Shown here: piece after piece, positions 1 to 48,285 of the stretch
How the letters are laid out: the number at the start of each line of letters is the position of its first letter
Position numbering within the stretch: the stretch's first letter is position 1
NCBI GenBank assembly: GCA_048213135.1
Contig: PS015169.1
Location: forward strand, 85,733 to 134,017
From: Reclinomonas americana ATCC 50394
Lineage: Eukaryota
Reading direction: 5' to 3'
Length of the DNA: 48,285 bases
The notes under the pieces: model-generated
What the model saw: only the letters and a program-made list of their open reading frames with translations
The model's database searches: none
Told to the model about the DNA's origin: nothing
Translations under genes and position numbers: made by a program

Positions 1-243
1 CACAGACAGACAGACCTCAGCACTGAGCGCAGTCAGCTGCAGGAACGGACTGAAGCCGAGAATACAGCACAAGCACAAGTCGACCGGCAGCACGCGCTCT
101 TCTCGTCTCTTGAGGACATGATACGCACTAGGCTGGTCCTGCACATGAGCGCCAGTGCGCAGCTCATCACTGCGCATCCGTCACCACTGTCGGTTGACAA
201 CGAAGGACGAGGACGCACCTGTCCTTCCGATTACCTCCGATTG

Positions 244-2368
244 ATGACTGTTGCAGCGCCGGTGCAACGCTCCTTTGGTGTGTGGCTCCTTCGCGGCTTG
301 GCCATCACCACTCTCCTCTCTGTGTTTGTGTTGCACTGCGCGTTCTGGGACGAGCTCACTGCGGATGCATGGCAATGGGTCCGCAGTTGTCGCCTCGGGC
401 GCATTCAGTTCTTTGAGGTATGCCTGCTCATCAGTGGCACTCTATCCTCCACTGACATTGGCGAACCAGGCGTTCTGGCCTGTGATTGTATACGGCGTCA
501 CATGCAGTTCTGTTGGGAGAGACAACTCACTCGTACTGATCGTTGCTTGATTGCTCATCGTCTCACTGCAGCACCATTCATGCTGATGGATCTCATGCCG
601 AGTGTGTTTGGTGCGTACAAGATCGCCGAGCATAAGCAGCACAAGCAGCGCAAGGTGGATCAGCGAGTCAAGGCCTCACTATTGGATGTTGCGGTGTTCT
701 TGTGTTGAGCTGTCACACGTTCACTGCAGCTGCTCACACTGCATGCTGAGCCAGACGGTGGTGTACGTGCTCCCGCCGTTCTGCATTGAGATGGTGAAGC
801 GGAACCGTGGGGCCATGATGGATGCCACGCCAGCACCCTCGGCCGCGCATCTCGTCCTCTTCACCTGCGTCAACGTGCTGATCTTTGACGTGTTCTTCAC
901 CGTCGTGCACGTGGCGCTGCACAGGAGCTCCTGGCTGATGAGCCGTGTGCACTCGGTGCATCATCAGTACACAGATGCCACGTACTGCTCCGACACGAAT
1001 CGGTGAGTGAGACTACCCACGGTGTTGGTGCCGGAGATCTCACTCCTCGTAGGTTGCATCCGGTGGAGCGACTGGCGCTGGTGTTCTCTGCCGCCGGTGC
1101 TCTGCGACTTACGGCCGCTCATCCGTTCGTTCGCATCACATTCACGGCTGTGGAGGTGTTCCTGCTGGTGAGGAGGGAGGAAAAAGGAGGAGGAGGAGGA
1201 GGAGGAGGGGGAGGAGGAGGAGGAGGAGGAGGAGGAGGAGGAGGAGGAGGAGGAGGAGGAGGAGGAGGAGGAGGAGGAGGAGGAGGAGGGAGGAGGAGGA
1301 GAGGAGAGAGANNNNNNNNNNNNNNNNNNNNNNNNNNNNNNNNNNNNNNNNNNNNNNNNNNNNNNNNNNNNNNNNNNNNNNNNNNNNNNNNNNNNNNNNN
1401 NNNNNNNNNNNNNNNNNNNNNNNNNNNNNNNNNNNNNNNNNNNNNNNNNNNNNNNNNNNNNNNNNNNNNNNNNNNNNNNNNNNNNNNNNNNNNNNNNNNN
1501 NNNNNNNNNNNNNNNNNNNNNNNNNNNNNNNNNNNNNNNNNNNNNNNNNNNNNNNNNNNNNNNNNNNNNNNNNNNNNNNNNNNNNNNNNNNNNNNNNNNN
1601 NNNNNNNNNNNNNNNNNNNNNNNNNNNNNNNNNNNNNNNNNNNNNNNNNNNNNNNNNNNNNNNNNNNNNNNNNNNNNNNNNNNNNNNNNNNNNNNNNNNN
1701 NNNNNNNNNNNNNNNNNNNNNNNNNNNNNNNNNNNNNNNNNNNNNNNNNNNNNNNNNNNNNNNNNNNNNNNNNNNNNNNNNNNNNNNNNNNNNNNNNNNN
1801 NNNNNNNNNNNNNNNNNNNNNNNNNNNNNNNNNNNNNNNNNNNNNNNNNNNNNNNNNNNNNNNNNNNNNNNNNNNNNNNNNNNNNNNNNNNNNNNNNNNN
1901 NNNNNNNNNNNNNNNNNNNNNNNNNNNNNNGAAGAAGAAGAAGAAGAAGAAGAAGAAGAAAATCGAAAGATCTACACAGGGACGCCAACAACACGTGAAC
2001 AGAAGGAAATCGAGGGAAGAAAGAGAGACTGGGAGAGCGTGTGAGTGTAGAGTGACAGTGTGGCAATGCGTGAGAAGAGTAACAAGAAGAGTGTGTGAGA
2101 GAGCATGTGCTGTTTGATGGTGGCAGCGGGAGTGTGGCCTCACACGCATGGCGCACAGACTCAAAACCACTGCTGCTACGACTTTCCGTGGATGCTGCAC
2201 CACGTGGTTGGCGCAACGAAGGACGGGCCTGTCATGCTCGGCCCGCGAGAGCACACCGTGCATCACCAGACGGGTGGTGGCCATCTGTCCGCGCACTTTC
2301 GGTTCGTGGACGTGCTTCGCGTCAAGTGTGAGGCGTACTGGCGCGCGCACTCCATGCCTGTGAGGTGA
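244..2368 (+). CDS. Fatty acid hydroxylase/sterol desaturase superfamily protein, cholesterol 25-hydroxylase-like (multi-exon; start uncertain)
   Basis: Exons joined at GT-AG give His boxes HVALH, HSVHH and HTVHH, plus LHPVE and NHCCYDFPW (cf. HSGYDFPW) and hydrophobic segments. Stop TGA at 2366-2368. The frame is open back to base 1, so the start could be ATG 118, 145, 244 or upstream. One intron spans an N gap. Confidence 0.8.
1186..1959. repeat. (GGA)n and (GAA)n microsatellites flanking an assembly gap, intronic
   Basis: Directly visible runs at about 1186-1290 and 1931-1959. Confidence 0.95.
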
Positions 2369-2449
2369 TCGATGGTGGTGTGTGTCAAAAATGTACAGAG
2401 CCTTGTGATGCCGGAACATGCTTGGCCGATGACGCTCTTCACTTCAACG

Positions 2450-3316
2450 TCACCTCAGATTGAAGAACGCCCACTGCAAGCGTTGTGCGGCCGTCAGCGT
2501 CACCGCCACGGTGAACAGCAACAAGAGCGGCACGAAAGCACCGGGGAAGCATAGCCAGGCCGTGAAGGTGACCTGCAAGCAGAGGATGAGCGATGCAAGT
2601 CGGCCACTCACTCGCGTGAACAAAACAAAACGAACCAAGGTCTCCGTGCCCTCGACGAGACCCGGTTGCATCTCCAGCGTGGTCAGCCGTGTGGCTCCAG
2701 CAGCGGATGCACGCTTGTCGAGAATGCCACTCAGCAGCATCCACGACGCATTGCAGAGCACGACAGACGCCTGGAAGCATGCGACCAGCGCCCACACCTT
2801 CGGTTCCGCCGAGTGATACCCAACGGCCATGCCGATCGGGATCCAGCAATATACGACAAAGTCGACCATGAGGTCTATCGCGATGATCAGTGACGGTCTT
2901 CAGAGGAGAAGTGGTCGCGCGGCTCACCCAGGTAACCGCCAAAGTCACTCTGCTGCTTCGTTTCTCGTGCCACCAGACCGTCGACACCATCCAGCACTCG
3001 ATTGATCAACCACAGCACGAGTGCCAATGTCGGACTGACAGCACAGTGATCAGATGGATGCACACAGACAGGTGACATCGGGAAAGGGCACACACCATTG
3101 TATGCAGCACGCGAGTCCCGACAGCACACCAAACAGTCCACCGATGCACGTGATGGTGTTTGGGTGGACTCGAGCGCTGAACGATCGGAGAAACACGTGA
3201 GGCGATGAGAGGGAGTGCAGAAAGCGAAGCTGATCTTGCGTGCCGCACCGGATGAACGGTGTGACTAGGTGTGCACACAGGCTGTCTTTCCACTGTCTCA
3301 GCGCCGTGTCGAACAT
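2450..3316 (-). CDS. CDP-alcohol phosphatidyltransferase family protein, YnjF-like (5 exons)
   Basis: MFDTALRQWKD...HPNTIT...NRVLDGVDGLVARETKQQSDFGGYLDLMVD carries the CDP-alcohol phosphotransferase motif DGxDGxxAR(x8)GxxxDxxxD. GLVEGTET resembles the GLTEGTET of E. coli YnjF. Four GT-AG introns keep the frame, including the in-frame 63-nt intron 2573-2635. Confidence 0.85.
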
Positions 3317-3917
3317 GCAGGGTGGAGGAGAATTGAACGTCGCCGGATTGTCCCTGCAGCTGGTGGTGGTCGTCACAGCAAAGGCTCGAGGGCAGAGAAG
3401 AGCAAGGGCAGAGTGTCGAGGGGGAAGGGCAGCTGGCCATGGCGTGGGTGTGTTCGTGTCAATCGCGACGTCGACGTCCGGATCTTGCTCCGGGCAAGGC
3501 AATCGCGAACGGGAAAGCCTGTCATAAACCCCGAGAGCTTTGGATCTGAGCGCCAGAGAACTAAGGAGCGTGGACACAGTTGCTTTCCGACGCACCACAG
3601 AATTCGAATTTCTGTGCAACGTTAACGCCTCACTCCAGCCGGTACGACATTTTAGCAGAAGCATCACACTTGCAGTAGGGCTTCCGCGCATCGCTCCACC
3701 TGATCGGAGACGTTGCAGGTGCACGTACACCTTTCAAAAACCCGACAGGACAATGCAACGGACACAAAAAACGGGCCGTGAAGTCGCGTCATTGGCCCTC
3801 ATTGCACGAGTGAGCTTTTCTGTGTCTCTCCTTTCCTCACACTCTTCCCTCTCTCTCTCTCTCTATCAAACGAGTGAGTGATCAGCGTGAGAGTGAGTGA
3901 GTGAGTGACAGTGGAGA

Positions 3918-6900
3918 ATGAAGCGATTTCAGTTGCAACGAGTGGTGGGCAATGGACTCACACTGCCGCGCGTGATCGACATTGATGAGAACGCAAGGTG
4001 TGTGTCTCAGAGAGAGAGAAAGAGAGAGCGAATAAGAGAGAGTCATGAGCGATTGTGATCGATACACTCACTCATTCACTCACTCACTCTCTCGCTCACT
4101 CACTCTCTCTCTCTCACAGTCGCTCTCTCTCTCTCTCTCTCTCGCTCACTCACTCACTCACTCACACACACACTCACTCACTCACTCACTCATTNNNNNN
4201 NNNNNNNNNNNNNNCACTCACTCACTCACTCACTCACTCACTCACACACACACACACTCACTCACTCACTCACTCACTCACTCACTCACACGCTCACTCA
4301 CTCACTCACTCACTCACTCACTCACTCTCTCTCTCTCTCCTTTCCCTCCCTCCCTCCCTCTCCCACTCACCCACCCACTCACTCACTCACTCACTCACTC
4401 ACACACACTCACTCACTCACTCTCTCTCACACACACACACTCCCTACCCTTCCCTTCCCCTTGCCTCACTCGCTCACCCCTCTCTCCTTCCCTTCCTTCC
4501 CATCCCTCCTCCTCACAGGACCATCTCCACCTTCAACCCCACCGACGACCACCTGCCGATCACGCACTCGATCACAGAGATTGCCCGATTGGAGTTGCGA
4601 AAGAGGCGATCGCTCTTCTTCATCTTCCTCACGCGTGACTGACTGATCTCACCACGTGCGCAGTGTGGCTCCGGAGGTTCCCGATGGTCGTGGATTGGTG
4701 CTGCAGATGCAGGGCATGAAAGAGTTGAGAATACGAGGGAGAAGCACAGGGAGTGACTGAGACAGAGACAGCTACGAGCTGTGCGAGGCAGAGCAGGGAA
4801 AGAGACTGCTATCCATCGCTCATGCTGTCCGCTTCAACAATTGCCCTTAACTCTTTGCTATTTTCTCTCTGCGCCACAGGCAAACGTACATTGCGCGATC
4901 CAGCGATGTGTGCGTCCAGATCTGCAATCTGGTCAACAGCTTGCGAGTGCATGCGCCGATGGTTGCGTCTCTTGGCGTCGAGTTTTTTGTTTTGTTGTGT
5001 GGTCCTCATGTCTTGTTTCAGACGCGCGATACGGCGCCTGTCGTGCACGATGGTCACCTCTACCGCATCATGCACACGCATGCGGGAGCTCCGTCGTCTT
5101 GGTGAGCCGAGTGACAGAACGGGATGGGTGTCGTGAGCAGCTCAGAGTTCGGAACAGTCAGCTCAGCGCATAGTCCGCACACAGCTCAGCGCACCGCTTT
5201 CACGCAGCTCAGCGCACCGCTTTCACGCAGCTCAGCGCACCGCTTTCACGCAGCTCAGCGCACCGCTTTCACGCAGCTCAGCGCACCGCTTTCACGCAGC
5301 TCAGCGCACCGCTTTCACGCAGCTCAGCGCTCTGCTTTCACGCAGCTCAGCGTTCTGCTTTCACGCAGCTCAGCGCTCTGCTTTCACGCAGCTCAGCGCT
5401 CTGCTCTCACGCAGCTCAGCGCTCTGCTTTCTCGCAGCTCAGCGCACTGCTTTCTCGCAGCTCAGCGCACTGCTTTCTCGCAGCTCAGCGCACTGCTTTC
5501 ACGCAGCTCGGCACACCGCTTTCTCGCAGCTCAGCGCACTGCTTTCACACAGCGCAGCACACCGCTTTCACGCAGCTCAGCGCTCTGCTCTCACGCAGCT
5601 CAGCGCACTGCTTTCACGCAGCTCAGCGCACTGCTTTCACGCAGCTCAGCGCACTGCTTTCACGCAGCTCAGCGCACTGCTTTCACGCAGCTCAGCGCAC
5701 CGCTTTCACACAGCGCAGCACACCGCTTTCACGNNNNNNNNNNNNNNNNNNNNNNNNNNNNNNNNNNNNNNNNNNNNNNNNNNNNNNNNNNNNNNNNNNN
5801 NNNNNNNNNNNNNNNNNNNNNNNNNNNNNNNNNNNNNNNNNNNNNNNNNNNNNNNNNNNNNNNNNNNNNNNNNNNNNNNNNNNNNNNNNNNNNNCTCAGC
5901 GCTCTGCTCTCACGCAGCTCAGCGCTCTGCTCTCACGCAGCTCAGCGCACCGCTTTCACGCAGCTCGGCACGCTGCTCTCACGCAGCTCAGCGCTCTGCT
6001 CTCACGCAGCTCAGCGCTCTGCTCTCACGCAGCTCAGCGCTCTGCTCTCACGCAGCTCAGCGCTCTGCTCTCACGCAGCTCAGCGCACTGCTTTCTCGCA
6101 GCTCAGCGCGCTGCTTTCACGCAGCTCAGCGCACTGCTTTTCACGCAGCTCAGCGCACTGCTTTCTCGCAGCTCAGCGCACTGCTTTCTCGCAGCTCAGC
6201 GCACTGCTTTCTCGCAGCTCAGCGCACTGCTTTCTCGCAGCTCAGCGCACTGCTTTCTCGCAGCTCAGCGCACTGCTTTCTCGCAGCTCAGCGCACTGCT
6301 TTCTCGCAGCTCAGCGCACTGCTTTCTCGCAGCTCAGCACGTCGCTTTCCTTCTCCCTCCCCCTCCTTTCTTCTTCTCCCCTTTCCTCATCCTCCTCCTC
6401 TTGCCCCTCTTCCCTTTCTCTCCGTCTCCTTTCCCCTCTCCCGCCCGCCCCCCGCTGACCTTCCCCCCATCCACATGCAGCGTCATCGAGTGGTTCACAC
6501 TCAGCGAGGACCGCATTCAGAGTGTGCTCTCGCGCGGCAGCCACGATGTGCTCTCAGACATGCCGGTAGCCGACATTCGATTCGTGCAACTCTCCGAGAA
6601 TCTGTACCCCACTCCCAGTGGCGATCTGTTCGTCTTTAGTACCATCACCGCCGATGCGGTCCTCACTGGTGCGTTAATCACGTGCTCCATTTTTTGTTTC
6701 TCAACCGGCACTCACTCTTCTCTCTCCACAGTCGGCTGTCGGACCGAGAACGAGCGAGCCACGTGGGTCAAGGCGATCCAAGCAGTTCGCGAGAGGCACC
6801 AAGTCGCGTCGCCGTCCTCTCTGTACTCGTCGGTGAGTAGCAATCCTTCGAATTGGCATTCTGTCTCCTCTCTCAATCCCCTTGTCTCTCCCTCCTTGTT

Positions 6901-8034
6901 TGCAGCGTCGACAGCACCAACACAGGCCCTCGTTGGCCGAGGAGATGGACTCGATGCCTGACTCGCCAGTGGCTCCAGCATCAGCTGCCGCCGCCGCCGC
7001 CGCCGCCGCCGCTCCGAACATGCAACAAATGGTCACCCCCACCCCCGATGCTCCCGTCTCCATGTCGTCGTTCGCGTCGCACCTGCCGTACGTCTCTGGC
7101 TCGCCCACACCCTACAGCAAGTCCAACGGGTCCATGGTGCTCAACTCGGCAGTGCGCGAGTCGCGCTCCTTTGTCGAGACACACCCACCGCACAGCGTCG
7201 CACCGACCAACATGAGTGCGCGCTCAACACCGGCTGCGACAGCTGCCGCCGCCGCCATTCGTCGCATCCCACTGAGTCTGGAGTCACTTTCGCACGATGG
7301 CGGCTCCACCAATGGGTACTACCACGACGCGCCATTCGACGATCGGTTCGACACACTTTCGCAACAGCTGCCTGGCTACCCGCGTCAGACAGAGCTGGGA
7401 CGAATCATGGATGTGACGTCGCCGAGACGGCACCCGCTGCACTTGTCGTACAAGCATCACGGGTGAATCAAATAGCGGCGATTAAGTGTTTGCTGTGTGC
7501 GTGAGCTCATTTCTTCTCTCACTTGCGCAGTCTCGGCATGGGTTCCGAGTTCGCCGTGAGTCAGTCGTCAACTGGCAAGAGCGTCAAAGGCTCGTCGTCG
7601 CGTGCCCTCTTTTTTCGAAGAGAGATTATCGCTTACCGTGCGCACTTCCGCAGATGCCAATCTCTCCAAGGACGCTTCAGTGCTGCGTGCACAGCGTGAT
7701 GCTGCGCACTTTTTGCAGAGTGCACTGCTTTCTGCGTTGCAAGGGGAGGAGGGCAAACTGACCGAGGAAGGTTGGTGTCACAATGAGTGCGCGCTTTTCT
7801 GGTGTGCTATTTTCCTCTCATGCCGAAGCTTTGTCGTGCAGTCAATCACAATCCGTCAGTCGTCGATCACTTCCTGACGTACCAGTCCATGATTCCCATC
7901 CTGGACATCCAGCTGCAGAATTTGTGGTTGCCGTCTGATCAGGAGTACTTGGAGAGTGTGGCTGGTCGTGCGCCGACAGAGGTGTGTTGATCGGAGATGG
8001 ATGAGCAGCGAGACCATTGTTTTCTCTCTCTCGG

Positions 8035-8076
<42 letters not shown>

Positions 8077-11000
8077 NNNNNNNNNNNNNNNNNNNNNNNN
8101 NNNNNNNNNNNNNNNNNNNNNNNNNNNNNNNNNNNNNNNNNNNNNNNNNNNNNNNNNNNNNNNNNNNNNNNNNNNNNNNNNNNNNNNNNNNNNNNNNNNN
8201 NNNNNNNNNNNNNNNNNNNNNNNNNNNNNNNNNNNNNNNNNNNNNNNNNNNNNNNNNNNNNNNNNNNNNNNNNNNNNNNNNNNNNNNNNNNNNNNNNNNN
8301 NNNNNNNNNNNNNNNNNNNNNNNNNNNNNNNNNNNNNNNNNNNNNNNNNNNNNNNNNNNNNNNNNNNNNNNNNNNNNNNNNNNNNNNNNNNNNNNNNNNN
8401 NNNNNNNNNNNNNNNNNNNNNNNNNNNNNNNNNNNNNNNNNNNNNNNNNNNNNNNNNNNNNNNNNNNNNNNNNNNNNNNNNNNNNNNNNNNNNNNNNNNN
8501 NNNNNNNNNNNNNNNNNNNNNNNNNNNNNNNNNNNNNNNNNNNNNNNNNNNTTCTCTCAGTCTCCCCTCTCTCGGTCTCTCTCTTCTCTCTCTCTCTCAT
8601 ACTCCCCTCCTTCCCCATGTCCCCCTTTCCCCTTTTCCCCTTTCCCCCCTGCACAGGACATGGTCCGCATGGTCCGCCGCGAAGAGGAAAAGCGACAGCT
8701 GGCCAAGCAAATGCGCGCCGAAGGCATCGAGCATGGTCTCGGCGATGTGCTGGACGCCACCCCCGCCGACGACAAACCACAATCGCCGAGTTTTGCCGCC
8801 ATGGATGCGAATGGCGGTCCATACTCGATGCGTGGACGCTACGCTGGATCCACCACGGCAACATCGGTCACGCCGTCTTCTGCGTCGGCCACCGCTGCAG
8901 CGGTGGCGGCTGGCGGTGTTGCAAATGGTCGGGGCCATGCTCTCCGCTCCCCGACCATCGACAAGGGCGAGACACAGGCTCCCGCCAGCGAACATGCAGG
9001 CGATTTTGTGCGTCACATAAGCACGTACGCTCATCGCTATCGAATCACTCACTTTCTTGATCTCCAATATGCAGACCTCCTTCCGCGAGATCCCCACACC
9101 ACGCGGCGACGGCTCACCTCCTCGGCAGACACCAGGTGGCCCCATGTCGGTGCCTGTTCCGCCGGCGGCAGCGGCGCCACGCGTCACTCCGGGTGCGCCC
9201 TCACCGCCGCCACCACCGCCAGCAGCAGCAGCACCAACCCCGCCACCTCAGTCTGCCCCTCCTGCTTCCTCCTCGTCCTCTATCCGCACCACTGACAGCT
9301 CGCTGTTGCTGGGTTCGTCCACGCCGCTCCCAGACGACCAGCAGCCTTCGCCGCGCAAGGAACGACGCGCTCGCCTTGCTGGTTCGACACCAACTGCTCC
9401 CGCATCCGCTGCCGCACCGCCTGCACCACAGCCCACAAGGTCAGGCACGACGACGGCGACAGCCGTCGCCTCGGATACCGCAGGCACATTTGTGCCACCG
9501 ACCGGTATGGCCTGGCCACCACCACCGCCGCTGATGGACTCGCCGGCGTCACCACCGGATCCACGCACCATCACCGTCACTAGCCCAATTCTCTCCGAGG
9601 ATGAAGACAGCAACCGCTCGCCGCAGCGCCTGGGCACGCCCAATCCCCTGCATCAGTCGAGGAGATTGCGGCGAGATGAGCAACCAGCTGCGGCTGCTGC
9701 TGCTCCAGCACCTCCACCTGCGCCTGCCCCAACACCAGCACGAGCTCCAGCCCCAGCACCTGCGCCACCTGCCCCAGTACCAGCACCACCGGCGGCAGCA
9801 CCTCCAGCACCTCCTCCGCAGGCGCCAACACCCGTGGGCGACGCATCATCCGCCGCCTCGTCGGCCAATTCGTCGCGCTCACAGACACCGGCAGCCGACG
9901 ACAATGTTGCGTCTCTGACGTGATGCGAAACACCATCGCTGCGATTACTGACAGTTTGTGTCCAACAGCCTCGCGCGGCGTCTCGCGAAAAGCTGAAAGC
10001 TCGTCTTCGTGAGAGGATGCAGGCGAGAGGTGATTCGCCCAGCACCGACGGTGCCATGTCTGTGTCGCCCAGTTGCGTACCTTGAGTCTCTTTTGGGTGC
10101 TGTTTCGTTTGCTGGCTCATTGGCGAAATGCAGGTGCGGAGTTGTTGGAACTCAGTCGCGGCACGACGCCCGTCACACCAGCGGCCGCCACGCCGAATTC
10201 CATGGATGGCACTGGTATGTCTCTGTGTGGTGCTGTCGAAAGCAAAGTGCCTCCATCTCACTCTCCAGTGCACAGGCGATGAGGCAGACGGAGATCAACG
10301 GAAGCGCATCCAGGCCGCCATTCAGGAGCGCTTGAAAGCCAAGCGGGCTGGTACGTACAGGCTCTCGCGCCTGATTGTCGTGCGTTTTTTATTGCTCTCG
10401 CTTTGTCGCTCTCCCCTTGTCGCTCTCGCCCCTTGTCGCTCTCGCCCCTTGTCGCTCTCGCCCCTTGTCGCTCTCGCCCCTTGTCGCTCTCGCCCCTTGT
10501 CGCTCTCGCCCCTTGTCGCTCTCGCCCCTTGTCGCTCTCGCCCCTTGTCGCTCTCGCCTCTTGTCGCTCTCGCCCCTTGTCGCTCTCGCCTCTTGTCGCT
10601 CTCGCCTCTTGTCGCTCTCGCCTCTTGTCGCTCTCGCCTCTTGTCGCTCTCGCCTCTTGTCGCTCTCGCTTCTTGTCGCTCTCGCTTCTTGTCGCTCTCG
10701 CTTCTTGTCGCTCTCGCTTCTTGTCGCTCTCGCTTCTTGTCGCTCTCGCTTCTTGTCGCTCTCGCTTCTTGTCGCTCTCGCTTCTTGTCGCTCTCGCTTC
10801 TTGTCGCTCTCGCTTCTTGTCGCTCTCGCTTCTTGTCGCTCTCGCTTTGTCGCTCTCTGTTCATCTCTCTCTCTCTCTCTATTCTCCCATCGTCCCCTCC
10901 CTTCATCCGCACTCCCTTTCTCTCTGTCCCTTCTCTCCCTCCTCCCCTGTTCCCCATCGCTCTTCCTCCTCCTCCCTCCCTTCTCACTGATTCCGTGTCG

Positions 11001-11745
11001 CAGAGCGCGCCGGAGGTGTCACTCCCACCGACAACAGTCCACGCGCAACTCCCGAGCTCGGTGCCAACGGCACCGCGCCGCTTACCACCTCTCCACAACC
11101 ACCCATGCCTGGCTCACCGGACTTTTCGTCCCCCTTCAAGGACTGGCGAGAGCAGAGTGTCGTAGTGTTGCGTCGCGCTGCATGCATTCTTTCCCATTGC
11201 CTGTGCTATCATCACTCCTCACATCTCCTCCCTCTCTCACAGTCGCCCACCCTCCCGCTCTCGCTCCCGGCCAGGGGAAGGAGACGGTCCTCAAGGTGCT
11301 GCTGGTGCGCCTCTCGGAACCGACTCGGACAGCATGATGCGCAAGGTGCTGCACGATGGCTTCAAGTTCAACAAGTTCTCCCAGTCGTCCAGCAGCCATC
11401 ACCAGCGCCACGTGTATGTGTCGCCAGACATGCAGTACATTATGTACTGCGACCCGAAGAAGCCCAAGGAGGTCAAGCAGGTGGCCGTCAGCGATGTGAA
11501 TGGCATTCTGGAGGGCCCCGTCGATGTGCCCACCTCGGTATTCCGGCGTGCTCCGAAGCCGTCGTGTACATTTACCATTGTATCCACCGGGCAGTCTCTC
11601 GGTGCGTCTGTGCCACGCAATGTCGTTTGCACTGTCGGATCTCGCTCATTCGCCCTTCCCGCGTGCAGTGCTGGAGACCGAGTGGGAGGACGAGAAGCGA
11701 ACGTGGATGGACGCCTTCAAGTGGCTGATTGCACACCGTCGCTGA
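3918..11745 (+). CDS. Large PH-domain protein with Pro/Ser-rich disordered linker (about 19 exons)
   Basis: Phase-consistent GT-AG chain from ATG 3918 to TGA 11743-11745. Central PH domain (VVHDGHLYR...GCRTENERATWVKAIQ) and C-terminal PLC-type PH domain (LHDGFKFNKF...RHVYVSPDMQYIMYCD...CTFTIV...LETEWEDEKRTWMDAFKWL), plus a possible N-terminal PH-like fold. Gaps could hide further exons. Confidence 0.7.
4065..4440. repeat. (CTCA)n/(CT)n/(CA)n microsatellite in first intron of PH gene
   Basis: Directly visible. Confidence 0.95.
5181..6338. repeat. Intronic 23-nt minisatellite, consensus GCAGCTCAGCGCACTGCTTTC(A/T)C
   Basis: Head-to-tail copies with point variants and no spacers, interrupted by an N gap. 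Confidence 0.95.
10402..10850. repeat. Intronic 16-nt minisatellite TTGTCGCTCTCGC(C/T)(C/T)C
   Basis: Period 16 visible, e.g. units starting at 10433 and 10449. Confidence 0.95.
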
Positions 11746-11948
11746 CGAGTCATTCGTTTTTTTGTTTTGTGAGTGTATGTTTTATATGCCGAGTACATCA
11801 TCACTGTCAACATCGTGTATATTCTGAGTTTTGTTTCACCTCCAACACTTGCATTGCCCCACTACACACGCAAACCTGTTTTTCGCTCTCCTGTTTGCGG
11901 TACCATCCCATAACAACAAAAACCAACCCCACTCCGCCTGATTCCGCC

Positions 11949-14900
11949 TCATTCATCGCCCACCGCCAGCGCCACACGTGCACTGGCGGTCGCGGCCGCA
12001 CGGCCGCCTCGTCGACGGGCATACGATTGCGCCACCTCCTCCTCATCCTCCTCGTCCTCCTGCATCGGTGCATCCTCCACAATGCGGACGGTGCGGTGTC
12101 GCGGTGCTGCGGCAGTTGCCGACGCCTTGCCAGAGACAGTCAGCGCGGCGGCGCCGGGGACCGTGAAGGCGGCCGGATCAATCGTCACGCTCTTGGTCTG
12201 GTTGTGGGTCTTGTAGATGCCGACGAGGCGATCGGCCAGCTCGAACATGTTGTTGCGCAGGGAGATGATGACAAACTGCGCGTTCTTCGTGCGCTGCTTG
12301 ATGTAGTTGGCCACAATGCTGACGTTCTTGAAGTCGAGCGCCGCGTCAATCTCGTCCATCACATACAGCGGCGTCGGCTTGTAGTGATGCAGCGCAAACA
12401 CCAGCGCCAGTGAGCTCAGCGTCTTTTCGCCACCCGACAGGTTGCTAATGTTCTTCCAGCTCTTCTTCGGCGGTCGCACGCTGAACACGATGCCCTCGGA
12501 GAATGGATCCAGGCTGTCGACCAGCTCCAGCTCGGCGTCGCCGCCCTGCGGGAAAAAGGCAAAGGGAAGTGGTGAGGGGAGGAGAAGGAGAAGGAGAAGG
12601 AGAAAGAGAAANNNNNNNNNNNNNNNNNNNNNNNNNNNNNAGAAGGAGAAGGAGAAGGAGAAGGAGAAGGAGAAGGAGAAGGAGAAGGAGAAGGAGAAGG
12701 AGAAGGAGAAGGAGAAGGAGAAGGAGAAGGAGAAGGAGAAGGAGAAAGAGAAGGAGAAGGAGAAGGAGAAAGAGAAAGTGGAGGAGATAGAGAAAGTGGA
12801 GGAGAAAGAGAAGGAGAGTGAGAAAGAGAAGGAGAAGGAGAAAGAGAAAGGAAGAGAAGGGGGAGAGGAGTGGAGGAGAGAAGGGAAGACAAATTAGATT
12901 TGAATAGGGGAGAAAGAGATAAGAAGAACGATAACGGACAGAAGTGGTGGAATGGAAGCCGAAGAGACTGAGGAGATAATAGAAGAAGCCCACAGAGAAA
13001 GAGACAGCCATTTCCTTGCTACTCGCTCTGCTCTTACCACTCGCTCGTTCTCTCCCCTTCTATCCACCTCTTTCCCTTTCCTTTCTCCCTTCCCTTCCCG
13101 TTGCCTCACCAACGTAATCATCTGGTACATCTCCTTCAGCTTCATGGTGATGACCGAGAAGCCGGCCATGAACTCCTCCAGTCGCTGTTTCCTCAGCTCG
13201 TCGAAGCGACGCTGCGACGCATTGCGTCGATCAGTGACCTCATTCAACTCGCCGAGTCGCTCCTGGTAGTCGCGGTCCTTGGCACGGTACTCGGCAATGG
13301 CCGCCAGGTTCGGCTTCAGGTGCCTCAACGACTCGTCCACAATGGCGATCTCGCGCTCCAGCGACGTCTTGTCCAGGCGTTGCAGCTCGCGCTCGGTCAG
13401 CTCGCCAAACGTGTAGCGGCCACGCTGCTTGGGCAGTGGCGGTGGCGGTGCGGCCTTCTGCGAGCGCCTCTGCGGCTGTCGCTGTGCGCCTCGGCCGCGT
13501 CGTCGCTGACGCTGCTTCTGGCTGCTCGGACCCGCACCGTCCTCGTCTTCCACCTCATCCTGTTCCGCCTCTTCCTCTTCTTCCTCCACCTCCTCCCGCT
13601 CCTCCGCCTCGTTCTCCTTGTCTTCGCCCTCGCCGTCTTGCTCGCCCTCGGCGTCCTCGGCGGGCAGGAATTCGGCGATTCTGTGTGATTTCCTAACCAT
13701 GAGCAACCCGTATCGTGGCTGTCGAGTGAAGACGAGCGCACGCAACTCTTGGTTCTGCTCCACCACCTCCAGCAACTGCTTGTCCCAGTGCTTGACGCGT
13801 GAGGCACTCTCCTTGACCACACGGAGCAGGTCGTCCAGCTGATTTTGCACATCGATTTCGGCATCCTTCAGCATGTGCACCTTTTGCTTCAGCCCGCCGT
13901 ACGACGACTGCACGCCGTCCAGCTCCTCCTTTTTCTCGTCCAACAACTGCGCGACACACAATAGCACGTGAGTGAACGCCGAGGGTTCTTATATCCAGAG
14001 CAGTGCTGGGGTCCGACTCACCGCCTGGATCTCCTTGAACTTGTTCATCACAATGAACGCCTGGTCCTCCAGTGCCTTGAACTCCTGCGTCTTCTCCTCC
14101 AGAGTGCGGTCGAGCTCCTCCAACTCAGCCTCCATGCGCACAATGGCTTGCTCCGACTTTTTGGCGTTCTTCTCGCACGTGCGCAGCTGCACCTCGGCCT
14201 TGGCACCCGCACGCTCCGCGTCGTCCAGCTCCTTGGTCAGCGACTCGACCTTGTACTTTTGCGATTGCAGCCGCACGCCGCCCACGTCCGAAATCTGCTT
14301 CTGCAGAGCGTCCACTTGCTGCTGCAGTGCCTGTGCGTCCTCCTCAGCCCCGGCCAACTCGCGCTCGCATTGCTTGATGCGCTTCTCGGCCTCCTTGACT
14401 TGTGCAGCAGTCTCGCGCGACATGACGCACCGCGGCTCAATCTCCTCCAGTTGCTGTTCCAGGTCGGCACGCTGGGCGGTCTTGGACTGCGGAGACGAAG
14501 TAGAGAGTTGTCAGAACGCCTTCAGTTTTCCTCATTCTCTTCTCCCTTTCCGTGTACAAACCTCAAACTCCATGCGAGCCTTGCTGATCACTTGCTCGGC
14601 CTCCTTGGCGTCCCTCTCCAGCTGCGACAGTTGCTGCTCAAGCGCCTCGCGGCGCGCCGTCAGCTCTTGCAGCTGCTGTTGCAGCTCGGCGACCGATGCA
14701 CGAGTGCTCTCGACCTCCTGCTGGGTGACCGTGCCCGCCGAACGGAATCGCGAGCTCATGCCACCACGCGACGGCTTGTCGCCACCGCCACTCATGGTAC
14801 CCGACGTGTCAATGAGTTTGCCGTCCAGGGTGACCACTCGGTGACGACGCTGCTTGTTGTAGGCAATTCGTGTGGCCTGGTCCAAGTCGCGTGCCACCAG

Positions 14901-17900
14901 CGTGTCTTGCAGGGCAAAGTAGAAGGCGGGGCGGAAGATTTCGTCGCGCGGCTCAATTTGATCAAACAGGCTGCGGGAATGGTGGAAGGGTGAATGACAG
15001 AAAGTGATCAACAAGAGATAGAATCGCACACATACCGAGCCACATTCTCCGGCGCCTCGAATGGCTGGCGCATGCGTGCCTCCGCATCGGCAATCTTGTT
15101 CAGCATAATGAAAGTGGCGCGACCGAGATTGCGCTTCCTGCAAATGACAGAGAGTCAGCTCTCACTCATCATCCCCGCTACCCTCTTCCGCTTGGCGCAA
15201 CTTCAAGAATTGAACGCATTTCTGGCCGACCTTGTCATCGGCCACCACAATGTGATCGAGCGCAGAGCACGCGGTCGTCACGGCCACGTCGAGCGAGTCA
15301 TCGATGCGGCCGAGATCGCCCAGGCGGCCGTACACGCCGGGCAACAATCCAGCCTCACACGCCTGCATCAACGAGTCCTTGACTCCGCTGCGCGAGCGGG
15401 CGTTCTGGAAGGTGAATTCCTTGTCCTCCAGCTCGCTGCGCGCTGTGGCCAGCTGCTGTCGCACATGAACCTCTTGCTCGCACACGCGCTGCGGAGGGGC
15501 GAGAGGGGAGAAGGGGTGAGGCCTCCCAAAAAAACTGCAAGGGAGATGTGTGTGGTGCGGACAAACCTCGAATTCGGTCTTCTTGCGTGCCGCCTCCTTC
15601 TCCAGCTGCTTGAGGCGGCGACTGTACTCGTCGATCTCGGCAGAGCACCGCTCAATGGCGTCCACTGCCTCGCCCAGCTGCTGTTGCGTCTGCGTGCGCT
15701 GCGCCACAGCCTGCTCCACTGTCAGTTGCGCCAGATGCAGCGTCTGTCGCGCCAGCTCGACCTCCTTTCGTCGCTCGACAATGATCTCCTGACGCGGCAT
15801 CAGTTGGCGCAAGAGCTCCTCCAGCTGCTTGCGCAACTGCTCGGTCTGCCCGCGCAGCGAGTCCATGATTCGGTCGAGCTCGGGCTTCTCGCGCGCCAGC
15901 TGCCGGCTGAGATTGGCGGTCTGTGCTTGCCGGGCATCGATTTCGCCCGTCAAGTTGGCCGACTGGGCACACCAGCACGTGAAAGATGAGCACACACTGC
16001 CTATCCAAGTTTTTTTTGCCGAACAATCTACAAACCTCCGACTGCAGCTGCACGGCCTTCTTGCGCTCCTTCTCAATGTTGCCCTCGATCTTCTTGCGCT
16101 GCGTCTTGCTGTGCTTGATGTCCTCGCGGAACTTGATGTCCTTGCGCTCGAACGCGGCAAACTCGGCCTTGCTCTCGCCCAGCGACTTCTCCAGCGCCTC
16201 ATACTCGGCCTTGATGCCCCCGTAGTGACCCTGCGCGCCGGCCAACTCCTCGTCGGCGGCCTTGAGCTGCTCGCCAATCTCGGTCTTGCGGTCCTGCACC
16301 GCCTGCATGCGTGCCTCGGCGTCGCCGGCACGCGTCCGGGCCTCGCGGCGCATCACCTGCGCCTGCTTGTGCTGCAGCACCAGCAACTGGTGCTGCTTCA
16401 GCACGTACTGCTCGGCCTCCAGCTTGCCGCTGCGCAGCGAGTCGCACTCGCTCTCCGCCATCTTGACGCGGTTCAGCTTTTGCGTGCGCTCCTCGTTGAG
16501 CTCCTCCACCGCCTTTTCCGCCTCCGCAATGCCCTCTTTCAGGCGGTTGGAGCCGATCAGATCCTCAATGTACTCCAGCAGACCGGTTTCGTGTTCCGTG
16601 GCGCCCTTGGGTTTCATCATGGCGATTTGCTCCACCTGAAATAAGGGAAAGGGATTGAGGAAATAATAGGGGGGATTTAGGGGAAGGGAAAGGGGAAGGA
16701 AAAGAAAAGAGAGAGAGACAGATCCCCTGTTCAGCACTCACCTCGCCCTGCAGAATCAAGAAGCGATTGTGATTCAGATCAATGCCCTTGCCCTTCAGCA
16801 GATCGGCGACCTCATTGCGGGTCGCGCGGTGACCGTTGATGGTGTACACCGATGTGTTGTTGCGCATGGCCTTGCGACCGACGGAGAATTCGGTGCCTGG
16901 CACCGATCGGTACGCCGTGCCGCTGTCGTCGAGGTCGACAATCTCCTCGAAATGCACTACCACCGAGGCCGATTCCAGGTTGGGGTAGGCGTCGGAGTGG
17001 TGAATGAGCTCGGCGACCTTCTTCTGTCGCAGCTCGTGTGCCGGCTTGGTGAACACGAAGAGCATGGCGTCGATGACGTTGGATTTGCCGCTGCCGTTCG
17101 GGCCGACAATGGAGGTGAAGCACTGTGCGGAGGGGGAAGGGCGGTGAGGCAAAAGGGGGAAGGGAGGGGAAGGGAAAGGGAAAGGCAAAGGTGGGTAAGG
17201 AGGGAAAGGAGGGACAGAAGGGGAAGGTAGAGGGGAGAGCAAATCTAGAAACAGGAAAGAGAGTGGTGATAGAGAAAAGAGAAGAGAACAAAGGAATGGG
17301 AAGAGTGAGAGACAGAAGGGAGTGAAAGATAACGTCCACACAGAGGTGGTGACCGTGTGATCAAGGGTTGTTGGAGTTGCGAAGTGGAGATCGTGATGAG
17401 CGAGGCAAAGAGTGAATCAGAAGACACAATCACTTTTCGGTGAGAGAAGTCTCGCGTGTCTTTCTCTCACGCATTCAACCTGCGTGAGTGCAAGGATGCT
17501 CTCGCTGGGACTGCAGAACGAGTGATCTTCTCTCTCATCCTTCACAAGACACACATCCTATGTTCCTCTTTCGCTATCATGTGAGCACACTTCTCGTCTG
17601 AGTCTGTAGTGCGACTGATCTCCCCTCGTTATAAGCTTGTGTGTCCATTCTCAGCGCTGAGAACACTCGAGTAACACATGCTGTTTCTGTTCCCTATAAT
17701 CCTTCCCATTCATTTCTTTCCTCTCTTTCTGTGTTTGTTGTGCGACTGATATGCCCTCTGTCATCAAACACACATAGCTATTGCTCTCCTCTCACTGATA
17801 GCTTGCGCTAGTGTGAGTAATGAGAGACCTCACTTGCTGCCAAACAAAACACGCACACGAAGCACACAATTCTATCTGAATCTGTTGAGAGAGTGATCTC

Positions 17901-18263
17901 CCCTCTCATCTAAAACACACACAGCCGTCGCTCTCCTCTCACAGATAGCTTGCGCTCATGTGAGTAAGGAGAGCCCTCACTAACCCACACGATACACACG
18001 CAGTGCACACAAGATGCGGTGTATGTGTGTGTGTTTCTCTCTCTCAAGGGCGCTCTCTCTCATCTTCATTCCTCTCTCTCTTCCCCTTTCTCCCTCTCCT
18101 CCCCCCTCCCTGCCCCTTCCTCTCTCTCTCTCTCTCCTCTCCTCCCACACACACACACCTGATGAAACGGCCCAATCGTCTGCACACCCGCATACGACTT
18201 GAAGTTCTCCAACACCATCTGCTTGATCATCAACCGCCGCACCTCGCCAGACGCAGACGCCAT
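11949..18263 (-). CDS. SMC4: Structural maintenance of chromosomes protein 4 (condensin subunit), 11 exons
   Basis: N-terminus [42 protein letters not shown] (Walker A), NHNRFLILQGEVEQIAMMKPK, hinge (GVYGRLGDLG; GKLIDTSGTMSGGG), C-terminus SVRPPKKSWKNISNLSGGEKTLSSLALVFALHHYKPTPLYVMDEIDAALD. All ten introns are GT-AG and phase-consistent. Confidence 0.98.
12578..12850. repeat. (GGAGAA)n hexamer repeat in last SMC4 intron
   Basis: Directly visible, with a small gap. Confidence 0.95.
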
Positions 18264-18363
18264 TCTTCCTCTCTCACAAAACACAACACAACACACACAC
18301 AAAGACAGAGAGAGAAAGAGAAAGTGGTCGCCTTCTCTCACCACTCGGTCGAAAAAAGTGCGC

Positions 18364-18387
18364 GCGCGAAATGGTTTTTTGTAACGG
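18364..18387 (-). promoter_or_regulatory. Candidate E2F site (TTTCGCGC) and adjacent MYB/MSA-like TAACGG upstream of SMC4
   Basis: GCGCGAAA at 18364-18371 and TAACGG at 18382-18387, about 100 nt upstream of the SMC4 ATG. Motif match only. Confidence 0.45.
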
Positions 18388-18531
18388 TCACAAATTCAAC
18401 TTTTTGCAAAGTTCTTCCGACACTCACAGAGAGAGACAGAGAGTGAGAGAGTGCATGTTCCACACTTGCACTTGAGCTTCTTCTTTCTTTGAGTGTGTGT
18501 TTGTTTGTTTGTTTGTTTGTTTGTGCTGTGA

Positions 18532-18836
18532 ATGCTCAAGTTTGTGTTGGGTGTTGGAGTGGGCGGGTTGCTTGCGGCGTTTGTGTATCGCTTTTGGCCG
18601 TCGTCGTGGTGGCCATTTGCGCGCGGAAGTGAGAAGAGTGAGCAAGGTGAGTGTGGAGAGAGAGAGAAGGAGGAGGAGAGGAGTGGAGATAGAGATCACG
18701 ACTGGTGCACTCTGTGTGTTCTCTCTGTCTCTCTCATTGCGTTTGTGAGTCTCTCTTGTTCTCTCGTCCTCTTCCTCCTCTCTCTCTCTCTCTCTCTGTG
18801 CTTCTCTTGTGATCAGTGTTCACAAACGATTCCTGA
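18532..18836 (+). CDS. Putative 44-aa single-pass membrane micropeptide (2 exons)
   Basis: Exon 18532-18646 ends at G|GTGAGT; exon 18817-18836 follows a pyrimidine tract and CAG. Product MLKFVLGVGVGGLLAAFVYRFWPSSWWPFARGSEKSEQVFTNDS*. Confidence 0.45.
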
Positions 18837-18890
18837 CAAGAAATTATTCCTTCGCGACAACTCGTCACTGTGGACACACTGAGTGAGTGA

Positions 18891-18926
<36 letters not shown>

Positions 18927-19300
18927 GGAGGGAGGGAGAGNNNNNNNNNNNNNNNNNNNNNNNNNNNNNNNNNNNNNNNNNNNNNNNNNNNNNNNNNNNN
19001 NNNNNNNNNNNNNNNNNNNNNNNNNNNNNNNNNNNNNNNNNNNNNNNNNNNNNNNNNNNNNNNNNNNNNNNNNNNNNNNNNNNNNNNNNNNNNNNNNNNN
19101 NNNNNNNNNNNNNNNNNNNNNNNNNNNNNNNNNNNNNNNNNNNNNNNNNNNNNNNNNNNNNNNNNNNNNNNNNNNNNNNNNNNNNNNNNNNNNNNNNNNN
19201 NNNNNNNNNNNNNNNNNNNNNNNNNNNNNNNNNNNNNNNNNNNNNNNNNNNNNNNNNNNNNNNNNNNNNNNNNNNNNNNNNNNNNNNNNNNNNNNNNNNN

Positions 19301-20754
19301 TCGACGTCGGTCGACCGCGTCATGTGGTTCATGGCATTCTCGCACACGGAGATGATGCGCGAGTCGGCCTCGTCGGCCACCTCCATCCACGAGTGCAGTA
19401 GGGGCAAGGCTGTGTGCGAAAGTTTGTGAGACACAGATTGGTTTGCAGGCAGCAGGGAAGGACTGCGCACCTTGTTCGCACACGCGATTGAATTGCTCAC
19501 TGCATTGCGCCACCAGCGGCACGTCGCTCGAGTTGTCAAACTTGAGCGTCTTGGCGGCGTACACCATGTTGAGCGCCAGGCTGACCCAGTAGGCCACGCT
19601 GGCCACGCGAGTCAGGGCTGCGAGGGAGAGAGAGAGAGAGTGGTAAAGAGAAAGGGAGGGAGAGAAGGGAAGGGAATGGAGAGAAGGAAAGGGAGAGGGA
19701 GAGAGAGCTGTGAGCGGCGACGAACGAATAAGGAAGGTGGGGTAAATGAAATAACAACACCTTCCACGACATCGGCAATGCCAATCGCGGATTGCTTGTC
19801 CAGTGTGTGTGGCGATGAGCTGGTGGTGGCACAGGGTCAGTCAGGAGTAGAGATATGCAGGGGAAGGGAAGGGAAGGGGAAGGGAAGGGAAGGGAAGGGA
19901 AGGGAAAGAAACAGAAAGAAACAGAAGGAAACAGAAGGAAAAAGAAGGAAGCAGAAGGAAAGAGAAGGAAGCAGAAGGAAACAGAAGGAAAAAGAAGGAA
20001 GCAGAAGGAAACAGAAGGAAACAGAAGGAAACGGAAGGAAGCAGAAGGAAACGGAAGCAAACGGAAGGAAACAAGAAGGAAACAGAAGGAAACGGAAGGA
20101 AACAGAAGGAAACAGAAGGAAACAGAAGGAAACAGAAGGAAACAGAAGGAAACAGAAGGAAGCAGAAGGAAACAGAAGGAAACAGAAGGAAGCAGAAGGA
20201 AACAGAAGGAAAGAGAAGGAAACGGAAGGAAACAGAAGGAAACAGAAGGAAGCAGAAGGAAACAGAAGGAAAGAGAAGGAAACGGAAGGAAACAGAAGGA
20301 AACAGAAGGAAATGGGAAAGAGAAGACCGCACAGGGATTGAGGAACAGAGACTGAAACTTGCTGAATTCCACAATACATCACACGTCTCTCTCTCTCTGA
20401 CATACGCAATCTCTCATTCTCCCTCTGTCTCCCCTCTGTCTGCTCCCACTGTCCTCCCTCTTTTCTGTGCTCTACACTGCTCTCCCACTCTCTCTCCATC
20501 CTCCACTCGCGCGAGCTCTCTCTCTCTCACACTCTATTTCTCTCTCTTCTCTCTCTCTCTCCCCCGTGCTCTCAGTGTCCTCCTCTTCATTCCCTGCTCT
20601 CTCTCTCTCTCTGTCTCTCTCNNNNNNNNNNNNNNNNNNNNNNNNNNNNNNNNNNNNNNNNNNNNNNNNNNNNNNNNNNNNNNNNNNNNNNNNNNNNNNN
20701 NNNNNNNNNNNNNNNNNNNNNNNNNNNNNNNNNNNNNNNNNNNNNNNNNNNNNN

Positions 20755-20853
<99 letters not shown>

Positions 20854-23800
20854 CACTCACGCGCGCGCGCTCTCTCCTCCTCTCTCTCTCTCTCTCTCTC
20901 TCCCCTCTGCTCTCAGTGTCCTCCTCTTCATTTCCTGCTCTCTCTCCTTCTCGGTTACCAACCTGGTCAACGCCTGCTCCAGAGGCGAGCCATACTGCCG
21001 CAGCATCTGCTCGCACTGCCGCAACAAGCGGACCCACTCGCACTCCGCCAGCCACGCAAAGGCACGAGCTCCGTGTCGCGCGCGCTCCGTACCCTCCAGG
21101 AGGCGACGAATGTCCGACACAATCGGCGCCCACACGGCGGCATCCCACTGCGCGAGTTCCTGCTCCAGTGCCGACTCGGTCTGCGTCGAGAGTGCGGGAG
21201 AAGCGTGAGGATCACCATAAACATCATCAACCGAGGCGCGCCTCCAACAGTACCAGTGGTCCCTCACGCTCCGGCAGCAATGCCACCGACGCTGTGGTGA
21301 TGCGCTCGAGCACCGACTCGCGCAACTGATGCAGCTTTTCCACAAACACTCGATCGTAGCCTCGGATCTGCGATTGATGAGCAGGTGGCGCACGTATCAA
21401 CAATGACATGCACGATCACGAACCATGCGCGAGACGGAGAGCGAAATGTGCAGCGCCTTGCGCCGACTGGCAAACTCCTCTGACCTCGCCACCAGCCACA
21501 ATCGAATGTCGGCAATGTCGGACGGTGCACCCGGTGATTGGTGTGAGTTGATAATCTCTACGCAGCGGATACGAATGAGCAGCAAAATGCGATCACTTCT
21601 CTCGTCGTCATACACGCAACTCTGCACTACCGGCAACAGAATGGCACTTCTGGAAGGCGCTCGCTGGGGCGCGGGTGCCGGTGCCGGTGCGGCGATGGGC
21701 TGTGGAGGAGGCGCAGCGGCCTTGGCGGCTGCCAGCGCGGCACGAGCTTCGTTGAGCTGTGCGCGCAGCAACATGGCATCCTCCAGCCGGTCCTCCTCTT
21801 TGGCCAGATTGTACTCGCGCTCCACCGCTCGAATGGCAGTCTCCAGCTTGTCAAATGACGGGGCCGGTGCGGGCGCTGGTGGCGGAGGTGGTGGCGGTGG
21901 CGGCGGAGGCGCGGCAGTGGGAGGACGGGTAATGGTCGTCCACATGTCCAGGGCCTCGCCGTAGCGACCCACGCGAACGAGCTCGTAAAAGGCGCTACAG
22001 GCATTGCGCACGCCGTAAAAGATGCATTGCGGATCCGATACGGCGGCGAAACTCGTGCGGTAGGCTGGGCGAAAAAGGACAGATATGAGTGACACACACT
22101 AACGACTAGCACCCTCTATTTCTCGGCACACCATTCACGTCAATCGCAGCATCGACACTCTCCGCGCGTCCCACCAGCGGGTTGTCAATGGTGGCAGTCT
22201 TCTTGGGAGGGTGAGCGGCAGCAGCACTGTCGTGGTGGCGGTTGACGGCAGGCGGTGATGGAGGCGGGAGTGGTGGGGAAGGCGAGGAGGGCGAGGGGGG
22301 AGAGGGTGGTGACACGGCCACGGAGAGGGTTGCGGCGGCAGTGGTGGTGATGGTGGGTGGTGCACCGCCGGGGGGTTTCCTGAGAATGGAGCCGCGCGGG
22401 GCCGTGGGTGGGAGGTCCGGGGTGGAAGAGGACTGTGGAGGGAAAGGGTGGTGTTAGGGGAAGGGGGCAGGGAAGAGAAGGAACAGGAAGGGGAAGCACA
22501 GAGGGAAGACATGCATCTGTCTCACACGGTTCCCTCTTTGCTACTCTCTCTCAGAAGAGGAAGTGAGCGGAGAAGAGGAGACAAGTACATGTACTCACAA
22601 CAACTTCCTCTCCGTCGTCCCTCTCGTCACTCTGCGCTCTGGCATACTTTCCTCTTCCCTGTCACGAGGAGACCATGAACGCATCCTTACGCTGCTTTGC
22701 TTTCAATATCTCTTGCTCACTCTTTGACTTCCTCTCTGCAGCCCTCTCTGCACGACTCTCTATGCATCTCTCTCACATGTGCGGGGAAAGGGACAGCGAA
22801 TATAGTCAGAGGTGGCATACAAAATATTCTTACTCTGACTTTTCTCTGTTTCCCTCTCTGGGCCCCTCTCCCGCTTGCTCTCTGCTCTCTCTCCCCCTCC
22901 CTCCCTCCCTCTCCCTGTCTCTCTCCCCGATGCACTCACCTCACCGGCCGTCGGCCACACCTCATCCGGTCCGACATACGGCGGCGCGTCGTGATACGTA
23001 TTGTGATCAAAGTCGAACTTGACGCGCGTGGCCACGTGCGAGGGACGCGGATCTGCACACACTTACACACGGTGAGCGGGCGCCCGACACCCCATTTCCA
23101 CAAATGTGGGTGACACGCAACTGCTCAAGTACACGGCATTCCACTCGCGCACTTTTGGGTGCGCCTTGGGGGGCTCTGGAGCCGCGGCGGCGGTCAGAGA
23201 TGCGCGCAGGCTCGACGCAGAAGGGAAACCCGACTTGCGCGATCCCGCTGGTGGTTTGGGAGCTTCGCGGACCTCCACTGCGCGGCATGCATGGTGAGAA
23301 CACAAGGTCAAAGAAGGAAGGTCGATCGCAAAACACACACACACCCTTTGGCGCAGGCGCGACGATTGTCGGCGGCGCAGGCACTGGAGCGGCGGCAAAT
23401 TCGGCCCACTCGTCATCCGCGCCGGCGGTGGTCTGCGCTTGCACTGCTGGCGCCTGCTGTTGAGGAGGTGACCACGTGAAATCCATCTGCGAGGCCGGAG
23501 TACTGTATACAGGCGACGCGGCAAGGGGATCGGGCGTCGGTGGCGTGAAGCAGTCGGCGGGAGTGGGCGAAAAGTCGCTGCCAGAGTCGGCCATGACCAC
23601 GGCTGCCACTTGTGGCACTTGTACCTTGACTTGCGGCGGAGCTTTGGGTGCGGCAGGGGGCCAGGCGGGTGCTGCGACGGTGGTGGCCGCGTGCTCGCCC
23701 GCGGTGGTGTGGTCGGCAAAGCTCTCCCATTCGTCGCCGTCGTCGTCGGCAGCAGCAGAGGCGGCGGCAATGGGGGTGGCTGATAGAGGGAAGGATGGAA

Positions 23801-26800
23801 GGGAAAGAGGAGAAGGGATGTGAGGGGAATGGATGCGAGGAAAAGGGGAAGGGGAAGAGGGAACGGGGTGTGAGCGGTGAGGAGAAGGGAAAAGACGAGA
23901 AGAGGAGTGCGGGAAGGAATTTGAGGGGACGAAGAAAGAGGAGAAGAATTCTCGAGGAGAGGGAATGAGAGAAGGGGAGTGAAGAGAAGGCAACATGGGG
24001 CAGGGGATGAGGAGAAAATGATGCGGGGATGGGGAGTGAGGAAAGGAGAACGAGGAGAGAATAATGGGCGGTGAGAAGAATGACAGGAAACGAGAAGCGG
24101 GATGAGGAGAATGGGCATGAGAAGCAGTGCGAGGAGAAGGAGATGCGGAATAACAGGAGTATGGGAAGGGGTGTGATGTAGTCGATCCACATGAGCCACA
24201 GAACAGACAAAGAGTCGCATACGACACAAACTCACCCTGCATAGGCGCACTGAAGCCAAATGGATCAACGAGAGCAGCAGCAGCGTGCGACACGACCGGC
24301 GGATGCGCGACCGCGTGCATCGACTGCGGCAGCGGCGGCGGCGGCGGTGTCCATTGCGGCGGTGCAGGTTGCGCGGCTGCTGGCGGCTGTTGTTCCTGCT
24401 GCGCCGGCTCGTCCTCCCCAAACAGGCGCTTGCCTGCAACATGAGAGGATGAGCAACCAACACATCAACGCACTCGCATGTCAACGCACCCGCATTGAGG
24501 CTGCTGCGCAAGTCGGCCTCAAAGTTCGCCGCGGCCTTGGAGATGAGCTCGTTCACGCTGAGCGACGAAGCTCCCGCCGGCTTGGCGGGTGGCGGATCGT
24601 GAACGTGGCGCTTCACGGTCACATGCGCGTGCTCTGTTCGCTGCAGAGCACCCACTTGCTCGAGACGCACAGCACCGAGCGAGACTTCATCCTCCTTGAC
24701 CAGCGACTCTTGCTGCGCCTTGCCGGGCACATACAGCGGCTTGGGCAGGTCGTCGTCTTCGAGGACGGCAGCGGTGGGAGCGGCAGGAGGCGGTATGGGT
24801 AGAGAGGCGAAGGGTGCTGGTGCTGGTGCTGGAGGAGCAGGAGGAGTGATGCGTTGTTGCTGTTGCTGTGGATCGGGGGCCACAGTGTCCGTCGCGCTGC
24901 GCGATGGGGAGGGGAAAGTGAGGTCGAGTGTAGCACGTGCACATGGAAGTAGGGGAGACTGCACACCTCTGGAACTCTGAAAAATCGTCGTCATCGTCGT
25001 CAGCCGTTCTTGGCGCCATTGGCTGCACTGCGGGGGGTGCGATGGGTGGAGGAGCGGTGTAGGGTGGCATGGAGGGGGGTGGGCCGGCGGGGGGTGCGGC
25101 GTAGGGGTAGCCGTAGTGCGGGGCGGGTTGTGGTGGGTAGCCGTAGGGAGCGGGGGGCATCTAAAGAGGGAAGGGGGGGGGGGAGAGTAAGGGAAAGGGT
25201 GAGTGAGGCAAGGAACAAAACATAAAACNNNNNNNNNNNNNNNNNNNNNNNNNNNNNNNNNNNNNNNNNNNNNNNNNNNNNNNNNNNNNNNNNNNNNNNN
25301 NNNNNNNNNNNNNNNNNNNNNNNNNNNNNNNNNNNNNGGAGAGGGAGAGGGAGGAGGGAGGAGGGAGGAGGGAGGAGGGAGGAGGGAGGAGGGAGGAGAG
25401 AGGAGGGAGAGGGAGAGGGAGAGGGAGAGGAAAGAAAAAATGAGACGGAGACAATCACCGTGGAGATACAAAGAGGCAGAAAGACAAAGGATGCGAAAGA
25501 GAGAAGCAAGAGAGTATGTCAGCACGGAGACGACACTAAAATAAAGGAGTGACATCGCATTTTCCCACGACGTCCACGATGATTGAGTGGAATAGAGAGA
25601 GAAGAGAGATTGAGAGGAAGGGAGAGGGAGCTGAGTCCGAACATGGGCTGACAGAAACGCAGAGAACAAGAGAAGCAAGCAGAGATAGTGAGAGATCAAC
25701 GATTCAGAGAAAGCGAGGAAGACAGAGCCCTCGGAGACAGAAAAAAGATGGAGAATGAGACAAAACAAGGGCAATACGAGCGAGAGAGAGAGAGGCAGAG
25801 GTAGAGTGAGGGAGAAAGAGTCCGCATCGAGTGTGAGGAAGAAACAGTCAAAGAGAAGTACAAGACAATGCGAGAAACAAACTGAGACGAGTGGGACGAG
25901 AGACAAGGAAGAAAGAGAAGGAAGAAACAGAAGGAGAGAGAGAATGAAGAGAGAGAAGGAAGAGAGAGAGAGTGAAAGAAAGAAAGACAACACACAGATC
26001 GGAACCAGATGTCTTGTGGAAGTTGAACAAGACAACAAGCTCACCTCTGGAGCGCCCCACGTCCGTGGTGAAGCCATCGGCGCAGCATGTTGATAGGCCT
26101 ACAAAAATGGGAGGTGAGTGATGAATGCGCATGCGGCACACGTGTGTCGTGCTTTACCTCCGGCGCGTGCATGGGCTGCGTTCATCCGAAAAGAGTGAGT
26201 GAAAGTAATACGTCAGACACACAGCCCTATTCACACACCTCTGCACCCCATGTACGTGGCGAGGCCATTGGCGGCTGTGCGTGGTACCCGTGCGGCTGCC
26301 GCGAAGGTATTAGAGAGCGACCGGTTAACACATCAGTAGAGAAACAAACCGGCGGCACTCCGTAGGGAGCATGCAGTGGCGGAACCGCGGCGTATGGAGA
26401 CGGCTGTGATGCGATGCACAGATCAGCACCTGTCTGTGAAATGAATGAAGCCTTGTTCATCGCACCTCTGGCGGACGACCACCATACGCCGGAGCTGGTG
26501 GGTAGCCGTGCATTGGCTGTCAAGACGCACATCGTCAGACGAAAAAGAGGAGCAGAAGACAAGCGACGGGTGACACACGTACATCGACGGGCGGATAATA
26601 GGGATGTGCGGGAGCGGCGCCATACGGCTGTGGGGAAAAAGTGAGCGACTCGCACGGCGTTCCTCATCCCAAGAATCGAACTCACATCTGGCGCACCCGC
26701 GCCATACAACGGCGGCACGGGTGGCTGCTGCTGCGGGTGCGATGGATAGCTGGCGGCAGGTGGGTATCCGGCATGTGGCTGTGAGTGCACCCAAACGAGT

Positions 26801-27119
26801 AAGTTTCCTCTTCCGTACAGCAGTGCATGTGCATGGACAAACATCTACGGGTCGTGGGGCCGCTGGCTGTGGTGCCGGTGCGGGTGCAGCAGCAGCAGCA
26901 GCAGGCGGCCTTGATGCTGCGGCGGCAGGAGCGGCTGGTATTGCGGGCTGTGCGACAACACGTGAGTGGACGATGAGGACACAGAATTGTTGCAGACATG
27001 TCCGCACCGAGCTGAACATGGGTGGGGGGGCGGCATCGGCGCCGGACGATTGGAAGGAGCTCCAGTCGTCGTCGTCGTCGCCCTTGTTGCCGGAGGAGGA
27101 GGCGGCGGGCTTGCGGCCG
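19301..27119 (-). CDS. Gamma-synergin-like clathrin adaptor (AP-1 gamma-ear) accessory protein; both ends lie in gaps
   Basis: Repeated acidic-aromatic motifs DDDWSSF, DDDFSEF, DGDEWESF and DDEWAEF typical of gamma-adaptin-ear ligands; Pro/Tyr-rich region; helical C-terminal domain (ECEWVRLLRQCEQML...VVEALTRVASVAYWVSLAL) reminiscent of the synergin-gamma C-terminus. Junctions checked are GT-AG and phase-consistent. Confidence 0.6.
19907..20311. repeat. Intronic 10-nt tandem repeat AACAGAAGGA
   Basis: Directly visible, with variants AGCAGAAGGA and AAAGAGAAGGA. Confidence 0.95.
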
Positions 27120-27145
27120 NNNNNNNNNNNNNNNNNNNNCTACTA

Positions 27146-27219
<74 letters not shown>

Positions 27220-27676
27220 GTCTCTCTCTGATCTCCACTCACTCTCTCACACACGCATTCGCTGCATTCACTCACTCCTTGTCTTCTCTCTCTCTCTTCT
27301 TGCCTCTCTCTTTCACTCTCTCTTCTCCCTTCCTTTCTCACACACGTAAGCACTGCATACCTACACTTTGCGCACTCACCCCTTTCTGTGCTGCCGCCTC
27401 TCCCTCTCTCACACTTCTCTCCTCTCTCCTCCCCCTTTCCTCTCCTTTCTCTCTTCTCTCCCCCTTTCCTCTTCCACTCTCCCACTCTCCCACTCCTCCC
27501 ACTGTCTCCCTGTCTCTCTCCCCTCTCCTCGCTCTCTCTCTCTCTTCCTTCCTCCTCCCTTCATCTTTCCTTTCCTTTCTCATTCCTCCATTCCCCCCCT
27601 CCCCTCCTCCCTTACCTTCCTTCCTTCCTCCTCCCCCTCTACTCACCCTCTCTCATTTCTTTGTTTGTTTCTCCAG

Positions 27677-30224
27677 ATGGACTCACGGTGAACACGCGCT
27701 CCGGACCTATCCGCGGCTACATGCGCGATGGAGTGCGGCTGTTCTTGGGAGTGCCGTTTGCGCAGCCGCCGGTGGGAGATTTGCGGTGGGCGAACCCGGT
27801 GCGCGAGAATGCGTGGATGTCGGTGAGGGGTGAGTATGACAGCCGGAGGGGGAAGGAAAGGGAGGCAGGAGGAGAAGAGATGAGAAAACAGAGACATCAC
27901 GAGATGGGAGAGGTCATGAGTGGCACGAATGGAGAACGTGAAAAGAGGACCCAAGTGCTGAAAGCAGAGTGCAGCATCGAGGGATCGACAGAAGCAAAGA
28001 AAGAACGAGTGACAGAATGAGACACATTCTGAGCGCGTGCGGCAGAAGCGAGATGAGGCTTAGAGCGCGTGCGGCAGAAGCGAGACGCAGTGGAGGGTTG
28101 CGAGAGGCTGGCACGTTAAGAGTGACGGCAAGTGAGATAATGAGCACGTGCGTGAGCGGCGAGAAACTCGGACTCGGTGCTGAGATAACGAGACTGGGGA
28201 GACTGTTGGAGGAAATGAGCGAGGGAACAGCGCGATTGGGTTTCTGAGTAATACCCACGCAGATGCCACGCAATTCTCGGCCGGTTGCATGCAGGATTGC
28301 GTGCTGCCGCCCAACACTTGCCCCCCGACCGCATCTCCGAGGTATGTGTCTCTCTCTCTCTCTCTCTCTCGCGCGCGCTCTCTCTCTCTCTATGCATGTG
28401 TGTGTGTGTGTCCGTCTGTATGTCCTCTTCTCTCTCTCTCTGTCTGTCTCTCCCTCTGTCTCTCCCTCTGTCTCTCCCTCTGTCTCTCCCTCTGTCTCGC
28501 CCTCTGTCTCCCTCTCTCTGTCTCTCCCTCTGTCTCTCCCTCTGTCTCTCTCGCTCTGTCTCTCTCGCTCTGTCTCTCTCGCTCTGTCTCTCTCGCTCTG
28601 TCTCTCCCGCTCTGTCTCTCTCGCTCTGTCTCTCTCGCTCTGTCTCTCTCGCTCTGTCTCTCTCGCTCNNNNNNNNNNNNNNNNNNNNTCTCCCTTTGTT
28701 TCTCCCTCTGTCTCTCCCTTCCCCTCCCTCTCCCCCCTCTGTCTCCCCCGCTCCCTCCCCACATCTCACACTCCCTTCTCCTTTACCGCCGCCAGGACTG
28801 CCTGTACCTCAACGTGTTCGCCCCGCCCGTCTCGCGCGCCACTCGCCCACTGCCGGTGATGCTCTTCCTGCACGGCGGCCGTTTTGAGCAGGGCGGTGCT
28901 GGCATCTTCCTGTATAGCGGCATGAACATTGCTAACACGACCGACACGATTGTGGTGACCACGAATTATCGTCTCGGAGCGTTCGGATATTTGGGTGAGG
29001 CGGGGGATGCAAAGAGGGAGAAAGAGTGAGAGAGAGAAGCTGAGATGTGGAGAGAGAGGAAAAAAAGGGGATAGATGCCGCGAGAAAGAGTGTGTATGTG
29101 TGAGATTCGGAGAGACTAATTTTTTCTTGAGGCGCACTTAACACGTAGTCGCCATCTCCCACCCTCCATCTCCTTCCCTCCATTTCACCCCTTCGCCACC
29201 CCCCTTCGCTCTCCCCCTTCGCTCTCCCCGTTCGCTCTCCTTCTTCGCTCTCCTTCTTCGCTCTCCCCCACCCCTTCGCTCTCCCCCTTCGCTCTTCCCC
29301 CTTCGCTCTTCCCCCTTCGCTCTTCCCCCTTTGCTCTTCCCCCTTCGCTCTTTCCCCATGCTCGTCCCCCGTTGCTCTTCCCCCTTTGCTCTTCCCCCTT
29401 TGCTCTTCCGCTCTTACCCCTTTGCTCTTACCCCTTCGGTCTTCCCTCCGTCTCACCCGCCATCTCTCCCACCACGCAGTCACCGAGGACCTTGCTGGCG
29501 ACTTTGGCACGGAGGACCAGCGCGAGGCCATGCGGGTGTGGCAGTCTCTTCCCTTGCCCACTTTCCCACTCAACTCCACTCTCGTCTCACGCATCACTCT
29601 TTGTCCGCAGTGGGTCCGCGACAGCATCGCCAACTTTGGCGGCGACCCGAACAACATTACGCTGTTTGGCCAGTCGGCCGGCGGCACCTCGATTGCCGTG
29701 CACATGGCGTCGAACAAGAGCACTGTTTCGTCTCCTTCTCCACTCTCCTCTCTCATAACGTTGTCTCACCGCTGCGGTGCGCTCGCAGGGCCTGTTCCAC
29801 CGCGCCATTATCGAGAGCAACCCGTTCGGCTTGCCGTTCAAGAACGTGAAGGAGAGCGTGCAGTTTGGTGGCGAATTCGCCAAGGTCATTGGCTGCGGCG
29901 ATCGCGATGTGTCCTGCTTGCGCGGCCGCACCCCGGCGCAAGTGGTGACGGCGCAGAAGGAGGCGAAGCACACGGACATTTTCAATGTGTTGTTGTGTGA
30001 GTTTTGGTTGCCGGCTTCATGTTCACTCTTTCGATAGTTTCCCTCGCTGCTATCTTTCTCTCGCTGTGCTCTCTCCCTCTGGCTGTGCTCTCTCGCCTCT
30101 CGCTGTGCTCTCTCGCCTCTCGCTGTGCTCTCTCGCCTCTCGCTGTGCTCTCTCGCCTCTCGCTGTGCTCTCTCCTCTCGCTGTGCTCTCTCCTCTCGCT
30201 GCGCGCGCTCTCTCTCTCGCTGTG

Positions 30225-30269
<45 letters not shown>

Positions 30270-30770
30270 GTCGTCGTCNNNNNNNNNNNNNNNNNNNNNN
30301 NNNNNNNNNNNNNNNNNNNNNNNNNNNNNNNNNNNNNNNNNNNNNNNNNNNNNNNNNNNNNNNNNNNNNNNNNNNNNNNNNNNNNNNNNNNNNNNNNNNN
30401 NNNNNNNNNNNNNNNNNNNNNNNNNNNNNNNNNNNNNNNNNNNNNNNNNNNNNNNNNNNNNNNNNNNNNNNNNNNNNNNNNNNNNNNNNNNNNNNNNNNN
30501 NNNNNNNNNNNNNNNNNNNNNNNNNNNNNNNNNNNNNNNNNNNNNNNNNNNNNNNNNNNNNNNNNNNNNNNNNNNNNNNNNNNNNNNNNNNNNNNNNNNN
30601 NNNNNNNNNNNNNNNNNNNNNNNNNNNNNNNNNNNNNNNNNNNNNNNNNTCCTCCGTCCGTCCGTCGTCGTCGTCTCGTCCTCCTCCGTCCGTCGTCGTC
30701 GTCGTCGTCTCTCCTCTCGTCGTCGTCGTCTCTCTCCTCTCGTCGTCGTCGCTCTCTCTCTCTCGTCGTC

Positions 30771-30841
<71 letters not shown>

Positions 30842-32924
30842 CATTCTCTTCCCTTCGCTGCTCTCTTCCTCTCGCTTCTCACTCCACCGTGTCCTTCCAC
30901 CTCCCTCTCGCACAGCCGTGTACCGATGGGCTCCCACTGTCGGCCACGCTGACGTCCCGGAGCAGCCGCTGGCCCTGTTCATGCGCGGCCACCTGGCCAA
31001 CCCCGTGCCGCTCATGATTGGCACGGTCGCCGAGGAGGGCTTGATGTTTATCCACATGGTCAGTGTGAATCTCATGTCCACGTTCCAGTGATAATTTGCT
31101 GAGTGGATGACAACAGGGTCTGGCCAAGCCGCTGCCATCGGTCGAGTACGACGCCATTCTTGGCCTGATTTTCAACGTCAAGGCCTTTGAGGTCCGCAAC
31201 GAGTACCCAGCGCCGTCGAACACCACCGATTACCGCGGAGTAATGTCCACTGTTGCGTGAGAACGTGTTTTTATGCACTGAAGGCGCTGAGAAGGACTCA
31301 CACTTGTGTGCTCGGCAGATGGGCACTGATTACATTTTCTCGTGCCCGGCTCGTGCCATTCTCAATGCGTTGCGTTGTACATTGTCCGGATTCGGCGCTG
31401 TTGGTGTGTGTGCCTCACGTTTCTTGTCAACAGCTACTTGAAGTACTGGCCCAGCACCCCGGCGTTTGTCTACTTCTTCGACCGCCCGCTGCCGTTCCCG
31501 GGAGTGTGGGTGAGTGTGGTGGGAGAGGGTGAAGGCGAGAGGAGAGAAGAGGAGAAGGTACAGTGCAAAAGATGAGTCGAGGAGCGAGAAACGAAGATGA
31601 GAGTTGGCAAGAATGTTAGGAAAGTGTAACAGATACATCAGTGAGGGAAGAGCACAAGAGAAAAGGTGCACGTGGATAATATGGCTCTATTCTCAACATT
31701 GGTAGCACGATTGTTAACAGTTTTAGTCGTTGAAGGAAGCACACTAGACTTGTTGGCGATCGTTTTAGATGCACATTGTGGTGTTATTGTGTCGAGACAA
31801 GTGAAAGCCTCTCAATCCCTCACCCTCCCCCCTGTGCTCTCCCCCCTGTGCTCTCCCCCCTGTGCTCTCCCCCTTCGCTCTCCCCCTTTGCTCTCCCCCT
31901 TTGCTTCCCCCTTTGCTTCCCCCATTGCTCTCCCCCCCTTGCTCTTCCCCCATTGCTTTCCCCCATTGCTCTCCCCCTTCGCTCTCCCCCCTTTGCTCTC
32001 CCCTCATTGCTCTCCCCCTTTGCTTCCCCCTTTGCTCTCCCCCATTGCTTTCCCCCATTGCTCTCCCCCCTTTGCTCTCCCCTCATTGCTCTCCCCCTTT
32101 TCCCATCCGCCTTCGCTCTCCCCCCATTGCTCTCCCCCAATGCTCTCCGCCCTTGCTCCCCCCTTGCTCTTCCCCTTTCGCTCTTCCCCTCAATGCTCTC
32201 CCCCATTGCTCTCCCCTTCGCTCTCCCCCCTTTGCNNNNNNNNNNNNNNNNNNNNNNNNNNNNNNNNNNNNNNNNNNNNNNNNNNNNNNNNNNNNNNNNN
32301 NNNNNNNNNNNNNNNNNNNNNNNNNNNNNNNNNNNNNNNNNNNNNNNNNNNNNNNNNNNNNNNNNNNNNNNNNNNNNNNNNNNNNNNNNNNNNNNNNNNN
32401 NNNNNNNNNNNNNNNNNNNNNNNNNNNNNNNNNNNNNNNNNNNNNNNNNNNNNNNNNNNNNNNNNNNNNNNNNNNNNNNNNNNNNNNNNNNNNNNNNNNN
32501 NNNNNNNNNNNNNNNNNNNNNNNNCCTCCCCCACTTGCCCTCCCCCCTTTGCTCTCCCCCATCCCCTTCCCCCCTTCTCACCCCTTCCCCCTTACAGGGC
32601 CCCGACTACTCCTACTGCGACGGCCACGCCTGCCACGGCTCCGAGCTGGCATTCGTGTTCGATAGCCCCAAGCCGGCGATGAACCTGCAGTTCCCGTCCG
32701 ACGATCAGCACGTGTCGGACAGCATTGCCAGCTACTTTGCGGCGTTTGCCGACAATGTGAAGCCCGATCCGAATCCCGCCACCTCGCGCCTCTCCTACTG
32801 GCCGGCGTGGGAGTCGCAGAAGCAGCTGTCTATGGGCTTCGACTGGCCGTTGCAGGTGCAGTCGGGACGCAACAGCGACAAGTGTGATTTCTGGGACAAG
32901 GTCGGGTATGAGACGGGGGTGTGA
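27677..32924 (+). CDS. Type-B carboxylesterase/cholinesterase family protein (5' exon missing; one apparent frameshift)
   Basis: FLGVPFAQPPVGDLRW, SEDCLYLNVF, oxyanion loop HGGRF, NYRLGAFGYL, WVRDSIANFGGDPNNITLFGQSAGG (nucleophile Ser), GTVAEEG (Glu), CHGSEL (His). Stop at 32922-32924. The frame breaks at the C6 run 28321-28326. Confidence 0.93.
28425..32235. repeat. Several pyrimidine-rich 12-18-nt minisatellites in carboxylesterase introns
   Basis: CTCTGTCTCTCC/CTCTGTCTCTCTCG units at about 28440-28668, CCCTTCGCTCTCC-type at about 29200-29440, TCGCTGTGCTCTCTCGCC at about 30060-30230, TTGCTCTCCCCC-type at about 31830-32235. Confidence 0.9.
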
Positions 32925-33459
32925 GCGGAGGAAGAGGAGGAGGTAGGGGAAGAGAGGAGAATGAATTCGGCGAGGTGAGGTCGGAGTGGGCGGGGATGGA
33001 AGGGCGAGAAAGAGGAAAGTTAAATAGAAGGACGAAGAGACCGATAGAGAGATAGAGAGAGCGAGAGGTTGAACGAGAGCGGGGCAGAGAGAGAAGCAAT
33101 TTGTTGGGTTGAGTAAGCTGCAACAGAGTACGGGCTGCCTTGCGCTGCGCGCAAGTCGCTGTCCCGGGGTCCACACTATGCATCGTGATGCACTGAGCCG
33201 TGATGAAGAGGGTGAGAAATGGAGAACTAAGGCGGCTTCAACCGCATAGTCCACAAGTTTCATCGTTTGTCCAACGCTGCAAGGGTTTCATGCAAACTGT
33301 TGATGAGGCAGAAATGGCGCGATCGCGAGAAGCGCAACAGTTTTCCAGTCGTGCACCACTTTTCATGATATGATCACTCTTTACGCGATGGACGATGGGT
33401 TTCACAGTTTCAAGAGCTGCTGAAATCGAGGAAATTTCATCTTTCTTTGTATTGCAACC

Positions 33460-36400
33460 ATGCGACAGCGCATTGTCGCTCTTCTCCTGCTCTGCATTGT
33501 GTTTGCCCATGTGCTGCTCTCCATTGTGCATGCGGTTGCCGCGGTGGTCAGTGCATGCGCTGTTAGCAGTGCTTCTTTGCAAATGCCTCACTCTTTACGT
33601 GCGTGCATGCACGCAGGATGTCACTGACAACGACGATGATGATGATGATGTTGATGATGATGACGACGACGAGGATGACGATGTCGATGATGTTGGCGAA
33701 GAGCAAAAGCATGAATCACCCCCACCGCCACCACCACCCCCGCCCCCGCCTCCTCAGTCATCTCGCTTGACATCTGCTCTCGTTATTGCGGGTTTGTTGT
33801 ATTAGCACATGTATTTAGCAGCGTCCCCCACCTGAAGTCACTCGCTGTGAGCAGCTGGACACATGAGTGACACGTTGCGAGTGTCATTGGATGCTATCGC
33901 CGCACTCGGCAACACACTGGCTACCTCCAAGCTCTTCAGCGGTGACAAGTTGGTCTCTGACGAGTCGGACGTGTTTCCAGTGGTCGTGGTCGCGGGCTTG
34001 CAGAGCTCGGTGAGCCTCTCTCGAACTTATTGCCGACTGCACCAGCGCATTGACATTTGGCGTGCGCGTACAGGGGAAGTCCTCGCTTCTGGAGCTTCTC
34101 AGTGGCGTCGCTGCTTTTCCCACTGATGTGGGCTTTTGCACCAAGTCACCAATCATTTTTCGCTATGTGCCCGTGGAGGCAAGCGACAGCTCTGTTGGCG
34201 TGCCGCCAAAATCAGCTGTTGTGACGTTGAAGTTACCCGGACGGGCAGAGCCAGTGTCGCATGTGGTGAACATGTATGATGATGATCATGTACAACAGAC
34301 TTTTAGGTGTGTTAACAAAGAGGAGAAGCGCGTGGGAGAGCAGGCATTCTAAATTGCAGAGATAGTCAGTGGATATTTTGCAAGTGTGATGAGAGAAAGA
34401 CCGTGCAGCGGCCTTTGTGTCCTCGCCGCTAATCACGCTCTCTGGTGTACACTTTCTTCTCACTTTTTCCGCTTCCTCTTACAGGAAGATCCAGGAGCGC
34501 ATCGTCAAATTCTACGACTCCATTGGCGACGGCTTGACAGAAGATACGGTCGTCATCAGTGTTCGAGCTCCAGGCCTCCTGCCGTTTATGTTTGTCGATC
34601 TGCCAGGCATGACCGCCGTTGCGTGCTCCTGTGCGAGGCCTCTTGTGTGCGTCCACTTGTGTACCGATGTGTGCCGTTCTTGCAGATTGGTGCACGTCGG
34701 GCCACATCCGAGAGTATAACCAGAAAGTACGCTACTCGCAAGAGTACGGTAGTGCTTGCTGTGCACCCGGCAAACCAGCACCTGGAGAACGATTTCAGTC
34801 TCGGCACGTTTACGATGCAGGAGCATGCAAATACGTGCGTCGAGTGCGCGCATGTGCTTCCGAAATTTCTCTCTCTCTCTCTCCCTCCTTACCCATCTTT
34901 GTACTTGAATCTCATCTCCACTACGTCCACTCCCTCAGCATCACCATCGCCTTCACCAAGATGGACCTGGTCACTAACATGAACGAGATTGACGAGAACC
35001 TGCTGCGGCCGGCACTGACGAAGAACATCACGGCAGAGAACCCTGCAATCGCGTTCGTTCGAGGTCGTACTGTGGAACAGGGCGACCTTTCGCCGCAACA
35101 GCTCCTTGTGAGTGAGAGCAAGTATTTTGCAAAAGCAGGTCCGCAGGTCGCTCGACTGAAGCACTTTGACCGCAACCGCGTTGTATTTGGGACACCGTCG
35201 CTGGTACTTCGCGTCGCCAAGGTAACCACCTTGTCGGGTTGTGCTGTTTCCATTATCTACGGCAGAGTGCTCAGTCGTTCCCCTCAGGCATTTGTTCACA
35301 AATTTGCTGAACACACAATTCCGATGCTGCGCGAGCTGATTAACAAGCGTGCCAAGGAAGTGGATACTGCCCTTCGCAACTGCATTTTCGGAGATAAGGA
35401 CAGTTTCATTGTCGAGGCTAGCAAGTTGCCTCAGTTGCGAGTTCTACTGGTGGACATCGCTGCGCGAGGCGATCACGCGAAGCTGTTGGTCAACTTGGCC
35501 AGCGGCGTGTTCCAGGCCGACTTTCGCCAAGCAGTTCTTCGCGGGTCCGTCCGTGATGCCGTCATCTCGTCCGTGGAACAATTTCGAAGCAGTGCTGGCT
35601 CGTTTGCCGAATTCCAGGAGCGATGTGATCGCGCTGTCAATGCTGTTGACGAAGCGATCCGCCGAGCGCTGGAACAGACGTATGCAAAGCACAAGGCGGT
35701 ACGTGTACTGTGCGGCTGCTGGATGAAATACAGTCTCTACTTGGTGCACTCACAGTCGTATGCTGCTTGTGCAGGCATATGGTACAGTCCTGCCGTATTT
35801 ATATATCTGTTGTTCTTGTCGGCTGCTGACTCCGGAACCGTCTCGTCGAATTTTACAGACCGCATCGTTGGCTTCCGACATGCGATCACAGAACTGATAT
35901 CTGCGAAAGCGATTCCTCCTTTGCACGCAAAAGTCAAGGCTGCGGTCCCGCCAGTGTTGCAACGGCTGCAGGCATTTGCGGAAGCCTACAACGTACGTCA
36001 CTTTTCGTTGCTGCGAAACGCGGTAGATCTCTTCTAATTGGCGGTGTCCAAATAGGTGCCGTTTGTGCACCCTCGGGATCCACAGCACCCGTATGACGCC
36101 AAGTTCATGTGGACACTGCAAGTCAGTGTGGTGGTGTTCAGCAAAATCCACGAATTGCTGATAAATGCTGTCAAGGACGATATTGACAGTGTCCGTCTCT
36201 GGAAGACTGCACCGCTGGTTCGTGGTCAGCAATAGAAGTTTTCTGCATTGGTAAGTATGTGGAACTGACGTTTTTGTGAACAGGCTGCGAATGCTGCCTT
36301 GCCAGCCGGTGTGCTGTCCAGTTCGTATGTTGAGCTGTTACAGACACGATTCAACATTCACGCGCTCCAGCACCATGTGGAGGCCGTCAATAGGGCGTCG

Positions 36401-36673
36401 TTACCTGTCCTTTCGTCGCTGATGGTCAACGAGCAGCTGCCACCGCTGAATAAGGATGGTCAGGTTCCCGGGGGGAAGGCTTGGCCCCCTTCGGCAGATG
36501 TTCTCCACGGCGGCGATAGCAAGAATCTTGCCCCCCTACCCTTCGTTCCAGTCAATGTTACTGAGGTAGTCCATGACCCACAGTATGTAGCCGTGAGTGC
36601 ACACGCGGCGGCTGCGGAGGAGAAAATTGGTGAGGAGGATAACGGGTGGTGCCTTTTTGGATTGTTGTGTTAA
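33460..36673 (+). CDS. Dynamin-superfamily (Mx/DRP-like) large GTPase with predicted N-terminal signal peptide, poly-Asp and poly-Pro tracts; 768-aa model
   Basis: Exons 33460-33534, 33617-33791, 33855-34009, 34074-34306, 34485-34617, 34686-34834, 34939-35221, 35288-35698, 35775-35781, 35859-35992, 36056-36217, 36284-36673 (2307 nt, all GT-AG). G1 VVVAGLQSSGKSSLLE, G2 GFCTKSP, G3 FVDLPG, G4 FTKMD, then a helical stalk-like region. The GTPase call is firm; the 5' and 3' exons are less certain. Confidence 0.85.
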
Positions 36674-36704
36674 CGGCGATCATGAGTACTTCTGTGGGGA
36701 GAGT

Positions 36705-36753
<49 letters not shown>

Positions 36754-36877
36754 TTCCTTAGAGCATTCTTGCGGTGCCAGTTGAATACAGTTGGATGATA
36801 TCGATGCGTCACAAAATGCTGAGCGATTAGACGAAAATTGGTATCTTGAGAGACGTCGACGTGTTATAAAGTTCCAA

Positions 36878-37591
36878 TCACAGCTCGTCACCATTACAAT
36901 CACGGAGAGCGCCATGCTCGAGAAAGAGACTCATGAGTTGCACATTTTCCAACTCGCGAACCCACTGCACGACATCGACATCATGCATATTTTTTCGACA
37001 TAATTGATCCGCCGGCCACACCGCAAGCAACAAACGAACACTATCGAAGTCCATGTTTCTGACGGCCCACATGAGTGCACTGTCGCCGTTGTTGTTGAGT
37101 TGCGTTATGTGTTGCACAGGAAGTCGCTTGATCAACTCTTCGAGCGCCGGCACTGCCGAGTACCGCGCCGCCAGCAGAGCCAAGTTGCTGCCGCTGCTGT
37201 CGACCTGCAGTAGCTCCAGCGGTGGAGTCGCTCTAACCAAAGCCACCGCCGCATTGCGACGACCATGTCTGAGCGCCAGCTGCACCGCAGTGCGGCCCTC
37301 GTAGTCTGTGAGTGACAGCGTCTCCGTCGCCCCTTCCGCCGCTAACAACTGACGAAGTGTCCGCACGCGGCCACTGGTGGCAGCCTGCATGACAGGAGTG
37401 CGCCCGCCATCGTCACGAGTATAAAACCAAGCGCGCTTTGGCGTTCGAAGCAGCGCGAACAAACTGTCCTTGCCGCGCTCCACAGAAGTCGTCAACAGCT
37501 CGGCGTTCGCGGAATTTGCTGCTGCGCTGTCGAAGCTTACGGATCCGAAGTCCACATCGGAGCCATGATCATCAGAGCCGGCCGGCGCCAT
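36878..37591 (-). CDS. Ankyrin-repeat protein (about 5 repeats), uninterrupted 237-aa ORF
   Basis: GRTPVMQAATSGRVRTLRQLL, GRTAVQLALRHGRRNAAVALV, GSNLALLAARYSAVPALEELI, GDSALMWAVRNMDFDSVRLLL. The frame is open further upstream to 37843, so the start is uncertain. Confidence 0.85.
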   Translation of the reverse strand: MAPAGSDDHGSDVDFGSVSFDSAAANSANAELLTTSVERGKDSLFALLRTPKRAWFYTRDDGGRTPVMQAATSGRVRTLRQLLAAEGATETLSLTDYEGRTAVQLALRHGRRNAAVALVRATPPLELLQVDSSGSNLALLAARYSAVPALEELIKRLPVQHITQLNNNGDSALMWAVRNMDFDSVRLLLAVWPADQLCRKNMHDVDVVQWVRELENVQLMSLFLEHGALRDCNGDEL

Positions 37592-37876
37592 GGAAATCAA
37601 GGGTCTCGTTTGCGATGACCAGCACTGCAGAAGAGCGACACTGACGGACAAGGAGTTGGCGAGAGACGAAAAGAGGCAAGGGCATTTCACGGAACTCAGG
37701 GAAAGAGTCAAAAACATGTACACTAATGCGGAGGAGAAGGAGAGAAAAATGCAGAAAGTCGGACCCGGGGACCAGAAAGAAAGGGCAAGAGGTCGGAAGT
37801 GAGCAGTGTGCAAGTGTGAAAGTGGGACACAACAGATCAGCATGACTGCATGAGATGCAGAAATGCGAGTCGCTAT

Positions 37877-37911
<35 letters not shown>

Positions 37912-38312
37912 GTCTGTCTCTGTCTCTGATCTCTCTTTTTCAGTGTGTCTGCGCGCATGTGTGTCACCAGCACAGTCTCATATTCATGCTGCACAATTGC
38001 AAACAGTCACCTCCATGCGCTGCACACTGTCACACTGCACTCTCTCGCACGCGCACACGTTTGCACGCCCCAATTCGCATAGCCCACAACCACACGCGGA
38101 CACCACAAACCTGCAGAACCCAAAAACGAAACAAAACACAGCAATTGCGATGTTTCTGCACACTTCCCGAAGCCTGACTACGCGACCCATGACGACTGGA
38201 CTCGTCGATTCTGTCTCTTCTGTCTGTCTTCTGGGGTCTTGCAGCAGGTGGTGGGACGTCATTCATTGGCCTATTTCTCCGAAGTTGTCCTTTTGCTTGT
38301 CGCAAGGGAGCA

Positions 38313-39028
38313 ATGATGCCAACTACACGAGCTGGTTCTCTGCACCCCTTGCGCTTTGTGGCATATGCTGGAGTCGGTGCAACAGCGCGCTACCTCTTCG
38401 GGTCCGACTGCAGGTATGTCCACCCCAAACACGCATTCTCTCGATCTCATGATCACTCTCACTATGTTTTGAGTGTCCGCAGTGTATGGTTGTCACTCTT
38501 CTGTCTCTTGGCAGTAATCGCTGCTGAGTGTCTCGCGGCCACCCATGGCAGCACGCAAGGTCAGTGTGCGACGAACTTGAAAGAAACACGCGCGCTATTT
38601 GTGGACCCTTGAGATGGATGATGACTTGCCTCACGTGTCTATTGTCTCCAGTTGCCGCAGGTGCTATTCGCAGGCAGGAGGCAGTTGCGACCCCAGTGTG
38701 GATCGCTGGTGGTAGAATGGCAGAGCTCTGGGGGAAGAATGGGCCCGGGCCACGGCCTGTGCGACTTGAAGATCACGCTGATGACTCTCTGCCAGCGCAA
38801 GACTGTGGCACGAGTAACGCTCTTGTAGTCCGCACAGTCTTCTTCCCATGCGCTCATGTCGTGCCGGCGCCTTGTCGCACTTCATGCCTGCACACATCCA
38901 AGTTGCGCGGTCAAAAGTAACTGTTTCTGCGATTGAGACTTTGCTATGCGTGCTCATTCCCTGCCAGCTGTCCCGAGTGTGGAGTGTCGATTACCGGTAT
39001 CTGCAAGCTCTACACAATGCCCTCGTGA
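38313..39028 (+). CDS. Membrane-anchored RING-like protein, divergent paralogue 1 (5' end uncertain)
   Basis: Exons 38313-38413, 38483-38559, 38652-38901, 38968-39028. Hydrophobic segments followed by DCGTSNALVVRTVFFPCAHVVPAPCRTSCLHTSNCPECGVSITGICKLY. Same intron phases as, and visible similarity to, the next gene. Confidence 0.6.
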
Positions 39029-39464
39029 GCGTACGCGAAGGCTGCACTTGCGCATGCGCATGCGCGCGCCAAGTTCCACACTGCAGCGTGGCCGATCAAT
39101 TCGACAATACTCTCGGTGCTTGCCGCGAGTGCCTGCTGCTTCCTGTCAACGGAGAGTGCATTATCCCTCACTCACTCCCACGTACTTGTTGATCAGCACT
39201 GGCCATGTGTTATAATTATTTGATGTTTCTGCGCAGTCGCTCTTGTCGCGATCGCTATCGCTCACCTCGCTGTCGCTCTGTTACTGCCGCTCTGTGTCAC
39301 TGCCGCTCCGTGTCGCTGTCGCTCTGTGTCGCTGTCGGTTGTGCCGCTGTCGACGTCGCTCGTTGATCATGACTCGCTGCGCTTTACCTTCCAAATCTTC
39401 TCTTTTAATCCTTTGTGAACGCGTAAGTTGCTCTGTGAATGCACATTTGCGCGTCCACGGTGCG

Positions 39465-40542
39465 ATGGTTGAGCAACTGAGGCTCCTGCTTGTCGTTGTT
39501 TGTCTGGAGAGTGAAGTCAACTTCGCATCATTATGTGTAATTGCGGGACCTGCTTGCGTTCATTTTGCTATTGCGGATGCTATGCGTGTGGTGCCGTTGC
39601 TCCCGTATCGCTATGCAGTGTATGTAGCTGTGGGCGCAGTCGCCCACACGCTCTCGGGGCACTGGTTCGTCATCTATGCTCTCTCTCTCTCTCTCTCTTC
39701 CTGTGCACGCGCACACTCTTTCCTGCACCTGCCGCTCACTATTGCACATTGTTTTTCCGCAGGGCATTGTTGTCGTTCTTCAGCGTCTTCCTGTCAGCTG
39801 TGTTTGTCATCGAGATCTTCGCAGTCAATGTTTGCAAAGCGCATGGTTAGTGTGTGGTGGAGAGCGTGCATGAGAAAGTGAGAGAGGTGAGCGAGATGAG
39901 GGATGAGAGGGATCGAGAGTTCGAGTGTGCATGTGTGTGTGAGGGAGAGAGAGAAGGGCATATTGTCAGAGAGCTTGCTTGTTTGCATGAGTTCCACGAC
40001 AGTCGATTGTCAAGTTTGTTGTGCGTTTGGTGTAAGCTGTCAAGTGAGTCGTGATCTGGATGGCAAAGCCCTTACGATGAGCTTCGCGCTCTGTGGTTCT
40101 TGCACATGCAGATGTTGCAGACTCTGTCCAGATGCTGGGCGACGGGCCGAGTGCCGAAAGGAGGATGGCGATGAAGGCGAGCAAGAGGGCGCGCGCACAA
40201 GCGCCACATGAGGATGATCCAGTGCCTCTTGTGTGCAATGTCTGTTGCCACCGTGGTGTGCGAACCTTTTTCATACCATGCGGTCACGCTGTTGCCTGTC
40301 GGCAATGCGTCGATGAGATGCAGCGTCGAAACCAATTGACACTGTTGCGTTTGGAGAGTGTCTGTCTGACAGAGCGACTCATGATATGCGAGACCATAGA
40401 GCGAGTGCGTGCGAGAGGGACAGAATGAGTAATTCAGAGCTTACGCTGCTGCGCCAACTCGTCAGCGCTTATGTTCGCTTCACACTGCAGGTGTCCGCAA
40501 TGTCGTACTCCTATCTCCAGCGTCTGTCAACTTTGGACGTAG
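39465..40542 (+). CDS. Membrane-anchored C3HC4 (IAP/MUL1-type) RING finger protein, probable E3 ubiquitin ligase, 188 aa
   Basis: Exons 39465-39664, 39763-39845, 40112-40343, 40491-40542. Hydrophobic N-terminal half, then CNVCCHRGVRTFFIPCGHAVACRQCVDEMQRRNQLTLCPQCRTPISSVCQLWT* with all eight Zn ligands. Confidence 0.85.
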
Positions 40543-41558
40543 CAGTGGATCAGGAGAATGCAAGGAATTGCTAAAGGTTGAATGCATGAAAGACACCGGT
40601 TGTGAAATTGGAAAGTTTGCAANNNNNNNNNNNNNNNNNNNNNNNNNNNNNNNNNNNNNNNNNNNNNNNNNNNNNNNNNNNNNNNNNNNNNNNNNNNNNN
40701 NNNNNNNNNNNNNNNNNNNNNNNNNNNNNNNNNNNNNNNNNNNNNNNNNNNNNNNNNNNNNNNNNNNNNNNNNNNNNNNNNNNNNNNNNNNNNNNNNNNN
40801 NNNNNNNNNNNNNNNNNNNNNNNNNNNNNNNNNNNNNNNNNNNNNNNNNNNNNNNNNNNNNNNNNNNNNNNNNNNNNNNNNNNNNNNNNNNNNNNNNNNN
40901 NNNNNNNNNNNNNNNNNNNNNNNNNNNNNNNNNNNNNNNNNNNNNNNNNNNNNNNNNNNNNNNNNNNNNNNNNNNNNNNNNNNNNNNNNNNNNNNNNNNN
41001 NNNNNNNNNNNNNNNNNNNNNNNNNNNNNNNNNNNNNNNNNNNNNNNNNNNNNNNNNNNNNNNNNNNNNNNNNNNNNNNNNNNNNNNNNNNNNNNNNNNN
41101 NNNNNNNNNNNNNNNNNNNNNNNNNNNNNNNNNNNNNNNNNNNNNNNNNNNNNNNNNNNNNNNNNNNNNNNNNNNNNNNNNNNNNNNNNNNNNNNNNNNN
41201 NNNNNNNNNNNNNNNNNNNNNNNNNNNNNNNNNNNNNNNNNNNNNNNNNNNNNNNNNNNNNNNNNNNNNNNNNNNNNNNNNNNNNNNNNNNNNNNNNNNN
41301 NNNNNNNNNNNNNNNNNNNNNNNNNNNNNNNNNNNNNNNNNNNNNNNNNNNNNNNNNNNNNNNNNNNNNNNNNNNNNNNNNNNNNNNNNNNNNNNNNNNN
41401 NNNNNNNNNNNNNNNNNNNNNNNNNNNNNNNNNNNNNNNNNNNNNNNNNNNNNNNNNNNNNNNNNNNNNNNNNNNNNNNNNNNNNNNNNNNNNNNNNNNN
41501 NNNNNNNNNNNNNNNNNNNNNNNNNNNNNNNNNNNNNNNNNNNNNNNNNNNNNNNNNN

Positions 41559-41594
<36 letters not shown>

Positions 41595-41868
41595 CCGAGG
41601 CCTTGCTGCTTCCGGAAGCGCAAACTGTGAGACCTGTTAGGACCTGAAGACAAATCTCTGCGTTTGTCGGAGAGCGAAGCAGACCGCTGCCGCACGTGGC
41701 GACGCCGTTAAGAGGCGCACGTGCGCACCGTCCCTCTCAGCGCAGCGTACGCGTGCCTCAAAGGCCTTTGCGTGCCTCTGTTTGTCGGTGTCGAAATCCA
41801 TGCTCAACACATTTCTGCCTTTTTCTCTCGCACTGTCTCCGCGATGTCTACGTTCCTGGTGCATTGCT

Positions 41869-41934
41869 GATTGGGCTAAGCAAAGTGGCGTAAGCGCAAT
41901 ACTGGCGTGAAATTTCCCGTCAACTTTTTCGCGC
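41869..41934 (+). promoter_or_regulatory. Candidate inverted CCAAT box and E2F site(s) upstream of coiled-coil gene
   Basis: GATTGG at 41869-41874, GGCGTGAAA at about 41904-41912 and TTTCGCGC at 41927-41934, within 100 nt of ATG 41962. Motif match only. Confidence 0.4.
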
Positions 41935-41961
41935 GCTCGTGTACGCCGAGGCACAACAACA

Positions 41962-43796
41962 ATGTCGAGCGTGCGTCTCTCAGTCTCCCAGTCTCTCTCT
42001 CCCTATCACTCACTCACTCACTCACTCACTCTCTCACTCACTCACTCACTCTTTCGCTGTCTTTGCTTCTGTCAATTTCTGTCACACTTGCTATCACCTC
42101 CTTCCCCTTTGTCACTCTCACTCACTCACTCTCNNNNNNNNNNNNNNNNNNNNNNNNNNNNNNNNNNNNNNNNNNNNNNNNNNNNNNNNNNNNNNNNNNN
42201 NNNNNNNNNNNNNNNNNNNNNNNNNNNNNNNNNNNNNNNNNNNNNNNNNNNNNNNNNNNNNNNNNNNNNNNNNNNNNNNNNNNNNNNNNNNNNNNNNNNN
42301 NNNNNNNNNNNNNNNNNNNNNNNNNNNNNNNNNNNNNNNNNNNNNNNNNNNNNNNNNNNNNNNNNNNNNNNNNNNNNNNNNNNNNNNNNNNNNNNNNNNN
42401 NNNNNNNNNNNNNNNNNNNNNNNNNNNNNNNNNNNNNNNNNNNNNNNNNNNNNNNNNNNNNNNNNNNNNNNNNNNNNNNNNNNNNNNNNNNNNNNNNNNN
42501 NNNNNNNNNNNNNNNNNNNNNNNNNNNNNNNNNNNNNNNNNNNNNNNNNNNNNNNNNNNNNNNNNNNNNNNNNNNNNNNNNNNNNNNNNNNNNNNNNNNN
42601 TCTCTCTCTCTCTCTCCCTTTCCCCTCTCACCCCCTTTCCCCCTCCCACAGCCCCCGCCTCCCCCTTCACCATCAACGGCCACTCCCCGAACCCCACCAC
42701 CCGCCACCCAGTCACCGTGGTCGTCGGCGACTCCTCGCGCTCCTCGTCATCATCAATGGAGATTGACAGGTGCGCTCCTTTCCCCCCTGTCCGCTCTCCC
42801 TCCCTCCCTTCTCACCTCCCCACCCCAGCCTCGACGCCGACAGCGACCGACTGGTGGCCGTGTACCAGCAACTCGAGAGCGTGGAGAGCATCATTCAGCA
42901 CACCGACCACACCGTCATGCAGTTTCGCGACATGTTTGCCAAGAAGCAAGGTTGGTTTGGTGGTGCACGGCAAGGTGATTGCGAGAGCCGCCCTCACCCC
43001 ACCACGTCGCGCAGACGAATGGGATCGAAAAGAGGATGCGCTGCGCACGGAGTTGGCGAAAAGGGATGTGCTTCACGACGGTCGCGTACGGGAGCTGGAG
43101 ACGGCGCGGCGTGAGTTGCAGGACACGGTGAATGCGTTGCGACAGCAGGTCGGCGATAAGGATTTGTTGTTGGGTGATTATGCGGATCGGTGAGTGTGAA
43201 GGGGTAGAAAGGCAAAGGGGGAGGGGAGGGCAAGGATCACTGCTTTCGCGCGACCGTTTGCTTGGATATCCGTCTTCAGAGACCTGTCTCTCTGGATTAT
43301 TGTGCACCACTTTGCATGCTCTTCTTTGCTGTCTTTTTTTATCGATTATTGTCTCTGTCTTTGCGGTGCCGACGAATGCAGCTGTCTGTGTTCTTCATGC
43401 TCTCTGGCTCTCCTGTGCGTTTTCTTCCTCGTCGTCCTCACTGACTTGCACTGACTCTCCATTTCTCTCTTCCCCCCTCCTTCGTGGCTCTCCTCTGCTT
43501 GGACTTCTGCTCGTTATCTCTCGCAACCACTCGGTCTGTCTTTCTATTTTCCTTCGTGCGTTGCTTCCCCTGCCGTCAGTGTTCATTCCCTTGTCGATGT
43601 CTCTCACTCACTCGCTTGTCTCTCTATTTCCCTATTGTGTTGCTCATGTGCGCATTTCTTCTTTCCCTACTTTCTGGCTCTCCTCTGTTAGTTTCTTGCT
43701 GGTAATCTCTCTCGCTCTGTCTCTCTGTTTCCCTTCTTCTTCGGCTTCTCAGCTGCTTTGGCATATTGTGCGTTCACTCGGCTCTCGGTATCTCAG

Positions 43797-43827
<31 letters not shown>

Positions 43828-46800
43828 GTTTAGTCCTCCTCTTTCCCAACTTGCTCGTTCCGCTTCCAGTCTGCCACTTGCAGACTCTGTCTCCATCGCT
43901 CTCTATTCCCCTCCTTTTTGGCTCTCTTCTGCTTCTTCACTTGCTCCCGTTTTTCTTCCTCATTTTCCGTCGTGCGTTGCTTTCCCTACCCTCTCGTGCT
44001 CGTCGCCCCGCTCGCTCACTGCCCATTTCCCCGCATACACTGCTGTCTTAATATCCCCTTCCCTTACTTTCTGTCTCTCTTGCTCCTATTCTCGTACTCG
44101 TCGTTGCTCACTGCCGCACTCTCTTGGTTTCCCTATATCCCCTCGTGTGTTACTTCTCACGCCTTCCGGCTTTCCTCTGCTTGCTGTTATGCTCGTTGTT
44201 CCACTGACTCGCTGTCTGTTTCTTCTCGTGCGCTGCTCAATTCATATTTCCCCTTCATTTTTATTTTATGGCTCTCGTGTGCCTCTTCAGTTCTCGTTGT
44301 CTCGCACTGCGTCTCTCTCTGTTGCCCTTCTCGGCTTAACCCCTTTCCGTTCCCCCTCACCTCTCCTCGCTTCTCCCTCGCCCTCACCACCGATTCCCCC
44401 ACAGCGAGGAACAACTCTCCTCGCACCTCGAAGCAACGCTGCAGCAACTGACCGACGTGAAAGCCAGCGAGCAAAGATTACAAGAGTACGTTCATGCGCG
44501 GCAATTCTTGTATGTTCACCTGTCACTCATCGTAAGAACACAGAGAACTCTCTGCACTGCGCGAGGAACGCAACAATCTTTCCACCAACTGCCAGGGCCT
44601 GAGCGACATGGTGGCGAGTCTCACCGATGAGCTGCGCAATTCACAGGTTAGCTATCTCTCACTCCCACTCTCGCCCCGTCCATACTCCTTCGATTTATAT
44701 AATCTCTCACCCCCTCTCCCCTCCTTCCTTCTCTTGTCTTTCTTTCCCCCTCCCTTTCCCTCCTTCTCTCTCATACCACAGCACGCTGGCGCACTCGCCG
44801 CCCTCCGCCAAACACACATTAATGACATGGAGACACTGCGTGAGAAATTCGCCGCGGAGAAGCGCCAGCTCCTGGCCTCCATCGGTGCGTGCCATGCCCG
44901 TATATCTCTGAGCGTCGTGCTCAAGACCTGACTTTATTCCACAGCGGCCACCGGCTCACGTGGCGCCGACTCTCCCGCCCCGCTGCACGAGGAGCGCGCC
45001 AAGTCGTTGGCGGAGGAGGAAACGAGGCGGCTGCGGGTGCTGGCCATGGAATTGGAGCAGCAGTTGGAGGATTCGGAGAGGAGGCGGTCGATGAGTGATC
45101 AGATGTGCGAGTCGATGCGGGAGGAGGTGGAGAGGTTGACACAGGAGTTGTTGGTGAGTGATCAGGGGGGAGAAGGGTGAAGGGAGAAGGGGGAAGGGGG
45201 AAAGGAGGGAAGGGTGAAGGGGAAAAGGAGGGAAGGGTGAAGGGAAAGACGGAGGAGAGATGGAGATGGACAAAAGTCATGGAATTGACGTGTGTCAACT
45301 GCTTAGCGTGGGACTCAGAAACTGTCACAATGTTGCCCATTTTGAAAGCGATATCTTGTCGTGTGCTCTGTCTCTCTGATTGACTGTACTTCCCAGGCCT
45401 CTTCTGTACTGTGCTCTGGTATGTGCTCTCTCTCTCTCTCTCTCTCTCTCTGTGAGTGAGACCTGACACTGCTGTTCACTGTTCTATGATGTATTTTCTC
45501 AACAACACGCTCATGCATTCTGCCTTTTAGAGGGATTCGCAGACGCTTCACTGCGCTGTATGCTCTGCGTGCTCTCCAATCGTGCTCGTTCTTTCACTCA
45601 TGCTCTCTGTCATGTCTCCTTGTTTCTCTTCAATGCACAATATTCATCTCTCTTTCTCTCCCTGTCCATCCTCTCTCTTGTCTTTCTCTCTGTCGTGCTC
45701 ACTTTCGCACAAGCATATCTTGCTCACTCTCACTCTCTGTCTAGCTCTCTGTCCTTGTCTTGTCTGTCTCTATCCGTGTCTCTGTCTGTCCTTCTCTCTC
45801 CCGCACACATTCTCTTGCTCTTTCTCTCCTTGGCTTTCTCTCTGTCTCTGTCTATCTGTCTCCTCATTCGCACACCCGCATGGAATGTCGCCTCAGGTTT
45901 ACGAATGCTAACTTGGTTTTGCTTGTGTCATTCACCCTTTCGGTGTTCTTGATATCTTTCCGCTTCCCTTCCCCCAAACCAACACACGCACACCTCGGTG
46001 GTCTTTCCTGTCCTCTCTCGAATGCACCCTGTGTTATACGGCACTATGCTGTTCTCTTCACTTCGCTCTCAACAATTTCCTTTGTCGAATTTGCTGTAAT
46101 CCACTCTATTCATCCTTTTGCTGACTTTTTGCACGCAGACTCTCGAGGCCGTCACCGGAACCGCCGACGGCAGTGCAGTGGATGCCATAGGTACGTCGCC
46201 TGCTTAAATCTCCGCCCTTTTCGCAACCCCCCTCACCTCACTCTCCCACCCGCAGTAATTGAAGAGCGCGTCCATGCACTGCGAGAGACCTACACGAAGC
46301 AGCTCGCGTCGGTGACCAAGGTCCGTGCCTTGCATCGCCAAAGGAGACGATGGTCGCCGCTCATTCGTTCTTCTTTGGTGCAGTTGCTGGCTTCACGGGG
46401 CGGCGACGAAGCCATGTCGATGACCGAAGTACTGTCGCTCATGCAAGAGCAGTGTGAAGGGTTGCAGGTGCGAGTGAGCAGAGTTTGGCAAGTTCTTGCT
46501 TGATTTGCTGCTGACCACCGTGCGTTCCCATAGCGATCGAATCGCGAGCTCATCGATGCAGGACGCCGAATGCAAGCCGCGTTGCAAACAACGAAACAGC
46601 AGCGGTGTGTATATATGGAGAACTTCCTCTGTGCGATATGGGTGCCTGAACATGCTCTGGCAGGGACGTGAAAGTCGCCGATCTGGTCGACGTCGAGGAC
46701 TATTATGTCGGGCAGCTGGAGCTGTGGAAGGGCGAGCTTGAGCATGCAGTGGTGTGTGTTCTATCATCCTCCGTCTCTTTCTTCATAATTTAACTTTCTC

Positions 46801-47326
46801 CTTTGGCAGACCAACGCCGCCAGGATGCAGCACGAATGCCGCGTGCTGGACTCGCAGCTACGCGAGGCCTCGGCTCACATTCGTCAGTTGGAGAGCGAGC
46901 GCACGGCGCGTGTGAACGAGGCAGAGAGACTGCATGTCGCGTGGAGCAAGGAGGTGATGCACGCGTAATGCTACGGATGGAGAGCGAGGGACTCATTGTG
47001 TGCGTGTCTGTGGGGCAGCGCGACGAGTTGTGGACGCAGATTTACGCGCTCAACGAGAAGAAGCACGTGTCAACTCGCAACACGGCAACGGATACTAATG
47101 GTGAGCAGGTGCAGGGAGGTAGTATTACTGTGTGTGCCTCTCATCGACGTTGTGCGCGTTCAGGTTTAATGATGGATGAGACACTACGATTGGTTCGTCG
47201 GGTTGTCGGAATGCTTGTCCTCTCTGCATGGCTCATTTTGAGTGCGTCGCGGTGCAGGAGGATCAATACCGTGTCCTGGTCGACGAGTGCAGCAACCTGC
47301 GACAAGATCTCGCGGTGATGGAGGCG
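41962..47326 (+). CDS. Long coiled-coil protein of unknown function (partial; 3' end not found)
   Basis: Phase-consistent GT-AG exon chain from 42652 to 47326 encoding E/Q/R/L-rich heptads (e.g. VRELETARRELQDTVNALRQQV; LAMELEQQLEDSERRR). Candidate first exon ATGTCGAGC|GTGCGT precedes a gap and needs a hidden exon to match phase. Confidence 0.7.
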
Positions 47327-47529
47327 GTTCGTGTGCAGAGTATTTGACAGCATGGCGTCTGTTGTCGTCTGTCTTCACAACTGCTGCACGAATCATACAT
47401 GTTGTGGTGACGAGCACTTTGTAGGTACTCTTAGCAGTCGCACTTGCACTCACAGTTCATTCTTTCCCACACACCTCCGCTCGTTCACAGTTACTTCCGC
47501 AAATGTGCAGTCTTTCTCACGCATGTATG

Positions 47530-47755
47530 AACTCTTCTTGTATATTCACCCACACAGACACTCAGTTATTCACTCAATCTCGCATATGCTTGCACTTCAG
47601 TTGTGCAGACACTCAGCTGTTCATCCGCTTTATTTCTCGCGAAACTCTTCTTGTATTCAAACACACAGACACTCAGTTATTCATCCACTCTCGCATATTC
47701 TTGCACTTCAGCTGTGCAGACACTCATCTGTTCATCCGCTTTAATTCTCGCCGCG
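47530..47755. repeat. Degenerate direct repeat of about 119 nt (about 60-nt subunits with CAGACACTCAG core), probably intronic; weaker copies continue to about 48160
   Basis: CACACAGACACTCAGTTATTCA...TCGCATA..CTTGCACTTCAG.TGTGCAGACACTCA.CTGTTCATCCGCTTTA occurs twice in tandem. Confidence 0.8.
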
Positions 47756-48285
47756 AAGCTGTTGACATTCATCTGTATCTCCGTCTCACTAGCCGATCAC
47801 TTGCTGTACTGTCAGCCACAGACACTTCACTCTCACACGCACGTGCACTCTTACAGAGCAGCTATGTAGGCACTCAGCTGTTCGTCCACTCGCACACGTC
47901 TCCATTCTTGCATATCCACCCACACAGACACCCAGCAATTCATATACTCTCACACGCGGGTCCATTCTTGTCGAGCAGCTAAGCAGACACGATTCTGTTC
48001 TCCGTCTCACTAGCCGATCGCGTGTGCAATGCCTGCCACAAACACTCAGCTGTTCATCCACTAACACACGCGTCTCTTCCTGCTTGTCCACCAAGAGTGA
48101 CACTCCACTTTCACACGCACTTCACCTCTTGTCGCGCCTATGGAGACAGTTAGCTGTTCATGCACTCGAGAACTTGCTCGTTCCCTGCGTGCTTTCCAAT
48201 ATGTGCACTCCCTTCTTTCGTGTTTCCCTCTGTTGTTATCGACACCGTTAGTTCTCTCTTTCTCTCTCGCTCTCTCTCTCTCTCT

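Follow-up and report, generated by a model that had tools for sequence, protein, structure and literature searches.

Human genes reportedly contain 5′ splice sites whose pairing register is shifted or bulged, as described by Roca and Krainer in 2009. Humans also have variant U1 snRNA genes whose 5′ ends are altered. In some algae and other protists, introners account for many introns with a common terminal sequence, narrow lengths, and common interiors. Work in human cells has proven that noncanonical registers are used; according to Tan et al. (2016, PMC4856993), all validated ones together make up 1.5% of 201,541 human sites. The diplonemid S. specki is reported to carry, beside its classical U1 gene, an alternative one whose 5′ end is altered (PMC12621601).

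The stretch of DNA analyzed here (the window, 48,285 nt) contains a recurrent donor, GTTGCG(T), that recalls these systems. Direct reading of the window found the stated strings at all 13 positions cited in the first-pass annotation. Eleven are GTTGCG sites, eight of which read GTTGCGT (9906, 11167, 31252, 31369, 34618, and 40344 on the plus strand; 13746 and 23121 on the minus strand); 4594 reads GTTGCGA, and 38902 and 15201 read GTTGCGC. Two variants that look shifted in the same way, at 4724 and 29725, read GTTGAG and GTTTCGT. We add class donors at 688, 4962, 10072, and possibly 21620. The observation of recurrent GTTGCG(T) donors is confirmed, and these sites mark the genuine starts of short GT-AG introns that look ordinary: 13 of 15 are 60 to 76 nt long, they have a CTNAY-type branch motif and a CAG acceptor like those of neighboring introns, and they share their genes with canonical donors. 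The accompanying description of GTGCGT as the locally common donor needs correction: the commonest canonical donor is GTGAGT, which begins 5 of the 23 homology-set introns and 9 of the 53 in the extended set, against 1 and 5 for GTGCGT.

The best-supported member lies in SMC4, and three further sites, one of them contested, lie in a carboxylesterase gene.

15138..15201, minus strand: class intron of SMC4, GTTGCGC, 64 nt, phase 2
13681..13746, minus strand: possible class intron within the coiled coil of SMC4, GTTGCGT, 66 nt, in frame, no stop
31252..31318, plus strand: class intron of the carboxylesterase gene, GTTGCGT, 67 nt, phase 0
31369..31433, plus strand: contested class intron of the carboxylesterase gene, GTTGCGT, 65 nt
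29725..29788, plus strand: variant donor of the carboxylesterase gene, GTTTCGT, 64 nt

As had been proposed, SMC4 conservation forces the donor at 15201, which was picked in 20 of 20 donor-blind spliced alignments to homologues; reading through it gives a frameshift and a stop, and the spliced coding sequence (3993 nt) is stop-free. The site at 13746 has intron layout and is not forced, because it is in frame, contains no stop, and was picked in 1 of 20 homologue alignments. In the carboxylesterase gene, 31252 was picked in 12 of 18 spliced alignments, with a frameshift and a stop on readthrough, and the variant at 29725 in 17 of 18, with a frameshift on readthrough. The second GTTGCGT intron there is contested: 2 of 18 alignments preferred 31369-31433 and 10 of 18 preferred 31384-31454, with a GTCCGG donor; the GTTGCGT model has a typical CTCAC branch 17 nt before its CAG.

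These alignments also bear on where the introns begin. A GC-AG reading that moves the intron start downstream by three bases (GTT|GCGT) and leaves GTT in the exon is always in frame and is an alternative at every GTTGCG site with frame-compatible pairs (none were enumerated at 38902 and 40344). The conserved word would then start inside the exon, and we consider this reading extremely improbable. It was rejected on the extra residue, which homologues disfavor: the GT model outscored the GC(+3) model in all 116 informative homologues at 15201; at 31252 it was better in 22 of 23, the other being a tie, and at 31369 it was better in 12 and worse in 2, with 2 ties.

Domain motifs place further donors in two RING genes and a dynamin-like gene.

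38902..38967, plus strand: class intron of RING gene 1, directly before the last CPxC, GTTGCGC, 66 nt, phase 2
40344..40490, plus strand: class intron of RING gene 2, directly before the last CPxC, GTTGCGT, 147 nt, phase 2
34618..34685, plus strand: class intron of the dynamin-like gene, after DLPG, GTTGCGT, 68 nt, phase 0, manual frame reading

Both RING introns bear out the earlier claim that the CPxC exons require them, each being needed to join the last CPxC, or Cys pair. Readthrough meets a stop at 38902 and also at 40344; in RING gene 2, the zf-C3HC4_3 profile ends at position 34 of 49 in the upstream exon, and the CPxC comes after the acceptor. With 43% identity over 30 aa (E 3e-5), the RING proteins are remote paralogues, and their genes have class introns identical in position and phase. 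The dynamin intron had also been called forced; that did not hold, because 29 alternative frame-compatible pairs are present. The exon after it matches Dynamin_N profile positions 119-145 weakly (E 0.08).

The remaining sites were found in other genes, most by reading frames manually.

4594..4663, plus strand: class intron of unnamed gene A, GTTGCGA, 70 nt, phase 2, manual reading
4724..4879, plus strand: variant donor of gene A, GTTGAGA, 156 nt, manual reading
4962..5021, plus strand: newly added class intron of gene A, GTTGCGT, 60 nt, phase 0, manual reading
9906..9968, plus strand: class intron of unnamed gene B, GTTGCGT, 63 nt, phase 0
10072..10133, plus strand: newly added class intron of gene B, GTTGCGT, 62 nt, phase 1, manual reading
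23053..23121, minus strand: class intron of an unnamed gene, GTTGCGT, 69 nt, phase 1
688..754, plus strand: newly added class intron of a fatty-acid-hydroxylase-family gene, GTTGCGG, 67 nt, phase 0
11167..11242, plus strand: possible class intron upstream of a PH-like ORF, GTTGCGT, 76 nt, intron-like layout
21558..21620, minus strand: newly added possible class intron, GTTGCGT, 63 nt, ending in TAG, intron layout

Three of these positions are the sole GT donor among their frame-compatible pairs: 4594 (8 pairs; readthrough shifts the frame), 4724 (9 pairs; readthrough leads to a stop), and 9906 (17 pairs; in-frame stop if read through). Those at 34618, 23121, 688, 4962, and 10072 fit the frames and the intron layout, with other frame-compatible GT..AG pairs present. 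Readthrough meets an in-frame stop at 23121, which a two-class gene parse also picks, and causes a frameshift at 10072 and at 688; the intron at 688, for which there are many alternatives, links two open frames, the second with an FA_hydroxylase match. The intron at 4962 has a branch-like CTCAT and a T-rich tract ahead of its CAG, and is not forced, because readthrough remains open. Readthrough is open and in frame at 21620 also. The site at 11167 precedes the first ATG (11334) of the next clear ORF.

It could be argued that most GTTGCG sites are not donors and that the class is an artefact of hand prediction. Consistent with this, 13746 is not forced, 31369 is contested, several genes lack homologues, and 29 of the 44 GTTGCG sites in the window have no intron assignment. 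GTTGCG was also not enriched in a test based on an acceptor PWM, one that barely detected canonical donors. However, homologues fix 15201 and 31252, and both words exceed their counts in 100 dinucleotide shuffles, none of which reached the observed number: 44 against 28.63 ± 5.07 for GTTGCG, and 15 against 5.74 ± 2.12 for GTTGCGT, which alone stands out among the 16 GTTxyGT heptamers (15 versus 6.2 expected). A layout test blind to coding and donor identity (CAG 55 to 80 nt downstream, with the A of a CTNAY branch 10 to 25 nt before the CAG) was passed by 14 of 44 GTTGCG sites, compared to 300 of 4887 GT sites overall (6.1%; p=2.1e-7), ranking GTTGCG first of 217 GT-hexamers; across 12 parameter sets, it ranked first in 10 and second in the other 2. 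GTTGCGT scored 9 of 15, first of 381 heptamers. A T at +7 further separates the proposed donors (11/15) from other GTTGCG sites (4/29; p=1.5e-4), and we regard the artefact as very unlikely.

How large is the class? GTTGCG donors begin 3 to 4 of the 23 introns in three genes that were checked against homologues or domain motifs. An independent-position model of the donor consensus, put forward at first pass as the test that could overturn the class, fails here, expecting 0.07 to 0.13 (P=4.6e-5 to 7.4e-6). The extended set has 12 of 53 against 0.48 expected, and the two-class gene parse, which missed several genes, has class donors in only 3 of 39. Homologue alignments support only 2 to 3 class donors, the rest being read manually from frames in genes without homologues. 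The class share is about 13 to 23% of definable introns, roughly one short intron in six, a figure biased upward because flagged sites were inspected first. Human sites of the bulge +2/+3 kind are rare by comparison, with 68 predicted (PMC4856993).

The /GUUGCGU donors form a discrete class in composition as well. Canonical donors have G at +5 (20/21), T at +6 (16/21), and G at -1 (18/21); class donors have G at -1 in just 1 of 15 (p=3e-6), and, as the first-pass annotation held for the G, their conserved G and T lie one position deeper in the intron. The intervening position does not follow the canonical pattern: GTG[A:T:C]G occurs as 13:9:6 and the shifted GTTG[A:T:C]G as 1:0:12, and C at +5 is nearly invariant (12 of 13 GTTGxG donors). 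The near absence of G(-1) agrees more with a shifted than with a bulged register. We infer that recognition of the class is offset from the normal register by one nucleotide, with the first intronic G standing in for the last exonic G and G+6/U+7 replacing G+5/U+6, while cleavage would still occur at GU. Human shifted or bulge +2/+3 sites are alike in their cleavage at GU, the downstream conserved G and U one base deeper, the U at +3, and the lack of reliance on G(-1), and in the human shifted register the first intronic G likewise takes the pairing position normal for the last exonic G. The class differs in being a single fixed word (G-C at +4/+5), not a shifted image of the common consensus, and in its predicted poor pairing, since human sites form good pairing in their alternative register. 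Taken together, the sequence evidence points to a second, separately recognized splice-site class, and the earlier interpretation as a whole is partly supported.

One can envision that ordinary U1, and U6, read the class in a shifted or bulged register, with U1 proteins, pseudouridines, or cross-intron interactions in these very short introns compensating for poor pairing. The motif is formally G|GUGCGU with the first intronic G changed to U, the scarcity of G(-1) and the frequency of T(+7) agree with this, and the canonical donors suit universal U1 and therefore a standard U1 is surely present. Duplex energies were calculated with the universal U1 5′ end in any register; it may not be the organism's own, and pseudouridines and U1 proteins are ignored. 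The mean best-register duplex was -8.03 kcal/mol for 20 canonical donors, -2.83 for 4997 GT sites, and -1.64 for the 15 class donors (p=0.09 against all GT sites). Shifted forms that would pair better are lacking in the window: GTTGAGT, the shifted GTGAGT, occurs 3 times against 6.95 expected, and GTTGTGT occurs 6 times against 9.1. C(+5), nearly invariant among GTTGxG donors, would be mismatched, and the human bulge +2/+3 register is predicted at only 68 of 201,541 sites (PMC4856993). The proposal that GTGCGT with a bulged T is read by ordinary U1 fares poorly, with class pairing no better than that of random GT sites and no enrichment of GTTGAGT; a compensated form of it is possible, if doubtful.

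We tentatively favor a dedicated reader, not ordinary U1 alone, the simplest being a variant U1-type snRNA that would read the class in the shifted register; a variant U1 or U6 was among the readers suggested at first pass. A candidate 5′ end, ACGCAAC, three substitutions from the universal ACUUACC, would pair with all seven bases. No snRNA gene lies within the window, and the variant U1 is therefore pure inference. The S. specki variant resembles what is postulated, a second U1 with a different pairing end beside the classical one; its alternative end, as reported, is a run of C and is not tied to a discrete donor word (PMC12621601). After U1 leaves, U6 would also need to accept G-C-G at +4 to +6, which a variant U1 alone leaves unexplained.

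Spread by an introner-like mobile element, also suggested earlier, would agree with the common 7-nt start and the narrow lengths. Introners share interiors; class introns share their first seven bases only. Intron bodies were no more alike within the class (mean alignment score 7.53, 105 pairs) than among canonical introns (8.45, 66 pairs) or between the groups (7.88, 180 pairs), the best BLAST matches between bodies were 9 to 16 nt, and the RING introns, despite their common position, are not alignable. This origin is highly improbable.

The 3′ ends of class introns differ too, with a pyrimidine fraction of 0.65 near the 3′ end compared to 0.76 for canonical introns (p=0.0175). This would suit a sequence-specific protein, or another U1-independent mode of recognition, reading UUGCGU at the intron start, and a near-invariant heptamer that pairs poorly with universal U1 does need a specific reader. 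However, RNA-RNA pairing is the rule in 5′ splice-site reading, there is no candidate protein, and we know of no precedent for a protein-read donor word of this kind; we consider it unlikely. A divergent minor (U12-like) spliceosome, with snRNAs co-evolved with the new donor word, is less likely still. None of the 15 class donors resembles [G/A]TATCCTT, which has no exact match in the window, none of the 15 introns contains CCTT[G/A]AC, and the branch-like motif is CTNAY, as in canonical introns. Still, as with U12-type introns, a second intron class sits in the same genes, its donor extended and rigid and its pyrimidine tract weaker. Co-evolution of an snRNA, U12, with an intron motif is reported for Physarum polycephalum, a lineage with about 20,899 introns of the U12 type (10.1101/2020.10.12.336362).

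The heptamer GTTGCGT is over-represented in this window, and the hexamer GTTGCG is followed by an intron-like layout more often than any other GT hexamer. The first-pass annotation had listed 11 donors starting with GTTGCG, together with GTTGAG (4724) and GTTTCGT (29725) as variants; every one of these coordinates carries the string assigned to it, and GTTGCGT is found at 8 of the 11. Counting both strands, the heptamer occurs 15 times, against 5.74 +/- 2.12 in 100 dinucleotide-preserving shuffles, none of which reached 15, and the hexamer 44 times, against 28.63 +/- 5.07. Among the 16 heptamers of the form GTTxyGT, GTTGCGT is the sole outlier under an order-3 Markov model (15 versus 6.2 expected).

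Using neither coding frames nor a donor model, we examined every GT on both strands for a CAG 55-80 nt downstream and a CTNAY word with its A 10-25 nt before that CAG. With the branch word and the ranges chosen after introns of both kinds had been viewed, 14 of 44 GTTGCG sites showed this layout, compared to 300 of 4887 GT sites overall (6.1%; p=2.1e-7), which places GTTGCG at the top of 217 hexamers; the known donor words GTACGT, GTGCGT and GTTCGT rank next. When length, branch distance and acceptor were varied over 12 settings, GTTGCG held rank 1 in 10 and rank 2 in 2, and at the level of heptamers GTTGCGT was first of 381 (9/15). GTTGCG was not enriched among GT-hexamers upstream of strong position weight matrix (PWM) acceptors, and canonical donors were barely enriched there either; we judge that comparison underpowered, because CT microsatellites swamp the matrix.

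The window is draft assembly: 4,009 of its 48,285 bases are N, spread over 14 runs, called bases are about 57% G+C, and simple repeats abound throughout. Its introns are mostly 58-110 nt long, end in CAG, and carry a word like CTCAC, CTCAT or CTGAC 10-30 nt before the 3' end. Gene content was taken from a Pfam search of stop-to-stop ORFs, except for RING-like gene 1, which is without a Pfam match and was recognized by manual reading and by weak similarity to RING gene 2.

Genes of the window
about 250-2400 (+), fatty-acid-hydroxylase-family gene
(-), CDP-alcohol phosphatidyltransferase
18260-12132 (-), SMC4
27.6-32.9 kb (+), type-B carboxylesterase
33863-36037 (+), dynamin-like GTPase
(-), ankyrin-repeat gene
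about 38.7 kb, region 38717-39020 (+), RING-like gene 1
around 40.2 kb, region 40150-40560 (+), RING-finger gene (RING gene 2)

Where homologues exist, donors could be placed with a protein-to-genome aligner written for this analysis, which scores with BLOSUM62, allows GT or GC donors and AG acceptors, and works without a donor matrix. Homologue searches with the window proteins returned no near-identical proteins of a close relative, and the identity of SMC4 to any of 120 homologues does not exceed 40%. With 20 SMC4 queries, nine introns were each placed in 10 to 20 of the alignments, and the spliced coding sequence is stop-free over 3,993 nt, or 1,331 codons. The class intron 15201-15138 (GTTGCGC) was picked in all 20; left unspliced, it brings a frameshift and a stop. 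A second proposed SMC4 donor, 13746, is not forced: the coiled coil is poorly conserved there, the 66-nt segment is open and in frame, and 1 of 20 alignments used it. That stop-free segment, 13681-13746 (-), has the full layout of a class intron and could be an optionally retained intron.

In the carboxylesterase gene, 18 queries gave 10 introns. Both 31252-31318 (GTTGCGT; 12/18) and the variant 29725-29788 (GTTTCGT; 17/18) were picked by most alignments. The case of 31369-31433 is contested and is not settled by homology: 2 of 18 alignments chose it, compared to 10 of 18 for 31384-31454 (GTCCGG), whereas its branch and acceptor layout is typical and that of 31384-31454 is not. At esterase intron 2, the alignments take a GTGTCT donor at 28346 (+) (10/18), with a textbook donor, GAG|GTATGT, 4 nt before it at 28342; since this intron spans an assembly gap, a frame argument there is unreliable.

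In both RING genes the last CPxC of the finger comes after an intron whose position and phase are shared by the two, with a GTTGCG donor in each (38902 and 40344). The genes lie about 1.5 kb apart and encode distant paralogues (43% identity over 30 residues, E 3e-5), so that these donors are not independent cases. We found no alignable sequence between the interiors of the two introns; the donor word was kept while the remaining intron sequence diverged. Frame enumeration returned 0 pairs at either donor, the proposed pair included, because the flank that was tested contains the stop codons that end these genes.

For the dynamin-like gene, conservation had been said to force the donor at 34618, and this was an overstatement. 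The intron after DLPG is placed by frames and motifs, the next exon gives a weak Dynamin_N match, and 29 frame-compatible alternatives exist. Pfam matches nothing beyond the N-terminal GTPase motifs, the exon query was without homologue matches, and a search of 1.84 billion representative proteins with the 365-residue C-terminal exon gave one weak relative (E 8e-10). With the protein thus an orphan, no spliced alignment is possible for 34618.

In genes without homologues, manual frame reading supports 4594, 4724, 9906 and 23121, and frame enumeration finds the proposed donor to be the sole GT keeping frame at 4594 and 4724, both in one unnamed gene on the + strand (gene A), and at 9906, in a second (gene B). 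Manual reading also added class donors at 4962 (gene A), 10072 (gene B) and 688, with 21620 as a further possible member. A candidate donor at 11167 precedes the first ATG in the next clear ORF. Contested and possible members are included in the 15 class donors compared below.

How common is the class? If donor positions varied independently, GTTGCG would be rare, and this model, which the first-pass annotation had named for comparison, clearly fails. Among 23 introns of the SMC4 and carboxylesterase genes (homologue alignments) and the dynamin-like gene (domain motifs and frames), 3 begin with GTTGCG against 0.07 expected when the model is built from those 23 donors themselves (P=4.6e-5); accepting 31369, the count is 4 against 0.13 (P=7.4e-6). 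An extended set has 12 of 53 against 0.48 expected, although it is not donor-blind and is enriched for the class because flagged sites were inspected first. A parse with two donor classes found 3 GTTGCG introns among 39, a lower bound, as both RING genes, genes A and B and the greater part of the esterase gene escaped it. With that incomplete parse at one end and the enriched set at the other, the class share lies somewhere between 8% and 23% of introns. An ab initio parse with its own codon, acceptor and intron-length model, accepting any GT as donor, was set aside after antisense ORFs scored high and many genes were missed; with codon bias outside SMC4 too weak as well, no donor-blind catalogue of the whole window could be made. 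Gene finders that describe donors by one matrix will overlook class introns or put them in the wrong place, as our own single-model parses did.

Class donors differ from ordinary local ones on both sides of the junction. Canonical donors have G at -1 in 18 of 21, G at +5 in 20 of 21 and T at +6 in 16 of 21, whereas in the class G stands at -1 once in 15 (p=3e-6), A being commonest there (7/15), and at +5 never (0/15). T at +7 is present in 11 of the 15, compared to 4 of 29 GTTGCG sites outside assigned introns (p=1.5e-4). The 3' ends differ as well. Scored with an acceptor matrix trained on 19 canonical introns, these introns have a leave-one-out median of 5.94 and the class a median of -1.39 (p=0.0025), with a pyrimidine fraction at -22 to -3 of 0.76 versus 0.65 (p=0.0175). 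Thirteen of the 15 class introns are 60-76 nt long. Base content over the introns is G 0.28 and C 0.25 in the class versus 0.22 and 0.30 in canonical introns, and by eye the branch-like word sits nearer the 3' end in the class. Predicted folding, examined as a possible aid to splicing, did not separate the two kinds and was no better than in shuffles (z -1.15 to +0.84 for the class, -1.21 to +1.75 for canonical introns; n=15 each).

Because G is nearly always missing at -1 and the G and U sit one base further inward, a register of U1 pairing displaced by one base suggests itself. In such a register the first intronic G would pair where the last exonic G normally does, a pairing established for rare human sites (Tan et al. 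2016, PMC4856993). The first-pass annotation had offered a bulged or shifted register of ordinary U1. The displaced G and U fit that reading, under which G at -1 is dispensable; the predicted pairing does not, being no better than at random GT sites. With register, bulges and loops left free (RNAduplex) and the universal U1 5' end as given in PMC4856993, from which the host's U1 may differ, mean duplex energies were -1.64 kcal/mol for the class (n=15), -2.83 for all GT sites (n=4,997; p=0.09) and -8.03 for canonical donors (n=20). Nor is the class a shifted image of the local donor consensus. Canonical GTGxG donors have A, T and C at x in the ratio 13:9:6, whereas shifted GTTGxG has 1:0:12; GTTGAGT is if anything rare (3 versus 6.95 expected), and C at +5 is near-invariant although mismatched under ordinary-U1 pairing. 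The weak predicted duplexes and the unlikeness to a shifted consensus argue that more than ordinary U1 is involved.

A fixed word of seven bases would need a reader that sees all seven. The simplest would be an RNA with ACGCAAC as its end; this differs from the universal ACUUACC by three substitutions and would pair in the shifted register, although it would not by itself account for U6 then accepting G-C-G at +4 to +6. There is a partial parallel in a diplonemid (S. specki), for which PMC12621601 describes an alternative U1 gene that differs at its 5' end from the classical one it accompanies. We tentatively imagine that a dedicated U1-like snRNA with this ACGCAAC end, perhaps with a matching change of U6 type, might have co-evolved with /GUUGCGU to serve about 1 intron in 6, in the same genes as ordinary U1, and would thus be a third, RNA-defined kind of recognition, although we would sooner expect this proposal to prove wrong than right. 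No snRNA genes were found in the 48,285-nt window, where permissive Rfam searches gave nothing but sub-threshold matches of miRNA-like or snoRNA-like kind, of which several fall in simple-sequence repeats.

Canonical donors with G at +5 themselves have T at +3 fairly frequently, as GTTTGT (three times in SMC4) and, elsewhere, GTTGGT and GTTCGT. This local tolerance is unusually high, and the class may have grown out of it.

Canonical donors with T at +3
16035 (-)
15566 (-)
14561 (-)
7771 (+)
42951 (+)
21423 (-)

Other identities for these introns fared less well. Spread by an introner-like element, as had been suggested, should leave the bodies of class introns alike; mean local scores are 7.53 within the class (105 pairs), 8.45 among canonical introns (66) and 7.88 between the two (180), which argues against it. 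A GC-AG reading, GTT|GCGT, is in frame at every GTTGCG site, but the extra residue it adds is disfavored by informative homologues: GT is preferred by 116 of 116 at 15201, by 22 with 1 tie at 31252, and by 12, against 2 for GC and 2 ties, at 31369. As for U12-type introns, a Physarum preprint (10.1101/2020.10.12.336362) gives [G/A]TATCCTT as the donor and TTCCTT[G/A]AC as the branch word. None of the 15 class donors resembles that donor, of which the window has no exact copy, its 52 matches all having one mismatch and falling mostly in a 10-nt tandem repeat. The core CCTT[G/A]AC is found in none of the 15 GTTGCG introns; the window has 11 copies against 9.1 expected, one of them (4845-4851) inside the GTTGAG variant intron. 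All 15 predicted class introns start with GT, 14 end in CAG and 1 in TAG, and 14 of 15, all but 34618, carry a CTNAY, judged by motif only, whose A stands 9-40 nt before the 3' end. By ends and branch motif the class fits U2-type GT-AG introns, but it does not do so by complementarity of its 5' splice site to universal U1.

Leaving the minor spliceosome aside, 5' splice sites are regarded as a single degenerate family with one U1 reader. Off-register sites as such are already known. For human 5' sites, PMC4856993 gives a bulge +2/+3 register predicted for 68 of 201,541, and 1.5% for all validated noncanonical registers. There, off-register sites are a rare exception; here, as read at the DNA level from 48 kb of genomic sequence, one fixed heptamer appears to make up a sizeable share of donors. 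In the literature searched we did not find GTTGCG, GTTGCGT or GUUGCG described as a splice-donor class, the full-text matches being, by their titles and the openings of their abstracts, primers, guides and miRNAs or other small RNAs. A dedicated snRNA, if true, would mean a new kind of splice-site recognition. More generally, a lineage with such a share of one heptamer, without the exon-side G and poorly paired with universal U1, would offer a natural experiment, which could show by which route splice-site recognition diversifies: a register shift, a variant snRNA or a protein reader.

Some further features of the window are worth recording. TCTCTCT occurs 413 times against 62 expected. Simple repeats crowd the introns and the flanks of genes, as at 4216-4518, 1180-1311, 16650-16720 (-) and 34860-34885; the long intron 3998-4518 contains (ACTC)n and (TC)n. 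A (GGA)n run reaches the assembly gap at 1312, and many of the 14 gaps adjoin simple-repeat runs. The tandem array that surfaced as one-mismatch matches to the U12 donor word lies at 19925-20313 (-) and repeats GTTTCCTT about 30 times with a 10-nt period, which suggests a minisatellite rather than a set of donors. Finally, one relative of the carboxylesterase (P0158), from a Cercozoa metagenome bin, is fused to RING-finger domains in a protein of 1,066 residues, whereas in the window the esterase and RING genes are separate, with about 6 kb between them.

Follow-up and report, generated by a model that had tools for sequence, protein, structure and literature searches.

A predicted, highly divergent dynamin-type GTPase of Reclinomonas americana and the signal-peptide-like reading frame upstream of its gene

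Dynamin-superfamily proteins are understood as machines that work in the cytosol or on the matrix side of organelles. In OPA1 and Mgm1, a long basic mitochondrial presequence precedes a membrane anchor and the G domain, and transit peptides as a class are basic, hydroxylated and poor in acidic residues. One example of a dynamin-related protein on another route has been described in the diatom Phaeodactylum tricornutum, where sDrp carries a bipartite leader made up of a signal peptide and a transit-peptide-like part, and where a GFP fusion was localised to the periplastidal compartment (PMC3101018). In Dictyostelium, an N-terminal signal peptide has been predicted for the GBP homologue Gnbp (PMC8565484). 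The sDrp leader therefore provides a precedent for entry of a dynamin into the ER pathway, and a signal-peptide-directed dynamin is in itself already published (PMC3101018).

The locus described here lies in a stretch of 48,285 nucleotides from R. americana ATCC 50394, referred to below as the window, in which simple repeats occur throughout (113 TRF rows). A first-pass annotation proposed that a signal peptide is spliced onto a dynamin-type GTPase at this locus, and took it that no characterised dynamin carries an ER signal peptide; this premise is incomplete, since sDrp and Gnbp are precedents. In a search of full-text articles, supplements excepted, no dynamin described as luminal or secreted was found.

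The GTPase gene and its predicted product

Positions 33863-36673 of the plus strand, on which all features named below lie, very probably are a genuine gene of nine exons that encodes a dynamin-type GTPase. Its eight GT-AG introns, of 63-178 nt, give one unbroken GTPase frame, the spliced model from ATG 33863 comprises 681 residues with the stop at 36673, and in an ORF scan one frame (frame B) is open for 474 codons, from 34613 to 36034. Exons are numbered here from the proposed upstream exons. Exon 3 (33855-34009) contains ATG 33863, and its 3' end falls within the P-loop (...GLQSS); exon 4 (34074-34306) completes G1 with GKSS and continues through switch I, which contains the Thr, into the next strand region, such that the P-loop GLQSSGKS, which fits GxxxxGK[ST], crosses the exon 3/exon 4 junction. 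In the splice model, exon 5 (34485-34617) has DLPG at its end, exon 6 (34686-34834) lies between G3 and G4, and exon 7 (34939-35221) holds TKMD together with a first sequon (NIT). DxxG and [TN]KxD are the defining G3 and G4 motifs, and both follow G2 in the spliced translation, where G1, the switch-I Thr, G3 and G4 thus stand in canonical order; the intact G1-G4 set read by the first-pass annotation is present.

Behind the G domain, exon 8 (35288-35702) encodes a probably helical region and has an uncertain 3' boundary, the donor being 35703 in the model or, alternatively, a GTACGT at 35699. It is followed in the splice model by exon 9 (35859-35992), by exon 10 (36056-36217), whose 3' boundary was placed there because intron 36218-36283 takes out an in-frame stop at 36233-36235, and by exon 11 (36284-36673), which has the second sequon (NVT), a short hydrophobic C-terminal end and the stop TAA at 36671-36673. 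The region after the G domain, of about 400 residues, is probably helical; exon 8, modelled by AlphaFold2 from the single sequence, comes out all-helical, at a mean pLDDT of 41.6 that makes this model unreliable. The C-terminal WCLFGLLC and the sequons NIT and NVT noticed earlier are where they were described, and the two sequons compare with 2.8 expected from the composition of the protein model, a count that is uninformative for either reading of the locus.

Assignment to the dynamin family, already made in the first-pass annotation, holds in profile, structure and cluster comparisons. Exon 4 alone matches Pfam Dynamin_N (PF00350) at E 5.7e-6 over profile positions 10-45, its 26.9 bits against a gathering cut-off of 27 being the score of a single exon and not of the whole spliced protein, and exon 6 alone gives a weak match to the same profile (E 0.08, 13.4 bits, positions 119-145) that is colinear with that of exon 4. 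In a phmmer search of PDB, Mx1 was the best match of exon 4 (E 0.0065), ahead of Mx2 and Drp1; GKSS aligns with the Mx1 P-loop and the switch-I (G2) Thr with the Thr of Mx1. Only exon 4, which carries the P-loop and switch I, matches both Dynamin_N and Mx1. In the Atlas, the top three clusters are all Dynamin_N (best score 0.92, 170 shared features), and 22 matches were counted for the Dynamin_N family set.

The Pfam scan was run one exon at a time, which reduces its sensitivity, and in this form neither the middle domain Dynamin_M (PF01031) nor GED (PF02212) matched any exon at E <= 1, nor was a PH domain matched on any exon. Among the three profiles that had been proposed for checking the family, then, PF00350 was matched, on exon 4 just under its cut-off, and PF01031 and PF02212 were not, and the earlier remark that a PH domain and a clear GED are lacking was upheld at E <= 1 in the exon-by-exon scan. 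Exon 5 alone had no family match in Pfam, exon 7 alone had none in Pfam or PDB, exon 6 had none in PDB, and PDB searches with exons 3, 6, 7 and 7-8 returned no dynamin among solved chains. When the read-through of exons 7-9 (351 residues, with G4 and the early helical part) was compared by HMMER with 1.84 billion representatives, no true relative was found; its lone match was rejected as a tandem-repeat artefact, a 35-residue stretch (14/35 identical) that falls on successive repeats. Relatives were likewise not found in a word-based search of longer proteins with exons 7-8 and exon 4, or, for the protein or the locus, in metagenome, viral and prokaryote-genome scans. The predicted product is a highly divergent dynamin-superfamily GTPase, and the firm part of the account is that it evolves fast, is specific to its lineage and, in the part behind the G domain that was searched, is without recognisable relatives.

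The start of the coding sequence

We favour a GTPase that begins at ATG 33863 and is cytosolic, with a probability of roughly 0.6 that covers both a coding and a non-coding upstream frame, and we rank it ahead of the fused secretory form considered below. In the genomic sequence an in-frame TGA stands four codons before ATG 33863, which lies a few residues ahead of the first helix, at what we take to be the start position in Drp1, Vps1 and dynamin; a Met so placed, with the unspliced frame closed by a stop just before it, argues against an N-terminal extension. The alternative layout given in the first-pass annotation, with TAG 33803-33805 and ATG 33863 separated by 57 nt, is correct in its coordinates, and those 57 nt contain one ATG only (33809), a further point for 33863. 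If transcription begins upstream of 33460, 20 ATGs precede 33863, and for a start at 33863 transcription must therefore begin no more than about 150 nt away, or within 53 nt for a leader free of any ATG. The 20 ATGs count against an untranslated leader and to that extent for the fused form. Also counting against 33863, the carboxylesterase stop (about 32921) and the start codon would then be separated by about 940 nt, and on the other side of the GTPase gene the convergent stops are about 205 nt apart. With regard to the neighbouring genes, the adjoining SMC4 C-terminus shares 95-98% of its residues with SMC4 from animals, from Capsaspora and from a brown alga, and in tblastn full-length SMC4s match the window at about 36-58% identity.

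The mechanism of such a cytosolic protein most likely follows known dynamin-superfamily behaviour. In this scheme, GTP would be bound and hydrolysed via the orthodox G1-G4 set, pairing would occur through the G domain and assembly through the region of about 400 residues behind it, and a membrane would be remodelled or severed from the cytosolic side. Recruitment by an adaptor or by lipid contact is proposed because there is no PH domain. The upstream ORF (33460-33805) would, at somewhat less than even odds, be non-coding promoter or leader DNA that consists largely of triplet repeats.

The upstream reading frame and its proposed link to the GTPase

A single fused protein of 767 residues, given by the spliced model from ATG 33460, is the next reading and a rather unlikely one. 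In this protein, exon 1 would be a cleavable signal peptide or an uncleaved signal anchor, followed by an acidic, possibly Ca-binding tract, a rigid poly-Pro linker and a luminal or secreted GTPase; in a variant, two transcription starts would give a long isoform for the secretory pathway and, with ATG 33863 as its start codon, a short one for the cytosol. It is likewise doubtful that a lineage-specific family of dynamin-type GTPases turns its G domain to the secretory lumen or the cell exterior for membrane remodelling or defence. If true, the GTPase would act on the 'wrong' face of its membrane, and a luminal or secreted dynamin would raise questions of nucleotide supply and of substrate membrane; we know of neither a nucleotide supply nor a substrate for a GTP-driven enzyme in the lumen, which weighs against the fused protein, as does the finding of no orthologue in the collections searched. 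The signal-peptide precedents among dynamin-superfamily proteins speak for it (PMC3101018, PMC8565484).

Proposed exon 1 (33460-33534), a putative coding segment, consists of an ATG and 24 codons with two Arg and a hydrophobic stretch, ends in V-H-A and is followed by GT at 33535, which confirms the 25-residue hydrophobic peptide first read there. ATG 33460 is preceded by an A at -3 and, 12 codons before it, by an in-frame stop, which favours a start at this position. By its sequence the peptide is signal-peptide-like or signal-anchor-like: it satisfies a crude home-made signal-peptide rule, it has V-x-A at residues 23-25 and also at 14-16, and all 19-residue windows of the 767-residue model with a Kyte-Doolittle mean of at least 1.6 start at residues 1-11 and so span 1-29, its core of about 19 residues being long for a signal peptide. 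The charge on either side of such a core sets the orientation of a chain (the positive-inside rule), and positive charges before the core with a net charge of -21 in the 61 residues behind the hydrophobic segment (19 Asp and 4 Glu) would therefore place the rest of a fused chain in the lumen or outside.

A start of this kind is uncommon in the window, where 6/650 ATG ORFs of at least 30 codons pass the crude rule. Two of the six sit at this very locus in different frames, from ATG 33460 and from ATG 33530, and the overlapping ORF from ATG 33530, the frame of which is also open through proposed intron 1, therefore indicates that the local composition readily yields hydrophobic reading frames. 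Against 75-nt reference windows (coding mean 0.48, sd 0.33; non-coding best-of-three mean -0.28, sd 0.52), the codon log-odds of exon 1 are 0.21 in the proposed frame, compared with -0.76 and -1.05 in the others. That exon 1 scores as coding in its own frame only, and that both proposed introns score as non-coding, with values below zero in three frames of intron 1 and in all frames of intron 2, supports the fused chain.

Proposed exon 2 (33617-33791) would encode an Asp-rich (GAT)n-like tract, a few mixed residues, a run of 12 Pro in CCN codons and then QSSRLTSALVIA, and when left unspliced it continues to the TAG at 33803-33805. The Asp-rich tract precedes the proline run as the first-pass annotation had it, and the 11 prolines counted there are 12 in the translation. 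In TRF the exon is mostly two triplet tandem repeats, (GAT)19.3 at 33635-33692 and (CACCCC)5.2 at 33717-33747. Its codon log-odds, 0.10 in frame vs 0.01 and -1.68, are no better than those of non-coding windows (mean -0.15, sd 0.52), and at third codon positions its GC is 0.40, well short of the 0.62 of the main coding sequence, which argues against the fused chain. Variation within the tracts speaks for it, in that 9/9 non-C bases of the Pro tract and 9/13 departures from GAT in the Asp tract fall at codon position 3, a pattern that suggests translation in this frame and that the opposite strand or repeat slippage would fit too.

Attachment of the signal-peptide-like segment to the GTPase is not established and would depend on two introns that are predicted only, with the junction of the second being decisive. 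Intron 1 (33535-33616, 82 nt, GTTGCC...CAG, its AG ending at 33616) and intron 2 (33792-33854, 63 nt, GTTTGT...CAG, with three in-frame stops inside) resemble the eight downstream introns in length and in donor and acceptor motifs, which favours the fused chain, and the in-frame GT-AG path claimed through introns of 82 and 63 nt into exon 3 does exist at these positions, its splicing being a prediction. A CTCAC branch-like motif 26 nt from the 3' end adds to the case for intron 1 (background, 841/6573 AG sites), whereas intron 2 is without the CTNAY motif that 5/8 downstream introns have, a point against the junction that matters most. For the link from exon 2 to exon 3 the unshuffled sequence offers a single working donor, 33792, with an intron of 60 or 63 nt.

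Links of this type arise readily by chance. Region 33300-33862 contains 619 in-frame paths from an ATG to the GTPase with at most two GT-AG introns, and when the upstream region was shuffled with its dinucleotides preserved, 250/300 shuffles gave at least one in-frame path and 66/300 a path with a signal-peptide-like start by the crude home-made rule. Shuffling 33758-33862 only produced a stop-free in-frame GT-AG link of 60-70 nt in 1039/2000 cases and, at 45-120 nt, a link between exons 2 and 3 in 1690/2000. The in-frame link is at chance level and the fused chain has no statistical weight, which illustrates a general trap: in a repeat-rich genome with short introns, upstream ORFs will as a rule, and not just exceptionally, offer a splice path that keeps the frame. 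In favour of the fused chain, the 57-nt gap from stop to ATG is very short for two separate genes, and the intrinsic evidence on the fused leader is mixed.

A separate small gene for a secreted or surface peptide, ending at TAG 33803, is a reading nested within the favoured explanation and improbable. It would yield 110 residues (ATG 33460, intron 1 spliced) or, unspliced, 91 (ATG 33530), laid out as signal peptide, acidic tract, Ser-(Pro)12 and short hydrophobic tail, with the GTPase gene starting 57 nt on and its promoter within or overlapping the small gene. The weak coding hints in exons 1-2 and intron 1 apply to it equally, intron 2 is weaker than intron 1, the GTPase retains its own start codon, and from ATG 33530 frame B runs open to 33802 without splicing. 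Hydroxyproline-rich secreted proteins have a signal peptide followed by Ser-(Pro)n, an arrangement that the upstream peptide recalls. However, unless transcripts are polycistronic or overlap, 57 nt leaves too little room for a promoter and leader behind a 3' end, the 20 ATGs upstream make it implausible that 33863 is reached by leaky scanning, and the peptide is almost wholly low-complexity, without a family match at E <= 0.01 or 1. Minus-strand ORFs over the repeat tracts (poly-Gly/poly-Ser) were discarded, their codon scores being -0.81 or lower, a result that counts for coding in exons 1-2. An Rfam search gave no family at gathering score.

Comparison with known systems

Among described proteins, dynamin, Drp1 and Mx share with the GTPase a P-loop and switch I that align (with Mx1, Mx2 and Drp1), DLPG and TKMD in order, a long and probably helical region after the G domain, and an overall length of about 680 residues; they differ in that the protein here has no Dynamin_M, GED or PH match at E <= 1 on any exon. 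Gnbp is like the fused form in having a dynamin-superfamily G domain preceded by a signal peptide, predicted only in both. Gnbp belongs to the GBP branch, whereas the gene here is of the dynamin/Mx branch, and Gnbp has a predicted C-terminal transmembrane domain (PMC8565484), while the 767-residue model is without a hydrophobic 19-residue window beyond residues 1-29.

The fused form would also resemble OPA1 and Mgm1, dynamin-type GTPases in which the G domain is preceded by a membrane anchor and, at the N-terminus, a targeting extension. In contrast to these, only two Arg stand before the hydrophobic core here, and an extremely acidic tract comes after it. The likeness to sDrp, which belongs to the Drp5B/ARC5 group, is that of a dynamin-related protein whose leader opens with an ER-type signal peptide. 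Unlike basic transit-peptide leaders, the tract behind the hydrophobic segment here has a net charge of -21 (19 Asp and 4 Glu over 61 residues), and on that charge it falls outside the bipartite periplastid type.

A divergent dynamin-like GTPase gene

A genuine gene for a divergent dynamin-like GTPase occupies the + strand in several exons between a + strand carboxylesterase-family gene and a - strand ankyrin-repeat gene, within draft eukaryotic sequence (GC 52%, 4009 N). The gene model was rebuilt by scripts that enumerated all GT-AG pairs leaving the frame open, and the resulting frame-keeping model comprises, on the + strand, exon 3 (33855-34009, with ATG 33863), exon 4 (34074-34306), exon 5 (34485-34617), exon 6 (34686-34834), exon 7 (34939-35221), exon 8 (35288-35702), exon 9 (35859-35992), exon 10 (36056-36217) and exon 11 (36284-36673). 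Spliced from ATG 33863, this short form has 681 residues, and the eight introns downstream of the exon 3 start measure 63-178 nt, five of them 63-68 nt. The model is uncertain at two junctions. Between exons 8 and 9, GTACGT at 35699 is a consensus donor that is incompatible with the chosen acceptor and fits only a 57-nt intron ending at 35755, an option that would retain a strongly hydrophobic insert of 34 codons (35756-35857) in the GTPase; the chosen model has a 156-nt intron instead, with its donor at 35703. At exon 10/11, the open frame runs into several in-frame stops, the first at 36233-36235, and because these must be removed the model includes a 66-nt intron (36218-36283) with the weaker donor GTTCGT; a strong GTAAGT at about 36252 is unusable in frame, and the GTPase could alternatively end at 36235.

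In the spliced translation, G1 (GLQSSGKS), the switch-I Thr, G3 (DLPG) and G4 (TKMD) follow one another in order. Taken by itself, exon 4 has a Pfam Dynamin_N match with E 5.7e-6 (26.9 bits, just below the cut-off of 27), and exon 6 gives a weak match (E 0.08) that is colinear with it in the profile. Among solved chains, exon 4 is closest to Mx1 (E 0.0065), then Mx2 and Drp1, with the P-loop and switch I aligned, and in the protein atlas its features lead to clusters of Dynamin_N, the best scoring 0.92 with 170 features shared. These matches and the ordered motifs bear out the first-pass annotation of a dynamin-type GTPase with G1-G4, and the Pfam search agrees with its remark that no PH domain or clear GED is seen, in that exon by exon nothing matched Dynamin_M, GED or PH. 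Exons 3, 6 and 7 found no dynamin among solved chains, and no relative of the GTPase was found in word-based searches limited to longer proteins or in metagenome, viral and prokaryote-genome scans. As far as searched, the protein is, judged from its sequence, an orphan beyond the G-domain evidence, and with no match to the three further domains it is therefore classed as a divergent dynamin-superfamily protein, not a classical dynamin, Drp1 or Mx.

A 351-residue read-through of exons 7-9 had a single HMMER match among 1.84 billion cluster representatives, the library protein P0001 (716 aa), which is built of tandem repeats with units of roughly 78 residues and has a signal-peptide-like start of its own. 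This match is judged spurious: one 35-residue stretch of exon 8 (14/35 identities) is matched over and over, so the whole-sequence E-value is inflated by the repeats. The single-sequence structure model of exon 8 is all-helical and unreliable (pLDDT 41.6).

The carboxylesterase-family gene (about 27685-32921) shows Pfam COesterase in four ORF pieces that together run from profile position 4 to 515. Long introns of CT-rich repeats, as well as N gaps, break the gene up, and it ends about 540 nt before ATG 33460. The ankyrin-repeat gene (36881-37939, Ank_2 E 1.4e-14) is convergent with the GTPase gene, their stop codons lying ~205 nt apart with (AC)15 and (AG)9 repeats in between. An SMC4 (condensin) gene (12174-18236, - strand) was recovered by tblastn in eight or more pieces. 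The last 122 residues of the protein have 95-98% identity to mollusc, Capsaspora and brown alga SMC4, and the rest about 27-77%. CT-, CA- and GA-rich simple repeats occur throughout the window, which has 113 tandem-repeat rows (TRF), often adjoined by N gaps. Most repeat periods (2, 4, 7, 10, 13, 14, 16, 23) are indivisible by three, so that long spurious ORFs are common; 139 ORFs reach 150 codons or more.

Start of the GTPase and the proposed upstream exons

We put the probability that the GTPase begins at 33863 and is cytosolic at about 0.6, a figure that, like the other weights, is a judgement from rough likelihoods in which a dynamin with a signal peptide was given a low prior, and was not computed. 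ATG 33863 stands four codons past an in-frame stop and a few residues ahead of the first predicted helix, which we take to be where Drp1, Vps1 and dynamin begin. A leader spanning 33460-33800 with initiation at 33863 is implausible, because 33460-33862 holds 21 ATGs (33809 alone lying in the final 57 nt). This leaves a transcription start near 33863, an upstream ORF that is translated and fused, or a separate and very closely abutting gene.

Fusion of the GTPase to signal-peptide-like exons, giving a secretory form, is the stronger of the rivals and still unlikely. In line with the first description, the 25 codons from ATG 33460 (exon 1, 33460-33534) read as two Arg followed by a hydrophobic stretch that closes with V-H-A, an 82-nt interval (intron 1) runs from GT 33535 to AG 33616, and a 63-nt GT-AG interval (intron 2, 33792-33854) reaches exon 3 in frame. 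Exon 2 (33617-33791) does read as an Asp-rich tract followed, after a short mixed stretch, by a proline run, but of 12 Pro rather than 11. The resulting long model has 767 residues, 86 of them in the N-terminal extension; hydrophobic 19-residue windows occur only within residues 1-29, and the extension past residue 25 has a net charge of -21. Both sequons are present, with 2.8 expected from composition, and so are not in excess.

The splice link of these exons to the GTPase is no stronger than chance. With no more than two GT-AG introns allowed, each 40-250 nt long, 619 separate in-frame paths lead from an ATG through the 563 nt that precede ATG 33863; at least one such path appeared in 250 of 300 dinucleotide-preserving shuffles, and a signal-peptide-like one, by our own crude rule, in 66 of 300. 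Exons 2 and 3 share a genomic frame, so any intron of 3n length that removes the three stops suffices: with exon 2 fixed and 33758-33862 shuffled, of 2000 shuffles 1039 gave a link of 60-70 nt and 1690 a link of 45-120 nt. Signal-peptide-like starts are uncommon in the window (6/650 ATG-ORFs, crude rule), and two of the six lie at this locus in different frames, so that local composition readily gives hydrophobic frames. The second (33530-33805, + strand, 91 codons, unspliced) starts at ATG 33530 in the exon 2 frame and continues across the sequence proposed as intron 1 to the Asp and Pro tracts, ending at TAG 33803.

Codon log-odds, trained on 1834 codons (GTPase and SMC4) against 2024 nt of introns and spacers, averaged 0.48 (sd 0.33) in coding 75-nt windows and -0.28 (sd 0.52) in non-coding ones (best of three frames). 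Exon 1 scored 0.21 in its own frame against -0.76 and -1.05 in the others, and exon 2 scored 0.10 against 0.01 and -1.68; thus exon 1 leans to coding and exon 2 is uninformative. Introns 1 and 2 scored below zero in every frame, as did the minus-strand ORFs across the upstream exons. At both introns the splice-site hexamers, donor and acceptor alike, look like those of the downstream introns. A CTNAY branch-like motif 15-29 nt before the 3' end, found in 5/8 downstream introns against 841/6573 AG sites overall, occurs in intron 1 (CTCAC, 26 nt) and is absent from intron 2.

The coding lean of exon 1 would also suit a small gene of its own (33460-33805), a reading included in the 33863-start, cytosolic case and less probable again than the fusion. 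Position-3 variation in the tracts suggests selection on the peptide, all nine non-C bases of the Pro tract and 9/13 departures from GAT in the Asp tract falling there, but the opposite strand would account for it too, as would mixed triplet units (TRF) that slipped. Third-position GC is 0.40 in exon 2 versus 0.62 in the main coding sequence. Possibilities other than the 33863-start, cytosolic case and the fused secretory form take the remainder of the weight.

Proposed action and comparison with known dynamins

With either start, the family leads one to expect GTP binding and hydrolysis by the G domain and assembly through the probably helical region that follows. The short form would work on its target membrane from the cytosolic side, presumably brought there by a partner because it has no PH domain. 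For the long form, the positive-inside rule applied to the charges on either side of the hydrophobic core predicts that the chain beyond the core would be translocated, which would make the G domain luminal or extracellular. The entry into the secretory pathway proposed at first is possible but unsupported.

No luminal or secreted dynamin was found by full-text literature searches. Described so far are a Dictyostelium GBP homologue for which a signal peptide at the N-terminus and a transmembrane domain at the C-terminus are both predicted (PMC8565484) and highly divergent dynamin-like proteins of Bigelowiella whose role is unknown (PMC4641359). The premise that ER signal peptides are absent from all characterised dynamins does not hold, since Phaeodactylum sDrp, of the Drp5B/ARC5 type, is listed with proteins that have one in a bipartite leader of signal peptide and transit-peptide-like part, and its GFP fusion, like theirs, gave a periplastidal pattern (PMC3101018). 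Unlike that of sDrp, the leader at the GTPase locus is not bipartite-looking, because the tract behind its hydrophobic core is extremely acidic.
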